From IMG/VR virus record IMGVR_UViG_3300009370_001221, positions 171,364-235,363 of that record: DNA of 64,000 nucleotides; one strand, written 5' to 3'. Numbering within the stretch: position 1 is the stretch's first letter; every line of letters starts with the position of its first letter. This document shows, one piece after another, positions 1 to 64,000 of this stretch. Below the pieces are notes generated by a model. The model worked only from the letters and a program-made list of their open reading frames with translations, had not been told where the DNA came from and ran no database searches. A program made the translations under genes and the position numbers.

Positions 1-20
1 AAGATAAAATTACGCAAGAC

Positions 21-434
21 ATGAAGGACGCAATGCGTTCAAAGGACAAGCAAAGGTTGGAAGCAATCCGTTTGCTACGTGCCGCTATTCAAAGACGTGA
101 AGTTGATGATCGTGCTGAGTTAGACGAAGCAGGAGTAATAAGTGTCATTGAAAAAATGGTAAAACAAGGCAAAGACTCCATTGAACAATTTGCAAAGGGT
201 AATAGGCAAGACCTTGTTGCTAAAGAAGAGTCTACTTTGGTAGTAATAGAGGAATATTTGCCTAAACAATTAAGCGAAGCAGAAGTAGATGCGTTAATAG
301 ACGAAGCCTTTAAGGAAACTGGCGCAAAAACAATTAAAGAGATGGGTAAAGTAATGGGTTGGATAAAACCCAAAGGGCAAGGAAAGGTAGACATGGGTGC
401 TGTTAGTGCTAAAATTAAAAAAAGGTTAACATGA
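21..434 (+). CDS. yqeY: GatB/YqeY domain protein (reading frame is open to the window edge, so the true start is probably upstream)
   Basis: MKDAMRSKDK..RL..IR.L.A.I, S.EQF.KG.R.DL..KE, YLP.QLS, MG.VM and G..D...VS are YqeY hallmarks. Confidence 0.85.
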   Translation: MKDAMRSKDKQRLEAIRLLRAAIQRREVDDRAELDEAGVISVIEKMVKQGKDSIEQFAKGNRQDLVAKEESTLVVIEEYLPKQLSEAEVDALIDEAFKETGAKTIKEMGKVMGWIKPKGQGKVDMGAVSAKIKKRLT

Positions 435-1537
435 AAATACTTGATAAACTAACAATGCGTTTACGTAGTGATGATTTTAGCACTATGGAAGTGTACATGG
501 ATGTTTATGACACACCTTTAGGACGTAAATGGTTAACTGCACTAAACGACATACTTAATCAAAACTTAATACTAGAAAAAAACTATTGTTTCATGGGATT
601 TATTTTTGGCCAAAGGGACGGTGAAGTAATTTTAAATGAAATAAATCACGCAATTAAATTTATAAACGAACATAGTAATATAGATTATAAAATAGAAACA
701 GATGAATACAATTTAGAAAATTGTTTACAGTATGGAGATGTTGGTATAGACTTGCCTGGACTAATGGTTAATCATGAAAGGTTTAATTGGTTACACAGAT
801 GGTTTGAAGAATTGCAAGGACACGATACTGGTGACGTAAAAACATCAATGACGTATCATTATTGGAGAGCAGACAAAGAAACAAAATACTATATTAGGCA
901 ATTAAACTTATTATGTCACGAGTTTGAAACGTGGGCATTAAGTAATCGTAAGTTAGTACAAGCACCAGAATGGATGCAAAAGTCGCAATTAATGTGTTGG
1001 CTAAACGCTCCTAGATTCAACTTAGATTCCGACGAGGACTTTACGGAGTTTGGTGTCCACGCACTAACAAAAAACTTCGGCGGTGTATATGTAGGTGTTA
1101 ATAAAGCAGTAGGCAAGACTCATTGGGAAGTATTTAATGACGAAGGAGGTGAATCGGGCTCACTGGGAGAAATAACAACTGCTTTATACACACAAACTAA
1201 AGCCGCCGGCGATTTTGATATAAATTGGTCGCCTAATGAACATTTTTCAGAGCATGAATGGAGAGAACGAAAAATAATTGAGTTTTGTGATTGGCTACGA
1301 AGTAATAATTTAGATCCAGATGATCCTTCATTAACATTAGGGCACCCAAAGGTAGGACAAGTTGACTTAGAACGTTCTTTTAATACGGAGAATACTCCTA
1401 TTGTTTGGTATGTTTTAAATAACTTTTTAGATGTACAAAGTTTAAAAACATCAGACGCATATGCAGAATGGAATTATCGTTGGTATGATGATAAATTTGT
1501 TAATATGTCAATAGAGGCCATGCCTGGTGTCTGTTAA
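431..1537 (+). CDS. hypothetical protein (368 aa)
   Basis: long ORF, start overlaps previous stop; no motif recognised. Confidence 0.7.
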   Translation: MKILDKLTMRLRSDDFSTMEVYMDVYDTPLGRKWLTALNDILNQNLILEKNYCFMGFIFGQRDGEVILNEINHAIKFINEHSNIDYKIETDEYNLENCLQYGDVGIDLPGLMVNHERFNWLHRWFEELQGHDTGDVKTSMTYHYWRADKETKYYIRQLNLLCHEFETWALSNRKLVQAPEWMQKSQLMCWLNAPRFNLDSDEDFTEFGVHALTKNFGGVYVGVNKAVGKTHWEVFNDEGGESGSLGEITTALYTQTKAAGDFDINWSPNEHFSEHEWRERKIIEFCDWLRSNNLDPDDPSLTLGHPKVGQVDLERSFNTENTPIVWYVLNNFLDVQSLKTSDAYAEWNYRWYDDKFVNMSIEAMPGVC

Positions 1538-2501
1538 ATTAGTAATATCAGGTGGTGATAGTTTTACCTTTGGCAGTGAGTTGTCAGATATTGATGAAAC
1601 TGGAAAGACGCTTGTCCAGCTAATGCCAAGTAAATTTTCCTGGGCAGATCTAGTAGCACAAAAATTAAAAGCAATACATATTAATACTGCTTGGCCTAGT
1701 CGAAGTAATAGTTTTATTACTAGGCATATCATACACGAAGTATCTAAAGCATTACACTACAATCAGAACATTAATTCCGGAATACTCGGACGGCCAGGCC
1801 GAATTCGTCCGTATAGACCTAATGAAATATTCGTTCAAGTAATGTGGACATATCTTGGAAGACACGAAGTTCTTGTTAATAATTTACTTCACGAGTATGA
1901 TCGAGGAGGCAAAGCAGGCAAGCCTGGAACTGGTCCAATATATTATGATAGACCGGATTCTCCATGGTTTAATGTAGATCCACATAGTGCTTTAGATGAT
2001 GTTGATAATAAACTTATAGGGTTTGCAAATTATATAGAAGAGTATTATAAAGTTACTGGAGAGTTAACTGATCATTATATATCTCTTAAAGAAATTTTAT
2101 TTTTACAAGAATTTTTAGAGAATAGAAACATTAAATATATGTTTACGTATGTACACTCTGAGGTTATAGATCAACTTACTGGTATAGATGTAAAAAATGA
2201 ATATACAACAGATTTAGATACACCTATAGATATTATTGATGAACTGCGTAGAGAAATAAAATTTGATGAGTGGTTTAGTTTTTCTTCTTGGGAAATGTTT
2301 GATAGAAAATCGTATGGTGGATTTAAACGCCCAGAAAAAGATTATATTGGTTTTTGGAATTGGGCAGCCGGATCACAACGCACAAGTCCAACAAAGAAGA
2401 GGAAAAAATATAAATTTGGTCCTGGAGGCCACCCATTAGAACAAGCACATATAGATGCGGCGGAGATAATATATGATCACATTAGTAATCTCTGGGGGTG
2501 A
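1527..2501 (+). CDS. SGNH/GDSL hydrolase-like protein
   Basis: N-terminal GGDSFTFG and C-terminal GHPLEQAH. Confidence 0.65.
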   Translation: MSVKLVISGGDSFTFGSELSDIDETGKTLVQLMPSKFSWADLVAQKLKAIHINTAWPSRSNSFITRHIIHEVSKALHYNQNINSGILGRPGRIRPYRPNEIFVQVMWTYLGRHEVLVNNLLHEYDRGGKAGKPGTGPIYYDRPDSPWFNVDPHSALDDVDNKLIGFANYIEEYYKVTGELTDHYISLKEILFLQEFLENRNIKYMFTYVHSEVIDQLTGIDVKNEYTTDLDTPIDIIDELRREIKFDEWFSFSSWEMFDRKSYGGFKRPEKDYIGFWNWAAGSQRTSPTKKRKKYKFGPGGHPLEQAHIDAAEIIYDHISNLWG

Positions 2502-3381
2502 TAGTTTCACGTTTGGTAGTGAATTGTCAGATGATTGTGGCACGATGCACGTGCCGGTAGTCACCAGCACACCCTATCATCGACCAACTCAACCTATAAG
2601 GCTAGGGCCATTCGCAGCTGCAAGTAAACATTCTTGGGCCAATTTAACAGCAAATAAATTAAATGCAAAACATATTAACACGGGAGAGAGTGGCCGTAGT
2701 AATTCCTATATTGTTAGGCATATTATTAATATAATATATGAAGCATTAGAACACAACTATAAACCTGACGAAATATTTGTTCAAGTAATGTGGACATTTG
2801 TGGCAAGACAAGAAATTGCTGTAAATTTTGACATAAAAAGGTATGATAGTCCGTGGTTTGCTGTAGATCCTTATGTATGTGAGGATGAGACTAAATCAAA
2901 TTGGTTTAAAAAAGTATCCAAAAGTGTGCCAAATTGGCAAGAAGTACATGATGATATGCATAAGCGATATTTAATAAACAAAGATTTAGGGTTAGTAGAC
3001 TATGCAAAATCATATTATACAGTTGTAAGTGATTTGCATGACAAATATACATCACTACAGAAAATTTTAATGCTACAAGACTTTTTAGAGAGTAGAAATG
3101 TTAAATATATGTTTACATATGTCAATGAACATGTAATGAAAGGCCTTATTAGTATAGATAAGTTTACTAATGGCTTACATAGTTTTATAAAATTTGATGA
3201 GTGGTTTAAATTTCCCGGCGATAAAGAGTTTATGGGGTTCGATGATTGGGCAAAAGCAAATGGTTATCCATATGCTACGTCACATCCACTTGAACAGGCA
3301 CATAAAGATGCCGCGGAACTGTTATATGAAAAAGCCAAACAAATTATCACAGGAAGCGTGGGGCCAATACCCGGAGAGTGA
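2473..3381 (+). CDS. SGNH/GDSL hydrolase-like protein, paralogue of 1527..2501
   Basis: LVISGGDSFTFGSELSD identical to upstream gene; SHPLEQAH. Confidence 0.65.
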   Translation: MITLVISGGDSFTFGSELSDDCGTMHVPVVTSTPYHRPTQPIRLGPFAAASKHSWANLTANKLNAKHINTGESGRSNSYIVRHIINIIYEALEHNYKPDEIFVQVMWTFVARQEIAVNFDIKRYDSPWFAVDPYVCEDETKSNWFKKVSKSVPNWQEVHDDMHKRYLINKDLGLVDYAKSYYTVVSDLHDKYTSLQKILMLQDFLESRNVKYMFTYVNEHVMKGLISIDKFTNGLHSFIKFDEWFKFPGDKEFMGFDDWAKANGYPYATSHPLEQAHKDAAELLYEKAKQIITGSVGPIPGE

Positions 3382-3382
3382 T

Positions 3383-3532
3383 GTGCAAGAAAAATTAAAA
3401 AGTTTAATAGTACACAAACCTAGTAAAGGTTATCGTTGGTTACGGGATAAGATACTTACTATTAAACGAGAACTTAAATATCGTAAACGTTTAAAAGAAT
3501 TGAAAAAGAAAGATCCATTTATATATAAATGA
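3383..3532 (+). CDS. small basic hypothetical protein (GTG start)
   Basis: GGAG upstream of GTG at 3383; fills gap between two genes; Lys/Arg-rich. Confidence 0.55.
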   Translation: MQEKLKSLIVHKPSKGYRWLRDKILTIKRELKYRKRLKELKKKDPFIYK

Positions 3533-3771
3533 ACATATTAGATTTACACGGTTATAACTTACAAGATGCATACAACGAAACATTAAGTTTTCTCAGAGAT
3601 ATGCACAAAGACAAAGAGAAAAAAGTAAAAGTTATTACTGGTAAAGGAGCAATTGCAAAAGAATTCCCTTTTTGGATAGAAAAAAGTTCTTATATAAAAA
3701 GGTTTGAACCAACAAATGATGGAGGTTGTTGGTACATCACTATGGCTGATCAATACCGACCAACAATGTAA
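3529..3771 (+). CDS. stand-alone Smr domain protein
   Basis: LDLHG, VITGKG and NDGG motifs of the Smr/MutS2 C-terminal domain. Confidence 0.8.
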   Translation: MNILDLHGYNLQDAYNETLSFLRDMHKDKEKKVKVITGKGAIAKEFPFWIEKSSYIKRFEPTNDGGCWYITMADQYRPTM

Positions 3772-4358
3772 TGATTTTTACCAATGGTGATAGTTTTACT
3801 TACGGAGATGAATTAGATAAACCGTATAGCGAAGCATGGCCGTATATTTTATCACAGATGCTTAATTTAGACGTAGTAAATTTTGGTGAAAATGGTAAAG
3901 ATAATGCTGGTATAGTACAAACAACAAAAGATTATTGGTCTATTACTGGTAGTTTTTCTGAAGCCTTCCCGCCTACAATTTGGATTATACAGTGGTCAAC
4001 ATTCAGACGATTTAACGACAACCCCCCAATAGATGTAATATTACAAAAATTAGACAAGCAATATTTGCTTGATTTATACTTTGTACATGTAAGAGACTTA
4101 CAAGATTGGTTTGAAGAGCATAATTTTTCTTATATAATGTTTAATGGTTTTGATAATGAAAAATACATAAGTGATAGTGATTCAGAGTTTAAGCAACTAG
4201 TTGACGATAAGTATTTTATAGGCTGGCCAGATGAAGCAGTAGTAAATTGGGTATATGAATATGAACATGGTCCTAGAGGCCACCCAAGAGCAGAAGGCCA
4301 TAGAAGAATAGCGGAAATACTCTATGAAAATATTAGGAGTAAGTTGCGGTTTCCATGA
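3771..4358 (+). CDS. SGNH/GDSL hydrolase-like protein
   Basis: NGDSFTYG ... GHPRAEGH. Confidence 0.65.
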   Translation: MIFTNGDSFTYGDELDKPYSEAWPYILSQMLNLDVVNFGENGKDNAGIVQTTKDYWSITGSFSEAFPPTIWIIQWSTFRRFNDNPPIDVILQKLDKQYLLDLYFVHVRDLQDWFEEHNFSYIMFNGFDNEKYISDSDSEFKQLVDDKYFIGWPDEAVVNWVYEYEHGPRGHPRAEGHRRIAEILYENIRSKLRFP

Positions 4359-5925
4359 TGCGGCAATTAGTTTAATAGATGACGGTGAAATATTGTTCGC
4401 TGGACACGCAGAACGTTATAGCAAAGTAAAACACGATAAAGAATTAAACAGCAAGTTACTTAACAACGCATTAGATTATGGTTACCCCGATTTTGTCTCA
4501 TACTATGAAAATCCGTGGCTTAAGAAAACTAGACAGTTGTATTCCGGGCAATGGAAAGACTTGTTTACAGAGTTTAGCATTAAAAAGAAAATAGCATACA
4601 ACACAGGGTTTAGATGGAACAAAACTAGTTTTAATTATCATAATCATCACCACAGCCACGCCGCCGCAGGCTTCCAAACAAGTCCTTTTAATGATGCCAC
4701 TGTAGTAGTAATAGATGCTATTGGAGAATGGGATTGTATTACGTTATGGAATGCATATTATGATGGTAATGGCCAAGCCTGCTATGAAAGAATTTGGGGA
4801 GCAAAGTATCCTAATAGTGTAGGACTGTTTTACAGTGCGATGACGCAAAAAGTTGGCTTGCGGCCGTTAGATGAAGAGTATATTTTAATGGGTATGGCAG
4901 CATATGGAGAGCCAATTTATAATAGAGAAATACTAGATAAGTTTTGGAAAATTGGCGGTCCGAAAATACTTCGTGCAAGAGAAAACTTACATTTAGGCAC
5001 TGATTGGCACAGTGGCCCGCCATGGACGTCACAAGATGACGATATGGTAGAACAAGACCAATACGATATAGCCGCTTCTGCTCAAGTTGCACTAGAACAA
5101 GTTGTAACATACATAATGAATTTTGCACGGCGTATTGGCAAGTCTCCTAATTTAGTTTACATGGGAGGTGTTGCGTTAAATTGCGTTTGTAATACTAATA
5201 TTTCCCGCATTTGGGAGGATGTTTGGATTATGCCCAATCCTGGTGATGCTGGCAGTAGTTTAGGCGCGGCCGCCCTAACATATGGTAAGAAACTAAACTG
5301 GCGAGGGCCGTTCCTGGGGTATGATATAAAAGGTGAATACCCAGATGGAGAAATTATAAAAGAATTAATGTCCTCACGTCAAATTGTGGGCGTTGCCAAC
5401 GGTAGAGCGGAGTTTGGTCCAAGGGCACTAGGCAATAGGACATTGTTTGCTGATCCACGCGGGCCAGACATTAAAGATAAAGTAAATGAGATAAAGCGTC
5501 GGCAAAAGTTTAGGCCGTTTGCTCCAATGATACTCGAAGAGAGATCAGAAGAGTACTTTGAAATGCCACTAGTAACTACACCAGCACATCCTTCTACACG
5601 CCCTTCTTTTTCCGTACATAAGTCAGGTCAACCGCATCATTTTACAATGACACACATTCCAAGTCCGTTTATGCAGTATGTAGGACGGTGTAGACAGCCA
5701 GATAAGTTTCCGGCGATTGTACATAAGGATGGCACAAGCAGAGTGCAGACGGTAGGGCCAAATGATAATCCTAATGTACGTAAATTGCTTAAGATGTGGG
5801 AATATTATACAGGTTGTCCAATGTTGTTAAATACTAGTTTAAACATTAGAGGCGAGCCAATGGTAAATGACATTGAAGACGCCAAGCGTTTTACTGAACT
5901 ATATGGTGTAAAAGTATGCACATAA
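4324..5925 (+). CDS. O-carbamoyltransferase (NodU/CmcH/TobZ family)
   Basis: HDAA, ER.S..KH, HH.SHAA, DAIGE, GGVALN, GR.EFGPRALGNR, RPFAP, DGTSRVQTV, LNTSLN..GEP. Confidence 0.93.
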   Translation: MKILGVSCGFHDAAISLIDDGEILFAGHAERYSKVKHDKELNSKLLNNALDYGYPDFVSYYENPWLKKTRQLYSGQWKDLFTEFSIKKKIAYNTGFRWNKTSFNYHNHHHSHAAAGFQTSPFNDATVVVIDAIGEWDCITLWNAYYDGNGQACYERIWGAKYPNSVGLFYSAMTQKVGLRPLDEEYILMGMAAYGEPIYNREILDKFWKIGGPKILRARENLHLGTDWHSGPPWTSQDDDMVEQDQYDIAASAQVALEQVVTYIMNFARRIGKSPNLVYMGGVALNCVCNTNISRIWEDVWIMPNPGDAGSSLGAAALTYGKKLNWRGPFLGYDIKGEYPDGEIIKELMSSRQIVGVANGRAEFGPRALGNRTLFADPRGPDIKDKVNEIKRRQKFRPFAPMILEERSEEYFEMPLVTTPAHPSTRPSFSVHKSGQPHHFTMTHIPSPFMQYVGRCRQPDKFPAIVHKDGTSRVQTVGPNDNPNVRKLLKMWEYYTGCPMLLNTSLNIRGEPMVNDIEDAKRFTELYGVKVCT

Positions 5926-5968
5926 AAATTTCGCCACACCAGGTAGTTTATTTGGGTGTGACTCGGCC

Positions 5969-6658
5969 ATGACCTCCATTGCATTTTGTGGTGATAGTTT
6001 TTGTAAAATATATGACGAACAACCATATCTGGGATGGCCAAATTTATTATGGCACCATTATGATGCTAACATTGTATGTGACGGTATGGCCGGCTGTGCT
6101 TTAATTCATTCGTATGAAAAGCTTTTACCAGTGGTAGATAAAGCAGATTATGTAATATTTTGTATTACAGATCCTGCTAGGTTACCAAATAGAGAAGCAT
6201 TGCCAATGTTTTACAATCCAAGGCCCTGGATTGGATGCTCCGGGGACCGCGGCCCACCTTCTACAATCGAACAATCCGCTCTTAAATATTATAAACATAT
6301 TTTTTATGAAGAATATCATAACATGGCACAAAAAGGTATATTAATGCAAATAGATGAATTAATGGTTCAAAAACAAAAAAAATGTATTTGGTTTCCTTGT
6401 TTTGAAAATAGTATGCAAGAATATATACCACAAAGTGGACCAATTGCTGATATTAGCTTAGGAGAAATTAGCTTCAATGAATATAAAAATAAAGGTTTTT
6501 CTAAGAAAAAATACAGTGATGTAAAAATAGAAGATGATAGAATATGTCATTTGAGTGAAGAAAATAATATTAAGATGGCTAATTTAATTATTGATATAAT
6601 TAAAAATGATAATTTTAATCCTAAAGAAATAAAACTGGGAGATTATTTTAATGGCTAA
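5969..6658 (+). CDS. SGNH/GDSL hydrolase-like protein
   Basis: CGDSF ... CHLSEENN. Confidence 0.55.
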   Translation: MTSIAFCGDSFCKIYDEQPYLGWPNLLWHHYDANIVCDGMAGCALIHSYEKLLPVVDKADYVIFCITDPARLPNREALPMFYNPRPWIGCSGDRGPPSTIEQSALKYYKHIFYEEYHNMAQKGILMQIDELMVQKQKKCIWFPCFENSMQEYIPQSGPIADISLGEISFNEYKNKGFSKKKYSDVKIEDDRICHLSEENNIKMANLIIDIIKNDNFNPKEIKLGDYFNG

Positions 6659-7343
6659 AAACGGAAAGAGTGATGTTAGTAAACATGATTTTGAAAAACT
6701 AGCAAATAGTAAGAAAAGTAAAGACAGAACACCATTCCCTGCAGGGAAGGTTCCTGAACGTGAATCAGAAGATACTATAGTTATCTATGGTGCTAAACGT
6801 GCTGGTAATCATTACTTACAGAGTTATTTTCATTCAATTGGTGAGAAGTGTGAGTTTAGGCATGAAGCAGCTCATGCTAAAAAGTTATTTTTAACAAAAG
6901 GCAAACAGTTAATTATACTTGTACGTAATCCAGAAGACCAGATAATATCTAATACCTATAGTATGTTTAATGCTGATAAAGATGGGTATGGTGTTGGTAC
7001 AAAAGATCGACCATTAAAAGATTTATCTGCCCAGGCTATACCTTATCAAGTAGTAGGACAAGCATGTGAATATTTAAAAAAATTCACAGACACTATGATT
7101 ACATTAACTATGTCATATCCATTTCAATTCGTATTGTATGATACCATAATACAGAATAAATTAAATAGTATATACACGCAACGTGATCCACAGTACTATA
7201 AAGATTATATATTAAATTACGACGATATTTTAATAATGTTAGCAAATAGCGATATTTGTGAATATTGTTTAACACATTGGCGTGCTTATAACTTACAACA
7301 AACTGTCTACTATCCAGAATTAGCAAATGTTAATAAATCGTAA
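6651..7343 (+). CDS. sulfotransferase-like protein
   Basis: IYGAKRAGNHYL (5'-PSB-like loop) and LVRNPEDQIIS (3'-PB-like). Confidence 0.55.
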   Translation: MAKNGKSDVSKHDFEKLANSKKSKDRTPFPAGKVPERESEDTIVIYGAKRAGNHYLQSYFHSIGEKCEFRHEAAHAKKLFLTKGKQLIILVRNPEDQIISNTYSMFNADKDGYGVGTKDRPLKDLSAQAIPYQVVGQACEYLKKFTDTMITLTMSYPFQFVLYDTIIQNKLNSIYTQRDPQYYKDYILNYDDILIMLANSDICEYCLTHWRAYNLQQTVYYPELANVNKS

Positions 7344-8508
7344 AATTCTCTCAAATACTACGGCAACTAAATTCCAAGTAAGAAGAAAATATAGAGAACG
7401 TAAAGGTCCTTTATTAGAAAAAGATTATACATGTTGGTATCCACATCGTAGTCTAACAATTGATCAACTAGGAGAATGTTATATATGTACATGTGAAGCA
7501 TGGTTACCTTATTCTGTTGGAAATATTTTAGAATTCGATGATCTTACCGACATTTGGACTAATAATATTGCTAGAAAACTCCAAAACAATACTAAAACCG
7601 GCACAACATTTAAATTTTGTGATACTTCAATTTGTAATCCGTGGTCAAAATCGTATCAACAAGCAAGAGCGTTACCATATCAAATTGCAATTTGTACAGA
7701 TGATAGTTGTAATTTGCGATGCCCTAGTTGTCGTACTGATCTGATTCATTTTAATAAAGGTCCAATATACGAAAAAAGAAAATTATATACTGATAGAATT
7801 ACATCGTTAATGAAAGACTTTGATCTACCTGTTTCGTGTGCTTTGGGTGGTAGTGGAGAGATTTTTAGTTCTAAAATTTTGTCTGATGTTTTGTATAATT
7901 ATGAGCCAAATGATAAACATCGATTTAAAATTAAAACTAATGGAACTCTTATAGATAACCGAGTTAAAGATAGTCCAATTATGCAAAAACTTTCAGAATT
8001 TACAATCAGTATTGATGCTGGGAGCAAATCAGTATATGATGTTGTAAGACCTCCGGCTAACTGGAATAAATTAAGATCAAATTTAGATTTTTTAAGGGAA
8101 AATAATTTTCAATTATCTTTTAATTTTGTCCTCCAAAAAGCCAATTTATATGATGTAATTAATTTTGCAGATTTATGTGAGCATTATGGTGCTATAGGAC
8201 ACTATGAAGGTATAAATGATTGGGGTACATGGAATTACGAAACTTATTTAAAACAAAGAATCCATCAACCTGAAGATGAATTATATTCCGAGTGGAATAA
8301 AATTAAAGAACAACTTCTTCAGCATTCATGGAGAGATTATTTAATATTTGCTTCTAATATTGATACAGAAAACCAATTTACATATGAGAGATTATATTCC
8401 AAACACCCAAACAAGAATTATTTACCGCTAGGATACAATGAAAATGATGGGACATACCACAGTGAAAGACATCCGATGCTAGGTCTTAAATGGACATTAG
8501 ATAATTAA
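7327..8508 (+). CDS. radical SAM protein with SPASM/twitch-like Cys motifs
   Basis: CNLRCPSC (CxxxCxxC), GGSGE, SIDAG; N-terminal C..P...ID..G.CY.C. Confidence 0.85.
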   Translation: MLINRKILSNTTATKFQVRRKYRERKGPLLEKDYTCWYPHRSLTIDQLGECYICTCEAWLPYSVGNILEFDDLTDIWTNNIARKLQNNTKTGTTFKFCDTSICNPWSKSYQQARALPYQIAICTDDSCNLRCPSCRTDLIHFNKGPIYEKRKLYTDRITSLMKDFDLPVSCALGGSGEIFSSKILSDVLYNYEPNDKHRFKIKTNGTLIDNRVKDSPIMQKLSEFTISIDAGSKSVYDVVRPPANWNKLRSNLDFLRENNFQLSFNFVLQKANLYDVINFADLCEHYGAIGHYEGINDWGTWNYETYLKQRIHQPEDELYSEWNKIKEQLLQHSWRDYLIFASNIDTENQFTYERLYSKHPNKNYLPLGYNENDGTYHSERHPMLGLKWTLDN

Positions 8509-8514
8509 TTAGTT

Positions 8515-11500
8515 ATGTACGACAAAATATATAGGAAAGATTATGATATTCAACAGGCGTCCGAAAGATGTAAAACGAGACATTATTGGTACATTGATAA
8601 TGGGGTTGATTGTAGTGATTTTGATTTTAATTGGACTCCTGTTCCATGGGAATCTAGATTTACTCACGTATTCCCTAGTAAATGGCAACGTGACGGAGGT
8701 ATTAGGTTAGTAAACAAAGACTATCCTAATGGCGATGTTAAATTTAATAAAGAAAAGCAAGTTAGTAGAGTTCCCATTAAAGATAAATGGGTACTTGATC
8801 CTGATACTGATTATATCCATTTTGATTTTAGCTGGCATCCAGATACATTTACAGGGGTATATACTTATGTCTTCCCATCACAGTGGCAACGTGATGGAGG
8901 TACTAGGTATGTAATAGAGCCTGACGCTCCTATTAAATACGTATCTGATCAAGTAACAGTAAGAATACCAAATAAGGATAATTGGAGGCTGAACAAATAT
9001 ACTGACTATACTAATTTCGACTTTAGTTGGCATCCAGATTTATCGCAAGGCGTGTATAATTATATATTCCCATCACAGTGGCAACGTGATGGCGGCACAC
9101 AATATATGGTTGACCGGCTCGCTTTTCCTAAGTACGTATCCGATCAAATAACAAAACGCATTAGTGATTTAAGATATTGGACAATACCAGATGATGTAGA
9201 TACTGATGCGTTTGACTTTAGTTGGCATCCTGATCCAGCACATGGATCATGGACATACGTTTTTCCTTCATTATGGCAACGTAATAGTAGCGTAACGTAT
9301 CGTATAATGCCAGACGCACCAAAAAAATATGTAAGTGATCAAGTAATACGTCCACTACCTAATAAAAAAGATTGGATAATTCCTGACAATATAGATGAGG
9401 ATAGTTTTGATTTTAGTTGGATGCCTGACCCAGATGATCCTCCATACATATATGTTTTTGGCACACAATGGCAAAAGGATGGCGGCCCAATATATAAAGT
9501 AGAAGGTGCTACTGAAATATCTTACTGTACTGAACAATATGCAAAAGCAGTACCGGGTAGAATGCGTCACTGGCATATAACACCAACAGGCACAGACTAT
9601 AGTTCATTTGATTTTAGTTGGCATCCAGAAGAGGCACAAAAAGACTATAAACACATATTTGGTACACAATGGCAAAGAACAAGTCCTATATATTACTATA
9701 GCGGAAGTGATCCTAACCCTAAAGTAAATTACGTAAGTGACCAACGTGTTACAATGAAAAGTAATGCGTTGCCACGTTACACAATAGAAACAACACTAGA
9801 AGATTTAATAGAATCACATCCTGAAGAACGCTTTTGGGCGTTAAATGCAGAGATGGATTATGACAAGTTTGATTTTAGTTGGCATCCTGATTTAAGTCAA
9901 ATGGATTATGTCCATGTGTTTGGTTCTCAGTGGCAAAAGCATAGTCAAACATACTATGTTAATGCTCCTGCTTATTTGAAAGGTAATACCCACTTAAATT
10001 TTGTGGGTGATCAAAAGGTAGTAGCGAATAGTACTCTAGATATATTTTATATGGACAGAGGTGGTGAAGGAAGTAAGGAACGCTTCAATTCACTGGCTCT
10101 GAGACACTCTCAGACGCTCAAGACACGCTACTTTGGTAATACTCGCGATACTTTACTGCGTTGTGCTAAAAAATGCAAGACAAAGCGTTTTTGGGCGGTG
10201 TCAAGTGAGAATAGTTATGGTGATTTTAATTTTGACTGGCATTGTGAGCCATGGCAAAATGGTATGCTCCATGTGTTTGGTTCAAAATGGAATAAATGGA
10301 GTAATACGTTCCTTGTAAATGCTGATGACTTTATTCGTACGTTTGATTGGGCAGATAAAATAGAGGATGTGTATAATTTAAACTTCGTAGAGGATCAACT
10401 AGTAACTACACTGGATGATTTAAACAATATTATATTTTTGGACTTTGGTAACAGTAATGCTGAAGAAGCATATGAAACTGTATACAGTAAGCACCCAAGA
10501 GTTAAACGTATACGCTTTTTTGACAACTATTTGGATACATTTAAGAGAATAATGGCCAAAGCCGATACAGATTATTTTTGGGTCACTAGTAGCATATGCG
10601 ATTATAGCCAATTTGACTTTAGTTGGCAACCGGAGCCGTGGCAGGACACAATGTTACACACATTCCAAAGCGGAGAACAGAAGTTTGGTGATACTTTCTA
10701 TGTTAATAAGGCACATGCAGAGGAACAGTTAAAAGATATTAAGTTATTGGACTGGTATGACAAAGTAAACTATTGTAATGAGCAAATAGTAACAAGAACA
10801 GAGTGGCCTGAAGTAATATATGACACAGATTTAGTTACTGCTATAAAAGAACACACATTTGAGTCACCTTATGTTGCTTTTAAACATAGATCAATGGCCG
10901 AATATAAAACAAATTACGACCCAAGTGTTTGGCGCTCAGAAGATCGCTCTTTACACGTACTTTCACAGAGTGGATCTGTGTCCGTAGTACCGAAAGACTG
11001 TAAAGAGCAAATTTCAAGGCAAGTTTATGACTATCCCTATATCTTGCGCCACGAAGGCATTTATATGCCCGATAAACCACAAGATATAGTGTTTATTTCA
11101 TATGATGAAAAGAATGCCCAGGAAAACTATGAAGTGTTATTAAAATCCTTTCCATATGCTAAACGAGTTGATGGCGTAGAGGGTATGCTTAATGCTATGC
11201 AAGAAGCGGCACGTATATGTGAAACTCCATACTTTTATGCTGTATTTGCTAAAACAGTATTGCATGAAAACTTTAAATTCAACTACCAACCCGATTGGTT
11301 ATCTAATCCTAAAAACTATGTCTTTTATGCGTATAATCCTGTGTTAGACTATAGTTATGGACACGGTAGTATTGTTATGTACGATGCAGAGTGGCTTAAG
11401 GATGTTACAGAGGCAGAATTAGATATAGATTTTACAACTACACACGAAATAGAAGTAATACCTGAGGTAAGTTGTATAAACGTATTTGACAGTGAATATA

Positions 11501-11736
11501 GTGCGTGGCGCACAGCGTTTAGAGAAGCATATAAGTTATGTGCCAGTAATACTGTAGAGGACAAGTATAGATTAAAGTTATGGACTACAAAAGACAATAC
11601 AGAGTTTGGAGAGTATAGTAAGCAAGGTGCTTTATGTGGTGTAGAACATTACAGCAAAATACAAGATGATTTTAATATTACTGACTGGAAGTGGTTAAGG
11701 AAGCAATTTGATCTATGGTATTCGCGACCTGTATAG
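8515..11736 (+). CDS. large repeat protein (9 FDFSW-type repeats) with a C-terminal GT-A glycosyltransferase-like domain
   Basis: repeats D...FDFSWHPD....Y.YVF.SQWQ; C-terminal DIVFISYDE.NA..NY..L....P.AKRV.GV.G. Confidence 0.7.
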   Translation: MYDKIYRKDYDIQQASERCKTRHYWYIDNGVDCSDFDFNWTPVPWESRFTHVFPSKWQRDGGIRLVNKDYPNGDVKFNKEKQVSRVPIKDKWVLDPDTDYIHFDFSWHPDTFTGVYTYVFPSQWQRDGGTRYVIEPDAPIKYVSDQVTVRIPNKDNWRLNKYTDYTNFDFSWHPDLSQGVYNYIFPSQWQRDGGTQYMVDRLAFPKYVSDQITKRISDLRYWTIPDDVDTDAFDFSWHPDPAHGSWTYVFPSLWQRNSSVTYRIMPDAPKKYVSDQVIRPLPNKKDWIIPDNIDEDSFDFSWMPDPDDPPYIYVFGTQWQKDGGPIYKVEGATEISYCTEQYAKAVPGRMRHWHITPTGTDYSSFDFSWHPEEAQKDYKHIFGTQWQRTSPIYYYSGSDPNPKVNYVSDQRVTMKSNALPRYTIETTLEDLIESHPEERFWALNAEMDYDKFDFSWHPDLSQMDYVHVFGSQWQKHSQTYYVNAPAYLKGNTHLNFVGDQKVVANSTLDIFYMDRGGEGSKERFNSLALRHSQTLKTRYFGNTRDTLLRCAKKCKTKRFWAVSSENSYGDFNFDWHCEPWQNGMLHVFGSKWNKWSNTFLVNADDFIRTFDWADKIEDVYNLNFVEDQLVTTLDDLNNIIFLDFGNSNAEEAYETVYSKHPRVKRIRFFDNYLDTFKRIMAKADTDYFWVTSSICDYSQFDFSWQPEPWQDTMLHTFQSGEQKFGDTFYVNKAHAEEQLKDIKLLDWYDKVNYCNEQIVTRTEWPEVIYDTDLVTAIKEHTFESPYVAFKHRSMAEYKTNYDPSVWRSEDRSLHVLSQSGSVSVVPKDCKEQISRQVYDYPYILRHEGIYMPDKPQDIVFISYDEKNAQENYEVLLKSFPYAKRVDGVEGMLNAMQEAARICETPYFYAVFAKTVLHENFKFNYQPDWLSNPKNYVFYAYNPVLDYSYGHGSIVMYDAEWLKDVTEAELDIDFTTTHEIEVIPEVSCINVFDSEYSAWRTAFREAYKLCASNTVEDKYRLKLWTTKDNTEFGEYSKQGALCGVEHYSKIQDDFNITDWKWLRKQFDLWYSRPV

Positions 11737-12589
11737 CATTAGTAACATCTGATTTTGGTGTTTCGCGTGTTTCCACGCAATCTATAAAGTGTCCTAATTC
11801 GTTTTCTAAAGGCGTTCTTCCTGTATAAGGAATAACTTCAGTTTGTATATCTTTATTCAACCTATTGTTTTCTAACTTACTATGATTAGTAATAGTTAAA
11901 GTTTCCTCGTCAGTATCCCATATAGCACAGCCTTTGGTGCCTATTACTGTAACTATTCGTTTACGCATAGGACTATACCAACCAACATCTACTTCTACAG
12001 AAACACCGTAACAATGCCCAGTAAAATGTATTCTGTCATAAGTTGTAGCATAGTTATTACTTAAATTATAAACGTTAACGTCCTTTACAACTATGGAATT
12101 ATCCATAAGGTACTGTATAATACTAATGTCATGTGGTGCTAAACTTAATAATGGTGTTGTTTTAGTTTGATATATGCCCCAATTAAGACGCTCTGTTTTA
12201 ATATGTCTTATCTCACCTAATACGCCGTCTGTTATTAGTTGTTTTAGTGTTATACAATGGGGATGATATAAAAATATATGTCCTACCATTAAAACTTGAT
12301 CATCTTGTAATATGTCGCGTAACTCTTTACATTGCTCTAATGTTTCTGCTAACGGTTTTTCAACGTAAACATCATGGCCGTTTAGTATTAGTTTTCTTGC
12401 TGATGTATAATGATCCCATAATGGTGTAGCAAGTATAACAGGGTCTAACGTGTCTATTTCATCAATAGTTTGTCCGTTTTTAATGTCTATAATTTGTGGT
12501 ACTATGCCCTGCCTTTCAATAGCATGGGCCACCTTTGTACCCCAGTAGCCTGCGCCAACTAACCAAATTTTATTAATATCAAAAGCCAT
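11678..12589 (-). CDS. Gfo/Idh/MocA oxidoreductase (sugar dehydrogenase)
   Basis: LVGAGYWG, ATP..DH, VYVEKP, MVGH, HD. Confidence 0.88.
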   Translation of the reverse strand: MAFDINKIWLVGAGYWGTKVAHAIERQGIVPQIIDIKNGQTIDEIDTLDPVILATPLWDHYTSARKLILNGHDVYVEKPLAETLEQCKELRDILQDDQVLMVGHIFLYHPHCITLKQLITDGVLGEIRHIKTERLNWGIYQTKTTPLLSLAPHDISIIQYLMDNSIVVKDVNVYNLSNNYATTYDRIHFTGHCYGVSVEVDVGWYSPMRKRIVTVIGTKGCAIWDTDEETLTITNHSKLENNRLNKDIQTEVIPYTGRTPLENELGHFIDCVETRETPKSDVTNAIQVANTIDQIASLTTSSQ

Positions 12590-13712
12590 TTGCTGTTTCT
12601 ATAATATAATCTTGTTGTTCGTCTGTTAAACTATGATAGCAAGGTAGACTTACTATGCTATGAGCAACTCTTTCTGCATTTGGACAATTACCCGGATAAT
12701 TTTCATAAGCAGGTTGTTTTGTCATTGGAACACGATAATGTACATTACATTGTATGCCGTTATTGTTCATATAGCTTATAAAATCATCCCTGTATTGCTC
12801 AAGTAATGTACCAAAGTATCCAGGAATTTCCCGCATCATTATAACGTAAACATACCAGGTATGTGTATTATCAGGAAGTGCTTGTGGTGTTACAAACTTA
12901 TCTTGATCAAGCATTTCATTATATTTTGTGCATATTTCACGTTTACGTTCAAGCCAATTGGCCAAATAAGGTAATTTTGCCTCTACAATTTTTGCTTGTA
13001 TGTTATCTATTCTAGCATTATAACCCATTGTGTGATATAACCACTTATCATTCCTGCCATGATCTCTATACATTCGTGCCTTGTCAATTAGTCCTTTCTT
13101 GCCAGTAATAGCACCAGCGTCACCCATCGCACCTAAATTTTTAACAGGATTAAAACTAAAACAAGTTAAGTCTACTAAATTACCAACACGTTGTCCTTTA
13201 TATTTTGCACCAAAACTTTGTGCGGCATCTTCAATTAACCGCAAGCCATGATAATCGTCACTAGAATGGTTATCTACTATCTCTTTTAGTTTATCAATAT
13301 CTGGTGTTTGCCCATAAGTGTCTACAAACAATATTGCTCGAGTCTTAGTGTTTATTGCTTCTTCTACTTTGTTTACATCAATTAAATAATTATGGTCTAT
13401 ATCCACAAATACAGGAGTAGCACCTACTTGTAAAATTGCTTCAGCCGTGCTTACAAAAGTATGTGGTGTAGTAATTATTTCTTGTCCGGTCCAGTCCAAT
13501 TGAAGTGATAACAATGCACACAATAAAGCAGTTGATCCACTACCTGTTGAAGCACATGCTTCAGCACCTGTGTATTCTGCCATAACGTTTTCAAAATTAT
13601 CTGTTACTGGACCAGTAATAAAATGACTGCCGTCTATACAATATTGTATAGCGGCGTCTATATCTTCTTTTGCTTCAATATATTGACTTTTAAGATCTGT
13701 AAAAGGAATCAT
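12579..13712 (-). CDS. DegT/DnrJ/EryC1/StrS PLP-dependent sugar aminotransferase
   Basis: IEDAAQSFGA, SFNPVKNLGAMGDAG, GYNARID, LSLP-like C-terminus. Confidence 0.92.
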   Translation of the reverse strand: MIPFTDLKSQYIEAKEDIDAAIQYCIDGSHFITGPVTDNFENVMAEYTGAEACASTGSGSTALLCALLSLQLDWTGQEIITTPHTFVSTAEAILQVGATPVFVDIDHNYLIDVNKVEEAINTKTRAILFVDTYGQTPDIDKLKEIVDNHSSDDYHGLRLIEDAAQSFGAKYKGQRVGNLVDLTCFSFNPVKNLGAMGDAGAITGKKGLIDKARMYRDHGRNDKWLYHTMGYNARIDNIQAKIVEAKLPYLANWLERKREICTKYNEMLDQDKFVTPQALPDNTHTWYVYVIMMREIPGYFGTLLEQYRDDFISYMNNNGIQCNVHYRVPMTKQPAYENYPGNCPNAERVAHSIVSLPCYHSLTDEQQDYIIETANGF

Positions 13713-14685
13713 CTTTATCTCTTAACCATTCCCAAGTATCAACAAACCCTTCTTCAATGTCTATTATGGGATCATATCCGAGTAAGTTTCTTGCTTTAGT
13801 ATTACTACATGTGCCACGTTTACCAAACGCTTCGTTATGCTCTGCTATTTTTATTTGACTATTGCTGTTAGTTACTTCAATTGCTACTGTTGCCGCTTCA
13901 ACTAGAGTGCGGCTTCTTTCTCTTGTAATGTTGAATGTTTCATCAGCGGCCCTATCGTTTAATACACATTGCACCATACCTTTTATAAAGTCATCCATGT
14001 GTGTAAAGTCTATACTTGAGTCTCCATTAACATATATAGTTTCATTGTTTGCGGCCTGCAATAAAAATTTCGGAACAACTCTGTCTATTATATCACGTGG
14101 TCCATATACAGCACTCGGACGTACAATAGTATATTCTACATTGTGTTCGTTACAGTATCGTTTAACAATGCCTTCACTCGCTAGTTTTAATATACCATAA
14201 TCGCTTTTGGGTTGCATTTGATTCCAATCTTCTCTCATGCCATAAAAATGTCCGCCTGATGGCCAATCACCATATACCATACTGCTACTAACGTGGATAA
14301 ATCGTTTAATGATACCTTGACTACCATATAATAAATTGTATACGCCTTTAACAAGGGAGTCGCAAGCCATTACGGGGTCATATTGTACTAATTTTACGCG
14401 AGAGAATGCCGCTAGGTTAACTATAATGTCTGGTTCGTATTTCTCTATTACCCTAGCAATACCTTTAGTGTTTTTAATATTTTCGTGTACAGGTGCCCGT
14501 AGTTTAGTTTGACTCATAAACTTTTGGCGATTAGAGGTCGTTATCCAAAACTCTCTAGGAGGGATTACGCCGTAATCAGTCTGTATATCTACAATAAGGA
14601 TAGAGTGGCCAAGTGTTTCTAGTGCAACGGATAAATTATGCCCTATAAACCCTGCGCCACCAGCAATTAGTATTTTCATAGCCAA
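13690..14685 (-). CDS. NAD-dependent nucleotide-sugar epimerase/dehydratase
   Basis: GGAGFIG, SSSMVYG, YGILK (YxxxK), RP..VYGP. Confidence 0.9.
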   Translation of the reverse strand: MAMKILIAGGAGFIGHNLSVALETLGHSILIVDIQTDYGVIPPREFWITTSNRQKFMSQTKLRAPVHENIKNTKGIARVIEKYEPDIIVNLAAFSRVKLVQYDPVMACDSLVKGVYNLLYGSQGIIKRFIHVSSSMVYGDWPSGGHFYGMREDWNQMQPKSDYGILKLASEGIVKRYCNEHNVEYTIVRPSAVYGPRDIIDRVVPKFLLQAANNETIYVNGDSSIDFTHMDDFIKGMVQCVLNDRAADETFNITRERSRTLVEAATVAIEVTNSNSQIKIAEHNEAFGKRGTCSNTKARNLLGYDPIIDIEEGFVDTWEWLRDKDDSFYRS

Positions 14686-15578
14686 GTTGATTTAAATTCA
14701 TTAAGGTCCCTTTTACTTATACCATATTTTTTAGCAACGCCGTCTTCGCCTCTAAAATCCTCTAATATGTTAAGCCACTTTTCTTTATCAATTAGTCTTT
14801 TAAGTATATCAACTTCCATTCTGCTTAAAGTGTGTGCGTTTTCTATAAAATCTTCATATGCTTCAGAGGCAATTGGAAACTTTTCTTTGACTAAACTATA
14901 CATTGTGCGAGCAAGTTCTTGTATTTCCCACTGAGCGTGTTCATCCGCTCGTAGTTTGGTGTAATGGAAAAAGTTGTTTAAGTCTATTTTCCAATATAGT
15001 TCTGTGTAGTTGTTAAGTGGCAACACGATACGAGACAGTTCCCTAGACAAGCCTTGGCGATCTACAAAGTTATAATTGTCGTTCGGGTGCTCTCCTAAAA
15101 GACTTAAATAATCGTCGTAGTTTGATGCACCAATACGTTTAATAGTATTAAAGCACATCTGCTCTTCCATAGGAGGTAGTTTACCTCCGCGGCCTTGCTT
15201 GTTACTTGTACTCTGTGGCTTTAGATTGTCTCTATTTGGGATATAGAATTCGTCTGACATAACACTATATCTTCCAGAGTACTCGTTTAAGTTTGCTGTC
15301 CTATGTCGTACGTGTTGCCTCATAACGAAGATAGGCATCTTTAAGTGGAACTTAACTTCGCACATTTCTACGGGAGATGTATGTTTGTGCTTAACTAGAT
15401 ATCTTATTAATGCTCTATCGTTTCTAGTTCCTTTGGTACCCTTACCATAAGAAACACGGGCCGCTTGGACTATCGACTCATCAGTTCCCATAGTGTCTAT
15501 GAGTCCTACGAAGCCGTGGTCCAAATACTTTACATAGTTTGTACTGCTTTCAAAATCAATGTCATTAACTTGTGTCAT
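14676..15578 (-). CDS. thyX: FAD-dependent thymidylate synthase
   Basis: AARVSY, H.SP.E, RHR...LNEYSGRY, AQWEI. Confidence 0.95.
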   Translation of the reverse strand: MTQVNDIDFESSTNYVKYLDHGFVGLIDTMGTDESIVQAARVSYGKGTKGTRNDRALIRYLVKHKHTSPVEMCEVKFHLKMPIFVMRQHVRHRTANLNEYSGRYSVMSDEFYIPNRDNLKPQSTSNKQGRGGKLPPMEEQMCFNTIKRIGASNYDDYLSLLGEHPNDNYNFVDRQGLSRELSRIVLPLNNYTELYWKIDLNNFFHYTKLRADEHAQWEIQELARTMYSLVKEKFPIASEAYEDFIENAHTLSRMEVDILKRLIDKEKWLNILEDFRGEDGVAKKYGISKRDLNEFKSTWL

Positions 15579-15898
15579 AAATTTTTCAATGTTTCGTCTG
15601 TGGTTGATTGAATATCCGTTGATATTTTTCCGATGTTTAAAATATAATCAACGGAGACTATTTCATCTTCAAATTCTTCCATTCGTTCTTCTAAAGCAAT
15701 TTCTAAATCTTCTGGTGGAATGCCTTGTTGTAATAATTCTACTACACTAACAATAATTTCTTGTTTACCTATAGTATGTACTACTAAATGGTCAATATAT
15801 TCCACAGGTATGTTGGTTATATCAACCCCCTCTATTATTGTCTCCCACCTATTTAAAAATGCTCTAGTTAAACAAATACTATCATTAGGCTGTGGCAC
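15575..15898 (-). CDS. hypothetical protein
   Basis: ORF in tight operon. Confidence 0.65.
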   Translation of the reverse strand: MPQPNDSICLTRAFLNRWETIIEGVDITNIPVEYIDHLVVHTIGKQEIIVSVVELLQQGIPPEDLEIALEERMEEFEDEIVSVDYILNIGKISTDIQSTTDETLKNL

Positions 15899-16454
15899 GA
15901 GCCTTAGTCTTCTTTTTAGTTGTTGCTTTCTTTTTGACTGTTTTTGGCATCAACTCATCTGCCTCTTCTCTTAACCTCGCCGCTTCTGATTCCATCATTG
16001 CAGCTTGATTATTAAGACTTTCAGCAATTTGTGCATCACTCATTACACTTCCATCTTCTGTTTGACTTTGCTGTGCAACTACGGCGGGACTGCCAGTATC
16101 ACTACTTACTTCATTTGCTCTAATTGCATCATTTACTTGATTTAATGGAACTGCATTCTGTGAATCAGGCGTTAGTGCTACATCGTTTGTTGGAAGTTTC
16201 ATTATTTTGCGAGTAGAATGTAATGTTTCCAAAATAGGACGTCCTTCTTTATTCATATGGTGATGTAGCACATCAGCCAATTGATTGGATTGTTGCCCTT
16301 CAAGGCCCTCTAATACTGCCATTAAAGAGTCGTGTTCTGTCTCTGGTAACGATCTTGTCTTTACCACTAAACAATTATCTGGCTCGCCGGGAACTTCCCT
16401 GAAAAGTACTACTACTTTGTCGCTTGTTGATATTTGCTTGCCAACGTGTTTCAT
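15885..16454 (-). CDS. hypothetical protein with basic C-terminal tail
   Basis: ORF in operon; KKKATTKKK tail. Confidence 0.7.
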   Translation of the reverse strand: MKHVGKQISTSDKVVVLFREVPGEPDNCLVVKTRSLPETEHDSLMAVLEGLEGQQSNQLADVLHHHMNKEGRPILETLHSTRKIMKLPTNDVALTPDSQNAVPLNQVNDAIRANEVSSDTGSPAVVAQQSQTEDGSVMSDAQIAESLNNQAAMMESEAARLREEADELMPKTVKKKATTKKKTKARATA

Positions 16455-16463
16455 ATATTTCTC

Positions 16464-16778
16464 CTATTCCTCATCTGCAGGTGGTTCAATCTCTGCTGTT
16501 GGTGTATCATCATCTTCAGCTGGTGTATCTGGTGCTGGAACATGATGTTGTAAAAATGCTATTAATCTATCATAAGTCATACCAACTGCCGATAGTTCAG
16601 CGGCATTGAAAGCACCCCTACGGGAACTTACTTCAATAATTTGTTTTACTGCGGCTAAATCTGCTAAATTGAATGCAGGTACTTCATTATGATTGTGTTC
16701 TTGATCACCACCCTCATGTGAATGTGTTGTGCCGTCGTCGTGTGTATGCTCTAATGGGTCTACTGTTTCGTCAGACAT
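16464..16778 (-). CDS. hypothetical protein with His-rich N-terminus
   Basis: AGGAG SD; HTHDDGTTHSH..EHNH. Confidence 0.7.
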   Translation of the reverse strand: MSDETVDPLEHTHDDGTTHSHEGGDQEHNHNEVPAFNLADLAAVKQIIEVSSRRGAFNAAELSAVGMTYDRLIAFLQHHVPAPDTPAEDDDTPTAEIEPPADEE

Positions 16779-16802
16779 TTTGTTCTCCTGATAAGTACTG
16801 TT

Positions 16803-17309
16803 ATGAAAATACTAATATCCTTAATATTGTCACTAATATTTATTATCCCTGTCTCCGCACAGGAAAAAAGTGATGTGGGTCCTAACTACTCTGAAGAGCA
16901 AATTCAAGAGCTTTTAAACACAGTTCAAGAAGGTGTTGAGTGTCAAATGGCAAATAACTCCCTTAAGGCAGATTTAACATACTATAAAATTATTAATAGT
17001 GTATTAAAAGCGCCTGAACCAGAAGTATTGGCTAAAATAGAAGAAAAAATAGAGAAAAATAGAGTTTTATTTGAAGCATTTGTTACAGGATTAACTCAAG
17101 CATTAATTAATGTAGAAAGATTTACTGAGGAAGAAATCCAACAAATGTTTGTTGAATGGGTTAATTTTTCTAATACTAAAATAGAAACTCGTAAGTCAAT
17201 TGGTTATAGAGATGGTTTATTAGAGCAACATCTTATAGAAACTTTTGAATATATTAATATGTGTAGAAGGTGGGAAAAAAGTTTAATGGGTGAGATGGCA
17301 CCTAACTAA
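16803..17309 (+). CDS. secreted hypothetical protein
   Basis: signal peptide MKILISLILSLIFIIPVSA. Confidence 0.65.
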   Translation: MKILISLILSLIFIIPVSAQEKSDVGPNYSEEQIQELLNTVQEGVECQMANNSLKADLTYYKIINSVLKAPEPEVLAKIEEKIEKNRVLFEAFVTGLTQALINVERFTEEEIQQMFVEWVNFSNTKIETRKSIGYRDGLLEQHLIETFEYINMCRRWEKSLMGEMAPN

Positions 17310-17685
17310 GATACTCACAGGATAAAGCAAAATAACTCGCTTCATTAGGGATTTCAAATCCAATCTGCCACTCTATGTACCAAATCAGATCAAATAGTTC
17401 ATCCTGTGTTAAACGTCCAGCACGTTGTTTAGATGGAGGTCTAATATATACTTGTTCATCCGTTGTTACTATTTGTTTTTGTATGCCGTAGCGTCCTTCC
17501 AAATTTAAATATATCCATTGATTTATTCGTTCAATATTCTTTTCTCTAGCACTGGCTTTGAATCGCGCCGCAGATTTTGTACTTTTGTTAATAATAATTT
17601 TAGTAAAATAAGGTGGGATCGTAGGAACTACGCGCTCGTCTGTAACGTTTAATGGATTTATAGTTTTAGTTTTATATAGACTCAT
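17302..17685 (-). CDS. hypothetical protein
   Basis: ORF in operon. Confidence 0.6.
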   Translation of the reverse strand: MSLYKTKTINPLNVTDERVVPTIPPYFTKIIINKSTKSAARFKASAREKNIERINQWIYLNLEGRYGIQKQIVTTDEQVYIRPPSKQRAGRLTQDELFDLIWYIEWQIGFEIPNEASYFALSCEYLS

Positions 17686-17921
17686 CCGAATATTAACCCT
17701 ACTATGTATATAGTAAGAACGCCAAAATTTAATAGGAAAAGACTAGGTTCTCGCCATAAAAGACTAACAATAGTCCACAGAGCGTTTGCTAATAGAAATA
17801 CATAAATGTATAATGGATGTATATTAAACGCCGCCAGTAAAGAACCTATTACTAATACTGATGACGCGGTCCACGCTAAGACTTGGTAAGGTTTTCTAGT
17901 GTTCGCCATGTATGTTCCCAA
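17682..17921 (-). CDS. small membrane protein
   Basis: three hydrophobic segments. Confidence 0.65.
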   Translation of the reverse strand: MGTYMANTRKPYQVLAWTASSVLVIGSLLAAFNIHPLYIYVFLLANALWTIVSLLWREPSLFLLNFGVLTIYIVGLIFG

Positions 17922-18601
17922 TCCTCTATGTGGTATACATAATCTCTATTAAACGGATCGGGCATACGCCGCCTCCACAATGCTTCTGCTAATGTATAGT
18001 CATTGCCTCCTTCTTCCATTCTGTCACCAAAGAATGTGATAGGAGTATTGTCAAAATCACGTAGTATTTGTGACTTATCCATACCAAGTTGTGCTATGTC
18101 TAAACCAGTCTCACCACCAACTGTTGCATATACTTCTTCAAACTGTTTATTAAACTGGTCCGCAATGCGATATCTTTCACGGGTTCGTTTATCATATTTG
18201 ACATACTCTCTGCGTTCTTCACTGTTCGCATTGCGTCCTACTATGCTAAAGTTAAGCATACCTGTGCGGTATTCAAAATGATTGCCAGTGCGTAACGGAA
18301 AATTACTAACTGCTAGGTGTGCCGACAACCATTTCTCTTGCTCATCAGTTATCCTAAACTCATTATGCCATACTTCTACACCATTTTCCCATACACTACT
18401 ACCTGAGCAGTTATAGCATCGCTTAATAGCATTGATTATATCCTCTCCTACTTGTTCTAGTGTTTTAGGATAGTCACTACCAGTAACTAAATGTACTTCG
18501 TGGCTTAAACAAAAGTCTATAAACCACTTTTCAAACGTGGGGTCAATTTTACTCCTGCTAGGAGTTAATGTTCCATCTACATCAAAAATAAATGCTCTCA
18601 T
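17876..18601 (-). CDS. HAD-IIB hydrolase, phosphomannomutase-like
   Basis: FDVDGTLTP, LVTGSD, N.S..GR, FFGDR...GGNDY. Confidence 0.85.
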   Translation of the reverse strand: MRAFIFDVDGTLTPSRSKIDPTFEKWFIDFCLSHEVHLVTGSDYPKTLEQVGEDIINAIKRCYNCSGSSVWENGVEVWHNEFRITDEQEKWLSAHLAVSNFPLRTGNHFEYRTGMLNFSIVGRNANSEERREYVKYDKRTRERYRIADQFNKQFEEVYATVGGETGLDIAQLGMDKSQILRDFDNTPITFFGDRMEEGGNDYTLAEALWRRRMPDPFNRDYVYHIEDWEHTWRTLENLTKS

Positions 18602-19863
18602 GTGAATAACCTATCAAATTGTGTTTGTGTATTTTCATTTGAAGAACTATAAACCCATATAGGCTCTACAAAACAGTCCTGCATATGCTCTTTGTCTCCG
18701 CCTTCCTCATTTTTCGGACGTTGTTTCATCCGCATACCAATTACTTCTTGTAATGGCATATCAAGTGTTTCCATATATTTCGTCATGGGATCACATACTC
18801 TATGCCGTTTGTTTTTAATATTTGCGTCTATAATATTTACCGCTATTACTCCAGTATTAGGATTTATTACTTTATTAATACGATCCAATGTCTCAAACAA
18901 ATAGTCGCTTAACCAATCATAAAAGTCATCATACTTAACCCAACTCTGATTTTCCTCTGCAATACCCTCGGCATATCGCTCCGTGCAAAAATATGGAGGA
19001 CTAGTAAATGCTAAATCATAATTTAATTGTGGCCAATTCATCGTTTCACTGGCTCTGAGATATATTAGTACCTCTTTACTGCCTGAAAAGTGGAAGTAGT
19101 CATCACCTATTTGGTTTGACCAAGTATTGCCTAATGCTTCTTCATAAAATATACATTGAGACATATAATTTTGGAATGTTTGCGGATTTGGATCACATCC
19201 AACATAAGTGTGAGCATTGCTTGCCCAAAACCCAGCAAGCCTATCTCCCCAACCGCAACTGCTGTCTAATATTGTTTTAGCATTAAACCTGTTGTAAACA
19301 TACTTTGCTACACTAGGTTTAAATTGTGTAGCAACATACGCACCGAGTCTAAATGCCTCTCGCCACTTTGTTTCATCAACATACTTGACCATACCTTCAC
19401 GCCAAAATGTCCAATTAAATTTGCGTAGTTTTTCCTCGTCGTTCCATACTGCTATTGGACTGGGGTCTTTCCATCCATTACATTGCAGTCTGTTTTCCTG
19501 ATGGAAATAGTTACTGATATCGTTATAGTAATGACCTAAATCAACTACATCCTTACAGTATTGTTGTACCGAGTAGTCATAATCGTTAAACTTATCCGTA
19601 ATATCTGTAGTGTATCCATATAGGAATTTATTGTGGTCACTGCTTCTTAATTTCAGAAATTTATCCGTAACTGTTTGTTCTGTTATTTGTTGTAATGGAA
19701 ATGGTACTTCTTTCTCCACAATATATTTGGCAAGAGCGTCTATCGCTTCGCTCTTCTCAAATTTACTCTTAAAGTCTTTCCACTCGTCCGCAGAAAAAAC
19801 GGGCAACCCACTAGGGGTCGCCCGCTCCTCCAATACCGATCTTGCGCCGGTTTCTTTTACCAT
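18598..19863 (-). CDS. amino-DNA methyltransferase (N4C/N6A type, orphan)
   Basis: LDSSCGWGDRL (SAM-binding motif) and TSPPYF (catalytic motif). Confidence 0.75.
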   Translation of the reverse strand: MVKETGARSVLEERATPSGLPVFSADEWKDFKSKFEKSEAIDALAKYIVEKEVPFPLQQITEQTVTDKFLKLRSSDHNKFLYGYTTDITDKFNDYDYSVQQYCKDVVDLGHYYNDISNYFHQENRLQCNGWKDPSPIAVWNDEEKLRKFNWTFWREGMVKYVDETKWREAFRLGAYVATQFKPSVAKYVYNRFNAKTILDSSCGWGDRLAGFWASNAHTYVGCDPNPQTFQNYMSQCIFYEEALGNTWSNQIGDDYFHFSGSKEVLIYLRASETMNWPQLNYDLAFTSPPYFCTERYAEGIAEENQSWVKYDDFYDWLSDYLFETLDRINKVINPNTGVIAVNIIDANIKNKRHRVCDPMTKYMETLDMPLQEVIGMRMKQRPKNEEGGDKEHMQDCFVEPIWVYSSSNENTQTQFDRLFT

Positions 19864-21950
19864 GTCCCTTTATATATTGCCATTACTTTGGCATTATCTT
19901 CACCACGGTAATGATTATAATCACTAGCGTAACTCAACTGCAGGTTGAACGTGCTAGATTTACTTACCGCTGTTGTGTAGGACATTGTGTAGTCGATTTC
20001 TCGACCGTCTGGTGTCATGTCTGCTATTACGCCATCAAAGTGTAACGCACCACGCTCTATCCTGAGGGGTTGTGAAACACCAAATTTAACGGCTGAATCC
20101 TCATCTATGGCATAATCAGCACTAACACCAAATCCCATAGCATGGAAGTCGTCCATGCCCTTAACATATCCATAACCAGCATCACCCTGTGCCAATGCGT
20201 AAGTCATGTTACCACTTAAAGTCCAATCTTTAATACTCTTAGAGCGCCGTATGTTAATGTATCGAGACTCTAAATTTGACATATTAAGCAAACTCTGTCC
20301 TGGTGCCCAGCCAAGTAGTGTGTTGTCAGTAGCGACTGCTATATCAGTAGCACCAAACGACATGCCTGCTACAAAGTCTTCTACTTGGCCGTATTCATCA
20401 GGCTGTCCTATGCCAAAGTTGAATGAGTTATCTTTACCAAACTCAAATGCTTTAAACATAGTTGTGTCATTAAATGAGAAGCCAACATTATTGCTATTAA
20501 TAATGCTATTGTTCATGACACTTAACTGATCCTTAACAAAACCCAACTGCCAAAAACGATCGCCTCTGCTACCGGCTTCACGTTGAGCAGTATTGTTATT
20601 GTTCTTTTTATTACCAGTAATATCGTTCACTTTTACTTTGATTTGGCCAGTACTACCACCTGGTGATAATAATGTTCCAAAAGTGCCATCTTGGTATACA
20701 ACAATCCAATCTAATCGGCGATCACCATTAGCATGAACTGGCATAAGCATTCCATTCATACCTGCTTTAGGTATCCCAGCAAAAATAGGAGTTCCAAGTC
20801 TGCGGAAAGTACCGTTGCCATTGTTTAACCAAATGCCACCATGCTGAGTTCCTACACTACCTCCAAAATTTCTGTAGTGATTGACATATAAGTCTTTATG
20901 GCCATCACCATTAATATCTAGCAACCTTGGCGGATGTCCTTTTGACCAAGACCCAACTATTGCACCAATATTGAACTGTTGTTTTTTGTGTAATTTACCG
21001 CCACCTCTGGTATATACTCTCATCCAACTATTCTGTGTGCAATCATCACCACACTCGCCATATACAAGTAAGTCATTACCGTTTTTAAGTATTAACCTGC
21101 CGTACATTGCTCCTGGGCCACCTGGCAATTTCTGTATTACAGTAAAATTTTTCCCGCCATGATTTTTCCATACAGTTAGACCACCACCAGGAACTACGCC
21201 ACCGCCACTTAATTGATGAGCAGTTGGTCGTGCCTCTCCAACAGTAATCATTTCCTTATAACCATCACCATCTAAATCTAGAAAAGCACCAGTAAATGCG
21301 CCAGTATTTCCTGACCATACACCTAAACTTTGTGCTATGCCATTACCTGGATGATTACCAAATGCTCCTGGTTGGAAATTAGAAAATATTGAAGTCCCTG
21401 CCTTAAACGTAATTAAGTCCAGTTTTCCATCTTTATCTATATCTTCAACGAGTGCATGATGCATTACTGCCCTGACACCAGAGAACGGTACGCAATTGCT
21501 ACTAGTGCAATTGAGTGGCGTCATTACGTCATCGGTGTATGGGTTGCCGTGCCCTACAATAATTGCTCGTTTAGAAAAGTAATCTCCATACCATTCTGTT
21601 GTAAGATTACGAATAGATCCACCCCTCCATTGCACATGATAAGAGCCATCAGGCCTACTCATAAAAACAAAAGGCCTAACAATTGGACTCACACTGTGAT
21701 TTCTATTCCACGAGTAAGCAGATTGTAGATTTAACACATCACTCTTGCCATCACCATTCCAATCACGTGAAACGTAATTGTTATGATCATACACATATTT
21801 CCATATATTGGGAATGTTTCCATGCCCTGCTTTGAATGAATAATTGTTACTCAAACCTCCAGCATGTGCATCAAATGGCATAAACAACCCTAACACCAAT
21901 ACAACACCTACAGCATACAAATACAACATCGACAATGAAATCTTCTTCAT
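19857..21950 (-). CDS. secreted FG-GAP/VCBS repeat protein with a C-terminal beta-barrel-like region
   Basis: signal peptide; DWNGDG, DIDKDG, DLDGDG, DINGDG repeats; amphipathic strands ending in terminal Trp. Confidence 0.7.
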   Translation of the reverse strand: MKKISLSMLYLYAVGVVLVLGLFMPFDAHAGGLSNNYSFKAGHGNIPNIWKYVYDHNNYVSRDWNGDGKSDVLNLQSAYSWNRNHSVSPIVRPFVFMSRPDGSYHVQWRGGSIRNLTTEWYGDYFSKRAIIVGHGNPYTDDVMTPLNCTSSNCVPFSGVRAVMHHALVEDIDKDGKLDLITFKAGTSIFSNFQPGAFGNHPGNGIAQSLGVWSGNTGAFTGAFLDLDGDGYKEMITVGEARPTAHQLSGGGVVPGGGLTVWKNHGGKNFTVIQKLPGGPGAMYGRLILKNGNDLLVYGECGDDCTQNSWMRVYTRGGGKLHKKQQFNIGAIVGSWSKGHPPRLLDINGDGHKDLYVNHYRNFGGSVGTQHGGIWLNNGNGTFRRLGTPIFAGIPKAGMNGMLMPVHANGDRRLDWIVVYQDGTFGTLLSPGGSTGQIKVKVNDITGNKKNNNNTAQREAGSRGDRFWQLGFVKDQLSVMNNSIINSNNVGFSFNDTTMFKAFEFGKDNSFNFGIGQPDEYGQVEDFVAGMSFGATDIAVATDNTLLGWAPGQSLLNMSNLESRYINIRRSKSIKDWTLSGNMTYALAQGDAGYGYVKGMDDFHAMGFGVSADYAIDEDSAVKFGVSQPLRIERGALHFDGVIADMTPDGREIDYTMSYTTAVSKSSTFNLQLSYASDYNHYRGEDNAKVMAIYKGTW

Positions 21951-21964
21951 TTCCTTAACCTCGT

Positions 21965-22183
21965 TTATCTTTCTAAAATTACAAAAGAACCAAAATTACT
22001 ATCAAAGACCTGAAGCAAGTTTTCATAATCACTTGACATCATTTCTTTAATAATCTTTTCAGAATCAAGTCCCAACTGTCTTGCAAAACGTTCTGCGTAG
22101 GCCATTAATGCATATGCATTACCATCAGGCCCTGTGATATCAATCACAAGTTCTTTTTTGCGTCGTTTTTTACGAATTGTCAT
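21965..22183 (-). CDS. hypothetical protein
   Basis: IDITGPDGNAYALM; ORF in operon. Confidence 0.7.
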   Translation of the reverse strand: MTIRKKRRKKELVIDITGPDGNAYALMAYAERFARQLGLDSEKIIKEMMSSDYENLLQVFDSNFGSFVILER

Positions 22184-22203
22184 TACTTTACACTCAATTT
22201 GGT

Positions 22204-23493
22204 TTATGACATGTGGGTTTCGTAGTAAGCATGGGCACCAAACGGCGGTACCGGTGCTCCTTCAATGCGGTGAGTGTGTATTATAAAACAAGTGTCACAA
22301 TACTTCTCATCGCCCCATGAACCCCACGGATAACCATCTGTGAACATAACTAACTTCTTAGGTTCAATGGCATTCTCTTTTAGATACTCGTATACTGCTT
22401 CAAAAGAAGTTCCACCGCCACCAACTATTTCATAACTGTGAATGTCATGTAAGTTGTCGGCAGTAAAATCCGCTTCATTATATACTTCAGTATCAAAGCA
22501 GAAGACCTTAATGTTAAACGTAGTGTAGGCGTCCATAATGCCTTTAATCTCTGAGAGGAAATCACGCACCATGTCTTCGCTTATGCTACCGCTAACATCA
22601 ATAGCAACTACTAAATCAATCGTTTCGTCTGGAACCATACCCGGCAACATAACGCCCGTATGCCACGCCTTGCGATTGGGTCGCATCCAACTAAAATCAC
22701 TTTTAATGGTGCTCTTAATTTGGACGTCCAACAAATCCCGCCAGTTCATTTTGGGCTCGGTTAATTCCTTAATCATCCGAGCAACACCAGCAGGAATATT
22801 TCCAGCACCAGCAGTCTGTGCGGCACTGAGAATTGCTTCTTTCATTTCGTCCTTAATCTCTTTACGCTCTTGGTCGGAAAGGACTGGCCGATCACCTGCG
22901 CCCTGCTCATCACCACTGCCACCACCCTCACCATCATCATCAAGGTGGTCGTCAAGGACTTTGTCGAGCAGATCTTCTATGTCAATCTTCTCAACATTTT
23001 CGTATAAGTCGTCATATACTTCTTCAAACGACTGGCCGTAGTATTTGGAATCGTGTATAATGGGAACCACATCAATTGGCTCACCAATTTTGTGCTGTAT
23101 CAAATCACCATTTACGCAGTAGTCTGCGGCAATGTTTGATAACTGCCCATCACGCTCGCCTCTGCGACCAATGTGATCATACACTACGTGAAGGACTTCG
23201 TGCCCAAACAGAAACTCTATCTGTTTCGGCGATAATTGTTTCAGGAACTTCGTGTTATAGTAAAACCTACGGCCATCTGTAGCGGCGGTAGGCAACCATC
23301 TATCAGCATTTACGAGTGTCAGGCGTGTAGCCAAATTACCGAAAAACGGCTCTTTGAGCAACAGCCCAATTCGTGCTGTAGTAAGGGACTCTCGAATTTC
23401 TTTATCAAGATCCCAGTCAGTTTCAAACCCAATCTCTAGATTAGGATTCTTTGCTAATTTGCTATCAGCGGTAGTTGAACTTGGGGAGGTCAT
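22204..23493 (-). CDS. VWA-domain metallopeptidase-like protein (DUF2201 type)
   Basis: HEVLH (HExxH), N.A.D..VN, DVSGS MIDAS, GGGT.F, FTDG. Confidence 0.88.
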   Translation of the reverse strand: MTSPSSTTADSKLAKNPNLEIGFETDWDLDKEIRESLTTARIGLLLKEPFFGNLATRLTLVNADRWLPTAATDGRRFYYNTKFLKQLSPKQIEFLFGHEVLHVVYDHIGRRGERDGQLSNIAADYCVNGDLIQHKIGEPIDVVPIIHDSKYYGQSFEEVYDDLYENVEKIDIEDLLDKVLDDHLDDDGEGGGSGDEQGAGDRPVLSDQERKEIKDEMKEAILSAAQTAGAGNIPAGVARMIKELTEPKMNWRDLLDVQIKSTIKSDFSWMRPNRKAWHTGVMLPGMVPDETIDLVVAIDVSGSISEDMVRDFLSEIKGIMDAYTTFNIKVFCFDTEVYNEADFTADNLHDIHSYEIVGGGGTSFEAVYEYLKENAIEPKKLVMFTDGYPWGSWGDEKYCDTCFIIHTHRIEGAPVPPFGAHAYYETHMS

Positions 23494-23522
23494 ATGTCTA
23501 TATTACCATTTAATATACTTAT

Positions 23523-23578
23523 ATTATAGCATTTATCTGCTAATCTGTCACGGAAAATAGTGCTGTAAGTGCTTGAAT
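23523..23578 (-). promoter_or_regulatory. sigma70-like promoter (GTGACA-17-TATAAT, extended -10) with upstream ATTCAAGCACTTA box
   Basis: motifs read on minus strand upstream of the VWA gene. Confidence 0.6.
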
Positions 23579-23630
23579 TGGCAGGCAGTACTGAGGCATT
23601 GCGCCCGTTCCTGCCTGCCTCCCAAGTATC

Positions 23631-24758
23631 CTATGCCTCCATTGCCGAAATGACGTATTTTCCAAACCGCTTGTGGAACTCATCAAACGACTTGAGTTTA
23701 CCAGGCACTAGCGGCAGGTTGTAGTTCGTAAGGGCCATTTTCGCGCCCATTACCGTCACCTCTGTAAGGAAGTTATCCATCATGAAACGGAAGAAGTTGT
23801 CGCACATTGCATGCCATTCCTTACCAGGATTCTGCTTCTTGGCCTTCTTGTAGGAATCACGCAACTCGTAACACATCGAGATGGTTAGCGAGTACATTGC
23901 AGACACTTCTTTCACTTCAAGTTTGGTCACCGTGCCGTCAAGTATATCTGACGGGTTGGGCAATTTGCCTGAATGCTTTCGGTGAGCGTTAAACTTGACA
24001 GCCAGGCCTTCACCAACCGTACCAGCAACCAAGTCTGTGATTTCGCTCTCCGTCATATCCGGATCGCCATCTTCTTCCTGAAGTAACTCACTCACAAACA
24101 CCCAGGATCGCGGTGTGGCAAACGAGCGTTCGTTGCTACCCGCATCAAAATTGTAGAGATCGTTCTTTGAGAAGGTCAGGTAACCCAACACATCGGGATG
24201 AATCTGATGTTCAACTGCCCACTCCTGCCACGTATCAAAATCTGCGGACACTTCAACATGGACGAAACGGTTTGCCAACGGGGAGGGCATTCTGTAAGTG
24301 ACGCCACGGTCAGTCTCACGGTTCCCTGCCGCTACGATAACACAGTTATCGGGCAATTTGTAAGTACCAATTCGTCCGTTGAGCACCAACTGATAAGCGG
24401 CGGCCTGAGTTGCCATCGGAGCAGAGTTTAACTCGTCCAAAAACAATATGACGATGTCGTGTTCTGCGGCCTGTTCCGCTGTGGGAAGATCCACAGGGTG
24501 TGCCCAGGACATTGTATTCGCGGCCTGGTTGTAATACGGAATACCACGCAAGTCGGTGGGTTCCATCAAAGCCATACGCAGGTCGATAAGCCAACCATTC
24601 TTAAAAGAGCCAGTAATCTGCTCCATAAGGTCACTCTTACCAATGCCTGGCGGCCCCCATACAAATATTGGTCGCTTCCGCTTCATTGCGCGGCGGATTG
24701 ACTTCTCCGCTCCACGCAGGGTGACGGTGCGAACTTCGGCTTGTGCTGATTGTGCCAT
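23631..24758 (-). CDS. MoxR-type AAA+ ATPase
   Basis: GPPGIGKS Walker A, LFLDE Walker B, AAGNR, PLANRF, TPRSW. Confidence 0.9.
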   Translation of the reverse strand: MAQSAQAEVRTVTLRGAEKSIRRAMKRKRPIFVWGPPGIGKSDLMEQITGSFKNGWLIDLRMALMEPTDLRGIPYYNQAANTMSWAHPVDLPTAEQAAEHDIVILFLDELNSAPMATQAAAYQLVLNGRIGTYKLPDNCVIVAAGNRETDRGVTYRMPSPLANRFVHVEVSADFDTWQEWAVEHQIHPDVLGYLTFSKNDLYNFDAGSNERSFATPRSWVFVSELLQEEDGDPDMTESEITDLVAGTVGEGLAVKFNAHRKHSGKLPNPSDILDGTVTKLEVKEVSAMYSLTISMCYELRDSYKKAKKQNPGKEWHAMCDNFFRFMMDNFLTEVTVMGAKMALTNYNLPLVPGKLKSFDEFHKRFGKYVISAMEA

Positions 24759-24779
24759 AGTTTTTCCTCTTACTTGGGT

Positions 24780-25190
24780 TTACAAAATGCCTTTCCGCCC
24801 AGCGGAATAGCCTTTGAGATAAACGGTGCCATACTCATTTACACAACTGGCACCAATATCTTCTGCGAAAATATTGCCACGGACACCATTTTTCACGGGA
24901 GCCTTCCAACTACCCTTCAAAATGTCGCCGTTCTCCATATTCACGAACGTGTGAACAGTAGTCTGGCCGTACTCAACTCCAGTGTTCTCTTCGCCAACAA
25001 TGTCAGGATCGCCATTTTTCCAGTGACGGTGCATTGTAACGACTTTCGCGTATTTCTTGCCAAAAATGACGTCAACTTCGTTGGAAGGACCATGGGTGTA
25101 TCCCATCAATTTCCAGTAATTGTCATTCATGGTTTGGACCATACTTACATATTCAACTATGCGGTCCATCATTTCTCGTTCGGGTATCAT
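24780..25190 (-). CDS. hypothetical protein
   Basis: KKYAKVV..HTFVN..NGDILK..SWKAP...VRGNI. Confidence 0.7.
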   Translation of the reverse strand: MIPEREMMDRIVEYVSMVQTMNDNYWKLMGYTHGPSNEVDVIFGKKYAKVVTMHRHWKNGDPDIVGEENTGVEYGQTTVHTFVNMENGDILKGSWKAPVKNGVRGNIFAEDIGASCVNEYGTVYLKGYSAGRKGIL

Positions 25191-25228
25191 ATACTTGGGT
25201 TCCTATTGATTCCTTAACTTGTTCTACT

Positions 25229-25318
25229 ATTATAGCAGATTCCTGTCAGAAGTCTACCTTTTTGGGCCGATAAGTGCTTGATTTCATTGATTTTTCACAT
25301 TTTTTTAAGTCATTGATT
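25229..25318 (-). promoter_or_regulatory. sigma70-like promoter (GTAGAC-17-TATAAT) with two upstream AATCAA(G/T)(C/G)ACTTA boxes
   Basis: same architecture as 23523 and 30297. Confidence 0.65.
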
Positions 25319-25355
25319 TTAAAGGCTTTTTTCGATCTGGGTAAATATTGATGTT

Positions 25356-26078
25356 ATGACACAACAGATCTGGGTTCACGACAGGCTCGATGAAGCATTG
25401 CCATTCTGTGTTCAGACCATAGGCAAGAATGGTAGTACTCGATTACACAAGTGGCTAAACCATTACGAATTTACAAATGCCCGATGGGATTTTGTCGGCA
25501 ATCACGATATCTATAAGCATTTTCCTACCTATGTTTTTATACAAGATCCTATCGATAGATTCGTAAAAGGATTCGCTGAACTAATTAGTAATTTGCGGCC
25601 TGCTTATGATGTAGGTTCACAAGCAGGAGATCCTACCAATATAATAGCATCACCAGCATCAGAGCATGTTAATATTAAGGAAGTATTAAATAAAATGCCT
25701 ACAGATGCTGTAGATGCATTTTTATTTCATTTTCTTCAACATTTAGATATGTACATGCGTGATTATCATCTTAAATTACAGATTAGTATATTAACATCAT
25801 TGTCTAGTTTTAATTTAGAATATGAAGTATTAAAGATAGACGATATAGATAACTTTCACAATATAGCTAAAGAAAAACACGCCCAACATTTTGCTGAGCG
25901 TGTTGATGGACATGCTAATGGATTAATACCTATTGATCCAGAGCGTGTAGAAGATTCTGACCGCCAATTTATAGAAGATCGTGTTCACAAAATCTTAGTT
26001 GACCATTTAGATGGTGAACTCTCGGCTATCCGAGAGTATCTCTTACCTGATTTGGGTTTGTGGGATCTTCTTAATTAA
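25356..26078 (+). CDS. sulfotransferase family 2-like protein
   Basis: TIGKNGST and FIQDPIDRFVKGF. Confidence 0.6.
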   Translation: MTQQIWVHDRLDEALPFCVQTIGKNGSTRLHKWLNHYEFTNARWDFVGNHDIYKHFPTYVFIQDPIDRFVKGFAELISNLRPAYDVGSQAGDPTNIIASPASEHVNIKEVLNKMPTDAVDAFLFHFLQHLDMYMRDYHLKLQISILTSLSSFNLEYEVLKIDDIDNFHNIAKEKHAQHFAERVDGHANGLIPIDPERVEDSDRQFIEDRVHKILVDHLDGELSAIREYLLPDLGLWDLLN

Positions 26079-26565
26079 TACACATTCCTTTAAATGATTC
26101 GCACTCCCATGCCCACCAGTGATTTGCCCTTTTTGGGTCACCAGTATCTCTATCAAAAGGAATATCTATATTAGATGTTTTCGAAATATGTTTATAAGCA
26201 TCACGTGGTATTGCAAAATAGTAAAATTTATTTTGCTTGCGTTCGTAAACTTGAATACGTAGTGTACCAGTTTTTCCGGAAACGCTTGTTATTGGAGCGC
26301 CGTATTGTCTTCCATAATTATGTGTTCGAGCAGATGCCATTTTACAATCAGAACCATCACTTAAATCTGCCTGATCTTCTGATATAACTTTATACTTGCC
26401 TACTTTTGCCACAGCGTTTTCAAAACAAGTACTAACCTCTAATAGACCGCCTTCTAATAGCAATCTTACTGTTTTCTTATCATAACTGCGCCACTTTGGT
26501 AGATACTTCATGAAATTTTTAAAATGGGCAATTTCTAAATGAAGGACATCGCCTTTTGTTGCCAT
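26071..26565 (-). CDS. hypothetical protein, possible PD-(D/E)xK nuclease
   Basis: E...A......D.SDGSDCK pattern. Confidence 0.45.
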   Translation of the reverse strand: MATKGDVLHLEIAHFKNFMKYLPKWRSYDKKTVRLLLEGGLLEVSTCFENAVAKVGKYKVISEDQADLSDGSDCKMASARTHNYGRQYGAPITSVSGKTGTLRIQVYERKQNKFYYFAIPRDAYKHISKTSNIDIPFDRDTGDPKRANHWWAWECESFKGMCIN

Positions 26566-26650
26566 AATATTTCGCTAATGTGGCGTGTTGTCTTCTATTA
26601 AAGAAAAACGTGTAATGCCATTACTAACATTACGAGACACAATGCTTCCA

Positions 26651-26953
26651 TTATTTTATCCGTGGATCAACTTGCATGATGTGGACGTTATCTTTTTCAT
26701 CTCTTCGTACTGAGATTGTTTTGCCGTTCCGTACTGCATAAGAATTAGCGGCACTATACGCGGCACATCCACCACCTATATCCCGTCTCTTTGAACTTGG
26801 GTCACTTGCTGGAACTGTGAAACCATATCCAGGACCTTTATCAAAAACCGCCTCCATCTGGCGAGACCATTTACCTCTTGAGCGACCCCTAATCGGAGGA
26901 AAATCACTCGGCTTCATTTTCTTGACTTTATAAACTACTTTTTTATTTGGCAT
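26651..26953 (-). CDS. hypothetical basic protein
   Basis: ORF in operon. Confidence 0.55.
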   Translation of the reverse strand: MPNKKVVYKVKKMKPSDFPPIRGRSRGKWSRQMEAVFDKGPGYGFTVPASDPSSKRRDIGGGCAAYSAANSYAVRNGKTISVRRDEKDNVHIMQVDPRIK

Positions 26954-26984
26954 TACTATTACCTGTTGTTAAAATATGAAAAGT

Positions 26985-27007
26985 ATGGGGGGCATTGCGC
27001 CCCCCAT
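26985..27007 (-). terminator. intrinsic terminator
   Basis: ATGGGGGGC-loop-GCCCCCCAT stem followed by ACTTTT on minus strand. Confidence 0.7.
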
Positions 27008-27016
27008 GATTGTTGC

Positions 27017-27271
27017 TTACGCAGAACCGTTAGCAATAGCGCGGTAACCGGCGCCAACTACGGCACGAGATGCCGTACCCATTCGATACTTCGAACTTGT
27101 GCGTCCTTTCGTATCAACACGGGTGTTGGTATAGACCGGGTGGCCTTGGAAACGAAGACTCTGAATCAGAGCGCCTGGGTTCCCAACATTCCAACGAGCA
27201 GAGATCTGCTTCGCGGTAAGTTCCTGGCCTTCCTGTAGTGCTGAAAGCACCTTTGCTGTTTTGGTTGTCAT
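27017..27271 (-). CDS. small winged-HTH DNA-binding protein
   Basis: VL.AL..G.ELTAKQI..R..V.NP...I..LR..G..VY. Confidence 0.7.
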   Translation of the reverse strand: MTTKTAKVLSALQEGQELTAKQISARWNVGNPGALIQSLRFQGHPVYTNTRVDTKGRTSSKYRMGTASRAVVGAGYRAIANGSA

Positions 27272-27353
27272 ATATGACTCCTTTCAAAATGGCAGATTAA
27301 GGGCCCGCCTTTCCCTATCCCACATAATGTGGAAATCTTTATTACAATATACT

Positions 27354-27382
27354 ATGATACACGATCTAAGGTATATTGTCAA
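27354..27382 (-). promoter_or_regulatory. sigma70-like promoter
   Basis: TTGACA-17-TATCAT. Confidence 0.65.
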
Positions 27383-27392
27383 GTGTTTTGTG

Positions 27393-27632
27393 TTATTCTT
27401 CGATAATGTCGACGTCTTTTATCGGAAGTACAAAAGTCCAACCTTTTTTGCTGTCCTTAACTTCATATACTTCTGTTTCGTAATCTACTGCAATTACAGT
27501 TCCTTCTCTCACTAGCACTTTCTCATTGGTAATGGGCACGTCAGCAAGCGAATAAAAACCGCCTGGTCGACCCCACTCATCTACAGGAAATAATTTCTTG
27601 TAGGTACATTTTGGTGTATCATAATCACTCAT
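27393..27632 (-). CDS. hypothetical protein
   Basis: GGAG SD, ORF in operon. Confidence 0.6.
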   Translation of the reverse strand: MSDYDTPKCTYKKLFPVDEWGRPGGFYSLADVPITNEKVLVREGTVIAVDYETEVYEVKDSKKGWTFVLPIKDVDIIEE

Positions 27633-27641
27633 TATTTTCTC

Positions 27642-28220
27642 CTATTTTTCAAAATCTGCAAAGTATTTCTGCCAAGTTTCCTTTGATTTTGCGTTGTCCT
27701 GAGTTAATTTCCCTGATTTCATACCATTGCCACTGTATTCAATATTTAGATAATTACCCGGAAAAACAATATGTTGGGTATCAATGGGAACGCCATTTCC
27801 GCAAACAAAATAAAATGATGGCATATCAATTCGTTGTTCGCCTCGATGTATTTCCCAACATTTTATTTTCTTACCACTATTCCATTCCTTCCACTGCCTG
27901 CAATACTTGTCGTTTTCAAAAGTAACAGTTCCTTTTGACCAGTCCTTGCCATTTAATTTAGGCATCCAGCCAACAGTCTTTTTATTTGTAGGATAATAGA
28001 TCGCAAAAGTGCCCCAACTATCAACTGATAGGAGAGTATTACCAGATAGAAGTTGTTCAATCTCGGCCGTGTTTAATTTTGTTTCTGCTTTGCCTCTCCA
28101 CGTTACACCTTTTTCAGCGGTGCAATTATGTAGACGAGTGTTTTTGGCTTTTATTTCATTTATGTCAGCAATTGCTGACATAGATAAAAGCAATGTTACT
28201 GCGAATAGTATTTTTTTCAT
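27642..28220 (-). CDS. secreted hypothetical protein (start at MKKILF)
   Basis: signal peptide MKKILFAVTLLLSMSAIA. Confidence 0.65.
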   Translation of the reverse strand: MKKILFAVTLLLSMSAIADINEIKAKNTRLHNCTAEKGVTWRGKAETKLNTAEIEQLLSGNTLLSVDSWGTFAIYYPTNKKTVGWMPKLNGKDWSKGTVTFENDKYCRQWKEWNSGKKIKCWEIHRGEQRIDMPSFYFVCGNGVPIDTQHIVFPGNYLNIEYSGNGMKSGKLTQDNAKSKETWQKYFADFEK

Positions 28221-28221
28221 G

Positions 28222-28446
28222 TTAATCAGTCCCTCTCCATTTAAGTTGAAATTCTTTGCGCGGACCATAGAGTTCGTTCTTCTCGTCCCGGCGTTGCTGT
28301 TCTTCTACTTCTTCAGAATTGAAGTCATCCGTATCTTCAACCATTTTAAATCCAAGATTAGAAAGATATTCAATCATTGATTGTGGATGAAACGAACACA
28401 CTCGTTCGCCATACTCGTTATAAAAACCTGGTCCTTTATATGTCAT
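28222..28446 (-). CDS. hypothetical protein
   Basis: ORF in operon. Confidence 0.5.
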   Translation of the reverse strand: MTYKGPGFYNEYGERVCSFHPQSMIEYLSNLGFKMVEDTDDFNSEEVEEQQRRDEKNELYGPRKEFQLKWRGTD

Positions 28447-28598
28447 TGCAAACTCTCCAATATTTCGTCAATATCAAATGCGAGCACAGCATCCTCTGGG
28501 AGGGTATGCTCAATTGCAACTATGTCCTCATCGGACATTTCTGCCAGCTTGTCTTTAATAAACTCGCGTGTCATCCAAAATAATCGTTCAGCATCCAT
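28443..28598 (-). CDS. small acidic hypothetical protein (MDAERLFWMTREF...)
   Basis: 51-aa ORF filling the gap, overlapping neighbours. Confidence 0.5.
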   Translation of the reverse strand: MDAERLFWMTREFIKDKLAEMSDEDIVAIEHTLPEDAVLAFDIDEILESLQ

Positions 28599-29089
28599 TA
28601 AAAGTCTCCATTATCGACTTGAAATACGCGGAGTCCATTGCGTCTCCACATGTCCACAACTCTGTTTCTGTCGTCAAATGCCATTGTAGGATTGAATCCA
28701 AACTTCTTCATATCCGCAAGCATATTTTCTTTAACCTCAGAATCGGAATGGTATTGTTCCCACATACCTCGGAACAATGCTAGGTCGTACTTAACACCAG
28801 CATCTTTTAATTGCTTGAGCGTCAAGTCTTTGTCTTGCTCAAGCCGCCCTGTGGAAATAATAATACGATGCCCTGCCTCTTTCAGCAATTTGGCCATCAT
28901 CACGACATCCTTGTTGGGAGTGTCCCAGATCATGTCCGCACGAAAGGCTTTCCAATCTTTCGGTTTTTGCTCAACATGATGGCGCCGATGGTCAATGTCC
29001 ATCAGCGTCCCATCCACATCAAAGATGACATCTGCCATATTATTTCCCATTGATATTCCACACAGGTTTAAACCGTTTAAGTAGTGCAT
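28598..29089 (-). CDS. HAD phosphatase, polynucleotide kinase (PseT) 3'-phosphatase-like (likely start MADVIFD)
   Basis: FDVDGTL, STGR, K, FDDR..VV.MWR..GL..FQV. Confidence 0.85.
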   Translation of the reverse strand: MHYLNGLNLCGISMGNNMADVIFDVDGTLMDIDHRRHHVEQKPKDWKAFRADMIWDTPNKDVVMMAKLLKEAGHRIIISTGRLEQDKDLTLKQLKDAGVKYDLALFRGMWEQYHSDSEVKENMLADMKKFGFNPTMAFDDRNRVVDMWRRNGLRVFQVDNGDF

Positions 29090-29483
29090 CTTCTTCCTGA
29101 TCCACTAAATTAATTTCACGTGTAACCTGTTCTCCAAGTAACATATACGATTGTTTGATACTATCACAAACTCTTCCGTATATTTTAATCTCTTGCCCAC
29201 TGTTGATTGTATCTCTTATCAGTTTCGCTTTATTGATCCCAGTGGCACTTCCTCCACGCCATCCTCCGCGATGTTCACCTAGTCGTTTATTGATGCCCTT
29301 ACTAGCCATGCCTATGTAAACAACTGAATCGCCAACTACCCAGGCATATATTTGTCCTTGCGATAGTTTAAATTCTGGATCCTCTATCTTGTATTTGACT
29401 TCTTCTCCATCAAGATAGATACTGCCCGCCGGCCGGAAGGCGTACTCTTGTAAGTCTTGTAGCCGGCAGGAAGTAAATTCCAT
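29040..29483 (-). CDS. GIY-YIG nuclease-like protein
   Basis: QIYAW......VYIG......KRL..H, late E and N. Confidence 0.7.
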   Translation of the reverse strand: MEFTSCRLQDLQEYAFRPAGSIYLDGEEVKYKIEDPEFKLSQGQIYAWVVGDSVVYIGMASKGINKRLGEHRGGWRGGSATGINKAKLIRDTINSGQEIKIYGRVCDSIKQSYMLLGEQVTREINLVDQEEDALLKRFKPVWNINGK

Positions 29484-29486
29484 TTG

Positions 29487-29810
29487 TTATATCTTCTCGA
29501 GCATCGTCCCCGGAACACGCCATGAGCCATACTGCCCGCAATCAACAACTACGCGAGTCCGTTTGACTTCCACAACATCGCCCGTCATCTGCTTCGGAAC
29601 ACGGCCACGGTTAGTCTTACGACCACTCGTTACCATAACACGGTCACCTGGCTGTAGAGCACCAATACGTGCCTTACCCTTGCGGCGGCGTGCCTCCATG
29701 ACCAGTTTGCTTACAGCCTTCAACTGATCCATGTCCATTGCGTCAAAGTCCACTCGATGAAGAGCGTCGATTGCTTCTTTGTTTTTCTCTTGTTCGTTAA
29801 AGCCTTCCAT
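29487..29810 (-). CDS. hypothetical protein with KOW/SH3-like region
   Basis: LQPGDRV.V......G.V..VKRTR.VV. Confidence 0.6.
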   Translation of the reverse strand: MEGFNEQEKNKEAIDALHRVDFDAMDMDQLKAVSKLVMEARRRKGKARIGALQPGDRVMVTSGRKTNRGRVPKQMTGDVVEVKRTRVVVDCGQYGSWRVPGTMLEKI

Positions 29811-29811
29811 A

Positions 29812-29973
29812 TTAATACCCCGTAAGTATCTTAAGGTTGATTTCATTTGCATCACACATCTCGATAATCTCGTCGTTAGTCATCCACTTGGCGACCATTA
29901 CTACGAAATTATCAGGATCCAGTAATCCTTCCTGTACTGCTTCACAAAGACGTTCACGTGCATCGCGGTCCAT
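29812..29973 (-). CDS. small hypothetical protein (MDRDARERLCE...)
   Basis: 53-aa ORF overlapping the upstream stop. Confidence 0.5.
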   Translation of the reverse strand: MDRDARERLCEAVQEGLLDPDNFVVMVAKWMTNDEIIEMCDANEINLKILTGY

Positions 29974-30263
29974 TAGAAGTACCTCACGCGAGTGGAATCT
30001 GTGTTTTCGAATATATCCGTTTTGTCGCGCCGTATACCGGGCAATGCTCCTTTCGGAACTTCGTTTTCAGTCAAGTAGCCAAATCCCTTGTAATTGCCGG
30101 AGTCCATAAGGACTTGCTCAACCATCAGCATCACGCCTTGTCGCCAGTAGCGATCAACAGGAACGTATTTGCTTTCTACTTCGCTCCAACGCATGGACGC
30201 TTCAAGGGCTCGATTTGCTATACCCTTGACTTTTTCAACTTCGATTGTCTTTCGACTTGCCAT
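29973..30263 (-). CDS. hypothetical protein
   Basis: first gene after promoter 30297; GGAG SD. Confidence 0.7.
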   Translation of the reverse strand: MASRKTIEVEKVKGIANRALEASMRWSEVESKYVPVDRYWRQGVMLMVEQVLMDSGNYKGFGYLTENEVPKGALPGIRRDKTDIFENTDSTRVRYF

Positions 30264-30296
30264 TTATTTGCTCCAGTAAATTAGCATCATACCACT

Positions 30297-30387
30297 ATTA
30301 TAGCAAATATAGACGAATTGTCTACTATTTTTGTGCTGTAAGTGCTTGATTCTGCTGGATTTTTAAGATTTTTGTAAGTGCTTGATT
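30297..30387 (-). promoter_or_regulatory. sigma70-like promoter (GTAGAC-17-TATAAT) with two upstream AATCAAGCACTTA boxes
   Basis: same architecture as 23523 and 25229. Confidence 0.65.
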
Positions 30388-30398
30388 TTAAAGGGTTT

Positions 30399-30818
30399 TC
30401 AGAAATCGCTAGAATCAGCGATTTTTGCGCTTTCTAAGTATTTTCCCAAGTCGTGACCATTCAGATAAAACATCGTAGCCAGTTTTTCATCAAATATTGA
30501 GATATTCATATATTTCTGTATTCTGCCCATTTTGTTGACATGTATGAAATATGGGCTCGGCATGCGTTTATCCAAGTCCAGATATAGGCGTTGTTTTCCT
30601 GTTACAGATACAGTACTGAGATCAAATCTGTATTCTTTTAGTTTTAACTCTTTTGTGAATGTAAGATAACCTGGTTTTGTGAGTCGCAGACCACTAGAAC
30701 CTCTGACATTATACCACCAAAACAGAGTATACTTTCGTATATTTTCTGTGTTGCGTGGGATATCCAAGAGATCCATAAATTTAATAGTATAATCATTTTT
30801 ATTTAATCTGTTACTCAC
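30399..30818 (-). CDS. hypothetical protein
   Basis: ORF in operon. Confidence 0.65.
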   Translation of the reverse strand: MSNRLNKNDYTIKFMDLLDIPRNTENIRKYTLFWWYNVRGSSGLRLTKPGYLTFTKELKLKEYRFDLSTVSVTGKQRLYLDLDKRMPSPYFIHVNKMGRIQKYMNISIFDEKLATMFYLNGHDLGKYLESAKIADSSDF

Positions 30819-31104
30819 CTTTTTCTACTTTCTTACCTTCTGATAATAAGAAGACTTCGAACTTATTAGTTCTGAATTGCTGATTTAATTTTTTTGCTAG
30901 GTTATGTGCGTGTCCTGGATTACCAAATACAACTCGTTTATATTTTGGCCCAGGGTAATTGACAAGTAAGTTGCTAGTTTTTAAATTAATAGGCTGACCA
31001 TCATAAAACACCGCCCAAATGCCTTCTACTTTTAGTATTTGGTCGGATTTATATGTGTCTTTATTTGTATGCTCTAAAATTACTTCTGGTTTAGGCCTGC
31101 TCAT
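30811..31104 (-). CDS. hypothetical protein
   Basis: ORF in operon. Confidence 0.7.
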   Translation of the reverse strand: MSRPKPEVILEHTNKDTYKSDQILKVEGIWAVFYDGQPINLKTSNLLVNYPGPKYKRVVFGNPGHAHNLAKKLNQQFRTNKFEVFLLSEGKKVEKGE

Positions 31105-31161
31105 TAGTTTAAGTCACTCCTGTATAGTTATATACGTATATAACTATTTATCGTGGCTTAA

Positions 31162-31401
31162 CTAGAACTCTCCGGCGTCAAACTCTACTTCTATTACTTG
31201 ATTTTGTATGATTTGGTCTTGTAATTGTATGATTTGCTCTTGACAAGTAGCGATATGTGTCAAAAGGACCGCTAACGAGTGTTCTAAATCATTACAATGT
31301 TGTTTGCCTATTCTTAATTCACTTTGCCCACTATGCTTTAGTCCAGCAATTTGGTGTAGCAAGTTTTCAATAGGGCGTAGGTTAAGTTGTGGACTTGACA
31401 T
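31162..31401 (-). CDS. hypothetical protein
   Basis: ORF in operon. Confidence 0.6.
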   Translation of the reverse strand: MSSPQLNLRPIENLLHQIAGLKHSGQSELRIGKQHCNDLEHSLAVLLTHIATCQEQIIQLQDQIIQNQVIEVEFDAGEF

Positions 31402-31870
31402 ACTTTAATGCTTCCTTTGCATCCTCTACTGACTTGTATGGACCTTTGTATCCATATCTATCTAGCGTAATAAGTTTTGGACAGTATGCAGTAGTCCAAC
31501 CTATCTTATTAAAGTTTATAATATAGTGCCCGGCACAAAACCAACACTTGCTGTCCTTGCGTTTAGTAAACATTGGTAGTTTACGTGCTAGGTCAAATAT
31601 TGTATTGTATCCATTTTTGGAATTGATAGGGTAGTTGTATACTTCTTCTTCTACTTTTGTATCGCGAGTATTCTCTTTATTAAATTTAATAAACCGTAAG
31701 GGATATTTCTTTAATAAGTTTTTCTTATTCTCAAAGGCACTTTTGCGACCGTTTGCTGTTATAACGAACGCATCGCCTAATTTGTTAAGCATGCCTATAC
31801 TTTTACCATCTTTAGAAAGGATCCAGAAACGATCCTTTATTAATGGTTTTGCTATTGTGTCTTTTGTCAT
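31382..31870 (-). CDS. hypothetical protein
   Basis: ORF in operon. Confidence 0.65.
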   Translation of the reverse strand: MTKDTIAKPLIKDRFWILSKDGKSIGMLNKLGDAFVITANGRKSAFENKKNLLKKYPLRFIKFNKENTRDTKVEEEVYNYPINSKNGYNTIFDLARKLPMFTKRKDSKCWFCAGHYIINFNKIGWTTAYCPKLITLDRYGYKGPYKSVEDAKEALKYVKSTT

Positions 31871-32145
31871 CGTCCTATGTCCTTGATGCAGTCTTCGCTA
31901 ATCACCATATATGGACCTTTATTAAAGGCCGGCGCAATAGTGTGATTAGACTTATATGATTTTCGTTTTGGTAATGCGCCTAGAACTCTAGAGTCGTGTG
32001 AGGGAATATCTTTTGTAGGGCAGTTTGTTTCGTAATTAGGAAAAGGATTCACAGTAGAAGTAAATCTTATTTTCTTTTTTCGGCCTATTGCTTTATTGCG
32101 TCTCTTACGATACGCCGCCGCCATACGTTCTTGATATGTGTTCAT
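31867..32145 (-). CDS. hypothetical protein
   Basis: ..APAFNKGPY.VI C-terminus. Confidence 0.65.
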   Translation of the reverse strand: MNTYQERMAAAYRKRRNKAIGRKKKIRFTSTVNPFPNYETNCPTKDIPSHDSRVLGALPKRKSYKSNHTIAPAFNKGPYMVISEDCIKDIGR

Positions 32146-32151
32146 TTAATG

Positions 32152-32433
32152 CTATTTGTCCTTCAAGTATTCTAATGTTTCAGACAACTGTGGTTTTCGA
32201 TCTTTAAATTTATCAATGGTATCTTTCCATTGTTTTTTATCAGTAACAAAATTAGGGTATGCACCTATTGCTTTTCCTATAGTACGATCCAACTCATCCA
32301 TAGTAGTTAAATCTTGTTTTGCTTCTAATACTTTGCGTTTAGCATCCAAACCAAACGTATTCTTAAACCAGATGTTTAGTCTATCGCTAATGTTTACTAC
32401 TTTTCTAAACGTTTTTCTACTGATTATCTTCAA
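32152..32433 (-). CDS. hypothetical protein
   Basis: ORF in operon. Confidence 0.6.
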   Translation of the reverse strand: MKIISRKTFRKVVNISDRLNIWFKNTFGLDAKRKVLEAKQDLTTMDELDRTIGKAIGAYPNFVTDKKQWKDTIDKFKDRKPQLSETLEYLKDK

Positions 32434-32810
32434 AACAATTCCCTTTCTGTTAATACTTGAAACTCATACCCATGATCTATACAATATAATCTAGCGGCTC
32501 TCCACTTGGCTCTGTTTACACTCCAAGATGTCTGCCACTTAGGTTTAATTTCAATAATTTTCTCAATAGTCTTGCCTTCAATATCCTTGTACTTTACATA
32601 AAAATCTGGATAGTAATTGTGTGTACGCTCATCTTTTGGTGATACATATGGAATATGGATTGGCTCACTATCCCATTTTAATATATTCTCTGAACGATCA
32701 CAATAGATCATAAATCTCCGTTCCCACATCGATCTATATATTGCATCCTTCTTATCAAGTTTAGACTTGTTTTTAGGTATATACTTTCCTTTAATTGCTG
32801 TGTTTCTCAT
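32430..32810 (-). CDS. gp4: T4 gp4-like head completion nuclease (TnsA N-terminal fold)
   Basis: GKYIPKN..K, YRS.WE..FM..CD....IL.W.SE...IPY.SP.D...H.YYPDF...EIKP. Confidence 0.85.
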   Translation of the reverse strand: MRNTAIKGKYIPKNKSKLDKKDAIYRSMWERRFMIYCDRSENILKWDSEPIHIPYVSPKDERTHNYYPDFYVKYKDIEGKTIEKIIEIKPKWQTSWSVNRAKWRAARLYCIDHGYEFQVLTERELF

Positions 32811-32811
32811 T

Positions 32812-33141
32812 TTACATCCATAAGTCTGTGTAGTGCTTTCCAAACAATGCAAATCCGTCTTTAGTGTCTTGCCAACGCTCATCAGTCCAATAGTCTATAT
32901 CACTGTCTGTATCTCCGACAACATTCTCGAAAGCAATAATCATTTTATCAATTGCATCGGACCAATCTTCAAATTCCTCAAAGTCTTGTGGATAACTTTG
33001 CGAGTTATCTCGCAATTGTTCTAGAGCAGGAATAATTATTAATGCTAATGTGTGATCCAATGCCCATGTATCCCATGGGTGTATTTCTACATCAATGTCA
33101 AAACTGCCATCATTTTGCGGCTCACCAATGTCAACTCTCAT
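32812..33141 (-). CDS. hypothetical protein
   Basis: WDTW.LD.TLA.II.P.L..L motif. Confidence 0.7.
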   Translation of the reverse strand: MRVDIGEPQNDGSFDIDVEIHPWDTWALDHTLALIIIPALEQLRDNSQSYPQDFEEFEDWSDAIDKMIIAFENVVGDTDSDIDYWTDERWQDTKDGFALFGKHYTDLWM

Positions 33142-33488
33142 TTTATTTTCCTCGGCCTTCCCTCATCATCAAGGGCAACATTTACAAAATCTCCACATGC
33201 TACTCTAGTTTTACCTACATATACATCAATGTGTACAGTTGCAGATGTTGTCCCTAACTTTACAATGTGTCCATAACAAGAGACTAAATCTCCTATTTGT
33301 ACACACTTAAAAAATTCTATATTATTAACTGCTCGGGTAGCACTCTTTCCTTCTGGTGCTATATGTGCAGATGCCAAGTCCATTAAACCCATAAGCCAGC
33401 CACCAAATATATCGCCCCGAGCATTGGTGTCTCGCGGCATTGCTGATACTTGTATAACTAATTTGCCTAGTAATTCGTTAAAAGCCAT
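33138..33488 (-). CDS. acyl-CoA thioesterase (YciA/hotdog fold)
   Basis: MPRDTNARGDIFGGWLM..MD, F...V..GD.V, DDEGRPR. Confidence 0.88.
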   Translation of the reverse strand: MAFNELLGKLVIQVSAMPRDTNARGDIFGGWLMGLMDLASAHIAPEGKSATRAVNNIEFFKCVQIGDLVSCYGHIVKLGTTSATVHIDVYVGKTRVACGDFVNVALDDEGRPRKIK

Positions 33489-34003
33489 TTAATTGTCCTT
33501 GGATATAACTCATGTTCTACTTTGTGTATTCGTTGTTCTAAATCCTCTAAACTATCATGGTTGAGTATGGGAACTCTTATTTGCTCTATAACAGAGCCAG
33601 TATCCATTCCCTCATCTACATAATGTACTGTAACGCCGGTCTCATTAACACCTGCGTCAAATGCTTGCTTAATAGCACCCGCCCCCTTGAACTCTGGAAG
33701 TAAAGATGGATGAATGTTGATAATGTGCGATTCCCAGCGTTGTACGAAACCAGGGCTCAAGAGTCGCATAAAGCCGGCGAGTACTATTAAGTCTATTTTG
33801 TATTCTTCACATATATTTGTTGTTCTATGTTCTAATCGTTTAAGGCTAGACAATACATACGTAGGTATTCCTGCCTCTTCTGCTCTAGTCAATCCATAGG
33901 CATTAGGCTTGTCAGACAAAACATACTTAACAGGCAAGTTTGCGTCTATAATTGCCTGCAAGTTTGTTCCTGAACCAGATAGTAATACAACTATTCCTGA
34001 CAC
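33467..34003 (-). CDS. purN: phosphoribosylglycinamide formyltransferase
   Basis: SGSGTNLQA, LAGFMR, NIHPSLLP, TGVTVHYV..GMDTG. Confidence 0.9.
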   Translation of the reverse strand: MSGIVVLLSGSGTNLQAIIDANLPVKYVLSDKPNAYGLTRAEEAGIPTYVLSSLKRLEHRTTNICEEYKIDLIVLAGFMRLLSPGFVQRWESHIINIHPSLLPEFKGAGAIKQAFDAGVNETGVTVHYVDEGMDTGSVIEQIRVPILNHDSLEDLEQRIHKVEHELYPRTIKWLLTNY

Positions 34004-34974
34004 TACGCCTCCGAGTAACTCGAGTTTAAAATTTCACTAAATCTTTGAGCATCATCACCTAACTTTTGTAGGTTATGCTTGCCACAAAACTTCATAAAAT
34101 GAATCCCTACACTAGTATTCTTTTTTGCTGTAATACTGTTTATAGTTTCATTCATTTGTTCTCTAATATCGTCTGGTTGCTCCATTAAGTCAATCAGTCT
34201 TTTGTTGCGCTCGTAATCATCCTTTACTCTATGCTCAACATTATTGTGATCAACCCAACGTTGAAGCATCATATTGTTCCAAGCAAAACCTTGATTGGTT
34301 CTGTCCTCAAATGCTTCTAATAATTTGTTCTTTCTAATGCGTGGATACGCACTAAAGACGTTATCACTAGCATCACCTCTCATACACTTCTCAAATAATA
34401 ACCACTCGGGATTCGGTATTTCTTTTGGCTCTTTGGTCTTTTTATCTATGACCATGTCGCCTTTTTTATCAAATATACCGCATACTGTTATTAGTTGATC
34501 TGTGATGCCATTGTATTGTTTAACGTTATCTTTTATAAGTTGATAGAAATCGCTATCACTACTTATAATGTAGTGTTCATCAAACGGGTGATTTTGAATA
34601 AAACCCGCAATTAAATCATCCGCTTCTAATACATCGTTTTGTATTACTGAGCAGTTTGTTCTGTCGTCTAAAAACTTAACAAAGTCAGTAAACACTTCCC
34701 AAAAGAGTTCGTCTTCTTCTTGTTCTTTTTCAGTGAGTGCTTGTCGTGCTACAACCCTATTCTTTTTATAGGGCTCGTAATAATCTTTACGCCAACTGCG
34801 TCCTTCCAAACAAAAGATAACGTGGTCAGCATTAAATTCGCGCCATACTTTAGCAACACTATTAAGTGTCACATGTATAGCAAGTCCTAGTTTTGTATCA
34901 GTATCGACACTCTTTGCTACAACATGCCTTGCTCTGAAGAACATGTTGGCGGTGTCTATTAGTAAATATTTCAT
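34003..34974 (-). CDS. rnh: RNase H / 5'-3' exonuclease (T4 rnh-like)
   Basis: LIDTAN, SWRK..Y..YK.NR, LEADD, SSDSDF.QL, K..RGD.SDNV. Confidence 0.88.
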   Translation of the reverse strand: MKYLLIDTANMFFRARHVVAKSVDTDTKLGLAIHVTLNSVAKVWREFNADHVIFCLEGRSWRKDYYEPYKKNRVVARQALTEKEQEEDELFWEVFTDFVKFLDDRTNCSVIQNDVLEADDLIAGFIQNHPFDEHYIISSDSDFYQLIKDNVKQYNGITDQLITVCGIFDKKGDMVIDKKTKEPKEIPNPEWLLFEKCMRGDASDNVFSAYPRIRKNKLLEAFEDRTNQGFAWNNMMLQRWVDHNNVEHRVKDDYERNKRLIDLMEQPDDIREQMNETINSITAKKNTSVGIHFMKFCGKHNLQKLGDDAQRFSEILNSSYSEA

Positions 34975-34992
34975 AGCGCACTCTATGGAATT

Positions 34993-35029
34993 GAAGTTAC
35001 GGCCACCCCAGGTGATGGCCGATCACTTC
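34993..35029. other. intergenic stem-loop (terminator or processing hairpin)
   Basis: GAAGT..CGGCCA/TGGCCG..ACTTC inverted repeat; no clear U-tract. Confidence 0.45.
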
Positions 35030-35041
35030 TGTTGATGTGTT

Positions 35042-35272
35042 TTACTTCTTAGTAAAAAGCCAATACAGGACTGCGGCCGCTACTAATCCAACTAGGCCGT
35101 TACTACCAAGTGAACTCACCAGTCCTATAATATTGCCTACAACATCACCGGGCAAAAATGCCACTGAAGGTCCAAAGATAATTTGGACAATTACTGCTAA
35201 GGCGATTAAAGATACACCAACTTCCGTTAGTTTACTCACCCACCCTAAAACAGTGTCTACGATGCCAGCCAT
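35042..35272 (-). CDS. small membrane protein (start MAGIVD)
   Basis: two hydrophobic helices, GLVGLV. Confidence 0.7.
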   Translation of the reverse strand: MAGIVDTVLGWVSKLTEVGVSLIALAVIVQIIFGPSVAFLPGDVVGNIIGLVSSLGSNGLVGLVAAAVLYWLFTKK

Positions 35273-35357
35273 ATTAATACCTCCTGAGGTTTTATCGATT
35301 GTGCATAATTGATGCACTGGCAAATCATAATTGCCCAATTGCAACTATGATCTATAT

Positions 35358-35386
35358 AGTATAACAAGTTATACCATTTTTGTCAA
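35358..35386 (-). promoter_or_regulatory. sigma70-like promoter
   Basis: TTGACA-17-TATACT. Confidence 0.65.
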
Positions 35387-35959
35387 TCTATTCAACAGAA
35401 CACGAGCCCATGCTTTATGACCAAATGGGCCATAGTATTCTGTGCCTGGATTGAAGAAGAGATTCTGTTTTGTCAATTGTGAAACCATAGTTTCCTGTGG
35501 ATCATACGGACCGATATAAGAGTCTCCAAAATCATATCGATCATTTTCCTGAATATTCAGGCAATTGACCGTATTGAACATGAGATGTTTTGTTTTAGTT
35601 TTATTCAATTGTTCATGTAATTGAATAATATCTTTTAACATACTTTCATGTCCTCGTAATAAACCATCCCAGTCCTCAAAGCCTATTATAGCAATTACAT
35701 CTTCTGGGTGTGGTTTAGGATTAATATATCGCATAGTTTCCATCATAATAGATTCATTATTATAATGTGATTTCGATATATTAAAACTTCCTATTTGCAT
35801 TACTGGCGTTATATGTATTGGCCAGGCTTTTGCTTTATTATCTGGATGTGGAACATCGCCATGATGTCTCCATAATTGATCATCACTTGCAGATGAATAA
35901 TCATTGACGCATTTTGCGCCTGCTGTATGAGCACCGCCAACACAGACAATACTGCTCAT
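35369..35959 (-). CDS. degenerate SGNH-like protein
   Basis: VGGAHTAG in place of GDS; ...GHKAWA. Confidence 0.5.
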   Translation of the reverse strand: MSSIVCVGGAHTAGAKCVNDYSSASDDQLWRHHGDVPHPDNKAKAWPIHITPVMQIGSFNISKSHYNNESIMMETMRYINPKPHPEDVIAIIGFEDWDGLLRGHESMLKDIIQLHEQLNKTKTKHLMFNTVNCLNIQENDRYDFGDSYIGPYDPQETMVSQLTKQNLFFNPGTEYYGPFGHKAWARVLLNRLTKMV

Positions 35960-36186
35960 TTTTCTTTATTGAACCATTTCCATGCTTGAGCATCAATCCA
36001 TTTTTTACCAATGTAAATCAATGCTATTAATATTAGAACTATAAATGCATCACCATACCACGGCAAGTCAGTATTGAGACTGACACCACCAACATTTAAT
36101 CCTTCATCAGATGGAATATTTGTTTGCTGTACTATTACAGAATTATCGTCTGTATTAACAGTAATTGTTTTACCACTTTCACTCAT
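35956..36186 (-). CDS. small membrane protein
   Basis: single TM segment. Confidence 0.6.
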   Translation of the reverse strand: MSESGKTITVNTDDNSVIVQQTNIPSDEGLNVGGVSLNTDLPWYGDAFIVLILIALIYIGKKWIDAQAWKWFNKEK

Positions 36187-36566
36187 TCGTATTCTCTCCT
36201 GCCACCTTCTATTTCTCGTCCTTGAATAATACTATTTGAAAATACTTCTTCGTCATATTGTTCTAATGCAATTTGTTTACATAAATCTTGGAACCATTGA
36301 TCTACTACATCTTCATCAGTGTCACCAGTCAAGCCATGCCCACGTAACATCTTTACGAAATACTCGTTCCAGTCTAGTTCAAAAGCACCATTGCGTGGAT
36401 TATCAACATCTATTTCCACGTCAACAATAGTAAACCAAGGCTCTTCATTTTTAGTCGCTTGTTCTTTTGGTGTTAATTTTGCTTTTTTAGGAGCAGGTTG
36501 TTCTGCTTTTGGTTCTGGTTTTGGCTTGCGATTAATTGCCTTGCCTAATTTATCAAATAATCCCAT
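36183..36566 (-). CDS. hypothetical protein
   Basis: EPW......G.FELDWN..F...L...G..G. Confidence 0.7.
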   Translation of the reverse strand: MGLFDKLGKAINRKPKPEPKAEQPAPKKAKLTPKEQATKNEEPWFTIVDVEIDVDNPRNGAFELDWNEYFVKMLRGHGLTGDTDEDVVDQWFQDLCKQIALEQYDEEVFSNSIIQGREIEGGRREYE

Positions 36567-36823
36567 TATTGTATTACCGTGCCATCTTTTTGTTTAATTG
36601 CTACTGCCATTTCAATTCCTTCTGGAGTTAATTCGACATAATCTTCATACATTTCTTCTGAAATATCAGAAGAATCAACACCAAATAGTAGTAATAATGA
36701 ACCAACTGATATCTCAGTTATGCCTTCATTTCTGCATTCCAATAGAACTTTTAACATAAGTTCTTCTATTTTTGGATCATTTTGTTTTACGGGCAAGTTG
36801 CTTAAATATTCTGGTATGTCCAT
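36566..36823 (-). CDS. hypothetical protein
   Basis: ORF in operon. Confidence 0.6.
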   Translation of the reverse strand: MDIPEYLSNLPVKQNDPKIEELMLKVLLECRNEGITEISVGSLLLLFGVDSSDISEEMYEDYVELTPEGIEMAVAIKQKDGTVIQ

Positions 36824-37662
36824 TATGTTCCCCAGGCGTTTCCAAATAAATCGGAATGTAGTCTTGGACTGTATTTAAGTCCGTATTTCATTGCTAGATC
36901 TGCAACGTAGCGTGAATTAAAGGAATAATCTTCGTAGCATCCGCCTACTGGCATTACATATACTGGACAATTTACTCCAGCACTTCTGTATGCCTCTACA
37001 GCCTCCAGCACTTCATTAATACCCTCTTCATTATCTATCACGAATTTAAAATACATATCTGATTTTTGAACGGCAGAATATTCTTTTGCTACGTCTGGTT
37101 TAATAGCATCCGACCATATTTCGCCACTTGCTGATAGTTTAGGACTACAAGACCAAGTTATCCATGGCCTGTCAGTACCAGCAAAAAAGTCATTCCATCG
37201 TAATTCTTGTGTTGTATTTGTCTCAAATGTCATGTGCTTTAAACTACTCATTCTTGGATGCTTTAATAATGGCTCATATATACGTTGCCATAACATAGGT
37301 TCACCGCCTGTTACAACTAAATGTATTTCTTCCCATTGATTGCGCGGTGTTATATCTAATAAATCTGTTACTACGCCGTCTATGTCAGTTGTTGTAGCAA
37401 ATCGTTTAAAACGCGGATCCCAACTAGCATAACTATCACAACCTGTTTTAACTAATGGTAATCCATCCATTGCGGTATAATCATCTGGATCAACCCACAA
37501 CCGCTCTTCACTTACCTGCCGTTGTCCAGCACTAACCTCTGGCATTCCAAAGCCTTGGCATTTGAAGTTACAACCAAATAAACGTAGGAATACACTTGGT
37601 GTTCCTACCCATCTACCTTCGCCTTGTAGGCTGTAGAATATTTCAGTATATCTAACTTTCAT
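36823..37662 (-). CDS. queE: 7-carboxy-7-deazaguanine synthase (radical SAM)
   Basis: EIFYSLQGEG..VG.PSVFLR..GCNF.C...GCDS, TGGEP, ETN, SPKL, SPRLH..LFGN. Confidence 0.92.
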   Translation of the reverse strand: MKVRYTEIFYSLQGEGRWVGTPSVFLRLFGCNFKCQGFGMPEVSAGQRQVSEERLWVDPDDYTAMDGLPLVKTGCDSYASWDPRFKRFATTTDIDGVVTDLLDITPRNQWEEIHLVVTGGEPMLWQRIYEPLLKHPRMSSLKHMTFETNTTQELRWNDFFAGTDRPWITWSCSPKLSASGEIWSDAIKPDVAKEYSAVQKSDMYFKFVIDNEEGINEVLEAVEAYRSAGVNCPVYVMPVGGCYEDYSFNSRYVADLAMKYGLKYSPRLHSDLFGNAWGT

Positions 37663-37912
37663 CTTTCTTTTGTTGCTCCATCCATTCTTTCATATCACGT
37701 TTATAGTGTGGTCCGAACCAATGTCGCATTGCCTCTATATGTTTTTTCTCACGTTCTTTTTCATTCTTTTCATGCTCATTTACTATTATAACAATATTCT
37801 TCAAATTGTCAATAGTTACATCTTCTTTTGGCGCACGATAATAATGTGGCTCTTTAAAGTTCTTTAGACTATTTTCCGCAAGTTCTTTAATTTTTTCTAA
37901 TTCATCTTGCAT
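37652..37912 (-). CDS. hypothetical protein
   Basis: ORF in operon. Confidence 0.55.
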   Translation of the reverse strand: MQDELEKIKELAENSLKNFKEPHYYRAPKEDVTIDNLKNIVIIVNEHEKNEKEREKKHIEAMRHWFGPHYKRDMKEWMEQQKKDES

Positions 37913-39056
37913 AACTTTCTATTCCGCCTTCTCTGTGTATGTCCAATGTTAGGCAATGTAGTCCACCATCCCAAAAGAATCTATGTCTAAACGGTGCTAC
38001 TATAGGTTCTATATTGTGTGATCTAAACCATTTAAATAAGTCTTTATTTTCTGTTAAGCATAATACTGTTTCAGGATTTATTACTAATACGTTTACGTCC
38101 CATACTGTTTCCTCACAAAAACCTACCCAATCACTAAACCAGTTATCCACAAAACTAATAAGATCATCATTATGTTCCTCACCAGGAATCCACCATTTAC
38201 CTCTTACCTTGTCTCTAACTTCTAAAAATGGTGACATATTAGACCACTGTGCATCAGGCAAATAATATACGTCCCAACTAGGAAAGTATTTTTTAAAATT
38301 TAATGCTTCTCCGTTACTAATCCAAACGCCAGGTTTAATTGGATTATATATACCATCACTATGTCCATCATTGAAAGCAGTTATTATAGTATAATCTTTT
38401 AATTGCTTTTTAAAATAGTTATAGATATCTATTGGTAACCCATCTAATATTATAGTGTCTCCAAGTCTAACAATACTAGGAGCATCGTTACTATTTCCAA
38501 ATGGAAGATCATCTATAATATTTCCATCGTATTTGTGTAGTTTATTAAATAATGGTTCTAGTGCCGCTATCGTTGCTGGGAAATCTCCGTGATCCTTGCG
38601 TACATCTTTTCTTGTAAGCCTGTATATTGAATCTTTAATAACAATTTGTTCATCTCTTACCATGAGTGGAGGACGAGTTAAGTCACCTGGAAATTCATGT
38701 ATATTGTAATTGTCTAGATATTCTGTAACACCATTTATATCTTTAAATTTAGGCCATTTTTGTAATACTAAATCTCTACGCACTTCCAAGTTATCATCTA
38801 AACATTCTCGCCCTACTTTGTATACATTATACATATTTTCAAAGTCAAATACTTTAGGTCGATTGACTTTTACATTGTACTTCTCTAGTATTTCTCGTAT
38901 GTTCTCTAAATCTTCTATAGTTTCTTCTGTTATTTGTCGCAGAACATTTCTAACACTATTATTTTCTATATAATCAAAAAAGTCAGGACGATAACAATCA
39001 CCAAGCCAACATTCAACTAATGGCTGAAATCCTGTGTTGCAATTTATTACAGCCAA
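37902..39056 (-). CDS. amidinotransferase (pentein superfamily, glycine/inosamine-phosphate amidinotransferase-like)
   Basis: L...V.V.RP, RD..IVI, HSDG, NVL.I, FWDGGLHCLTLD. Confidence 0.8.
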   Translation of the reverse strand: MAVINCNTGFQPLVECWLGDCYRPDFFDYIENNSVRNVLRQITEETIEDLENIREILEKYNVKVNRPKVFDFENMYNVYKVGRECLDDNLEVRRDLVLQKWPKFKDINGVTEYLDNYNIHEFPGDLTRPPLMVRDEQIVIKDSIYRLTRKDVRKDHGDFPATIAALEPLFNKLHKYDGNIIDDLPFGNSNDAPSIVRLGDTIILDGLPIDIYNYFKKQLKDYTIITAFNDGHSDGIYNPIKPGVWISNGEALNFKKYFPSWDVYYLPDAQWSNMSPFLEVRDKVRGKWWIPGEEHNDDLISFVDNWFSDWVGFCEETVWDVNVLVINPETVLCLTENKDLFKWFRSHNIEPIVAPFRHRFFWDGGLHCLTLDIHREGGIESYAR

Positions 39057-39523
39057 CCTTTAAAGCCAGCATCAGGGTTAGTATAAATGGAACTATTCTT
39101 ATCATTTTCTCTAGACTCTACACTAATAACCCATGCTCGTCCTCTTGTACGTTCCCGCAACCATTCATCTGCCCACATACAAATACGCATAGCAGTTCCT
39201 TCCATACCTGGTCCTTCTTCTTGTACAATTAATTTACATACACCCGCATCGTGCATTGCTTGAAATGTTTCCATCCACGGATCATCATGATCAACTACAA
39301 ATGTATGATCATAATTTTCTTCTAACCATTGTTTTACTCCATCCAAGTCACCATAATCAACAAGGAATCCTTCCTTTGTCATTGTCTGTGCGCCAAATAC
39401 AAAGTGAAAACTACGACTATAACCGTGTATTAAATGGCAATTGCCATCGTGTTTGTGCTGTCTATGAGCACACGGAAAGTTCCAAAAACTTTTCGTTGAT
39501 GTAAATTCTGGTACGTCACTCAT
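39047..39523 (-). CDS. queD: 6-carboxy-5,6,7,8-tetrahydropterin synthase
   Basis: CAHR...HDGNCHLIHGY, VDYG, DH, E.T...I, E..KNS. Confidence 0.88.
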   Translation of the reverse strand: MSDVPEFTSTKSFWNFPCAHRQHKHDGNCHLIHGYSRSFHFVFGAQTMTKEGFLVDYGDLDGVKQWLEENYDHTFVVDHDDPWMETFQAMHDAGVCKLIVQEEGPGMEGTAMRICMWADEWLRERTRGRAWVISVESRENDKNSSIYTNPDAGFKGWL

Positions 39524-39532
39524 TGCTCTCTC

Positions 39533-39901
39533 CTAATCTATAATTACCATTCTACATAACCAAACTGGTTCATTTTTCTCTGTGTCCCAATGCGAATATT
39601 CTGCAGAGTCAGAATCTGTCCCGCACGTTTTATCTAACCACTGTCTAACTGTTAATCCCTCTTTACAAGCATGGCAAGATGGTATTAATGCGGCACAACA
39701 GTATCGCCCATCTCCATCTGATGGTGGTACAACCTCATCAATTGGCTCACATTGCTCACCAGTGAGTGTATCCATTCCAAGTACTCCCCAACATGCTTTG
39801 CCTTTTTCTGTCTCACCCCTATCACAACCTGCCAAATCAAAGCATAATAGTATCATTACTACCATGCCCAATATATACTGTGTTCTTTGCTTCATTACCA
39901 A
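39533..39901 (-). CDS. Cys-rich lipoprotein
   Basis: lipobox LAGC after a hydrophobic segment. Confidence 0.65.
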   Translation of the reverse strand: MVMKQRTQYILGMVVMILLCFDLAGCDRGETEKGKACWGVLGMDTLTGEQCEPIDEVVPPSDGDGRYCCAALIPSCHACKEGLTVRQWLDKTCGTDSDSAEYSHWDTEKNEPVWLCRMVIID

Positions 39902-40434
39902 TTCCTATTATACCACCAACATTCCCATGGAAATACGACCCACGATGGATCTTCTGTTTTGTTAATTTCACGAGCATTGAATGCTATGTCTTTAAACTCA
40001 CTGCCCGCGTTATTAAACAATACAGCAAATCTGATATTACGTTTCCATAATGCTTTGTTTTCATCAGGCATATGATATCCCTTCCCATAATGATGAAATA
40101 AATGTGGCTCTATAGTATTTTCCCAATCATTTACCATCCATTTGAAAGTTGCGCCAGTGTCATTAATATCATCTATGATAAGAATCTGTTTGCCTTCTAA
40201 TGCATCCAATGGTATTTCAGAATTAGATTCTTGTTGTACATTATCACGTAACCTAACATCTTGTATAACCATAGGACGATTGAGATAGTGACTTAACATT
40301 ACAGCAGGCAACATACCGCCTCGTGGTATGCCTACTATATAATCAGGCACCCAATTGTCTGCGTTCATTTGATGGCAAATGTCTAATACATACGATTTGA
40401 CATCTTGTGTATTAACATCTATCATTTTTGTCAT
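39895..40434 (-). CDS. type I phosphoribosyltransferase (purine PRT-like)
   Basis: VGIPRGG..PA..LSH, ILIIDDINDTGAT, WVVFPWE. Confidence 0.88.
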   Translation of the reverse strand: MTKMIDVNTQDVKSYVLDICHQMNADNWVPDYIVGIPRGGMLPAVMLSHYLNRPMVIQDVRLRDNVQQESNSEIPLDALEGKQILIIDDINDTGATFKWMVNDWENTIEPHLFHHYGKGYHMPDENKALWKRNIRFAVLFNNAGSEFKDIAFNAREINKTEDPSWVVFPWECWWYNRNW

Positions 40435-40691
40435 TACTTCAACTCCTGTTGTTGATTATCATCCTCTAATAGAGGAAAGTGTTTGGCCTCATATGCCTCA
40501 ATAAGTTCCATCAGTGTCAGCAGTTCCTCAACCCTTTTTAGGGCAGCTTTGTATTCTGCATCAGTTTCAATTGGTTTGTTGCTTGTCATATGTGTTCTGT
40601 CCTTCGTAAATTCTTGGTGCATCTTTTCAAAAGCTTCGACAACCTTTGGATCGTTCATCCACTGCTTTTTAAGTTTGGTAATACTAGTCAT
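40434..40691 (-). CDS. small protein resembling the N-termini of HigA-type antitoxins
   Basis: PIETDAEYKAALKRVEEL...L...IEAYEAKHFP. Confidence 0.55.
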   Translation of the reverse strand: MTSITKLKKQWMNDPKVVEAFEKMHQEFTKDRTHMTSNKPIETDAEYKAALKRVEELLTLMELIEAYEAKHFPLLEDDNQQQELK

Positions 40692-40703
40692 GTTACAATG
40701 TTT

Positions 40704-40809
40704 ACAGTTTTTATCTGCATCTCGTCCTTGGGCACTACCCCTATACGCAACTTAATCGTGGCTAATAGTGCTTGCAATACGACAGACCGGGTAACTGAAA
40801 ACCGGAAAA
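40704..40809 (-). ncRNA. putative structured RNA, copy 1 (family not recognised)
   Basis: ~105-nt near-identical repeat of 63718..63822; nested stems; substitutions keep pairing via G-U on the minus strand. Confidence 0.6.
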
Positions 40810-40817
40810 TATATCTC

Positions 40818-40997
40818 TTACCCCTCTTCCCAATGGCGATAATAAAAATGTTTACCAAGGGCATCTATTTCCTGTTGAGGATAACCATTCTCAACAAGCC
40901 ATTTTTTTACATCCTCTACACCTTCTGGTAACGGTTTAGGAAATCCATATCTCCAACCAGAAGGAGGATCAATCATTTTAATCTTCTTTTTTGTCAT
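40818..40997 (-). CDS. small hypothetical protein (MTKKKIKMIDPPSGWRYGFPK...)
   Basis: 59-aa ORF with ATGA overlap on the folE stop. Confidence 0.65.
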   Translation of the reverse strand: MTKKKIKMIDPPSGWRYGFPKPLPEGVEDVKKWLVENGYPQQEIDALGKHFYYRHWEEG

Positions 40998-41674
40998 GAT
41001 TTGTGTACTAACTGCATAAACTCTGCTCTATGTGCCGAGTCTGTTTTGTATCGTCCACCTAATTTACTTGTGATAGTATATGAACCTGTGTCCTCTACAC
41101 CTCTATGCTTAACACAGAAGTGAGCGGCGTCAATTACCACAGCAACCTCTTCAGTATCTAAAATAAAACTGAGTGCGTGGTAAATTTGTTCTGTTAAACG
41201 TTCTTGTATTTGTGGTCGTTTACTAAAGTATTCTACAATCCTGTTTAATTTGCTTAAACCCAATACTTTGTGTTTCGGAATATATCCTACGTGTGCCTTG
41301 CCATCAATAGCAACTAAATGATGCTCGCAAAAAGAAGATACTTGTATGTTCCTTTCTACAACCATCTCATCGTAGTCTATTTTGTTTGCTACTGCTGTAC
41401 ATTTGGGAAATGCATCTGGACTTAAACCCCAAAATATTTCATTAACATACATTTTAGCAACACGTTTTGGCGTATCCATTAAACTATCGTCTGTTAAATC
41501 CATTCCCACAATCTCAAGAACTTCTTCCATTCTACGTTCGATTGCTTCTATTTTTTCTGTTCTTGAAAGTGTATACAGACTTGAAGTGACAGGCGTTTCA
41601 AGGCCTAACTTTGATAAATGTTCGTGAACTTGCTGACCCAGATGAGAGTCAGTCTTTGTTTTGTTATAACTCAT
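40994..41674 (-). CDS. folE: GTP cyclohydrolase I
   Basis: DTPKRVAKM, SFCEHH, GLSKLNR, RPQIQERLT, H.CV..RG. Confidence 0.96.
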   Translation of the reverse strand: MSYNKTKTDSHLGQQVHEHLSKLGLETPVTSSLYTLSRTEKIEAIERRMEEVLEIVGMDLTDDSLMDTPKRVAKMYVNEIFWGLSPDAFPKCTAVANKIDYDEMVVERNIQVSSFCEHHLVAIDGKAHVGYIPKHKVLGLSKLNRIVEYFSKRPQIQERLTEQIYHALSFILDTEEVAVVIDAAHFCVKHRGVEDTGSYTITSKLGGRYKTDSAHRAEFMQLVHKS

Positions 41675-41731
41675 TTTCCTTCCTTACTCGGTTGTTGTTT
41701 TACATCAGTTACCTTTGTGTAACTCTGCTAA

Positions 41732-41739
41732 TATTTATA
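41732..41739 (-). promoter_or_regulatory. T4-type late promoter motif TATAAATA upstream of folE
   Basis: exact TATAAATA; also overlaps the stop of the upstream gene. Confidence 0.4.
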
Positions 41740-42817
41740 TTTCTAGAAGCCACGGCGATAAAATATTGTCAAACATAATATCGGCACTTAAGAAATTATG
41801 TGTTAATACTTCTACTTGTTCGTCTAAATATTCCTTTTTTACAATGTCATAGTTGCTACATAGTGTAGTAATAAAGTCTTGTAAATCTTCTTTATGCTCT
41901 TGGTAATTCCCATAACTTTCAGTCCATACACTAGGATATTTGAATACATCCTTATACATTTCACTATAACTTGCTCTATCTGGAACAATAGGAATAGCGC
42001 CTGCTAAACATCCCTCCATCATACTAATACCCAAATTTTCATGTAGAGCACAACTAAACACCGCTTTTGCTTGTCCCATTGTTGCATAATAGTCTTCTTT
42101 ACTTAAATTTAAGTTTTGGGTAATTACAACATTATATGGAGTTAAATCAAGATCTTCTATAATTTCAGGTTGTTTATCTTCATTGTAACGATGCGGCCAC
42201 ATAATAGTATCTCGTTTAGGACTATTATAATATTGTTGCAATTGCTCTACAATAGGATTATGTGGTTGTCCACTGCGTATTGCTTTGCTGTGATATATGT
42301 CAGGTATTTCCAAGTTGTGTAAAAATATATCCTTATGGAAATTAGTTGCATAATAATTATAGTCACATGCCATAAACCATGATTTTTCCTGTAAATGTGG
42401 CCATGGTTTAGACATCTTTAGACCCAATATGTCAGTTGGATCGTATGCGCCTGCATGCCAAATACCGTGTATCTCTACAGGTATGTCAAGCAGTTCGCTC
42501 ATGTATTTGATGGGTGTTACAATGAAGTTCCAAGCGTCAGTAATAAGGAATTTGTCGCCGGGGAGGATGAGACCCTTGCTAAACAATTCGCTTACTCGCG
42601 CGGTTTGGCTAGCCTTGTACTCATTTGTTTTTCCGAAGTCAAGGAACGCACCGCTGGTGGTTTTATCTTCAACAGTAACCCCATCGATAGTTTCAACACA
42701 GTACTCTAAACTGTGTTCTGCTATTTTCTCTTCAAGAAGTGATGGAATATTATCGTACCATTGTTTCGTATAGCGTTGATCTATAGGCTCAATGGGTATA
42801 ATATAAATTGTATTCAT
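41735..42817 (-). CDS. GT-B (GT4-like) glycosyltransferase
   Basis: WPHR...DKQP, ENLGISMME (Ex7E), GAIPIVPDR.SY.E. Confidence 0.8.
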   Translation of the reverse strand: MNTIYIIPIEPIDQRYTKQWYDNIPSLLEEKIAEHSLEYCVETIDGVTVEDKTTSGAFLDFGKTNEYKASQTARVSELFSKGLILPGDKFLITDAWNFIVTPIKYMSELLDIPVEIHGIWHAGAYDPTDILGLKMSKPWPHLQEKSWFMACDYNYYATNFHKDIFLHNLEIPDIYHSKAIRSGQPHNPIVEQLQQYYNSPKRDTIMWPHRYNEDKQPEIIEDLDLTPYNVVITQNLNLSKEDYYATMGQAKAVFSCALHENLGISMMEGCLAGAIPIVPDRASYSEMYKDVFKYPSVWTESYGNYQEHKEDLQDFITTLCSNYDIVKKEYLDEQVEVLTHNFLSADIMFDNILSPWLLEI

Positions 42818-43245
42818 TGGTATAATCTTGTAATATCTTCTTCGTCACACTGGCTACCATATTGTACCTCTATAATGCTTAATTCCTGTCTTGAGGGATT
42901 AATCAATTGATGCCAAGTACCTGCTGGTATGACTAATGTTTCAGTTTCATGTAGTATAACAGTAGTGCTATTATCTTCTATTAAATCTTGCTCTACTTTT
43001 TTACTACCCCGTGGGTAATCTTCACTGAGTATTACCCTTGCTACGCCACTATTAACGCACCAAAATTCTTCTCTGTGTTCATGCTTTTGAAAACTTAAAC
43101 ACATGCTAGGACTAACTACAAGTTCTTTCACTTTAACGCCGTTAAAGTCACCTAAAACTTTATAATGTCCCCATACGCGATATTCTTTTAGAACTTCTTC
43201 AAGAATTTCGGTAATTTTGGCGTTTGCGGTCTCTGTTGTGGTCAT
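42814..43245 (-). CDS. cupin, mannose-6-phosphate isomerase (ManC C-terminal)-like
   Basis: R.WG.Y.VL, L.FQKH.HR.E.W.V..G, IP.G.WH.L.N, IIEVQYG....E.DI.R. Confidence 0.85.
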   Translation of the reverse strand: MTTTETANAKITEILEEVLKEYRVWGHYKVLGDFNGVKVKELVVSPSMCLSFQKHEHREEFWCVNSGVARVILSEDYPRGSKKVEQDLIEDNSTTVILHETETLVIPAGTWHQLINPSRQELSIIEVQYGSQCDEEDITRLYQ

Positions 43246-43420
43246 ATTTCTTATATCCTGGCCAGTAACGTGCTTTGCCTGTGTCCTTCCATTTAAGGAA
43301 ATCATCATAAGGAGTTCTTTCCTTATACATATGTGCTTCGTTAAAAACACGCCCGTAAATTCTACAGAAATCTCGGTACTCATCAAGGTCGTCAAAGACC
43401 TTTTTGACTGCTTCTTTCAT
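43199..43420 (-). CDS. hypothetical protein
   Basis: IF.DL..YRDFCR.YG.VFNE..MY. Confidence 0.65.
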   Translation of the reverse strand: MKEAVKKVFDDLDEYRDFCRIYGRVFNEAHMYKERTPYDDFLKWKDTGKARYWPGYKKYDHNRDRKRQNYRNS

Positions 43421-43425
43421 TGTTG

Positions 43426-43872
43426 TTATTCTGCGGCTAAAGTTATAGGATAGACGCAATGGCAGCCGTTTTCACCATCCTCGCCTACTTCAATCCATAC
43501 TTCTCTATCTGGATATCTGTCATTAATTTCCATATAAAGATCATCAGCAATCATCTCACAAGACTTATAGTCTAATTCCAATGTTGTGCCATACAAACCT
43601 TCCAACCAACGTTTAAATTGAATAAATTCAATATCTCTGTCGTCGTGGAATACTTGTATAGTAACCTTAAAGTGGAATGTGTGGCGATGTGGATATCCGA
43701 GAAAGGATACATCATACTCATCACCAGTTGCTAATGCGGGATCTTCTAATGCGGCCGGGTATTTGTGTATACCCTCTTTTTGAAATTTAACCCAAATCAT
43801 TTTGGGCATTTGTTGAACTTTTTCTGTTCTCAGTTGACGTCTATGATCGTCTATGTTGAATACTTCGTTCAT
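43426..43872 (-). CDS. T-fold QueD paralogue (DpdL-like candidate)
   Basis: LGYPHRHTFHF (LxxxHRHxF), DRDIEFIQFK, SCEM.A, V.EDGENG. Confidence 0.65.
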   Translation of the reverse strand: MNEVFNIDDHRRQLRTEKVQQMPKMIWVKFQKEGIHKYPAALEDPALATGDEYDVSFLGYPHRHTFHFKVTIQVFHDDRDIEFIQFKRWLEGLYGTTLELDYKSCEMIADDLYMEINDRYPDREVWIEVGEDGENGCHCVYPITLAAE

Positions 43873-43874
43873 AA

Positions 43875-44213
43875 TTAACTCGCAGGTTCAGTTGATACGT
43901 GTTCTTCTTTCCCATCTACCCCTTCCCACGATTTGTGGTCGGGCATTGGGTCCTTCTGCTCCGTTATGTTGGGCCATACTTTAGAATATTTGTCGTTGAA
44001 TTCTGCCCAATCAATATTGCCAGTTTGTGTATATTCATTGTCTGGCACAATGGCTTCAATAGGACATTCAGGCTCACAAATGCCACAGTCAATGCATTCG
44101 TCTGGGTGTATAACCAGCATATTTTCGCCTTCGTAGAAACAGTCTACAGGACATACTTCTACACAGTCCGTTAATTTACATTTAACGCAATTTTCGTTAA
44201 CTATATAAGTCAT
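43875..44213 (-). CDS. fdxA: 7Fe ferredoxin (FdxA type)
   Basis: [33 protein letters not shown]. Confidence 0.92.
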
Positions 44214-44219
44214 AACACA

Positions 44220-44248
44220 AGTATACTACGACCACTTGATATTGTCAA
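44220..44248 (-). promoter_or_regulatory. sigma70-like promoter upstream of the fdxA/T-fold/GT/folE run
   Basis: TTGACA-17-TATACT. Confidence 0.65.
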
Positions 44249-44492
44249 GCAAAGACGAGTGTCCTTTTTTATAATTTATTACTATATTTCCTTGGCCATC
44301 AACGCCGTCCCATGTGAAATCTTCCCCATATATTAGACCTAATGTGCCTAAATGATTACATATCATAGCAACGGCTTCAACGGTTCTATAGTTGGCGTTT
44401 AGTGCGCCGCCTTCTATAGATTTACCCGTTGTTTCGCCTATCCATCTATCACGGACAGTAACACTATTAATTTTGAATTTTCCAATTTCCAT
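44226..44492 (-). CDS. hypothetical protein
   Basis: ORF in operon. Confidence 0.55.
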   Translation of the reverse strand: MEIGKFKINSVTVRDRWIGETTGKSIEGGALNANYRTVEAVAMICNHLGTLGLIYGEDFTWDGVDGQGNIVINYKKGHSSLLDNIKWS

Positions 44493-45130
44493 CAGTATAC
44501 TGATTTAATTTTATCTGCTATTCCATATTTTACTGCTTCTTCAGCATTGAGCCACACGTCTTGCGGTGGTAGTAATACTTCACGAATCTTCTTTTCAGAT
44601 AATCCAGTACATTTCTTATAATGCATTAACATACGTTCTGTACTCATCTCAAATTCTCTTACAACTGCGAACAATTCGTGTTCTTTACCTCTACTGCCCC
44701 AACTATATTGATGACTTAATATGCTAGTATTTGGGGTAATTGTTCTATGACCTTTTTGTCCAGCCATAAATGTTAGTACGCCACAAGAGGCAATCATACC
44801 TAGTCCTACTGTGTGGACAGGGATCGCTGATCCTTTCATACAATCAATTAACGCAAATGCGTGGGCAACCTCACCACCAGGACTATTAATCATTAGTGTG
44901 AGATGTTTTGGTTTAAATTTTGAGGGCAATACATTTTTCTCAAGTATAAATCTAATTGCCATACCACAGGACTCTTCATTAAAGTCAGTCATGAACATAT
45001 GAATATTATTATCATATAGTGGATCACCGCTAGGTTGCGGCCCACGTGGTCGTTGTGGTTTTGGTCCTGCTTCTGTGTCTTTATCTTCTGCTTCTTTCTT
45101 GACTACCTTCTTCTTTTTCTTTACTGCCAT
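44492..45130 (-). CDS. clpP: ClpP-like protease subunit
   Basis: INSPGG.V..AFA.ID.M, G.IASCG, HQ.S.G, D.WL.AEEA..YG..D. Confidence 0.88.
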   Translation of the reverse strand: MAVKKKKKVVKKEAEDKDTEAGPKPQRPRGPQPSGDPLYDNNIHMFMTDFNEESCGMAIRFILEKNVLPSKFKPKHLTLMINSPGGEVAHAFALIDCMKGSAIPVHTVGLGMIASCGVLTFMAGQKGHRTITPNTSILSHQYSWGSRGKEHELFAVVREFEMSTERMLMHYKKCTGLSEKKIREVLLPPQDVWLNAEEAVKYGIADKIKSVY

Positions 45131-45235
45131 GTTTTTGCTCCTCTATATCATTGATTCGTTTCTCTATAGGAAATCGAATAATATTGTATTGTTTGTTTAG
45201 TTCTATACGTTGCTGTATATACTCTAAAAGTGTCA

Positions 45236-46714
45236 TTACTCAAACAAGTTATGAAATGATTCCTCTGCACTATATGTTTCTTTGGCCATCACTTCATCCT
45301 TTCCCATTGGTTCTATGCCTAATTCATCTGCATAGGCTTCAGAAGTATTTACCCCTTGGATGCGTGTAAACCATCTACTGTATTTCTCTACTTCAGCAAT
45401 GGCATTAGCATGATCTTTCTTAGAAAATATCTCATGAATTACCTCTGCTATATGAGCGCCATTTGGTGCTACTAATTGTTTAGGCATTATTCCTTGATCA
45501 TAACATTCATTTGCTCGTTGTGTTGCTAAAATATGCAAGTAAACATTGTGTCCCATTTGTAATGCATAACTAAAACTATCCCAACTCGTTCTTCCTTCCT
45601 TGCCTATTTTGTTTAAATCACCTGGTCCATATGGGCAAACGTCTCGCATTTCTATACGCTCACTAATAGGACTGGGTTCCCAATCTCGATCAGGAAACTC
45701 AATATTATAATCAAATATCCTTGTATCTTTAGCATACTTTTTGTCATCTATTGCCTTAAGCATTTTATAAGTCCAACCCTTGCGTAAATGGTCAGTGTGT
45801 ATGCTAGTATACATTGTGCCATATGCTGTTGCTAAAAACGGTGACGCACAATCATAAGACAGTATAATATTTGGGTTTATTTTGTCGTGTATTTCACGTT
45901 GGAATGCTGTTAGTACAATACTCCAAAGCAGTTCACCTGTACCCAAATAATGCATCCATTCTGTCTCACCTAAAAAGCCATCCTCACGCATCTTTAATAG
46001 TCTGCGTATAGCAATTTCTACATCCTTTTTATTAATAGAACTTAATGCCCATCCCTCAAAGTTTGCCTTCTCGCCTGTGCTGTATGGTTTAACTGCCTCA
46101 TACCATTCCTCACATTGTTTCCAATTGTTACCTTGTAATACATTTAGAAACTTTGTCGCACCTGGCTCACGTGCTTGTGCGAAGTAATCATTATTGTTTA
46201 ACGTGCCTTGTAAACACTTTTGCCAAGTATCTAATCCATGTAAGTGTGCATGAGTAACACTAAATGTAGGTAAGTCAAGCACCATAGAGTAATCAAATGT
46301 GCCTTCTAAAAATCGTAATACTTTTTCTCGTATTGCGTCAGTTTTCTTATCAACACCATATGGCTCTAACCACTCTCCCATCCACACGCCTTTAGATATT
46401 TGGAATCCACCACTGTCACCCACTAATACAGTGTCTGGTGCTCTATTGCGGACCATGTCCTCTTTAGCAACAAACTTATCCAAATTCATATCAGCATGTC
46501 CAGCAGAATACAATGCCCAAGGATACTTAAAATATCCTTCTTTAGTGTTAAGGAAATTTAAGCCTTCTATACCACTAGTAAAACGTGATGGAATTCTGTC
46601 TTGAGGTACAAAATCTTCGTATCGTTGTTTGCCTACATACGCGGCATAAAAACTACTAATGGCTGGTAAGTAGATTGCATAATTTCCTTGTGTTTCTACA
46701 AGGTTCTCTCTCAT
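45236..46714 (-). CDS. dpdA: TGT-fold guanine transglycosylase, probably DNA-targeting (DpdA-like)
   Basis: DSGGFQ, VLD.P, VLQG, H.LG, DCASP, HN; clusters with folE/queD/queE and follows the sliding clamp. Confidence 0.8.
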   Translation of the reverse strand: MRENLVETQGNYAIYLPAISSFYAAYVGKQRYEDFVPQDRIPSRFTSGIEGLNFLNTKEGYFKYPWALYSAGHADMNLDKFVAKEDMVRNRAPDTVLVGDSGGFQISKGVWMGEWLEPYGVDKKTDAIREKVLRFLEGTFDYSMVLDLPTFSVTHAHLHGLDTWQKCLQGTLNNNDYFAQAREPGATKFLNVLQGNNWKQCEEWYEAVKPYSTGEKANFEGWALSSINKKDVEIAIRRLLKMREDGFLGETEWMHYLGTGELLWSIVLTAFQREIHDKINPNIILSYDCASPFLATAYGTMYTSIHTDHLRKGWTYKMLKAIDDKKYAKDTRIFDYNIEFPDRDWEPSPISERIEMRDVCPYGPGDLNKIGKEGRTSWDSFSYALQMGHNVYLHILATQRANECYDQGIMPKQLVAPNGAHIAEVIHEIFSKKDHANAIAEVEKYSRWFTRIQGVNTSEAYADELGIEPMGKDEVMAKETYSAEESFHNLFE

Positions 46715-47442
46715 TTACTTTGTGCTGGTAATATATAATTGTATTTTGCCAATCCGCTGTCTACTGATATTTGTAATGCACCTTTATCACTAAATGATAT
46801 TACTTTATCGCCAGTCAAATGTAAAACCTTCAACACTTGCTGTACTGGCCAAGTCCAACCTGTTTTTAATGCACCACTAACACTTGTTTCAAATACAAAT
46901 TGTCCTGCGTGTGTGCTGTGATCTCCAAATTCAAATATTAAGTTCTTTTTATCAGTTTTAACTGTAAATACATCTTCTTCTGAGTTAACTTGTGCTTGAT
47001 AGCCAAAACGCATAATAGATGGGGTGCCTGGTTCAAATTCAATATCCCATTCTACACCCTTAAACTTGACACTTTTAAGTTTGTTTTCTATAATTTCAGC
47101 ATTCATAAACCTGTAATCATTTTGGAAATCACCTGCTTTATTCTCAAAGTGGATGCCTGTTGGAACTACCTCACCATTACGTTCCTGCTGATTAAGTTCT
47201 AACTTCGCATCTTCCTTATACTCGGGAATCTTTAATAGTGTGTCTAGTTTGTTAAGGTTTGGCATACCAAATGTGCCCACAAATGCTGACACTGGGTCGT
47301 GTGTTTCTGCTTGTAACACGACACTCCTATCTTCAGCCATAGACTCTATTAATGTGTCTGTTGTGGTGCCAGTTACCTTAATAATTTCTAAAAAACCTAA
47401 GGCATGTGTGTGACTAATTACATCTGCTAAAATATCTTTCAT
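46711..47442 (-). CDS. gp45: DNA polymerase sliding clamp (gp45-like)
   Basis: size, repeated beta-rich halves, position next to pol; recognised only by overall resemblance. Confidence 0.6.
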   Translation of the reverse strand: MKDILADVISHTHALGFLEIIKVTGTTTDTLIESMAEDRSVVLQAETHDPVSAFVGTFGMPNLNKLDTLLKIPEYKEDAKLELNQQERNGEVVPTGIHFENKAGDFQNDYRFMNAEIIENKLKSVKFKGVEWDIEFEPGTPSIMRFGYQAQVNSEEDVFTVKTDKKNLIFEFGDHSTHAGQFVFETSVSGALKTGWTWPVQQVLKVLHLTGDKVISFSDKGALQISVDSGLAKYNYILPAQSK

Positions 47443-47465
47443 TGATTACTCCTACGTTAAAGTAT

Positions 47466-47494
47466 ATTATATTATAAAATTGATTAATTGTCAA
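47466..47494 (-). promoter_or_regulatory. sigma70-like promoter for the clamp-dpdA operon
   Basis: TTGACA-17-TATAAT, perfect consensus. Confidence 0.75.
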
Positions 47495-47496
47495 GA

Positions 47497-48441
47497 TTAT
47501 GGTGCTGTTACTGATGTTATGTTATGCTGGCCTACTTCCGGTATATCGCCCTCATTAAGAAATCCAACACTTGGAACTCGTTTAATTCCTGGTTGGAATT
47601 TACCAGGTTTTTGAAGTATAACCCAACTCATTCTAAATTGAAAATCTTCTTGTTCCATCATATCAAATCCGTTTTTATTAGCCAGTCCTTCCATTAAGTG
47701 ATTTGTCATATAACAATAATACGAGTCTTCAAATTTTTCAGCAGATTTTTCCATTAAACAGTTAGCATAAGTTAAAAACGCAATGCCGCCAGGACTTAAT
47801 ACTTTATAAATACCTGCCAAATATTTGTCAATCATGTCATACGGTAAGAATTCAAAATGATATAAACTAAACACAAATGAAAATGCTTTTTGAGGAAGAT
47901 AACTAAAATCCATACTATCTTCTAATTGATATACCCGTAATCTACGTTGATATATTGGATTAAAATGCTCTGCAACATGTTGAATCATATTTAAATCAGG
48001 ACCTACAAGATATAATGGATCAAATCCACCCAATTCTTTAGTCCAATAATGAGATCGTGGTCCAATTTCACAACCAGGATATTGAAAATCAACATACTTT
48101 TTTATTTTTGAACAAACGGTTAATTTAAATTCAGGTGTCCAATAGTCATCTTCTATGAGTCGTACATCCATACGTCTTTTATTTTCATAGTTTGCATAAC
48201 TTTGCTTTAGACGTGGAGGCTGTATTTCTTTATTAAATATTTCTTCTAATTTTTTATTAGTATTTGCTATTTCTTCATCAACAAATTTCATACAATGCAC
48301 AAAACTATCTAATGTTAAATGTGAATGTTCTATAACTGTTTGCCTATATAATTCTCTAATAGTATTATAGTTTTCATGTATAGCACTAGTATCAAGTTTA
48401 TCTAATAATTCTCGTTCTCTAATATATTCTAATAAGTTCAT
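47497..48441 (-). CDS. class I SAM-dependent methyltransferase-like protein
   Basis: EIGP motif I-like, F.F.FS...F..L, Y..L.PGG...LTY. Confidence 0.65.
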   Translation of the reverse strand: MNLLEYIRERELLDKLDTSAIHENYNTIRELYRQTVIEHSHLTLDSFVHCMKFVDEEIANTNKKLEEIFNKEIQPPRLKQSYANYENKRRMDVRLIEDDYWTPEFKLTVCSKIKKYVDFQYPGCEIGPRSHYWTKELGGFDPLYLVGPDLNMIQHVAEHFNPIYQRRLRVYQLEDSMDFSYLPQKAFSFVFSLYHFEFLPYDMIDKYLAGIYKVLSPGGIAFLTYANCLMEKSAEKFEDSYYCYMTNHLMEGLANKNGFDMMEQEDFQFRMSWVILQKPGKFQPGIKRVPSVGFLNEGDIPEVGQHNITSVTAP

Positions 48442-51089
48442 AATTCAAATAAATCATCAAATGTACTACGTGAAGTTCCTTGTTTCAGATCCCACTTCAT
48501 AACATTCAATAAATTTCCTATTTTCTTATCGATGATTGTTTCTTCCATAGCGATATGATCAAATGGAAGTCCCTTAAACCATTCTGGCAATCTTGCCTCG
48601 TCAATTGGATATGCTACACTTTTAATACCCATTGGATTTGATTTCAATTTACATACAATAGTTTTAGCACCATCCATTATTTGCATACTATACTTGTCGC
48701 TATTCATATCACGCAAATTGTTCCAATTCATTGCCGCTCTAACATGTCCTGGCATATTTGCTTTACCTTCGCGTTGCTCGCGTTTAGTATACATTGTTAA
48801 ATTATTTACCCTTTTTGGAGTTCCTTTTTCCCATCCTGGCTTGTCGGCAAAGTCAAATTTAAATGCTTTAATTTTCTCTATAACTTCCGCTTCTTGTGCG
48901 TTCGTTAAAACATCTAATAATAATATATTTAGAAAGTCTTGCATAATTACTGGCGTATCTGATCTCTTTAAGTCCATACCCATTGCTTTTACTTTGCCTG
49001 GCCCATCCTGGTCAACACGTTTGCCCTCTAAATCATATATGAGTGTAGCATAACGCTTTTTAGTTATAAACAGTCCGCTACTTGCGACAATCTCACGCCC
49101 ACACTTAATAATCTCTCCCAATTCCATCGTGCAGTTAAAACTCTGTGCCATAAATGCTGGGAATGATTTATTAACTTCCTCTGCTACGTTATCATATAGT
49201 TCAATAACTGATTCTTTATCCCATGGAATGCTTCCTTTTTTAATATCCTCTTTGAGTATATCATATGTTGAGAAATAACAACTATCTGTATCTCCGTATA
49301 TAATAGAATTGCCATCATGCTCATACTCGCCTGTTATAATTTTGTTTATATAACTTGCCATATGTTTTGTAATAGTCCTACCACATAACGTAGTGCTTTG
49401 TCCTAAACGTATGTCAAAGAATCTACAATATGGATTTAATAATGCACCATATAAACTATTTAGATTAATTTTCTTTACAAGTTGTCTTTTATCCCAAAAC
49501 ACAATATCTTTTTGTGTTTTTGCCTTATGCAATTTTGCTTGCATCTCTTTACGTTCAGCATACCACTTTTCCAGAAGTCCTGGAATGATTCCTTTTCTAT
49601 CATTCGTAAACAATGTCCCGTTAGCACTTAATAACAATTTATTGCCATGCTTACCAAATACCATACCATGTATTTCCATTGCTGTTTTAACTTCTTCTTT
49701 ACCATCCTCCCAGTCAATAGTAATCTCTGTGCTAGACTCTCTATTCATTACTGCTTCATACTCTAACGAGCCAAATAATCCTTCCCAGCCATCTGCTTGT
49801 GATTTGCCTGATGCTACGATTTTATTGATATGATTTTGTGTCATTGTAGGACGTAATTGCCCTATGATAGTTTCCGGACCCATGTTTAATGCTCGTATAG
49901 CACTTGGATACAGACTGTTTATATCTACTGAGCCAATCCAATGATGTAATCCTTTTTTAGGTGTTGCAACATACGCACCCGCGGCCGTAACTGTTTTGCT
50001 GTCATCCCTGTCGGGTTTGTTAGGAACTACTAATCCTTGTGCGTGTGCCTCATTAATAATTGCTTGCTCTGTTACTGCTACTGCTCCCATTGTTGTGGGT
50101 AATAGTACAGTGTTTTGATGTGCGAGTTCATTTGCTAAATCAATAAATCTTAGTTTCTCATCTAATCGTACAATAAGCATAACATCCTGCCTGTTATACT
50201 CTATAAACTTCTCAAAGTCTGTGTTATATAATTGATCTAATGTGCCCTCATATGGAACTTTTTTGTCTTGCAACTCATAATCTGCTACAGTGTCTAGACT
50301 GTAACTATGCATTTCATGATATGTATATTTGCGATACAGTTCTAAATAATCTAAATGCACTCTACCTGTTAAATTAAAACTAGTTTGCTCTCCCCCATAT
50401 TTCTCATATGAGAATTTTTTTGGAAATTGATCCCATAAACAAAAACGTCTTGTATCATCTCTGCTTAATACGCGAGTAACTCTATTAACAAGATATGGTA
50501 AGTCATATCCTTCACTGTTCCAGCCAGTTATAATATCACTGTCATCTAATAGGTCTAAGAATGTTTGTAATAATTGTGCTTCGCTATTAAAAACAAATGT
50601 ATTGTCAAAGTGTTTCGCAACGCTTTGTGCTATGTCTTCGTGCATTGTTTTTGGTTTCAATGCTAATGTTACCAACTGCTGTAGTTGACTGAGATATACA
50701 GTAATAGCAGTTATTGGTGCCGTGGGGTCGTTAGGCTCACTAAATCCTTTTTCCGGATCAAAATCTGCTTCAATGTCTACATAGCAAATATTAAGAATAG
50801 GAGAATCGGCGCCAAGATAATTATTAGCAAGACACCTAAAGATCGGATTAATGTCGCTTTCATAGATCTGATTCCTGCTGTTAATTTTGAGTTCTCTATT
50901 GAACTCTTTTTTGTTTTTAGAATAAAACCTGCTAACAGGTCTATCGTGTATAGTTTTATGCTTTCCTTTTATATCGTCAAAATAAAAAACATACTCTACG
51001 GGGTACTGTTTGTATTGACGTTTGCCGTCAATTCGCTCCGCTACGTGGATGCGTTCCTGTTCTTTATCTAGATAAGCATCAATATACAT
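48438..51089 (-). CDS. gp43: family B DNA polymerase (gp43-like)
   Basis: DIE, GWNS..YD, DINSLYPS, K...NSLYG, YGDTDS, KKRY, D.KRSD. Confidence 0.96.
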   Translation of the reverse strand: MYIDAYLDKEQERIHVAERIDGKRQYKQYPVEYVFYFDDIKGKHKTIHDRPVSRFYSKNKKEFNRELKINSRNQIYESDINPIFRCLANNYLGADSPILNICYVDIEADFDPEKGFSEPNDPTAPITAITVYLSQLQQLVTLALKPKTMHEDIAQSVAKHFDNTFVFNSEAQLLQTFLDLLDDSDIITGWNSEGYDLPYLVNRVTRVLSRDDTRRFCLWDQFPKKFSYEKYGGEQTSFNLTGRVHLDYLELYRKYTYHEMHSYSLDTVADYELQDKKVPYEGTLDQLYNTDFEKFIEYNRQDVMLIVRLDEKLRFIDLANELAHQNTVLLPTTMGAVAVTEQAIINEAHAQGLVVPNKPDRDDSKTVTAAGAYVATPKKGLHHWIGSVDINSLYPSAIRALNMGPETIIGQLRPTMTQNHINKIVASGKSQADGWEGLFGSLEYEAVMNRESSTEITIDWEDGKEEVKTAMEIHGMVFGKHGNKLLLSANGTLFTNDRKGIIPGLLEKWYAERKEMQAKLHKAKTQKDIVFWDKRQLVKKINLNSLYGALLNPYCRFFDIRLGQSTTLCGRTITKHMASYINKIITGEYEHDGNSIIYGDTDSCYFSTYDILKEDIKKGSIPWDKESVIELYDNVAEEVNKSFPAFMAQSFNCTMELGEIIKCGREIVASSGLFITKKRYATLIYDLEGKRVDQDGPGKVKAMGMDLKRSDTPVIMQDFLNILLLDVLTNAQEAEVIEKIKAFKFDFADKPGWEKGTPKRVNNLTMYTKREQREGKANMPGHVRAAMNWNNLRDMNSDKYSMQIMDGAKTIVCKLKSNPMGIKSVAYPIDEARLPEWFKGLPFDHIAMEETIIDKKIGNLLNVMKWDLKQGTSRSTFDDLFEL

Positions 51090-51095
51090 TAACTA

Positions 51096-51124
51096 ATTAT
51101 AACAGATAAGTACAAAAATTACAA
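51096..51124 (-). promoter_or_regulatory. sigma70-like promoter upstream of DNA polymerase
   Basis: TTGTAA-17-TATAAT. Confidence 0.55.
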
Positions 51125-52207
51125 GCCTTTTAACTTTTTTTCTACCATTTCTTTTGCTACTTTGGTGGTTGGTTTATCTTCTTCTTGACTAGTTTTAAGT
51201 ATATCATATGCTTTTTCATGTAATGCCATTAATTTTGGTTTTACCATTGGATTACTCCATTCTACATCAAGTGTTGCTGTTATATCGTGTGTTATATTAG
51301 ATGCGGCACTAATAAAAATTACACCGCCAGCATTAGCAAGATAATCAGGAACATATAATATACCTTCTTTGTGTAATATATCTCCATCGTCAGTTGTGCG
51401 TAATTGATTGTTTGCTCCGCCGCATATAGATTTGCTTTTAAAAGTTTTAATAAATTCTGGGGTAACTGTGCCGCCTAACGCACAGGGCATATATACGTCT
51501 GTGGCAATGTCGTGTATTTCATTATCATCTTTACACCAAACTAACTCAAATTGAGGATGCGGTTGTAAATTGTCTAAGGCCTGCTGTAAATTTTTATATG
51601 TTTTTCTTTTTATATCTGTGCAATAAACTTTAACTGGATGTTTTGATAAAAAATTAATTAGTCTACTTCCAACTTTGCCTAACCCAACTACTGAGAATGT
51701 TTTATTAGTCCAATTAACTTTAGGAGTATCATCTAATACTCTTAATAATCCTTTAGTAGCACAGTATAAACCATATGCTGTAGACCAGCCTGAATCTTGA
51801 CCACCAAAACCTACTACATATTGCGTGTGTTTGTGTATTTGATCTAAATCACTTACAACAGTTCCTACATCTCCAGCACCATAATATGTGCCTGCTGTGT
51901 AGTTTAATACTTCTGCAAATGATCTCCATAAGTCAGGGGATTTTGCTGTGTTAGCATTTATAGTAGATTTACCACCACCAAAATGCAATCCTGCTAAGGC
52001 ATTTTTATAAGTCATGCCTTTTGATAGACGTAATGCATCTAAACGCTGTTCATCATAACTATCATACTTAAGATAACGACACCCGCCTAAGGCGGGTCCT
52101 AACTTTGTGTTATGTATCGCTACTATGGCATCTAAGCCTGTTGTATCGTCTGTGGCACGAATTACTCGCTCGTGTGAGCCGATTGGTATCTCTCTAATGT
52201 TTAACAC
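51119..52207 (-). CDS. Glu/Leu/Phe/Val dehydrogenase (leucine dehydrogenase-like)
   Basis: HNT.LGPALGGCR, L.LS.GMTYK.A...L..GGGK, G.GKVG, PCALGG, GGANNQL, PDYLANAGG. Confidence 0.92.
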   Translation of the reverse strand: MLNIREIPIGSHERVIRATDDTTGLDAIVAIHNTKLGPALGGCRYLKYDSYDEQRLDALRLSKGMTYKNALAGLHFGGGKSTINANTAKSPDLWRSFAEVLNYTAGTYYGAGDVGTVVSDLDQIHKHTQYVVGFGGQDSGWSTAYGLYCATKGLLRVLDDTPKVNWTNKTFSVVGLGKVGSRLINFLSKHPVKVYCTDIKRKTYKNLQQALDNLQPHPQFELVWCKDDNEIHDIATDVYMPCALGGTVTPEFIKTFKSKSICGGANNQLRTTDDGDILHKEGILYVPDYLANAGGVIFISAASNITHDITATLDVEWSNPMVKPKLMALHEKAYDILKTSQEEDKPTTKVAKEMVEKKLKGL

Positions 52208-52268
52208 CTACATCGCTCCTAAATGTTATACTTTATTTACTACTTAAATAAGCAGTAATAATACACTA

Positions 52269-52532
52269 TTATAAAGTTTTACCAACTGTTTCTAGAATTC
52301 CTTCTAGATCACTAATATCTGCTAATTGTTCCTGCCAATTTGATTTGTATGCTGTACGTATTGCTTTATTAAGAATTGCTGGCTTACAATCCATTTCTTC
52401 AGCAATCGCTTTTACAGTATCACGCAATCCTTCTTTAAGGTCGTCTACTTCTTGTAATACGCGGGTGCCTTCACCAATTAATTGTGTTAGCCTTGCTTTT
52501 TCTTCTGGGGTATATGATCCGCCATGTGCCAT
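52269..52532 (-). CDS. DsbA/GapR-like small dsDNA-binding protein
   Basis: helical pattern ..L.E...D.VK.I.EE......IL.K.IR..YK. Confidence 0.55.
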   Translation of the reverse strand: MAHGGSYTPEEKARLTQLIGEGTRVLQEVDDLKEGLRDTVKAIAEEMDCKPAILNKAIRTAYKSNWQEQLADISDLEGILETVGKTL

Positions 52533-52744
52533 TACATTTCTACCTTTGCAATATCATCTGATGTTGTTTTAACAGCCGTTGTGTCTACAACTTTTTTCTT
52601 GGTTGTTTTTGCTTTCTTTTTTGCCGCAACTTTTTTTGTTGTTTTGGCTTTTGCTGGAGGCGGTGATATTAACAACCCTGAAATTGCCTCCTCAATTTTA
52701 TCAAGTCTTTCATGTACTGATATCATTTCTCTTTTTAAATTCAT
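52532..52744 (-). CDS. small Lys/Ala-rich protein
   Basis: AKKKAKTTKKK histone-like tail. Confidence 0.6.
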   Translation of the reverse strand: MNLKREMISVHERLDKIEEAISGLLISPPPAKAKTTKKVAAKKKAKTTKKKVVDTTAVKTTSDDIAKVEM

Positions 52745-52755
52745 AATATTATTCC

Positions 52756-53457
52756 TTATGTTGATTTTTTAATTTCATCATCATTGGATGATGAATCATA
52801 CCATTCTGGCAAGACTACTCTTTCTCTTATTGCATTATCATGTGGTTTTAATATTTTCTCTATCTTGCTTGCTTTCATTGCTTTCTTATAACGTTCTTGA
52901 GCCGGTGTTAGTGGTGGTGGTGGGCCTGGTAGTGTTGGTGGCGGATGGAAATATTCTCGTTCTTTAAACGTAATGTCATCCTTTGCAAAATATAAATGTT
53001 CATCCCAACATGCTATCCATCCAGTGTCTTGTTTTACAACAACTATGAATTCCCCCGCAACCCCTGCTCTGTCCATTATAACAACATCACTATAATCATG
53101 GTTCATTACTGCATCAAGATTTTTACTGCATCCACTAACTATATGGTGAACATGAAAATTTGCATCTTCACGATAAGATACTCCTAATCCCTCAGCAACG
53201 ACTTCAACATCATCCACTTGAATTTCTTGTATATATATTTCTCTACCTGAACCAGCATTAGTACAACATACAGATACATAATTATCCTTTTCAGAATTCT
53301 TAAAAGTAATGCCTTTATATTCTAATGTTATTGGTTGTCGTTGAGACCAAGCAGGTTTATCGTTTGTATATAAAATGCCATGATCAATAATTTTATTATT
53401 AATTTTGACAAAATATGTTGCTTTATCTACTGTTGGTATTAATTTAAATCGTAACAT
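52756..53457 (-). CDS. hypothetical protein
   Basis: beta-rich N-terminus, Pro-rich linker. Confidence 0.6.
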   Translation of the reverse strand: MLRFKLIPTVDKATYFVKINNKIIDHGILYTNDKPAWSQRQPITLEYKGITFKNSEKDNYVSVCCTNAGSGREIYIQEIQVDDVEVVAEGLGVSYREDANFHVHHIVSGCSKNLDAVMNHDYSDVVIMDRAGVAGEFIVVVKQDTGWIACWDEHLYFAKDDITFKEREYFHPPPTLPGPPPPLTPAQERYKKAMKASKIEKILKPHDNAIRERVVLPEWYDSSSNDDEIKKST

Positions 53458-53786
53458 TATATTTTTAAATTTGCTTCGTAAGTTATGCCATCTTTAGTAG
53501 TAATTGGACATTCAATTGAATGTTTTCCAGTTTCATCTCCTATTTTATCCACTATTATTTTTAATAATTCTACATCTGCTAGTGCGGTTTTAATATTTTC
53601 AACTACTATTTTATTATTTCCTTTTTTAAGGTTTATAACAACTATTTCTTCTAAATATTCATTAAATTTCTTTTGTGGAGTTATTGCTCTTTCAGTAATT
53701 AAATAACCATTAACCCATATTCGTACTACGGGTGGTTTGAAATCCCAATCGCTGTTAATATAGAAGTGTAATTGTCTATCAGGCAT
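53457..53786 (-). CDS. hypothetical beta-sandwich protein
   Basis: P.VRIWVNG, L.KG.N.I.VE. Confidence 0.6.
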   Translation of the reverse strand: MPDRQLHFYINSDWDFKPPVVRIWVNGYLITERAITPQKKFNEYLEEIVVINLKKGNNKIVVENIKTALADVELLKIIVDKIGDETGKHSIECPITTKDGITYEANLKI

Positions 53787-53833
53787 ACATTATATTATAT
53801 AGCGTTTTTAGTGTTGTGTCAAGCAGAATCTGA

Positions 53834-55828
53834 TTACATGTTGGCGTGCATTGCCGCCATGTGCTTTTTATATTTCTTTGTGCCTTTTTTATGTGGACTC
53901 TTACCTTCTAAAGCATTAGCAATACTGCTACTATGCTCTGGCTTTTCCTCCTCATTCAAACTCTCATCTAAATCCCAAGGACCCCAATGACCATGTTTTA
54001 ACATATTGGAAAGACCTTTATAATGTTCATACCTGGCAAAGGCGCCTTTTGTTTCTTCAACACCGCCAAGTGCGTAATATTGTTCCTTACGCATTACAAT
54101 ATTATTACCATTAGCATTGTCAAACACTACATCACCCATCTCAGTCCATGCGTGTGGGAATCTGCGTCCTTCCAATTTACCTTGGCCACGCACTAATGCA
54201 TGAACTAGTGTTGTATTATCTTGTAGTTTTTCTTCTGTATCTATTAAAGCACGGCCGGCTTTACTAAAGCAATCACCACATGCATCTTCTGTAATTGAAG
54301 CAAGTCCTTCACTAAAACCTGTCTGTTGATCCATCCAATCCAATGCTTCTCTATTTGTAACTGGTGTTAATAACCATTGTCGCATATTAGCATGTACCTT
54401 GTTTATACGCTCTGCATTTTCTGAATTTTCTGAATTTTCTATAATATAAAGACCAGGCTGGCCGAATAACATTTGGAATTTTCCGGCGTTTTCTTGGGCC
54501 ATTTCCCATCCTTTTCTTACTAACTTTGCTGGAACAGAGCGTTCTGGACGTTTCATATTTCGCTCTTGTGCTGTTTCAAGATCGGTATTAACAAATACCA
54601 TGCGAGTCTCATAACCAAGATCTTCTAAATCTTTCTTTGCTTTTGCTATTTTTTCATAGTCTTTGGCAGTACCGTCAATAATAAGTCCCAATCTACCATC
54701 GATATAATTGGCACTACGCTTACTTGTTAATTCTTTAGCACGATCACGTTGAACGTCTCTTTCTTCTTGCTCTTCATCGGGCATTTTAGGATCTAAATCA
54801 TGTTTAGCCATTAAGTATTCTAATGCTTGGTCTGTGTTTACTGCTTTAAGTCCACTACCACCAAGTAATTCTCGCGCCATATGACTTTTGCCTGAACCAG
54901 GACCACCAGCCATAAACACCGCTTTAAAAATATGTGGATCATTTATGCCTTCATGAAGTTCTTCTTTAGGTTTTTTATGGTCCATATATGCCTGTATCAT
55001 TCTATCATCAATATCGTGTAAACGTTTCCAATCTGGATCGTCCACCCATTTAATACCTGCTTTGCGATCTGCTTCCATGTCGCCTTCTGTATGAACTTTT
55101 GGCTTATTTCCCATACGTAGTTTTTTAAGATTATTATATTCACCACCTACCGGCACGTCTTTGGTAGCATTTTGTTTTGTAACTATACCAACACCTGCGG
55201 TTTCTTCTATCGTATCTTCGCGTAGTTTAGGGGTAACTTGTGCTAACCACTCATCTCGTGATATGCCAAGATCACCGGGTTTGCCTAAATCATCTACCCT
55301 AATAGCATCTACAATTCTATCTGCTTTAATATTTGCTCCACTACGCAATGCTCTGCCTTTGTTAGAAACAAATGGATCCTCTGCTGGGTCATCATCCCAA
55401 ATCTCATCTTCCATATCTATGCGTACAATGGAAATATCTTTGTCTGTGTCACGAAACTCCCAAGCCATCTTACCTGCCCAGTTTAATGCATCTTCTGGAT
55501 CATCAAAGGCAAATATGCCTGCTTCTTCGTTATATCTGCTACCACCTGGGCCTTTAATCCATAAACTAGGCTGGAATTGTAGCAATCCTTTTTGCTTAAT
55601 GCTAGGAACGTTTTTAGTAAATGTAGCATGGTACAAATACTTTGGTACATCATAACTTGGACCAACTGGATTCATGTCCTCATCTTCTGGAACATCCTCA
55701 TAGACACCCTTTATCATGTTTCTATATACCATATTATCAGCAGAATATCCAGTTTCGTATTTGGATCTGCGTTTATAATTGCGTCGATTTTTAAGCAGAC
55801 TGCGACCTACTAAATTATGAAGTTTCAT
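53834..55828 (-). CDS. multidomain protein: ART/Tpt1-like + zeta-toxin-like P-loop kinase + Cys-His-Asp hydrolase-like (start MKLHNL)
   Basis: YLYHAT...V.SI...GL; FMAGGPGSGKS...IIDGT; GDCF...HAW.E..D..FD; ATAAATA just upstream. Confidence 0.7.
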   Translation of the reverse strand: MKLHNLVGRSLLKNRRNYKRRSKYETGYSADNMVYRNMIKGVYEDVPEDEDMNPVGPSYDVPKYLYHATFTKNVPSIKQKGLLQFQPSLWIKGPGGSRYNEEAGIFAFDDPEDALNWAGKMAWEFRDTDKDISIVRIDMEDEIWDDDPAEDPFVSNKGRALRSGANIKADRIVDAIRVDDLGKPGDLGISRDEWLAQVTPKLREDTIEETAGVGIVTKQNATKDVPVGGEYNNLKKLRMGNKPKVHTEGDMEADRKAGIKWVDDPDWKRLHDIDDRMIQAYMDHKKPKEELHEGINDPHIFKAVFMAGGPGSGKSHMARELLGGSGLKAVNTDQALEYLMAKHDLDPKMPDEEQEERDVQRDRAKELTSKRSANYIDGRLGLIIDGTAKDYEKIAKAKKDLEDLGYETRMVFVNTDLETAQERNMKRPERSVPAKLVRKGWEMAQENAGKFQMLFGQPGLYIIENSENSENAERINKVHANMRQWLLTPVTNREALDWMDQQTGFSEGLASITEDACGDCFSKAGRALIDTEEKLQDNTTLVHALVRGQGKLEGRRFPHAWTEMGDVVFDNANGNNIVMRKEQYYALGGVEETKGAFARYEHYKGLSNMLKHGHWGPWDLDESLNEEEKPEHSSSIANALEGKSPHKKGTKKYKKHMAAMHANM

Positions 55829-55835
55829 ATACATG

Positions 55836-55853
55836 TATTTATTAGTATAAGTA
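55836..55853. promoter_or_regulatory. divergent late-promoter-like motifs (ATAAATA on minus, TATAAGTA on plus)
   Basis: each lies 5-7 nt before the ATG of the flanking gene. Confidence 0.5.
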
Positions 55854-55858
55854 TTGTA

Positions 55859-57034
55859 ATGACTTCTTTGCATTGTAATTTTATACATGAAGGTCTAGAC
55901 ATTAATTTTCCCAAATGGGGTAATCCAGATTTAGTGGAATATCGTTGTTGTTGTATTGCTGACCAAAATTCCTTACGTACAGCAAATATAACAGATACCG
56001 AAGCGGGCGGGCATAATTTTTGGAAGAATGAATATTTTCAATCTATAAGAGATCTAAATAAAAAGAATATATGGAATAATGATTGTGGTCGTTGTCGCAT
56101 AGCAGAAGAAGCAGGGGCATGGGATGATAGTCATAGATTACATTGTGCAAATCGGGATAGTGAACCACGTACAGATTTAAATGGGCCAGTAAATTTAACT
56201 ATTAAATTAAGTAGTGTATGTAATTTAATGTGTACAACTTGTGGTCCAGAATTTAGTACTGTGTGGCAAAACGCAGTAAAGAAAAACCCTCCAATTTTTT
56301 TAACAAATCCAGATAAATTTTATACTGATAAACGTGGTGGTGAAGCAGAAATAGAAAAAGTTATTAAATTTTTTGATAATATAGATGTAAGTAATTTAAA
56401 TACAATGAATTTTACTGGAGGAGAAACTTTACTACCTGGAAATAATCCAAACATAAAATTCTTAGAATACATAGATAGTAGACATTCTTTGGATAATATA
56501 ACAGTTATGATGCATACTAATGGCACTAAACCTATTCCAGAACACATGCTTGAATTATTAGATAAATGTAAATTTGTACGTATTAGTGTTAGTTTAGATT
56601 GTATAGGAGATAGGTTTAGTTATTTAAGAGCACCAGCAGAATGGGATCAAGTTAAAGATAATATATTAAATAATTTGCAATATCAACTTGGAAAATGCGC
56701 TCAACCAGAAGATGGAGGGGATTTTACATTACATATTAACCAAGTAATAAGTGTATTAAGTTTATATTACATGGATGAGGCAAAACAATGGTGTAATAGT
56801 TATGGTTTTAATTATGCTGATCATACTGCTGGTGGCGAATATGCTTTGAAACATTTAACTGACAAGTACATTAATGCATTAAGCGATGATAAAAAAATAT
56901 ATTTGCCAAATGAATATAGGCCACAGGAAATACCTCGTATGATACAGTATTTAGATTGGTTTGATAATATGCGAAATTTAGATTGGAAAAAAACTTTTCC
57001 TGAAATAGCACAGTTTTATTCAGATTATATTTGA
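55859..57034 (+). CDS. radical SAM protein with N-terminal SPASM/twitch-like Cys cluster (start MTSLHC)
   Basis: [21 protein letters not shown]....Y.R. Confidence 0.85.
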
Positions 57035-57059
57035 CTATATAGTAATACTACTATATAAT
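57031..57059 (+). promoter_or_regulatory. sigma70-like promoter for guaC
   Basis: TTGACT-17-TATAAT. Confidence 0.7.
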
Positions 57060-57065
57060 ATACGT

Positions 57066-58130
57066 ATGAGAATAGAAACAGACATTAAACTAGACTACAA
57101 AGACGTCTTACTAAAACCCAAACGCTCTACATTATCCAGTAGGCGTAGTGTTACGATAGAACGTGACTTTACGTTCAGGCACTGGAATGAAACAAAAGAA
57201 ACATGGTCGGGTGTTCCTATTATGGCATCCAACATGGATGGTGTAGGCACATTTTCAATGGCAAACGTGTTGCAAAATTACAACATGCTAACAGTCATTA
57301 AAAAGCATTACACTATAGAAGATTGGGAAAATGCTGTAGGCCATGGCATGAGTTTAAGCAATATAGCAGTCAGTACTGGCACCAATGCTATATTTGATCC
57401 TGATGCAGAAGATTATAAGAAAGCACAGGAAATACTCGCACGTTGGCCGGATATTAAGTTTATTTGTATTGATGTAGCAAACGGATACCAGCAAAACTTC
57501 TCAGACTTTGTAAGAGAAGTTAGAGAGAAGTTTCCTAAAAAAATTATTATAGCAGGTAATGTAATTACAGGCGAAATGACTGAGCAATTATGTATTGCTG
57601 GTGCTGATATTGTAAAATGCGGTATTGGGCCTGGCTCAGTATGTACAACACGAATAATGACCGGTGTTGGTATGCCACAATTAAGTGGTATTATGGAATG
57701 TGCTGATGCCGCACATGGATTGGGCGGACATATTATAGCAGACGGTGGTTGCACAGAGCCTGGTGATGTTGCTAAAGCATTTGGCGCAGGTGCTGACTTT
57801 GTAATGCTAGGTGGTATGCTTGCTGGGCATGATGAGAGTGAATTGGCAGAAGTTGCTGGGCAATATGAATTTTACGGTATGAGTTCTAATCGCGCAATGC
57901 AGGAACACGGTACACGTAAAGATGGATACAGGAGTTCAGAAGGGCGTCACATTAGATTGGATGCTAGAGGACCAGTAGAAAATACAGTAACAGAAATATT
58001 GGGTGGTGTTCGTAGTGCTTGTACATATATTGGCGCAAGGCGTATTAAGGACATACCTAAATCTGCTACATTTGTTTTAGTTAATTCTACTTACAACACT
58101 GTTTATTTACAAAACACTGTTGGTGATTAA
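57066..58130 (+). CDS. guaC: GMP reductase
   Basis: [13 protein letters not shown]...[36 protein letters not shown]. Confidence 0.93.
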
Positions 58131-58945
58131 GCAAAATCATTACCAAATATATTTTCTGATACCCACGCATAAAACGGTGTTTTAAATTTTAATTCCCACT
58201 TACCGTTCAAACTAATAGTAGCATCATTAGGTATATGATGTATTAATCTATCTCCCTCTACATATAAGTTAGGGTTATTGGCATTGTCTACTATAAAAAA
58301 TATATCTTTTGTACAATCATAATATAAGTTTTTCCCTTTAATTATGTAACCACTATCACTGACATAATATCCAGTATATTGTTTAAACTCTCCAGTAACA
58401 TTGTTAAATACTCGTGGATTGTTTCCTTGTACTCCGCTATGTCTAAAATTCAATAGTCTAAAATCTTCAACAATAAACACTTCTCCACGTTTATGCCGGC
58501 CGCGTCTATTGTCGTTATTAATTTGATTATAAATGTAATATGGATTGCCAGTACAATCTAAATATATATGCCCACGCCTGTGTATTAAATCACATAAATC
58601 TACACCGCATATATCTAAATATTTTATATGAATACCAAAGTTGCTTTTCAGATAGTCATCAGGATATACACCATTAGTATGTTCTATAACTAATGTGTAA
58701 TCATTCTCTATGCTTTCGTCTATATCTATTTTAAATTTATAAAACTCTGTATAAAATGAAGAGATTATTTCTTTATTGTACTGATTACCTATGTGTGGTA
58801 ATTGTTCTATAGGGTTGTCTGGACGACTCCAGCCTGCTAGTGTTTCTCCACGTACTACTTTGTCATTACATAGTACATAGAATTTTAAATTAGGTTTTTT
58901 GTCTCCATTCGCATCATAGGTGACACTAAAATGAAACGTAAACAT
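58127..58945 (-). CDS. hypothetical protein (paralogue family)
   Basis: C-terminal NG.W.L.F.TPFY.W. Confidence 0.6.
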
Positions 58946-58946
58946 A

Positions 58947-59525
58947 TTACTGCAATAATAGTTCTAATAACCAAAGATATAATGGTGTTTTAAATGTAAA
59001 ACTATATGATGATTCTGGCATATGTACATAATCACCATTAGTTATATAATGATATCTACCATCTATTAATTTTAAATTACTATCTAAACCTTCTGGAATA
59101 AGATATGATTGAATGAATCCGTCATCAGCATAATCTTCTTCTTTACATAAAGGAACGTCAAGAACACCATTCTCGTGAACTAAATTTTCAACTGATATTT
59201 CATTTAATTCTATATCTGTAACATAAATTCCCCACTCATCGTGTAATGGTATATTTTCATTATCTAATTTAATACTTAACTTAATATCTTGATCAACATC
59301 ATCATCTATATCTAAATTAAATTTAACTTCGACAAGTTCACCTGAATGATATTCTGAATGAACTTTCGGTTGTACATCTATTGGTTGATTTAAAATAACA
59401 TTTTCTTTATGTTTAACATCATTTACAGATATTGTGATTATAGGATCTAAAGTTTCATTTTTATTTTCATATAAAATATTATTTACTTTAAAAAAAATTG
59501 AAATGGGAAAAGTTTCTGTAGTCAT
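58947..59525 (-). CDS. hypothetical protein (paralogue family)
   Basis: C-terminal Y.F.F.TPLYLW. Confidence 0.6.
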   Translation of the reverse strand: MTTETFPISIFFKVNNILYENKNETLDPIITISVNDVKHKENVILNQPIDVQPKVHSEYHSGELVEVKFNLDIDDDVDQDIKLSIKLDNENIPLHDEWGIYVTDIELNEISVENLVHENGVLDVPLCKEEDYADDGFIQSYLIPEGLDSNLKLIDGRYHYITNGDYVHMPESSYSFTFKTPLYLWLLELLLQ

Positions 59526-59543
59526 GTTATTATTTATTTTGTC

Positions 59544-59576
59544 AAAAAAATACGGCCAAAAAATGACCGTATTTTT
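59544..59576 (-). terminator. intrinsic terminator (possibly bidirectional)
   Basis: ACGGTCA-TTTT-TGGCCGT stem followed by T7 on minus; T5 tract on plus. Confidence 0.75.
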
Positions 59577-59595
59577 AAGTACTTAAAAATTTTTG

Positions 59596-60150
59596 TTAGT
59601 CAGCATGAACTGCATCGTACCAATTTATGTAAGGACATGAGAATTCTAATATCCAACATCCATTACCTTTAACTTTATAACTGGACCAGTCACTTACACT
59701 GTAACTAGTTTCGCCATTACCAATATCTTCGTTGACTTGACCGGTATGATTAAACTCACCGGCATCTATCAATGCTTGAAAACCTGCATCGAGAATGTTA
59801 TATACTTTAATTGAATCATTAATGTTGCCATCTGCTGGTGTATGTGCTGAGCCACTTAATTCAACCCCAACTAATTCAATTATTGGGGTTTCATAAAGCG
59901 GTTCTCCGGTTTCAGCATTTAATCTTTCTACTACATTAATTCGAATTTTATGATCTCCTATACCGTCACACATTGACTCGTTAATTTCATACCATAGTGT
60001 TGCTTGTTTTTCAGGATGCTCTCCATCATCAATTAATGGAGATGCTGAAATTCGGCGTGATTCTACTTTGGCACCATCTAAGTACATTATCAAATCACAT
60101 GCTGTAGTTTCTGACAGCATTTCAAAATCAAACTTAATCCATTCACTCAT
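59596..60150 (-). CDS. hypothetical protein (paralogue family)
   Basis: C-terminal GNG.W.LEF.CPY..W. Confidence 0.6.
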   Translation of the reverse strand: MSEWIKFDFEMLSETTACDLIMYLDGAKVESRRISASPLIDDGEHPEKQATLWYEINESMCDGIGDHKIRINVVERLNAETGEPLYETPIIELVGVELSGSAHTPADGNINDSIKVYNILDAGFQALIDAGEFNHTGQVNEDIGNGETSYSVSDWSSYKVKGNGCWILEFSCPYINWYDAVHAD

Positions 60151-60254
60151 TTTGTTTATTCCTCTATAAATGTTTTCGCGAAAACCAATCGGAATTGGAA
60201 TATATTATATTTTTAACACATCAACACCTGCGCCAGTGTGATGTCTTGTATTTA

Positions 60255-61040
60255 TCAAAGTAATTTAATTATATTAGAGACGAAATTAGTAGTAGTCAGT
60301 ATATCATAATGATGAGCGTCTCTTGCTAGATCACATTGCCTACAGTAAACAAAATTACTTTGCACATAATCTAAAATTTTTTCGTATAGCATTAGAATAT
60401 TAGCTTTACCCGGGTGGTCATTTGGATAATCATTTAATACATCTTGTATACATTCCTCAATAGCAGATATATCCATTGCTGGATCAGGTATTATTGATTG
60501 TATTATTTTAGTAGTATTAAAAGTGTCAATATTATTAAGTATTGTTAGAAAATCTTTAAAATATTGAATATTATGTTTATATCCTTTATCTTTTAAACGA
60601 CGATCTTCATCTTGTAAAGATATATCAGTATGTTCTCCCCGCCATATATAACTCCAATGAATTATTATTATTTCAGGATTTACTTCTTCAATTATTCTTT
60701 TTGTTTTCCTTAATATCCAATCATTACTACCACCGTCTAAACTTATATTAATACAACGCCTTTTAATTTTTTGTTGTAAAACATTAACCCAACAATGCTC
60801 AATTGGAGCACCTAAACCAACAGTAAAACTATCACCAACACACCAGATTGCTTTTTTTAAATCTTCAATATTATCTGGCCATTCTGTATCTCTGAATCCT
60901 CTTGAATTATAATTATAGGAAACTTTATAAGGATAGTTGTTAAAATGTTTTTTATTATAACACCATTTTGGACTATCTGTACCACTATACTTCCAAACTT
61001 TATTTTGTCGGGTTTGTAATATAAAATCTGGTAAAATCAT
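60255..61040 (-). CDS. SGNH-like protein
   Basis: Y.YNSRGFRD, VGDSFTVG, RD.HHY. Confidence 0.65.
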   Translation of the reverse strand: MILPDFILQTRQNKVWKYSGTDSPKWCYNKKHFNNYPYKVSYNYNSRGFRDTEWPDNIEDLKKAIWCVGDSFTVGLGAPIEHCWVNVLQQKIKRRCINISLDGGSNDWILRKTKRIIEEVNPEIIIIHWSYIWRGEHTDISLQDEDRRLKDKGYKHNIQYFKDFLTILNNIDTFNTTKIIQSIIPDPAMDISAIEECIQDVLNDYPNDHPGKANILMLYEKILDYVQSNFVYCRQCDLARDAHHYDILTTTNFVSNIIKLL

Positions 61041-61049
61041 TTAATTAAA

Positions 61050-62165
61050 TTACTCATTACTTAATAATTTTGGAGTGCTACCAATATCATACCAATCTAA
61101 TAATTCTGCTTTTGTTGATTTATGTAACTCATCTATTTCCATAGTTGGGTAATCATTTTTATCTGCCCATTCATTATACCATATTAAGCATTCATTAAAA
61201 TTTTTAATTAATAACTTTTTTTCGGCCATAGTTTGAAGTTTAATAGGTACGCCAGTTATTATTGTTCTATTTTCAACTAATTCGTCAATACGTTTATATG
61301 TTTTAACATATTTTACGCCATTGTCATTAAGAAATTTTTGTTCTGTTACTGGTAAATTATTATAGAATTTTTTTAATATAGGCAAATTTGAATCTATATC
61401 AGAAATTTCTTGTTGCCCTTCTAATAATTTTGGTAGATCGGCAAAAATTAAATCACTACTTAATTTATGGCATTTATTCCAATCATGCCAATTTATTCCA
61501 AATATGTCTTCCCAATTTTTATGTTTCTTATTTGACATGAAATCTAAATTAGAAATATATAGATCTATATCTCTAATATGGTCTTCATAGATAAAAAAAC
61601 TATTAACATTAAAGTATAAATGAGACCATTCAACATAACTTTTATATGCATTTAAATAACTAATAAATATTTGATCTGGAATAGTGACTTTATCCTTGTA
61701 AATACCACTTATTTTTTCTAAACGGCTTCTGTGTGAATAAACATTTAACGTACTAGTAGTAGCGTGAATACCCCAACTTAATGCATATTCAAAGACATTT
61801 TTACGTTGAGCCGCTATAATGTAAAAGTTTTCATTAAGATATTCGTATAACTTATTTTGATCATTAATTGAATCTTTGCGTTTTTGAATATGATAATGAG
61901 CTAACCGACTAGTTTTATAATGATCAACACTATCTAATATTTTTACTACATCTGGTAGTGTTTGCCAATAACCCCACGAGTCACCTATTGGTTTTCCAAC
62001 CATTGTTTGATTATATGTTTCAGAAAAATAAGAAACAATACCATTTGTTAACTCATGTAAATTAATAACTGGTCTATCAAAACCAGCTTCTACCATATGT
62101 ATAGTTAATATCCGTTGAAGTAATGTTGAGCCTACTCTATCTGGAGTTAAAATTACGACATTCAT
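61050..62165 (-). CDS. sulfotransferase-like P-loop protein
   Basis: ILTPDRVGSTLL; R.N.FE.ALSW. Confidence 0.5.
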   Translation of the reverse strand: MNVVILTPDRVGSTLLQRILTIHMVEAGFDRPVINLHELTNGIVSYFSETYNQTMVGKPIGDSWGYWQTLPDVVKILDSVDHYKTSRLAHYHIQKRKDSINDQNKLYEYLNENFYIIAAQRKNVFEYALSWGIHATTSTLNVYSHRSRLEKISGIYKDKVTIPDQIFISYLNAYKSYVEWSHLYFNVNSFFIYEDHIRDIDLYISNLDFMSNKKHKNWEDIFGINWHDWNKCHKLSSDLIFADLPKLLEGQQEISDIDSNLPILKKFYNNLPVTEQKFLNDNGVKYVKTYKRIDELVENRTIITGVPIKLQTMAEKKLLIKNFNECLIWYNEWADKNDYPTMEIDELHKSTKAELLDWYDIGSTPKLLSNE

Positions 62166-62809
62166 ATTAAATTAGAGTCTCCTTTAAACATATAAGAGCC
62201 ATAATGTCCTAAAACAATAGATTTATCTAGATGTATACTGCCTCCCAATCGTTTCCACAAATGACAAAAACCATAATCCTCGCTCAAATAATGTCCATTT
62301 ACTAACATTGTGTCGAATAATGCATAGCATAAGTCATTATATTTTGGTTCCAAACCAATTATGTTTTTATATTTTTTAAGTGGATACTCATCAAACATTT
62401 TTTGTATTACTTCACGTTTAATCATTAAAAACCCTGTACCAATATCATGTACCTCCACCACTTCTCCTGTTTGTTCTGGCACGGCATTAACAACAAAATC
62501 TATAGGAAGAGATTTTTTAGGGTAAGTACCACCTATAATATCTTTATCAAGACTTGCCAATTTAAGAACAGAACTTGCTTGCCATTCAATGTCAGCATCA
62601 ATAAACATTAAATGAGTAGCGGCAAGGTTACCCATCATAAATGCCACACAAGTATTTCGAGCCCGCGTAACAAGGCTTTCATTAAATAGTGTAGATATAG
62701 AATAGGGAATGCCCATACGAGACAACAGCATCTGTTGCCTGGTGTATGAGCGGAAAGTGGGCTCGCTTATTTGTCCGTTATAGCACGGAGTACAGAAATG
62801 TATATGCAC
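62162..62809 (-). CDS. GT-A (GT2-like) glycosyltransferase
   Basis: SLV.RARN, FIDAD, GTGF..IKR, SEDY.FC. Confidence 0.78.
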   Translation of the reverse strand: MHIHFCTPCYNGQISEPTFRSYTRQQMLLSRMGIPYSISTLFNESLVTRARNTCVAFMMGNLAATHLMFIDADIEWQASSVLKLASLDKDIIGGTYPKKSLPIDFVVNAVPEQTGEVVEVHDIGTGFLMIKREVIQKMFDEYPLKKYKNIIGLEPKYNDLCYALFDTMLVNGHYLSEDYGFCHLWKRLGGSIHLDKSIVLGHYGSYMFKGDSNLI

Positions 62810-62819
62810 CTAGTACTTA

Positions 62820-63644
62820 TCAGGTGCGTACCTTTACTCTGTTAATCATTGTTTCTTTGCCGCCGTTATATTTGCTTACTTCATGGCTTTTAACAAAACC
62901 AGCAATCTCAAATTTATCACCTGGTTCGCTATCCTTTGCAAAATCGTGGGTAAAGAATTTTACAACATTCTTATCTTCATCAATACAAGTGACAATTGTA
63001 CAATCATGTGTAGGAATGTAACGAGTGCTTACTACCTCAAGGTCAAAATTACATCTTTTACCCTGTGTGCCGACATAGTCGCTAACATCAGCAAGGTCAC
63101 GCTCTACCTCAGCGGCCTTATCCCATTTTTTAGCATTGTAAAATGCTTTGGGTAATGATGCTACCAAGCCAAATTCATTAATTGGTACCTGCTCCTCGTT
63201 TATAACTTTGAGGATTTTTTTATTAAAATCACTCATTTTGCCGCTTAACTGCTTAAACAGCAATCCCTGAAAGTAGGAGGTTATATCCTCTGCCAATTCC
63301 TTATCTTTGGCAGTAATTTTTACCTCTTTGCCATGCTGGATGTCATCATATGCAAGAACCATATGATCTCTGTTTGCCATCATTATAACACGATCCACGT
63401 TATTTGATATGCCCTTCTGATGCGCCTGGTGTTTTTCATACTTCGCATCTAATGCGGCATAGTATGCTTCCTGGCTCTTAACGTGAGTTCGTTTATTCAA
63501 ACGATATGCAACACAGGATAATTGAATAGCCAGTGGGGTTTCAACCATTGCTTCGTTTTTACGATGCATACGGTAAATTTTACCAGCACCCAACGTATCA
63601 CGTTTAAAACAATGATTACGATCTTTTGGTTTTACGTGAGCCAT
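62820..63644 (-). CDS. hypothetical protein with C-terminal OB-fold-like region (start MAHVKP)
   Basis: YVG..G.R.......V.....I...........D......F...G.VK.H...G.K.T.INRV. Confidence 0.6.
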   Translation of the reverse strand: MAHVKPKDRNHCFKRDTLGAGKIYRMHRKNEAMVETPLAIQLSCVAYRLNKRTHVKSQEAYYAALDAKYEKHQAHQKGISNNVDRVIMMANRDHMVLAYDDIQHGKEVKITAKDKELAEDITSYFQGLLFKQLSGKMSDFNKKILKVINEEQVPINEFGLVASLPKAFYNAKKWDKAAEVERDLADVSDYVGTQGKRCNFDLEVVSTRYIPTHDCTIVTCIDEDKNVVKFFTHDFAKDSEPGDKFEIAGFVKSHEVSKYNGGKETMINRVKVRT

Positions 63645-63717
63645 TTTACCATTTCCTGTCTGGAGCAAATGTCATTTCAGTTTTCATCTGGTTTGTTCTC
63701 TTGTTTAGTTTCCTGTA

Positions 63718-63822
63718 ACAGTTTTTATCTGCATCTCGTTCTTGGGCACTATCCCTATACGCAACTTAATCGTGGCTAATAGTACTTGCTAACGACAGAC
63801 CGGGTAACTGAAAACCGGAAAA
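63718..63822 (-). ncRNA. putative structured RNA, copy 2 (family not recognised)
   Basis: near-identical to 40704..40809 with pairing-compatible substitutions. Confidence 0.6.
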
Positions 63823-64000
63823 GTTAATTTTTTGTTTACTGCCTTCCCGACCGCCATTCCAGCGGCTATTGAAACAAGTATGTCAAGCCAACTCATTTTA
63901 TACTGCTCCCTGGATCGCACGATCCCAGTAGGTGTCATACATCACGTGGCGTCTCAGTCCAAACGCCTCCATCTCATCGTCTTCCAAGTCGATCTCGTAT

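What the first reader, a model, noticed from the sequence alone, without database searches (positions are those of the whole stretch)
18601..48467. Polymerase, DpdA and DNA methyltransferase all end in the same FxxLF clamp-binding-like peptide
Seen: extreme C-termini are STFDDLFEL* (Pol, 48441-48467), ESFHNLFE* (TGT/DpdA, 45239-45262) and TQFDRLFT* (MTase, 18601-18624). dpdA is also the gene directly after the sliding clamp, behind one perfect TTGACA-17-TATAAT promoter. Known: T4/RB69 gp43, gp33 and gp55 dock on gp45 through C-terminal hydrophobic peptides (SLDFLF-like). Inference: both DNA-modifying enzymes are tethered to the clamp, so base exchange and methylation are coupled to replication. 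This also argues that the TGT homologue acts on DNA rather than tRNA. I do not know of a description of clamp-tethered DpdA.
Basis: partly seen in the sequence, partly recalled or inferred. Interest (0 to 1): 0.72.

Follow-up and report, generated by a model that had tools for sequence, protein, structure and literature searches.

The report
Clamp-docking tails on phage DNA-modifying enzymes
In this large marine phage, a DNA base-swapping enzyme (DpdA-like) and a DNA methyltransferase both end in a copy of the short peptide the phage polymerase uses to hold its sliding clamp, so DNA modification is probably recruited to the replication fork.

Summary
On the minus strand, PolB (48438-51089), a TGT-fold DpdA-like protein (45236-46714) and an N6/N4-type DNA methyltransferase (18598-19863) end in STFDDLFEL, ESFHNLFE and TQFDRLFT. 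F..LF occurs 13 times in about 75,000 residues of the 235 kb genome, and 3 of those are at a C-terminus (expected 0.19).

- 46711-47442 folds as a PCNA-type clamp.
- The next gene has the TGT fold, with both catalytic Asp motifs.
- FolE, QueD and QueE lie within 10 kb.
- A perfect TTGACA-17-TATAAT promoter precedes clamp-dpdA, and their stop and start codons overlap.

The tails are functional motifs rather than chance:
- In 80 related loci the Pol-like tail is on 75/79 polymerases, 21-27/64 DpdA-like proteins and 2 of about 1,270 other ORFs.
- In 15 genomes holding both genes, MTase and Pol tails covary (TFxxLF with QFxxLF; TLENLFG with TLEQLFGE; LEDFFA with LSNFFE).
- A complex model puts the DpdA tail in the canonical clamp pocket: score 0.63, best control 0.02. 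That mark was reached by 58/80 solved complexes and 2/110 mismatched pairs.

Limits: no binding was measured. More than half of DpdA-like homologues carry an acidic KLDxLE tail instead. I found no prior description, so I rate this a new variant of the known clamp tool-belt.

The parts
48438..51089 (-). Family B DNA polymerase (883 aa), T4 gp43-like. Its C-terminal peptide STFDDLFEL (48441-48467) is the reference clamp-docking tail.
   Evidence: PF00136 and PF03104, phrog_262 E 1e-195. The tail is conserved as NTFNxLF[DE]F on 75/79 polymerases in related loci.
47497..48441 (-). SAM-dependent methyltransferase-fold protein (314 aa) between pol and clamp. It has no docking tail (ends ...NITSVTAP) and is probably not part of the tethered set.
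   Evidence: PF13489, PF13649 and PF08241; tail read.
47466..47494 (-). Perfect sigma70-type promoter TTGACA-17-TATAAT in front of the clamp-dpdA pair.
   Evidence: 3 perfect sites in the window against 0.05 expected.
46711..47442 (-). Sliding clamp protomer (243 aa), two-domain PCNA/gp45 type. Predicted peptide pocket: residues 39-42, 125-130 (interdomain connector loop), 220-222 and 237-243.
   Evidence: AF2 model pLDDT 71. The Foldseek top 50 are all PCNA, E 6e-12, TM 0.6-0.69. Interface. Synteny pol-clamp-dpdA-like in PA5oct and Vibrio phage 2.275.O.
45236..46714 (-). TGT-fold DpdA-like DNA transglycosylase candidate (492 aa): globular domain 1-454, disordered linker 455-482, terminal docking peptide ESFHNLFE (45239-45262).
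   Evidence: AF2 pLDDT 83.9, with 455-488 below 50. Foldseek top hits are all tRNA-guanine transglycosylase and viral TGT/DpdA-like proteins. D100-SGGFQ and D288-CASP are invariant. Tail contacts are S486, F487, N489, L490, F491 and E492.
40994..41674 (-). GTP cyclohydrolase I (FolE), first step of 7-deazaguanine synthesis.
   Evidence: PF01227 E 5e-64.
39047..39523 (-). 6-pyruvoyl-tetrahydropterin synthase family (QueD).
   Evidence: PF01242 E 2e-18.
36823..37662 (-). QueE-like radical SAM enzyme (7-carboxy-7-deazaguanine synthase).
   Evidence: phrog_2076 E 7e-50; NCBIfam QueE models. Its near-terminal DLFG is a conserved QueE fold element, not a tail.
18598..19863 (-). N6/N4-type DNA methyltransferase (421 aa) with motif I (D200-x-S-x-G-W-G) and motif IV (T-S-P-P-Y, 287-291). 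The globular part ends ...EPIWVYSS, then comes a short linker and the docking peptide TQFDRLFT (18601-18624).
   Evidence: 19/24 family members hit PF01555. Invariant motifs. Tail conserved and covarying with Pol.

Best explanation
The three tails are copies of one short linear motif, the clamp-docking peptide of this phage's replisome. The motif is a hydrophilic linker followed by [ST/Q]-F-x-x-L-F-x at the very C-terminus.

The polymerase uses the peptide for processivity, as T4 and RB69 gp43 do with gp45. The DpdA-like transglycosylase and the N6/N4 DNA methyltransferase have acquired Pol-mimicking tails. Each can therefore occupy a free protomer pocket of the trimeric PCNA-type clamp (46711-47442), or clamps left behind on newly made DNA. 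They would then ride along fresh duplex, exchanging G for a 7-deazaguanine base (probably derived from CDG, given FolE, QueD and QueE without QueC) and methylating it right behind the fork.

Shown here:
- the motif, its terminal position and its enrichment;
- the clamp, TGT and MTase identities;
- conservation, and covariation with the Pol tail;
- co-transcription and stop/start overlap of clamp and dpdA-like.

Supported by a model only: docking of the DpdA tail in the pocket formed by the interdomain connector loop and the clamp C-terminus.

Inferred: actual binding, simultaneous tool-belt use, and the benefit (fast, complete protection of nascent DNA from host nucleases).
For: 1. Identities.
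- Clamp = PCNA fold.
- P0002 = TGT fold with catalytic Asp motifs.
- Que genes are adjacent and also lie next to the homologues in PA5oct and Vibrio phage 2.275.O.
- PA5oct DNA resists G-containing restriction sites (PMC12191111).
- The MTase family hits PF01555.

2. Architecture typical of a docking motif.
- Residues 455-488 of P0002 are disordered, and a short helix carries the motif.
- In the MTase family a variable linker of 10-15 residues follows the conserved ...EPIWxFxK end.
- This matches the linker-plus-epitope layout of T4 gp55 (PMC2988020).

3. Specificity. In about 1,400 ORFs of 80 related loci the tail is on 75/79 Pol, 21/64 DpdA-like (27/64 with a looser pattern) and 2 of about 1,270 others.

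4. Covariation within genomes.
- 15 records pair Pol and MTase tails dialect by dialect. Where Pol has xLF, the MTase has L at that position in 7/9. Where Pol has xFF, the MTase has F in 6/6.
- In Vibrio phage 2.275.O, Pol ends NNTDLFDW and the DpdA-like protein ends NNNDLFGW.

5. Complex model. Clamp trimer plus three tails, with the DpdA tail as partner: score 0.63 in all 3 runs, best of 3 controls 0.02. The mark was reached by 58 of 80 solved complexes and 2 of 110 mismatched pairs. Contacts are on clamp 39-42, 125-130, 220-222 and 237-243, and on peptide F487, L490 and F491.

6. Precedent. The C-termini of T4 gp43, gp33 and gp55 are interchangeable gp45 ligands (PMC2988020). DNMT1 carries a PCNA-binding motif (PMC9690074).
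Against: - No binding measurement exists. The complex score may reflect the model's memory of PCNA-PIP structures, and the calibration held no peptides under 30 residues.
- 37 of 64 DpdA-like homologues in related loci, and PA5oct, carry an acidic KLDxLE tail unlike their own Pol tail. The tail class flips at least 13 times on the tree. Clamp docking through a Pol mimic is therefore optional for this enzyme family.
- The probable DpdA of nt-1, a phage with measured modification, has no such tail.
- No clamp loader could be named in the 235 kb held, but the record is only about 67% complete.
- Covariation counts are not phylogenetically independent.
- DNA modification in this phage has not been measured.
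Confidence: 0.72

Rival explanations
1. The tails dock on a replisome component other than the clamp. Candidates are the polymerase itself, a helicase or primase, the SSB, or a clamp loader. The three proteins would then be co-recruited, but not through the clamp pocket.
For: T4 gp43's tail has been reported to prefer the open subunit interface of gp45 in solution, and clamp loaders compete for the same face (PMC2988020). So the precise site is debated even in T4. The alternative acidic tail on many DpdA-like homologues shows this enzyme family can use another, unknown docking partner.
Against: The Pol tail of T4-type family B polymerases is the established clamp ligand (PMC2988020), and the DpdA and MTase tails mimic the Pol tail of their own genome. 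The model puts the DpdA tail in the canonical clamp pocket, and replacing the clamp by an unrelated protein drops the score to 0.01.
Confidence: 0.12
2. Only the polymerase tail is functional. The DpdA-like and MTase tails are chance look-alikes, or remnants of recombination with pol-proximal DNA, and have no docking role.
For: The motif is short (three fixed hydrophobic positions) and was defined after seeing the data. Tail class is evolutionarily labile in DpdA-like proteins.
Against: 3 of 13 F..LF in the proteome are terminal against 0.19 expected. The tail is kept across MTase homologues at 37-92% identity, beyond a variable linker. It covaries with Pol. It is almost absent from about 1,270 neighbouring ORFs. 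All 7 members of the window's DpdA-like clade keep it.
Confidence: 0.06
3. The shared tail is a C-terminal degron or regulatory tag, for example for the phage-encoded ClpP at 44492-45130, that sets the lifetime of these three enzymes.
For: A ClpP homologue lies immediately downstream of dpdA-like. Hydrophobic C-terminal tags are a known degron type (general knowledge).
Against: The motif is the same kind of hydrophobic-acidic peptide that docks gp43 on gp45, and it sits on the polymerase, whose tail function is established in the T4 family. ClpP is not conserved next to the homologues in PA5oct or Vibrio phage 2.275.O, and only 2 ClpP homologues were seen in the 80 loci, whereas the tail is widespread.
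Confidence: 0.04

Closest known systems
T4/RB69 gp45 sliding-clamp ligands: the C-terminal hydrophobic-acidic epitopes of gp43, gp33 and gp55
   Same: A flexible linker followed by a short hydrophobic and acidic peptide at the extreme C-terminus. Several unrelated proteins of one phage share near-identical, interchangeable tails. The target is a trimeric PCNA-like clamp encoded next to a family B polymerase (PMC2988020).
   Different: The clients here are DNA-modifying enzymes (a TGT-fold transglycosylase and an N6/N4 MTase), not transcription factors. The first hydrophobic position is F rather than L (TFxxLF against the LDFL type). No gp33 or gp55 homologue with a tail was found in the 235 kb held.
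Eukaryotic DNMT1-PCNA (PIP-box-mediated maintenance methylation)
   Same: A DNA methyltransferase carries a clamp-binding motif, so that methylation follows the fork (PMC9690074).
   Different: DNMT1's motif is internal and N-terminal, in an unrelated C5-MTase. Here the motif is a C-terminal Pol mimic on an N6/N4-family enzyme of a phage. This is an independent origin.
Phage DpdA DNA transglycosylases (DpdA1-4, bDpdA; Hutinet et al. 2023, PMC10516641)
   Same: A TGT-superfamily enzyme encoded with FolE, QueD and QueE, proposed to insert 7-deazaguanines into DNA after replication. Like DpdA3, it sits beside the polymerase genes with a CDG-level pathway (no QueC found).
   Different: It is not detected by PF01702 or by BLAST against annotated phage DpdAs. 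It is larger (492 aa, against about 250 for phiST DpdA3) and forms its own very large metagenomic family (more than 6,500 hits). The paper does not mention the clamp (0 occurrences), so the tether is not described there.
Pseudomonas jumbo phage PA5oct (Wroclawvirus) pol-clamp-hypothetical-QueE region
   Same: Closest cultured relatives: Pol 48%, clamp 34%, DpdA-like 36% identity, with the same gene order. The Pol tail is HFDSLFGW. A modified G is suspected from restriction resistance (PMC12191111).
   Different: PA5oct's DpdA-like protein ends in the acidic ...KLTELEQGLDN tail, not a Pol mimic.

Membership tests
PCNA/gp45-type sliding clamp | Two topologically similar beta-alpha-beta-beta-beta domains per protomer of about 230-260 aa (a trimeric ring) | tested here: met
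   AF2 model (pLDDT 71). The Foldseek PDB top 50 are all PCNA, E 6e-12 to 1e-10, TM 0.56-0.69. Ring assembly itself was not assessed separately.
PCNA/gp45-type sliding clamp | Encoded with, and used by, a replicative family B polymerase that bears a C-terminal docking peptide | tested here: met
   Pol lies two genes upstream, and synteny is conserved in PA5oct, Vibrio 2.275.O and 80 IMG/VR loci. The Pol tail is conserved.
PCNA/gp45-type sliding clamp | A dedicated clamp loader (gp44/62 or RFC-like AAA+) | tested here: inconclusive
   Only generic AAA+ hits were found (window 23631-24758, phrog_1297 'ATPase'). The record is about 67% complete.
Clamp-binding short linear motif (gp43/gp33/gp55 type) | Extreme C-terminal hydrophobic and acidic peptide after a flexible, variable linker | tested here: met
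Clamp-binding short linear motif (gp43/gp33/gp55 type) | Similarity to the polymerase tail of the same genome (interchangeable epitopes) | tested here: met
   Window tails; 15 Pol/MTase pairs; Vibrio 2.275.O Pol/DpdA pair; 27/64 DpdA-like proteins in loci.
Clamp-binding short linear motif (gp43/gp33/gp55 type) | Physical binding to the clamp's hydrophobic pocket | not testable with these tools
   Model only: score 0.63 against best control 0.02. The mark was reached by 58/80 solved and 2/110 mismatched pairs. Contacts are at the interdomain connector loop and C-terminal pocket.
DpdA (7-deazaguanine DNA transglycosylase, TGT superfamily) | TGT (beta/alpha)8-barrel fold | tested here: met
   Foldseek PDB: 187 hits at E<=1e-3, with the listed top 50 all bacterial or eukaryotic TGT at probability 1.00. 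BFVD and AFDB hits are to TGT/DpdA-like proteins.
DpdA (7-deazaguanine DNA transglycosylase, TGT superfamily) | Catalytic aspartates (the DSGGFQ acid/base and the nucleophile Asp of TGT) | tested here: met
   D100-S-G-G-F-Q and F-D288-C-A-S-P are invariant across 25-28 homologues. Correspondence to Z. mobilis TGT D102 and D280 rests on established knowledge of the motifs, not on a residue-level structural superposition.
DpdA (7-deazaguanine DNA transglycosylase, TGT superfamily) | Sequence membership in PF01702 or a named DpdA subfamily | tested here: not met
   No Pfam, NCBIfam or PHROG hit. tblastn finds only unannotated homologues. So I file it as 'DpdA-like, unassigned subfamily', not as DpdA1-4.
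DpdA (7-deazaguanine DNA transglycosylase, TGT superfamily) | Genomic association with 7-deazaguanine precursor synthesis genes | tested here: met
   FolE, QueD and QueE lie within 10 kb. QueE, QueF, QueC and FolE lie beside the homologues. No QueC in the 235 kb held.
DpdA (7-deazaguanine DNA transglycosylase, TGT superfamily) | 7-deazaguanine present in virion DNA; transglycosylase activity on DNA | not testable with these tools
   Indirect evidence only: PA5oct DNA resists enzymes with G in their sites (PMC12191111).
N6/N4 DNA methyltransferase (PF01555) | SAM-binding motif I and catalytic motif IV (D/S/N)PP(Y/F) | tested here: met
   D200-x-S-x-G-W-G and T-S-P-P-Y (287-291) are invariant.
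N6/N4 DNA methyltransferase (PF01555) | Significant match to the family model | tested here: inconclusive
   P0003 itself falls below threshold, but 19 of 24 aligned homologues (37-81% identical) match PF01555, best E 2e-9.

The most novel reading that the evidence does not exclude
Phage replisomes use a small, swappable 'address code' of C-terminal peptides to recruit DNA-modification enzymes. The Pol-mimic tail sends DpdA-like transglycosylases and N6/N4 methyltransferases to the sliding clamp. The alternative acidic KLDxLE tail, which has replaced it at least 8-13 times in DpdA-like evolution, would send the same enzyme to a second, still unknown replisome hub. Clamp tethering would then be what lets a nominally post-replicative base-exchange enzyme reach near-complete genome coverage.
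Probability: 0.3. Interest if true: 0.8.

Novelty: new variant of a known kind. Interest (0 to 1): 0.68.

Why it matters
7-Deazaguanine modification of phage DNA is thought to be post-replicative base exchange (PMC10516641). How an exchange enzyme reaches 30-100% of all G in the few minutes of an infection is unexplained. A clamp tether gives a concrete, testable answer: the enzyme scans newly made duplex in one dimension, directly behind the polymerase.

The methyltransferase result is broader. The Pol-mimic tail is conserved and covaries with Pol across many marine T4-like and jumbo-phage contigs. It would be a prokaryotic-virus counterpart of DNMT1-PCNA coupling, evolved independently.

There are also practical uses. 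The tail is a simple sequence signature for predicting clamp clients in phage genomes and for separating DNA-acting from tRNA-acting TGT homologues. This family (more than 6,500 metagenomic members, no Pfam model) appears to be an uncatalogued DpdA-like group.

Tried and rejected
- Direct family searches of P0002, P0003 and P0004 (Pfam, NCBIfam, PHROGs, PDB by sequence and by profile) gave nothing useful. Identities came from structure and homologues instead.
- QueE (36823-37662) ends ...HSDLFGNAWGT and looked like a fourth client. Homologues show this is the conserved QueE C-terminal element R-[VL]-H-V-x-[LT]-[FW]-G...G-[TR], so I rejected it.
- Other genome ORFs with loosely hydrophobic ends were not supported by any family or conservation evidence and are not claimed. 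Examples: G000 43175-43657 ...YFNHVF, G000 110543-111421 ...AFSLVFGG, window 1527-2501 ...ISNLWG, window 42814-43395 ...ITRLYQ.
- I tested generality in phages with measured modifications. CP220 and nt-1 give no hit to the A3 profile or to PF01702. nt-1's probable TGT-like VPFG_00171 lacks a Pol-like tail.
- The supplementary tables of PMC10516641 are not held, so I could not check whether this family was listed there.
- megablast of the region against GenBank phages found no match.
- No clamp loader was identified.
- I considered the ClpP-degron reading and rated it unlikely (see rival explanations).

Full report
**What is there**

The window is the last 64 kb of a single 235,363-bp viral contig with 35.8% G+C. 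It is an IMG/VR record that CheckV rates about 67% complete. All genes in question are on the minus strand.
- Polymerase: ORF 48438-51089 is an 883-aa family B DNA polymerase (PF00136 and PF03104; phrog_262, E 1e-195).
- Small MTase-fold protein: overlaps the polymerase gene by 4 nt, 314 aa, SAM-methyltransferase fold, 47497-48441.
- Promoter: a perfect TTGACA-17-TATAAT at 47466-47494, followed by an AGGAG ribosome-binding site.
- Clamp candidate: 243-aa ORF 46711-47442.
- TGT-like gene: overlaps the clamp stop codon (ATGA), 492-aa ORF 45236-46714.
- Second MTase: 421-aa ORF 18598-19863, 27 kb away.

**Is it more than chance?**

I made a rough 264-gene call of the whole genome. F..LF occurs 13 times in 75,369 residues, and 3 of those are within 3 residues of a C-terminus. 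The expectation is 0.185 (P about 9e-4). With polar middle residues the count is 3 of 4, against 0.057 expected. The pattern was chosen after seeing the data, so I do not lean on these numbers.

**What the proteins are**

None of the three non-polymerase proteins is recognised by Pfam, NCBIfam or PHROG function labels.
- Clamp: an AlphaFold2 model of the 243-aa protein (pLDDT 71) matches PCNA in all of the top 50 PDB hits (E 6e-12, TM up to 0.69). It is a two-domain, trimer-type sliding clamp.
- TGT-like protein, fold: the 492-aa model (pLDDT 83.9) has a confident globular body (1-454) and a low-confidence tail (455-492) ending in a short helix. The body matches tRNA-guanine transglycosylases exclusively at the top of the PDB list, and viral TGT/DpdA-like proteins in BFVD.
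- TGT-like protein, motifs: D100-SGGFQ and F-D288-CASP are invariant across homologues. From established knowledge of TGT these are the two catalytic-aspartate motifs.
- TGT-like protein, pathway: FolE (40994-41674), QueD (39047-39523) and QueE (36823-37662) follow in the same gene string. No QueC and no canonical TGT is present in the 235 kb held. The pathway as seen therefore stops at 7-carboxy-7-deazaguanine, as in the DpdA3 phages described in PMC10516641.
- TGT-like protein, relatives: the closest cultured relatives are PA5oct-like Pseudomonas jumbo phages, Vibrio phage 2.275.O and Sinorhizobium phage Phosso. The first two have the same pol-clamp-TGT-like order with Que genes next door. 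PA5oct DNA resists restriction enzymes with G in their sites (PMC12191111).
I call it DpdA-like, subfamily unassigned.
- MTase: the 421-aa protein has invariant motif I and a TSPPY motif IV. 19 of 24 aligned homologues hit PF01555, the N6/N4 DNA methylase family.

**Are the tails functional motifs?**

Four lines of evidence say yes.

1. Architecture. In both enzymes a conserved globular end is followed by a variable linker and then the motif at the extreme C-terminus. This is the layout described for the gp45-binding epitopes of T4 gp55, gp33 and gp43 (PMC2988020).

2. Specificity. I examined 80 IMG/VR loci centred on clamp homologues, holding about 1,400 non-overlapping ORFs.
   - A Pol-like tail is on 75 of 79 polymerases (consensus NTFNxLF[DE]F).
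   - It is on 21 of 64 DpdA-like proteins with a strict pattern, or 27 of 64 with a looser one.
   - It is on only 2 of about 1,270 other ORFs.

3. Covariation. I found 15 viral records that hold both an MTase homologue (37-67% identity) and the polymerase (26-80% identity). Their tails match dialect by dialect:

   | Pol tail | MTase tail |
   |---|---|
   | STFDDLFEL | TQFERLFE |
   | NTLENLFG | NTLEQLFGE, ATLEGLFGE |
   | NTLESLFS | ATLEDLME |
   | SSLEDFFA | GTLSNFFE |
   | NTIDNFFV | NTIEDFL.. |

   - Where Pol has xLF, the MTase has L at that position in 7 of 9 genomes. Where Pol has xFF, the MTase has F in 6 of 6.
   - In Vibrio phage 2.275.O, Pol ends NNTDLFDW and the DpdA-like protein ends NNNDLFGW.
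   - These counts are not phylogenetically independent. Even so, several distinct dialects are involved.

4. Docking model. I folded the clamp trimer with the three tails, scoring the DpdA tail as the partner.
   - The score was 0.63 in each of three runs, against a best control of 0.02. That mark was reached by 58 of 80 solved complexes and 2 of 110 mismatched pairs.
   - The contacts are clamp residues 39-42, 125-130 (the interdomain connector loop, which is the low-confidence loop of the monomer model), 220-222 and 237-243. On the peptide they are S486, F487, N489, L490, F491 and E492.
   - This is the canonical PIP/gp43-peptide site.
   - Caveats from the tool: PCNA-peptide complexes are well represented among solved structures, so the pass shows likeness rather than binding. 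The calibration also held no chains under 30 residues.

**Limits and complications**

- The Pol-mimic tail is optional in DpdA-like proteins. Of 176 non-identical homologues, 48 have the aromatic tail and 128 have an acidic tail of the form KL[DE]xLE..[VL]. PA5oct is among the acidic group.
- On a tree of the globular core the class changes at least 13 times, 8 of them forced by well-supported branches, against a shuffled mean of 42.6.
- The window's protein lies in a 100%-supported clade of 7 in which all members are aromatic.
- The partner of the acidic tail is unknown. That tail is essentially confined to this family in the loci examined.
- In nt-1, a phage the literature treats as 7-deazaguanine-modified, the probable TGT-like protein has no Pol-like tail.
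- I could not name a clamp loader.

**Interpretation**

The clamp is a tool-belt, and here two DNA-modifying enzymes are among its clients.
- Co-transcription and stop/start overlap of the clamp and dpdA-like genes fit a functional pair.
- PMC10516641 argues that 7-deazaguanine insertion is post-replicative. A clamp tether does not contradict this. It specifies where and when: on fresh duplex, immediately behind the fork or on clamps left behind.

**Novelty**

Full-text searches found no description of a clamp-tethered DpdA or phage DNA methyltransferase.
- The searches were 'DpdA' with 'sliding clamp'; phage, methyltransferase and clamp-binding motif; and DNA methyltransferase with gp45.
- The main DpdA survey never mentions the clamp.
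- The mechanism (a C-terminal clamp epitope) is known from T4, and its logic for methylation is known from DNMT1-PCNA (PMC9690074). I therefore rate this a new variant of a known kind rather than categorically new.

**Confidence**

| Statement | Confidence |
|---|---|
| Gene identities | high |
| Tails are a shared, selected docking motif | high |
| The target is the clamp pocket | moderately high |
| Consequence for modification kinetics | inferred |

Noticed in passing
whole genome G000; window 7327-8508(+) and 55817-57034(+): There are thirteen radical-SAM matches in one 235 kb phage contig, including two runs (G000 79-84 kb with 4, and 162-168 kb with 5). The window copies are a SPASM-type and a twitch-domain type enzyme. 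This is an unusually high load for a phage; the function is unknown.
   Followed up: partly
DpdA-like homologues in L006-L083 and P0015-P0125; PA5oct L001:6004-7626: A second conserved C-terminal peptide, acidic KL[DE]xLE..[VL], replaces the Pol-mimic tail in about 60-70% of DpdA-like proteins. It has swapped with the Pol-mimic tail at least 8-13 times on the tree. Its binding partner is unknown. One 209-aa ORF of the window's own genome (G000 92750-93379, minus strand) ends similarly (...TLEDLEEAVKNLNV).
   Followed up: partly
window 41735-42817 (-): This 360-aa protein has no family hit, yet it is a conserved companion of the DpdA-like gene. It lies directly downstream in PA5oct (EST35_0317) and Vibrio phage 2.275.O (NVP2275O_469), and there are 37 homologues in the 80 loci. 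It is a candidate accessory or modifying enzyme of the pathway.
   Followed up: partly
L194 (Vibrio phage nt-1, HQ317393 230000-247511): 6416-7096 and 10099-10707: In nt-1 the polymerase ends ...TLESFFG. Two Que-cluster proteins, VPFG_00169 and VPFG_00173, end ...NSLANFF and ...TLENPYFFL. The TGT-like VPFG_00171 does not have such an end. Other enzymes of the pathway may therefore carry the clamp tail in that phage.
   Followed up: no
window 33467-34003 (-), 39895-40434 (-), 42814-43395 (-), 43875-44213 (-), 44492-45130 (-): Several genes are interleaved with the Que genes: a PurN-like formyltransferase (compare the predicted dPreQ1 formyltransferase DpdN), a phosphoribosyltransferase, a cupin/mannose-6-P-isomerase-like protein, a ferredoxin and a ClpP protease. 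Some of them may tailor the deazaguanine base.
   Followed up: no
window 47066-47094 (+) and 53794-53822 (-): Two further perfect TTGACA-17-TATAAT sites were found (3 in the window against 0.05 expected). One of them is antisense, inside the clamp gene.
   Followed up: no
window 12579-15578 (-): A thymidylate-synthase-like gene lies next to a nucleotide-sugar epimerase and an aminotransferase. This may be a second (pyrimidine or sugar) DNA-modification module.
   Followed up: no
L001:1-4840 (PA5oct): The PA5oct polymerase is split by a Hef-like homing endonuclease gene. Several marine relatives likewise have the Pol C-terminal part as a separate ORF of about 375 aa (L175-L177, L180, L181).
   Followed up: no

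What the first reader, a model, noticed from the sequence alone, without database searches (positions are those of the whole stretch)
36823..46714. Non-canonical 7-deazaguanine DNA hypermodification cluster lacking QueC but carrying extra tailoring enzymes
Seen on one strand: dpdA-like TGT, ferredoxin, T-fold LxxxHRHxF protein, cupin, GT-B glycosyltransferase, folE, PRTase, queD, amidinotransferase and queE, next to the clamp and polymerase. No queC, queF or arcS is present in the window. Known: FolE-QueD-QueE make CDG from GTP; DpdA exchanges 7-deazaguanines into DNA; known end products include dPreQ0, dPreQ1, dG+, dADG, dCDG, dDG, mdPreQ1 and fdPreQ1. Inference: the pathway branches at CDG and the interleaved enzymes could give a derivative outside that list (glycosylated or amidino-bearing). 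The ferredoxin could supply electrons to QueE.
Basis: partly seen in the sequence, partly recalled or inferred. Interest (0 to 1): 0.85.

Follow-up and report, generated by a model that had tools for sequence, protein, structure and literature searches.

The report
Phage 7-deazaguanine DNA cluster with glycosyltransferase
This phage operon replaces guanine in its DNA with 7-deazaguanine by the known QueC-free "DpdL" route. It also carries a sugar-transferring enzyme that sits beside DpdL in almost every related locus examined and that no paper found here describes, so the final DNA base may carry a sugar.

Summary
The gene cluster is real, lies on the minus strand at 36823-46714, and has no queC or queF. 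The core (FolE, QueD, QueE, DpdL and a TGT-fold DpdA) is therefore the known route to 2'-deoxy-7-deazaguanine (dDG), not a new branch.

The new point concerns the GT-B gene. It is an intact GT4 enzyme with an EX7E motif and it is almost always found with DpdL and DpdA. Of 43 DpdL-seeded IMG/VR loci with at least 5 kb on both sides, 43 have DpdA, 42 have the GT and none has QueC. The same trio occurs in cultured phages (PA5oct, ACP17, Phosso, cyanophage BUCT-ZZ01) and in Magnetospirillum chromosomes. Different sugar-nucleotide genes sit next to it in different phages.

A purine phosphoribosyltransferase is a frequent partner. The amidinotransferase, ferredoxin and ClpP are lineage-specific. The amidinotransferase family mostly occurs in cyanophage-like contigs that show no deazaguanine genes within the fetched flanks.

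No paper I found describes a glycosylated deazaguanine in DNA. PA5oct has a modified G of unknown structure. Verdict: a new variant of a known system, and directly testable.

The parts
45236..46714 (-). DpdA-like DNA-guanine transglycosylase, long form (492 aa)
   Evidence: No Pfam, NCBIfam or PHROG hit. AF2 model has pLDDT 83. The top 8 Foldseek PDB hits are all Z. mobilis TGT (E 5e-6 to 8e-4); after them comes a gap to generic TIM barrels. DSGGxQ (D100), HxLG and D288 are invariant in 21 homologues. Homologues include PA5oct gp168 (36%) and ACP17 gp123.
44492..45130 (-). ClpP-like protease (212 aa). Probably not part of the pathway.
   Evidence: PF00574, E 1e-30. Homologues recur in 8 of 80 DpdL loci.
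44226..44492 (-). Small ORF (88 aa), function unknown
   Evidence: No family hit. Conserved only in close relatives.
43875..44213 (-). 7Fe ferredoxin, FdxA type (112 aa)
   Evidence: NCBIfam FdxA_Protbact, 158.8 bits against a cutoff of 135. Fer4 plus DUF3470. Present only in the window's clade.
43426..43872 (-). DpdL, a QueD paralogue and the predicted CDG decarboxylase (148 aa)
   Evidence: Motif LxxxHRHxF present. 31.5% identity to phiST CGPG_00067, 62% to ACP17 and 59% to PA5oct. Matches phrog_17812. The family was defined in PMC10516641.
43199..43459 (-). Conserved small ORF (86 aa as listed; in relatives it starts near MKEAVKK)
   Evidence: 48% identity at the same position in divergent locus L042. 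Present in 35 of 80 DpdL loci, in the gap between the DpdL and GT hits. Function unknown.
42814..43395 (-). Mannose-6-phosphate-isomerase-type cupin. The real start is probably Met51, near 43245.
   Evidence: PF01050, 85 bits, and Cupin_2. Matches the C-terminal part of GMP_PMI. Fused to a cytidylyltransferase-like domain in L045.
41735..42817 (-). GT-B / GT4-like retaining glycosyltransferase (360 aa)
   Evidence: AF2 pLDDT 89.6. Foldseek top hits are BshA, MshA, LmbT and glycogen synthase (E 8e-10); BGluT 5zer is at rank 50. E260 and E268 are invariant and form the EX7E motif. 752 homologues found. Co-occurs with DpdL and DpdA.
40994..41674 (-). GTP cyclohydrolase I, FolE (226 aa)
   Evidence: PF01227, 215 bits. 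NCBIfam equivalog, 304 bits against a cutoff of 202.
39895..40434 (-). Purine (6-oxopurine-type) phosphoribosyltransferase (179 aa)
   Evidence: PF00156, 48 bits. Nearest PDB sequences are purine PRTases 1vdm (4e-12), GpT-2 and HGPRT. Present in 28 of 43 full DpdL loci. The homologue in BUCT-ZZ01 is annotated as XGPRT.
39047..39523 (-). QueD-like CPH4 synthase (158 aa), with CxxxHGY in place of CxxxHGH
   Evidence: PF01242, 66.8 bits. phrog_2389, E 5e-33. The same HGY variant occurs in the QueD of phiST, ACP17 and L045.
37902..39056 (-). Amidinotransferase-fold enzyme (384 aa), a lineage-specific accessory
   Evidence: PDB sequence hits to HsvA (1.8e-7), SxtG, StrB1 and AGAT across the C-terminal catalytic Cys. 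H232, D234 and H367 are invariant and C368 nearly so. Large viral family. Lies between QueD and QueE, as in L042, which has two copies.
37652..37912 (-). Small ORF (86 aa), function unknown
   Evidence: No family hit. Conserved only in close relatives.
36823..37662 (-). QueE-like radical-SAM CDG synthase (279 aa)
   Evidence: phrog_2076, E 7e-50. Matches NCBIfam QueE models below their cutoffs. C31, C35 and C75 are invariant, as are the Q13/E15 of the QGEG motif and the T118/G119/G120/P122 of the TGGEP motif.

Best explanation
This is a phage operon for post-replicative replacement of guanine by a 7-deazaguanine, of the QueC-free DpdL type.

Proposed steps:
1. FolE, QueD and QueE convert GTP to 7-carboxy-7-deazaguanine (CDG). 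This follows from the established pathway.
2. DpdL, a QueD paralogue with LxxxHRHxF, removes the carboxyl group to give 7-deazaguanine. This was predicted by Cui et al. and has not been shown biochemically.
3. The long TGT-fold DpdA exchanges this base for G in DNA. This is inferred.
4. A GT4 glycosyltransferase that travels with DpdL and DpdA adds a sugar. The donor is probably manno-configured, because this phage encodes a PMI-type cupin beside the GT and a phosphomannomutase elsewhere in the window. The sugar goes either onto the free deazapurine before insertion or onto the base already in DNA. This step is inferred from co-occurrence only; the acceptor atom is unknown.
5. The purine PRTase most likely returns the displaced guanine to the GMP/GTP pool that feeds FolE. 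This is inferred.

The amidinotransferase, FdxA ferredoxin and ClpP are add-ons of this lineage with no assigned step.
For: Gene identities.

No QueC or QueF.

DpdL family and dDG in phiST: PMC10516641.

Co-occurrence of the genes:
- GT-seeded loci almost all carry DpdA, DpdL and FolE.
- Of 80 DpdL-seeded loci, 76 have DpdA, 76 the GT and 0 QueC. Of the 43 with at least 5 kb on both sides, 43 have DpdA, 42 the GT, 39 FolE, 28 the PRT and 26 QueE.
- The trio is adjacent in ACP17 and PA5oct. It is found in the order DpdA-DpdL-GT in BUCT-ZZ01. In Phosso, DpdL and the GT are adjacent.
- A GT-DpdL-DpdA-QueD block lies in Magnetospirillum chromosomes, without FolE nearby and next to a CoiA-like nuclease-domain protein.

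Sugar supply: different nucleotide-sugar gene sets flank the conserved GT in different phages. These are a PMI cupin, an NTase-cupin fusion, a SIS + GHMP kinase + NTP_transferase-HAD set, and a UDPG/GDP-Man dehydrogenase + SDR + DegT set. In L010 a divergent GT of the same family occupies the slot.

Experimental hints:
- PA5oct DNA resists G-containing restriction sites and carries a modified G of undetermined structure (PMC12191111).
- Cui et al. could not obtain dDG from DpdA plus DpdL of ACP17 and suspected a missing enzyme.
- A glycosyltransferase (HuiG; the huimycin family's GTs are listed under PF13439) is proposed to glycosylate a free 7-deazaguanine-type base in huimycin biosynthesis.
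Against: - No chemistry is available for any phage that carries the GT.
- 7-Deazaguanine has no hydroxyl group, so the linkage would have to be N- or C-glycosidic. That is unusual for a retaining GT4.
- The GT is very acidic (pI 4.7, net charge about -25), and its closest structures act on small molecules, not on DNA.
- phiST makes dDG without any GT.
- DpdL activity has never been demonstrated.
- The DpdA family here is only weakly related to phiST DpdA3.
- Co-occurrence shows linkage, not the reaction.
- The 80 DpdL loci are the ones most similar to the query, so the counts describe this subfamily and not all DpdL.
Confidence: 0.6

Rival explanations
1. Plain dDG system. The operon makes exactly what phiST makes (dDG). 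The GT, cupin and PRTase do unrelated jobs, such as glycosylating a virion or host-surface component or making a pterin glycoside from the FolE/QueD product. They are only co-located in a replication-module gene block.
For: phiST, with DpdL and no GT, has 100% dDG. The GT's structural neighbours are small-molecule GT4 enzymes, including the pterin glucosyltransferase BGluT at rank 50. The GT is acidic. The window holds many other sugar genes far from the cluster.
Against: The GT is adjacent to DpdL and DpdA in T4-like phages, jumbo phages, a cyanophage and bacterial chromosomes whose other genes differ. In Magnetospirillum the block GT-DpdL-DpdA-QueD stands without FolE. Every GT-seeded locus with enough flank carries DpdL.
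Confidence: 0.22
2. Nucleotide-level route, as in tubercidin biosynthesis. The PRTase couples CDG or DG to PRPP. The deazapurine nucleotide is then processed, possibly with the phage GMP reductase at 57066-58130. It is either incorporated by the polymerase or used as an antimetabolite. The GT acts on this nucleotide or nucleoside.
For: Tubercidin clusters use CDG without QueC, together with PF00156 (PRTase), a decarboxylase and PF00478 (GMP reductase). The window has PF00156 inside the cluster and a bona fide GMP reductase 10 kb away. DpdL homologues sit next to QueD-QueE-FolE in Amycolatopsis, Kitasatospora and Streptomyces with neither DpdA nor GT.
Against: A TGT-fold DpdA with conserved catalytic Asp residues is present in 43 of 43 full loci, which argues for base exchange on DNA. 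The PRT is absent from about a third of loci. The GMP reductase is on the other strand and outside the conserved block. Guanine salvage explains the PRT more simply.
Confidence: 0.1
3. Amidino-bearing product. The amidinotransferase decorates the deazaguanine or its sugar. For example, it could amidinate an amino sugar, or place an amidino group at C7 to give an archaeosine-like base.
For: The gene is embedded between queD and queE with overlapping stop and start codons. It holds the same position in the divergent L042, which has two tandem copies, and it lies near the PRT, FolE and QueE genes in L103. The catalytic His, Asp and Cys are conserved. The window also encodes a DegT aminotransferase, a dehydratase and an oxidoreductase that could make an amino sugar.
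Against: It is present in only 1 of 80 DpdL-seeded loci. Most relatives are in cyanophage-like contigs, some beside psbA/psbD, with none of the cluster's genes in the fetched flanks. DG and CDG offer no amine at C7 for a classical amidinotransfer.
Confidence: 0.08

Closest known systems
Cellulophaga phage phiST dDG system (DpdA3, DpdL, FolE, QueD, QueE; Cui et al. 2023, PMC10516641)
   Same: FolE, QueD (the same CxxxHGY variant), QueE and DpdL with LxxxHRHxF. No QueC. Located next to the DNA polymerase module.
   Different: phiST has no GT, cupin, PRTase, amidinotransferase or ferredoxin. Its DpdA3 is 259 aa and is not detected by the HMM of the 492-aa family. Its DpdL is only 31.5% identical.
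Clusters of Pseudomonas jumbo phage PA5oct (gp162-gp168) and Acidovorax phage ACP17 (gp119-gp126)
   Same: The adjacent DpdA-GT-DpdL block plus QueE. PA5oct also has the PRT and ACP17 also has FolE and QueD. Both clusters lie beside the polymerase.
   Different: These clusters have no amidinotransferase, cupin, ferredoxin or ClpP. The GTs are annotated as hypothetical. The DNA product is unknown: PA5oct has a modified G of undetermined structure, and ACP17 is not among the phages whose DNA was analysed in Table 1 of Cui et al..
Huimycin and dapiramicin biosynthesis (HuiG glycosyltransferase acting on a free 7-deazaguanine-type base)
   Same: FolE, QueD and QueE together with a glycosyltransferase that is proposed to attach a sugar to a deazapurine base, at the 2-amino group. 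The huimycin family's GTs are listed under PF13439.
   Different: It is a secondary metabolite of actinomycetes. It uses QueC (preQ0) and an O-methyltransferase, and has no DpdA or DpdL. Homology between HuiG and this GT was not tested.
Tubercidin biosynthesis (CDG-based, QueC-free)
   Same: CDG is the branch point. It uses a PRTase (PF00156), a decarboxylation step and a GMP reductase family enzyme.
   Different: The decarboxylase there is UbiD-type, not a T-fold protein. The product is a free nucleoside. There is no transglycosylase.
T4 alpha- and beta-glucosyltransferases acting on hydroxymethylcytosine DNA
   Same: A phage-encoded GT-B enzyme that could put a sugar on a non-canonical DNA base as an anti-restriction measure. 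This is an analogy from general knowledge.
   Different: The GT families, the base and the chemistry (an O-glycoside on a hydroxymethyl group) all differ. Neither T4 enzyme appears in the top 50 structural matches.

Membership tests
TGT/DpdA superfamily | TGT-type TIM-barrel fold | tested here: met
   AF2 pLDDT 83. The top 8 Foldseek hits are all Z. mobilis TGT (E 5e-6 to 8e-4, target-normalised TM about 0.54). The next hits have E > 0.02.
TGT/DpdA superfamily | Catalytic aspartates (DSGGFQ motif, and a second Asp after the HxLGxG strand) | tested here: met
   D100/S101/G102/G103/Q105, H255/L257/G258 and D288 are invariant in 21 homologues. A weak profile alignment to TGT covers the same stretch.
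TGT/DpdA superfamily | Significant sequence match to the TGT family models | tested here: not met
   No Pfam, NCBIfam or PHROG hit. The family profile against PDB TGT sequences gives E 0.4-2 only.
DpdA3 subfamily (phiST CGPG_00065) | Detectable homology to phiST DpdA3 | tested here: inconclusive
   hhalign probability 16%, E 0.0016, over 124 columns. The family HMM finds the ACP17, PA5oct and BUCT-ZZ01 proteins but not phiST DpdA3. The supplementary tables of Cui et al. are not held.
DpdL (predicted CDG decarboxylase) | LxxxHRHxF motif replacing the CxxxHGH of QueD | tested here: met
   The window has L-GYP-HRH-T-F. L58, H62, H64 and F66 are invariant in 8 DpdL sequences, including phiST.
DpdL (predicted CDG decarboxylase) | Homology to phiST CGPG_00067 and genomic company of FolE, QueD, QueE and DpdA without QueC | tested here: met
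   tblastn gives 31.5% identity at E 3e-9. The family HMM matches the phiST protein at 2e-41. For the context.
DpdL (predicted CDG decarboxylase) | CDG decarboxylase activity | not testable with these tools
   The activity has never been shown even for phiST or ACP17 DpdL.
QueE (radical-SAM CDG synthase) | Three cluster cysteines, a QGEG-type substrate motif and a GGE SAM motif | tested here: met
   C31, C35 and C75 are invariant; there is a 39-residue insert between the second and third. Q13 and E15 of the QGEG motif and T118, G119, G120 and P122 of the TGGEP motif are invariant. PHROG 2076 matches at E 7e-50. NCBIfam QueE models score below their cutoffs.
QueD (CPH4 synthase) | PTPS fold family and the CxxxHGH motif | tested here: inconclusive
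   PF01242 scores 66.8 bits, above its cutoff. The motif is CxxxHGY, so the second His is missing. The same variant is in the QueD of phiST, which makes dDG. NCBIfam QueD scores 40 bits against a cutoff of 89.
GT4 retaining glycosyltransferases (GT-B) | GT-B two-Rossmann fold | tested here: met
   pLDDT 89.6. 151 PDB matches at E<=0.001, led by BshA, MshA, LmbT and PglA.
GT4 retaining glycosyltransferases (GT-B) | EX7E motif | tested here: met
   E260 and E268 are invariant in 21 to 23 homologues, with G263 between them.
GT4 retaining glycosyltransferases (GT-B) | Pfam Glycos_transf_1 above the gathering score | tested here: not met
   16.4 bits against a cutoff of 26.4.
Amidinotransferase (pentein/GME superfamily) | Catalytic Cys-His-Asp residues and overall homology | tested here: met
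   PDB sequence hits to HsvA (1.8e-7), SxtG, StrB1 and AGAT over the C-terminal GGxHC segment. H232, D234 and H367 are invariant and C368 is conserved in at least 90%. The Atlas neighbours are named amidinotransferase. There is no Pfam hit, and the substrate is unknown.
Purine phosphoribosyltransferase | PRPP-binding PRT domain and nearest relatives that act on purines | tested here: met
   PF00156 scores 48 bits against a cutoff of 26. The PDB sequence matches at E <= 0.01 are all purine PRTases. NCBIfam XPRT is only 32 bits against a cutoff of 138, so the base specificity is open.

The most novel reading that the evidence does not exclude
Phages that carry the DpdA-DpdL-GT4 trio have a sugar-bearing 7-deazaguanine in their DNA, for example a mannosyl or heptosyl derivative. 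IMG/VR held at least 577 DpdL loci, and nearly all of the 80 examined carry the trio; cultured examples are PA5oct, ACP17, Phosso and cyanophage BUCT-ZZ01. This would be the first glycosylated purine known in any genome. The sugar would vary between phages according to the nucleotide-sugar genes beside the GT. In this phage lineage an amidinotransferase might decorate it further. A related GT-DpdL-DpdA-QueD block in Magnetospirillum, next to a nuclease-domain gene, could be a bacterial modification-restriction system that uses the same base.
Probability: 0.35. Interest if true: 0.9.

Novelty: new variant of a known kind. Interest (0 to 1): 0.72.

Why it matters
7-Deazaguanines are the only known family of guanine replacements in phage DNA, and eight side-chain variants are known. 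None of them carries a sugar.

The comparison made here has several consequences:
- The DpdL branch, so far documented chemically only in Cellulophaga phages, is abundant in environmental phages.
- In the examined subfamily it is almost always coupled to a conserved GT4 enzyme that published pathway schemes omit.
- This may explain why DpdA plus DpdL alone gave no product in E. coli.
- It points to the identity of the unknown modified G of PA5oct, a phage that has been tested in airway infection models.
- It predicts a sugar-diversified purine modification, comparable to the glucosyl- and arabinosyl-hydroxymethylcytosines of T-even phages. That bears on restriction, on CRISPR, and on modification-dependent nucleases such as the END enzymes.

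Cultured phages with the trio exist, so the question can be tested directly.

Tried and rejected
- Megablast of the whole cluster against 50,697 phage records found nothing. The phage has no close cultured relative.
- Sequence-only searches for the DpdA (Pfam, NCBIfam, PHROGs, PDB phmmer) were blank. A profile against PDB gave only sub-threshold TGT hits. Structure prediction was needed.
- The supplementary tables of Cui et al. are not held. I could not see which DpdA subfamily they assign to ACP17.
- Net charge and pI as an indicator of DNA binding were uninformative, because DpdA itself is acidic in these phages.
- I considered the PurN-like gene (33467-34003) as a DpdN-type formyltransferase and rejected it. 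It scores as a true PurN equivalog (210 bits against a cutoff of 150), and there is no preQ1 pathway.
- I considered whether the FolE, QueD and GT genes alone make a pterin glycoside. This is unlikely as the main role, because QueE, DpdL and DpdA accompany the GT everywhere.
- Literature searches for glycosylated deazaguanine in phage DNA found nothing. The library excludes most subscription journals, so absence is not proof.
- I did not search for ArcS. I could not inspect the remaining ~170 kb of the 235-kb source contig for queC.

Full report
**Observation.** The interval 36823-46714 is a run of co-oriented minus-strand genes directly downstream of a family-B DNA polymerase at 48438-51089.

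- A 492-aa protein with a DSGGFQ motif (45236-46714).
- An FdxA-type 7Fe ferredoxin (43875-44213; NCBIfam 158.8 bits against a cutoff of 135).
- A 148-aa T-fold protein with the sequence L-GYP-HRH-T-F (43426-43872).
- A mannose-6-phosphate-isomerase-type cupin (42814-43395; PF01050, 85 bits).
- A 360-aa glycosyltransferase candidate (41735-42817).
- FolE (40994-41674).
- A phosphoribosyltransferase (39895-40434).
- A QueD-like PTPS (39047-39523).
- An amidinotransferase-like protein (37902-39056).
- QueE (36823-37662).

The 243-aa "clamp" is unverified. It matches only PHROG 12062, of unknown function, and its PA5oct homologue is annotated as a structural protein. I found no gene in the interval interrupted by a stop.

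**Absence of QueC and QueF.** No SGGxDS PP-loop motif occurs in any of the six frames of the 64-kb window. tblastn with E. coli QueC and QueF gives no hit at E<=1 in the window. ArcS was not searched for, and the rest of the 235-kb source contig could not be read.

**What the weakly annotated proteins are.**

- *DpdA-like protein.* It has no Pfam, NCBIfam, PHROG or PDB sequence match. An AlphaFold2 model built on 21 homologues has pLDDT 83. Its eight best PDB matches are all Zymomonas tRNA-guanine transglycosylase (E 5e-6 to 8e-4), followed by a gap to generic TIM barrels. DSGGxQ, HxLG and a later Asp (D288) are invariant in the family. It is therefore a TGT-fold enzyme with the catalytic aspartates in place. 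Its relation to the 259-aa DpdA3 of phiST is weak: hhalign gives 16% probability, and the family HMM does not find phiST DpdA3. The same HMM does find ACP17 gp123, PA5oct gp168 and a cyanophage protein.
- *Glycosyltransferase.* The 360-aa protein models at pLDDT 89.6 as a GT-B enzyme. Its best matches are retaining GT4 enzymes: BshA, MshA, LmbT, PglA and glycogen synthase. E260 and E268 are invariant and form the EX7E motif.
- *Phosphoribosyltransferase.* All its PDB sequence matches at E <= 0.01 are purine PRTases.
- *Amidinotransferase.* It matches HsvA, SxtG, StrB1 and AGAT across the catalytic Cys. H232, D234 and H367 are invariant and C368 nearly so.
- *QueE.* It keeps three invariant cysteines (with a 39-residue insert between the second and third) and the conserved residues of the QGEG and TGGEP motifs.
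- *QueD.* It has CxxxHGY instead of CxxxHGH. The QueD of phiST, ACP17 and a marine T4-like phage have the same variant.

**Link to what is known.** Cui et al. [quoted passage not shown] They proposed a QueD paralogue with LxxxHRHxF, named DpdL, as the CDG decarboxylase, and a distant TGT, named DpdA3, as the inserting enzyme.

The window's 148-aa protein is a DpdL. It has the motif, and it is 31.5% identical to phiST DpdL, 62% to the ACP17 protein and 59% to the PA5oct protein. The core of the finding is therefore the known QueC-free dDG route.

**The new element.** The closest cultured-phage homologues of the DpdA are in the Pseudomonas jumbo phage PA5oct group. There the order is clamp-like gene, DpdA, a homologue of the GT (38% identity), DpdL, several small genes, PRT and QueE. 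ACP17 has QueD, FolE, DpdA, GT (32%), DpdL and QueE.

The GT family has 752 detectable members, many at 60-65% identity in marine metagenomes. I tested the linkage in both directions:

- *Seeded with the GT.* In 48 IMG/VR loci, nearly every locus with enough flank has a DpdA (one of two subtypes), DpdL and FolE. Most also have QueE, the PRT and a cupin or NTase-cupin fusion.
Of the 80 retained, 76 have DpdA, 76 the GT, 55 FolE, 40 the PRT, 33 QueE and 0 QueC. Of the 43 with at least 5 kb on both sides, 43 have DpdA, 42 the GT, 39 FolE, 28 the PRT and 26 QueE.
- *Cultured phages and bacteria.* Profile searches find the order DpdA-DpdL-GT in Synechococcus phage BUCT-ZZ01. DpdL and the GT are adjacent in Sinorhizobium phage Phosso. 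A GT-DpdL-DpdA-QueD block lies in Magnetospirillum chromosomes, including an isolate genome. It has no FolE nearby and sits beside a CoiA-like nuclease-domain gene.
- *The exception.* phiST has DpdL but no GT.

The 80 DpdL loci are those most similar to the query, so the counts describe this DpdL subfamily.

**Sugar supply.** The genes next to the conserved GT differ between phages:

| Phage or locus | Sugar genes near the GT |
|---|---|
| This window | PMI-type cupin; eukaryotic-type phosphomannomutase at 17876-18601 |
| L045 (marine T4-like) | cupin fused to a cytidylyltransferase-like domain, plus a second such NTase |
| L091 | SIS isomerase, GHMP kinase and an NTP_transferase-HAD fusion; together these resemble a GDP-heptose pathway |
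| L056 | UDP-glucose/GDP-mannose dehydrogenase, an SDR and a DegT fragment |
| L010 and relatives | a divergent GT of the same family in the same slot |

This is the pattern expected if one conserved acceptor is decorated with different sugars.

**Accessory genes.**

- The amidinotransferase lies inside the cluster only in the window's clade, in the divergent L042 (two tandem copies between QueD and QueE) and in L103. Its other relatives lie in cyanophage-like contigs, some beside psbA/psbD, with none of the cluster's genes in the fetched flanks.
- The ferredoxin is confined to close relatives.
- A ClpP homologue recurs in 8 of 80 loci.

**Mechanism proposed.**

1. GTP is converted to CDG by FolE, QueD and QueE. 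This is the established pathway.
2. CDG is converted to 7-deazaguanine by DpdL. This was predicted and never shown. Cui et al. obtained no dDG from DpdA plus DpdL of phiST or ACP17 in E. coli and suspected missing enzymes.
3. The DpdA exchanges the base into DNA. This is inferred.
4. The GT4 glycosylates either the free base or the DNA base. This is inferred from linkage alone. The acceptor atom is unknown, because 7-deazaguanine has no hydroxyl group.
5. The PRTase salvages the displaced guanine into the GTP pool. This is inferred.

There is a chemical precedent for step 4. In huimycin biosynthesis the glycosyltransferase HuiG is proposed to attach GlcNAc to the 2-amino group of a free 7-deazaguanine-type base, and the family's GTs are listed under PF13439. 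PA5oct DNA resists enzymes with G in their sites, and its modified G has not been identified.

**Alternatives.**

1. The product is plain dDG and the GT is unrelated to it. This is supported by phiST, by the small-molecule GT4 structural neighbours and by the acidic GT. The linkage across unrelated genomes argues against it.
2. A tubercidin-like nucleotide route uses the PRTase and perhaps the GMP reductase at 57066-58130. DpdL-QueD-QueE-FolE clusters without DpdA or GT in actinomycetes show that DpdL can also work in non-DNA contexts. Here, however, a DpdA is always present.
3. An amidino-bearing product. The gene position supports it and the gene's rarity argues against it.

**Literature.** I found no paper describing a glycosylated deazaguanine in DNA, or the GT as part of the Dpd phage pathway. 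The library lacks most subscription journals, so this is not proof of absence.

**Verdict.** The cluster is a member of the known DpdL/dDG kind, with a conserved glycosyltransferase partner that I did not find described, and with lineage-specific extras. It is a new variant of a known kind and can be tested directly in cultured phages.

Noticed in passing
window 11678-15578 (-): A GFO/IDH/MocA oxidoreductase, a DegT/DnrJ/EryC1 sugar aminotransferase and an NAD epimerase/4,6-dehydratase lie in a row, followed by ThyX. This is an amino-sugar nucleotide module that could feed the GT or serve something else.
   Followed up: partly
window 17876-18601 (-): Eukaryotic-type phosphomannomutase (PF03332). 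It has a 48%-identical homologue right next to the GT/FolE genes in L056. Together with the PMI cupin it points to a mannose-type donor.
   Followed up: partly
window 57066-58130 (+): A bona fide GMP reductase (NCBIfam 502 bits against a cutoff of 397). The same enzyme family acts on deazapurine nucleotides in tubercidin biosynthesis. Here it may simply rebalance purines after guanine release.
   Followed up: partly
window 33138-34003 (-): A true PurN equivalog (210 bits against a cutoff of 150) next to a 4HBT thioesterase. It resembles DpdN only at the superfamily level, and there is no preQ1 pathway for it to act on.
   Followed up: yes
window 1527-6658 (+): Several paralogous ORFs begin with a 'GGDSFTFGSEL'-like motif, which looks like the SGNH hydrolase type. 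Among them is a NodU-like carbamoyltransferase at 4324-5925. The repeated family was not analysed.
   Followed up: no
window 51119-52207 (-): A Glu/Leu/Phe/Val dehydrogenase homologue lies directly downstream of the DNA polymerase. This is an unusual phage auxiliary gene.
   Followed up: no
L199 5176-11675 (Magnetospirillum aberrantis SpK chromosome); also L198, L200, L201, L203, L212: A bacterial chromosomal block: CoiA-like nuclease-domain protein, GT, DpdL, DpdA, a small ORF and QueD, with no FolE nearby. It may be a bacterial modification-restriction island that uses the same trio.
   Followed up: partly
L207, L209, L211, L215, L217, L223 (Amycolatopsis, Kitasatospora, Haloactinopolyspora): DpdL homologues (31-36% identity) lie directly beside QueE and FolE, and in most of these loci QueD, with neither DpdA nor GT. 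These are probably deazapurine natural-product clusters. They give independent context support for DpdL acting at the CDG stage.
   Followed up: no
L042 9938-12502 and 4513-5967: A divergent relative has two tandem amidinotransferase paralogues between QueD and QueE, and a 484-aa radical-SAM protein downstream of the GT.
   Followed up: no
L022 6808-9120; L033 8833-11311: Amidinotransferase homologues sit next to psbA/psbD-like genes in cyanophage-like contigs (the psbA/psbD identification is by eye from the N-terminal sequences). The role of this large viral family is unknown.
   Followed up: no
window 36823-37662; alignment A9: QueE of this clade carries an insert of about 39 residues between the second and third cluster cysteines (CX3CX39C). 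The insert is shared with PA5oct, L045 and L042 and is absent from phiST and ACP17.
   Followed up: no
L001 5614-10840 (PA5oct): The PA5oct DNA polymerase is split by a Hef-like homing endonuclease gene. The window's orthologue (883 aa) is intact.
   Followed up: no

Follow-up and report, generated by a model that had tools for sequence, protein, structure and literature searches.

A previously undescribed family of putative small RNAs with a covariation-supported pseudoknot, usually carried within the tRNA gene arrays of aquatic phages

Two copies of a conserved element in a phage contig

The DNA analyzed here (the window) is the last 64 kb of a 235-kb virus contig from IMG/VR (record IMGVR_UViG_3300009370_001221, positions 171,364 to 235,363), which CheckV estimates to be 67% complete and which has a GC content of 36%. 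A cluster of 7-deazaguanine-type genes, coding for GTP cyclohydrolase I, a PRTase, QueD and a QueE-like protein, lies on its minus strand. Between the 59-aa ORF that follows the GTP cyclohydrolase I gene and an 85-aa ORF followed by the PRTase gene, we found a repeat of about 105 nt whose second copy lies 23 kb away, upstream of a 274-aa ORF of unknown function (Table 1). The repeats had been proposed in an initial annotation, made from the sequence alone, as a two-copy element with RNA-type covariation located just upstream of a gene on the coding strand, and this observation holds. Direct-repeat families D4 and D13 cover both positions, and a pairwise alignment shows a block of about 105 nt with five substitutions and one indel, bordered by unrelated flanks. 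A BLAST and a covariance-model search of the whole 235-kb contig found exactly these two copies, which are 95% identical. Both are located in intergenic spacers of the minus strand, the coding strand of all the neighboring genes; copy 1 ends 11 nt before the ATG of the 85-aa ORF and copy 2 ends 72 nt before the 274-aa ORF. As the initial annotation indicated, the differences between the copies are structure-neutral (C-G to U-G, U-G to U-A, and a loop indel).

To determine whether the element belongs to a described RNA family, we searched Rfam 15. There were no hits at the gathering score in the whole window, only chance-level hits at E<=10 for copy 1, and none at E<=10 for a homolog, L003 (L numbers designate the individual loci retrieved in this work). 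In particular, none of the preQ1-I, -II or -III riboswitch models (RF00522, RF01054, RF02680) matched even at E<=10, nor did any hammerhead, twister, pistol, hatchet or HDV model. ARAGORN found no tRNA or tmRNA in the window, and in the homologous loci the flanking tRNAs and tmRNA were called but never the element. The 58-aa and 49-aa ORFs that overlap the copies are not conserved, and the family has 1-3-nt indels. Folding energy alone was not better than that of shuffled sequences (z-scores of −0.25 and −0.87), so support for an RNA had to come from comparative data and not from thermodynamics.

Table 1. Positions of the element, its predicted structural parts and other features (window coordinates unless another locus is named)
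Locus	Position	Strand	Feature
Window	40703-40805	−	Copy 1, core (103 nt), first base of hairpin Pa to last base of the pseudoknot 3′ strand; covariance model R1 score 143 bits
Window	40704-40809; 63718-63822		Repeat families D4 and D13
Window	63717-63818	−	Copy 2, core (102 nt); R1 score 143 bits
Window	40787-40805	−	Copy 1, 5′ hairpin: Pa CCGG (40802-40805) with CCGG (40787-40790); loop with invariant UU (40800-40801), pseudoknot 5′ strand UUCAGUU (40793-40799), linker AC (40791-40792)
Window	40703-40713	−	Copy 1, invariant A-rich linker UAAA (40710-40713) and pseudoknot 3′ strand AACUGUA (40703-40709)
Window	40714-40786	−	Copy 1, embedded long hairpin: P2a UCUG/CAGA (40783-40786 / 40714-40717, invariant); bulge GAUG (40718-40721); P2b UCGU/ACGA (40779-40782 / 40722-40725); internal loop, invariant GCAA (40772-40775) opposite CCAAGG (40726-40731); P3 (40764-40771 / 40732-40739); P4 ACG/CGU (40757-40759 / 40745-40747); apical loop AUUAAGUUG (40748-40756)
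Window	63724-63799	−	Copy 2, embedded long hairpin plus UAAA linker (63724-63727): P2a 63796-63799 / 63728-63731; P2b 63792-63795 / 63736-63739; P3 63778-63785 / 63746-63753; P4 63771-63773 / 63759-63761; apical loop 63762-63770
Window	40434-40691	−	85-aa ORF directly downstream of copy 1
Window	40818-40997	−	59-aa ORF directly upstream of copy 1; stop codon 12 nt before Pa
Window	36823-41674	−	7-deazaguanine-type cluster: QueE-like 36823-37662; QueD/PTPS 39047-39523; PRTase 39895-40434; GTP cyclohydrolase I 40994-41674
Window	62820-63644	−	274-aa ORF of unknown function (PHROG 2319) downstream of copy 2
Window	23560-23585; 25271-25330; 30333-30401	−	Intergenic motif AATCAAGCACTTAC (read on the minus strand), twice in tandem at 30333-30401
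Window	8608-10635		Eight in-frame repeats, period about 195 nt (families D1 and D2)
Window	1553-3814		Segments 70-83% identical, spaced about 940-970 nt apart (D3, D6, D7, D8)
Window's 235-kb contig (G000 C1)	17751-18845; 25759-25845		tRNA and tmRNA calls: one 87-nt tRNA-Asn and two implausible tmRNAs with long odd tags
L010	3203-3240		abiF motif (RF03085)
L025	3498-3535		abiF motif
L027	6933-6970; 6769-6805		abiF motifs
L031	7985-8022; 7821-7857		abiF motifs
L033	749-786		abiF motif
L038	2130-2166		abiF motif
L030	206-242		abiF motif
L074 (Roseobacter phage CRP-143)	1501-1538		abiF motif
L075 (Mycobacterium phage Thibault)	1507-1543		abiF motif
L076 (Acinetobacter phage Acj61)	1497-1533		abiF motif
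L027	6504-6763		Permuted (two-piece) tmRNA
L031	7541-7815		Permuted (two-piece) tmRNA
L003	6935-7068; 7309-7436; 8107-8192; 8268-8442; 8526-8798; 8873-9087		Other non-tRNA gaps (86-273 nt) of the tRNA array
L094 (T4)	3054-3172		rnaD

Homologs and structure

To obtain homologs of the element, we ran exact-pattern scans of IMG/VR and JGI metagenome contigs, which gave 13 distinct variants (group 1). Scans built on other conserved parts then gave seven more divergent variants, namely L078, L084, L085/87/88, L086, L089 and L092 (group 2), and L093 (group 3). A covariance model built from group 1 alone found groups 2 and 3 at E values of 1e-16 to 1e-26, so all of them belong to one family. Further viral scans returned only chance hits, including a lytic-transglycosylase-like coding motif in high-GC phages. 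No true copy was found in two pattern scans of one genome each of 185,579 prokaryote species, the only match being a 21-nt chance hit inside a coding region of a Planctomycetaceae genome. Nor was any match obtained by blastn of the element against 50,697 GenBank phage records or against E. coli genomes.

We tested the structure on the alignment of the 20 distinct variants. Of the pair cells, 93.2% form standard pairs, against 35-50% when partners are slid by 1-3 columns; 14 of 30 pairs change on both sides, as do 66 cells, and none of 500 shuffles reaches these values. An anchor-based parse of 19 variants that does not depend on the model gave 92.8% paired cells, with compensation at the same 14 pairs. 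Frequent G-U pairs (for example UG/UA/CG at three P3 and P2b positions) place the structure on the minus strand of the window. Of the five nested stems in the initial annotation, the four inner ones (UCUG/CAGA, UCGU/ACGA, GCACUAU/GUAGUGC and ACG/CGU, here P2a, P2b, P3 and P4) were confirmed: P3 has compensatory changes in 7 of its 8 pairs, P2b in two and P4 in one, while P2a never varies. The outer stem CGGUUUU/AAAACUG was not confirmed, as only 81% of its cells pair, there are no compensatory changes, and two pairs are broken in most homologs. Instead, the 5′ end forms a 4-bp hairpin, Pa (CCGG/CCGG), and seven nucleotides of its loop pair with the 3′ tail. Three of these pseudoknot pairs show compensatory changes, switching between U-A/G-C, C-G/U-A and A-U/G-C, and in L093 one pair is lost through a matching deletion on both strands. 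Support for Pa rests on one independent double substitution, its only change, to CCUG/CAGG in L013.

The fold is therefore an H-type pseudoknot in which loop 1 is an invariant UU, a hairpin of about 70 nt is embedded after stem 1, and an invariant UAAA leads into stem 2. Other invariant unpaired elements are GCAA, the apical loop AUUNAGUUG and the bulge GAUR. About 40 nucleotides are invariant across the 20 variants, although this count is inflated, and diversity under-sampled, because all the homologs were found with exact patterns.

Genomic context and carrier phages

The context of the homologs changes the reading of the element. In 16 of the 20 variants it sits inside phage tRNA arrays, on the tRNA strand and next to tRNA or tmRNA genes, about 4 nt after one tRNA and 8-13 nt before the next. 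In L003, an array of 18 tRNAs, it fills the gap between tRNA-Asp and tRNA-Ala, after seven and before 11 tRNAs, with spacers of 4 and 9 nt. In group 2 (for example L078, L087 and L092) the layout is tRNA-Thr, 4 nt, element, 8-9 nt, and then tRNA-Leu or tRNA-Lys, and in L093 (21 tRNAs) the element follows tRNA-Gln by 4 nt. It precedes tRNA-Thr by 8-13 nt in L007/L010, L030, L032, L033 and L038, and lies just upstream of a permuted tmRNA in L027 and L031. The tag of this tmRNA, ANDDVYTEDFALAA, resembles alphaproteobacterial tags and hints at the host group of these estuarine phages. The other non-tRNA gaps of the L003 array have no homolog in the other loci, and some may be further uncharacterized RNAs. 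The window's phage differs in that its contig shows a single tRNA call and no tRNA array in the 235 kb available. Only the window's two copies and two Tara contigs (L028 and L029) have protein-coding neighbors, and their downstream ORFs are unrelated to each other. The 85-aa ORF next to copy 1, which is not conserved beside the element elsewhere, has a weak PHROG match to transcriptional regulators (phrog_1373, E 3e-6), and its C-terminal half resembles the N-termini of HigA-type antitoxins.

In six distinct estuarine variants (seven loci), an abiF RNA motif (RF03085, 48-57 bits against a cut-off of 37) lies immediately 5′ of the element, and in L027 and L031 also 3′. The abiF motif is the RNA antitoxin that binds and neutralizes the AbiF HEPN toxin (PMC12373285), but none of the ten neighboring ORFs tested matched Abi_2. 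These orphan motifs are candidate phage-encoded antitoxin mimics against host AbiF. No abiF motif was found in groups 2 and 3. The same motif also scores above threshold in unannotated intergenic regions of three cultured GenBank phages (L074 to L076), at sites between the scaffold and capsid genes, upstream of a tRNA-Gly, and next to a homing endonuclease, so orphan abiF motifs seem widespread in phages.

The carrier phages are not close relatives. The window's phage, a complete 98-kb phage (G001) and a 79-kb contig that is about half complete (G002) share only 9-12 ORF matches at 21-58% identity, with one pair at 66%. None of these is from the deazaguanine cluster, and G001 and G002 have no FolE, QueD or QueE homologs. 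By contrast, the RNA core is 80-99% identical while its flanks are at random level. Each window copy is identical in 3-5 related contigs whose flanks differ, and the two-copy arrangement is kept in relatives, on the contigs behind L006/L009 and L008/L011. The one unknown protein shared by the three carriers is PHROG 11543. No protein family is shared near the element across groups, which points to a host partner or an RNA-only function.

Neither a terminator nor a sigma-70 promoter was found at the window copies, and the 5′ flank AGAGAYAUAU is not a repeated motif of the genome. As for transcription, the evidence is weak. In two marine metatranscriptome runs, assembled (Logan) contigs cover only 40605-40986 of a 5.9-kb stretch, that is, the element plus its immediate flanks, while the deazaguanine genes are silent. 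This argues against uniform DNA carry-over and for transcription, but the depth is 2-4 and the contigs break at the repeat, so that no RNA ends can be read.

Interpretation

The initial annotation interpreted the element as an unrecognized cis-regulatory RNA, ribozyme or sRNA, and this is partly supported: that it is an unrecognized structured RNA is well supported, whereas the implied link to the deazaguanine genes, as a cis-regulatory RNA or riboswitch for PRTase/queD, is not. Of the three options the sRNA is favored, the ribozyme remains open, and a metabolite-sensing leader is unlikely. What our analysis establishes is a conserved, strand-specific pseudoknotted RNA that normally occupies a slot in tRNA arrays of unrelated aquatic phages, without an expression platform or a conserved protein neighbor. 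From this we infer, with moderate confidence, that each copy is a gene for a structured small RNA of about 105-115 nt. In this view the RNA would be transcribed as part of polycistronic tRNA or mRNA transcripts and cut out by the host nucleases that mature the flanking tRNAs (RNase P at the downstream tRNA, RNase E and exonucleases after the upstream one). As a putatively stable product, it would then act in trans, through its invariant single-stranded elements (UU, GCAA, AUUNAGUUG, GAUR and UAAA), on a conserved host or phage factor tied to tRNA or translation. In the window's phage two copies would have been placed in mRNA intergenic spacers, although their position directly upstream of ORFs also fits a cis-acting role, and the deazaguanine neighborhood of copy 1 would be incidental. 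It is only speculation that the RNA serves as a decoy or inhibitor of a host defense or RNA-targeting nuclease, like the orphan abiF antitoxin motifs beside it in some phages. This idea rests only on the company the element keeps (tRNAs, tmRNA and orphan abiF motifs) and on the published role of the abiF RNA; the abiF adjacency is limited to one estuarine subgroup, and no target or partner protein was found.

We considered it unlikely, though not excluded, that the element is a self-cleaving or otherwise self-processing RNA that punctuates polycistronic transcripts. Such an RNA would cut near its own 5′ boundary, free the 3′ end of the upstream tRNA (or separate operon segments in the window's phage) and leave a structured 5′ end on the downstream RNA, as a new ribozyme class doing the job of HDV-like theta ribozymes. 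In nine loci (seven distinct variants), including L003, L078, L085, L087, L088, L089, L092 and L093, the element starts 4-6 nt after the 3′ end of a tRNA (tRNA-Asp, -Thr or -Gln in those named), and theta ribozymes next to phage tRNAs are a published precedent (PMC10879173). The element also has the helix order of HDV-like ribozymes (P1 5′, P2 5′, P1 3′, P4, J4/2, P2 3′), many invariant unpaired nucleotides, and a U at position −2 before Pa that is conserved in all 20 variants, and one mechanism would explain both the tRNA-array and the mRNA-spacer contexts. Nevertheless, the defining features of HDV are absent. There is no P3, L3 or P1.1, as only 2-5 variable nucleotides lie between the pseudoknot 5′ strand and the 3′ strand of Pa, and the first J4/2 position is U in 20 of 20 variants, where the catalytic C is required and C-to-U inactivates those ribozymes (PMC10879173). 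Besides, the first helix has 4 bp and starts with C rather than G, and new ribozyme classes are rare.

A ligand-independent cis-acting leader is slightly less likely still. It would be a processing or stability module (a protective 5′ structure after RNase cleavage) or a put-like antitermination element that modifies RNA polymerase and acts on whatever lies downstream. The element is always co-oriented with, and just upstream of, a tRNA, a tmRNA or an ORF, and each of the two copies in the window's phage lies ahead of an operon segment. However, it sits mid-array and not at transcript starts, there is no consistent promoter or terminator nearby, the distance to the next gene varies from 8 to about 100 nt, and the very high conservation of its loops is not needed for a simple stabilizer.

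A riboswitch for a 7-deazapurine such as preQ0 or preQ1, controlling the downstream PRTase/queD genes, is very unlikely. The location of copy 1 and the architecture, an H-type pseudoknot with an A-rich strand before the 3′ pairing and, as in preQ1 classes II and III, an embedded hairpin, are reminiscent of preQ1 riboswitches, and conserved loops and covarying stems are typical of aptamers. But this is a resemblance only: besides the lack of a model match, 16 of 20 variants lie between tRNA genes, the window-like variants L028 and L029 precede unrelated small ORFs, copy 2 precedes an unrelated gene, and there is no conserved position ahead of queuosine or preQ genes. The linker before the 3′ strand of Pa, which corresponds to the ligand-reading loop of preQ1-I, varies in length (2-5 nt) and ends in C or U. 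Finally, although the repeat clearly moves between unrelated phage backbones, a DNA-level repeat (a recombination site, a MITE-like element or an origin) or a chance similarity is effectively refuted by compensatory changes whose many G-U pairs work only on one strand. The constant co-orientation with the flanking genes, the absence of terminal inverted repeats beyond the helices, and the 95% identity over 105 nt between unrelated flanks also speak against it.

Comparison with known RNAs

Small stable RNAs encoded within phage tRNA clusters are already known; what is new here is the family, which is not a member of any described RNA family, and its fold. The closest in kind are phage T4 species 1 (rnaC) and species 2 (rnaD), of 119-139 nt, which are encoded on the tRNA strand inside a tRNA cluster, 1-6 nt from their neighbors, and are presumably released by tRNA-processing enzymes. 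They have been known for decades without an assigned function. We found no homology to them, as covariance model R1 with filters off gave no hit on either. The T4 RNAs have tRNA-like 3′ parts (a T-arm-like hairpin in rnaC and a ...CACCA end in rnaD), while the present RNA has neither and is pseudoknotted. T4 rnaD also begins with a CCGG-loop-CCGG hairpin followed by a long hairpin and ends ...CAGAAACGGCGCACC, and its hairpin loop (GUCG) could pair with the 3′ CGGC, but this putative pairing is a superficial echo of the present fold that the model did not detect. HDV-like theta ribozymes (PMC10879173) resemble the element in their placement directly 3′ of phage tRNA genes and in the order of strands, with an outer hairpin, a second helix formed with the 3′ end and a large inserted hairpin. 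The abiF motif occurs in the same phage RNA islands, suggesting that these islands collect protein-binding decoy RNAs, but it is a separate 37-nt hairpin; the element does not match RF03085, is not repeated in tandem, and occurs without abiF motifs in most variants. GOLLD and ROOL are phage- or prophage-borne structured RNAs of unknown function that lie near phage tRNAs and may be co-transcribed with them (PMC5737381). They are roughly five to eight times larger, they form homo-oligomeric complexes (PMC12286853), and their Rfam models do not match the element.

Phage tRNA arrays are increasingly seen as counter-defense and takeover modules, yet their non-tRNA residents are almost unstudied. 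The conservation of this RNA in marine and estuarine phages, and in phages from other samples, that share almost no proteins implies a conserved molecular target and horizontal spread, and makes it a tractable candidate for finding a new RNA-based phage-host interaction or a new ribozyme. It is possible, though doubtful on present evidence, that the element is a new functional RNA class exchanged horizontally by phages, either a new self-cleaving ribozyme that processes tRNA-array and operon transcripts or a new RNA decoy that neutralizes a conserved host tRNA- or translation-directed defense nuclease. The latter would be an RNA counterpart of anti-defense proteins, co-residing with orphan abiF antitoxin mimics. 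For this window, a tempting annotation as a deazaguanine riboswitch is not supported.

Other features of the window

The intergenic motif AATCAAGCACTTAC recurs in the window and is followed by AAAA-N-GTAGAC, which looks like a phage-specific promoter or operator rather than a sigma-70 site. The segments of families D3, D6, D7 and D8 indicate two or three tandem paralogous genes. The in-frame repeats of families D1 and D2 carry a conserved DFDFSWHP-like block and probably belong to a repeat-domain structural or adhesin-like protein.
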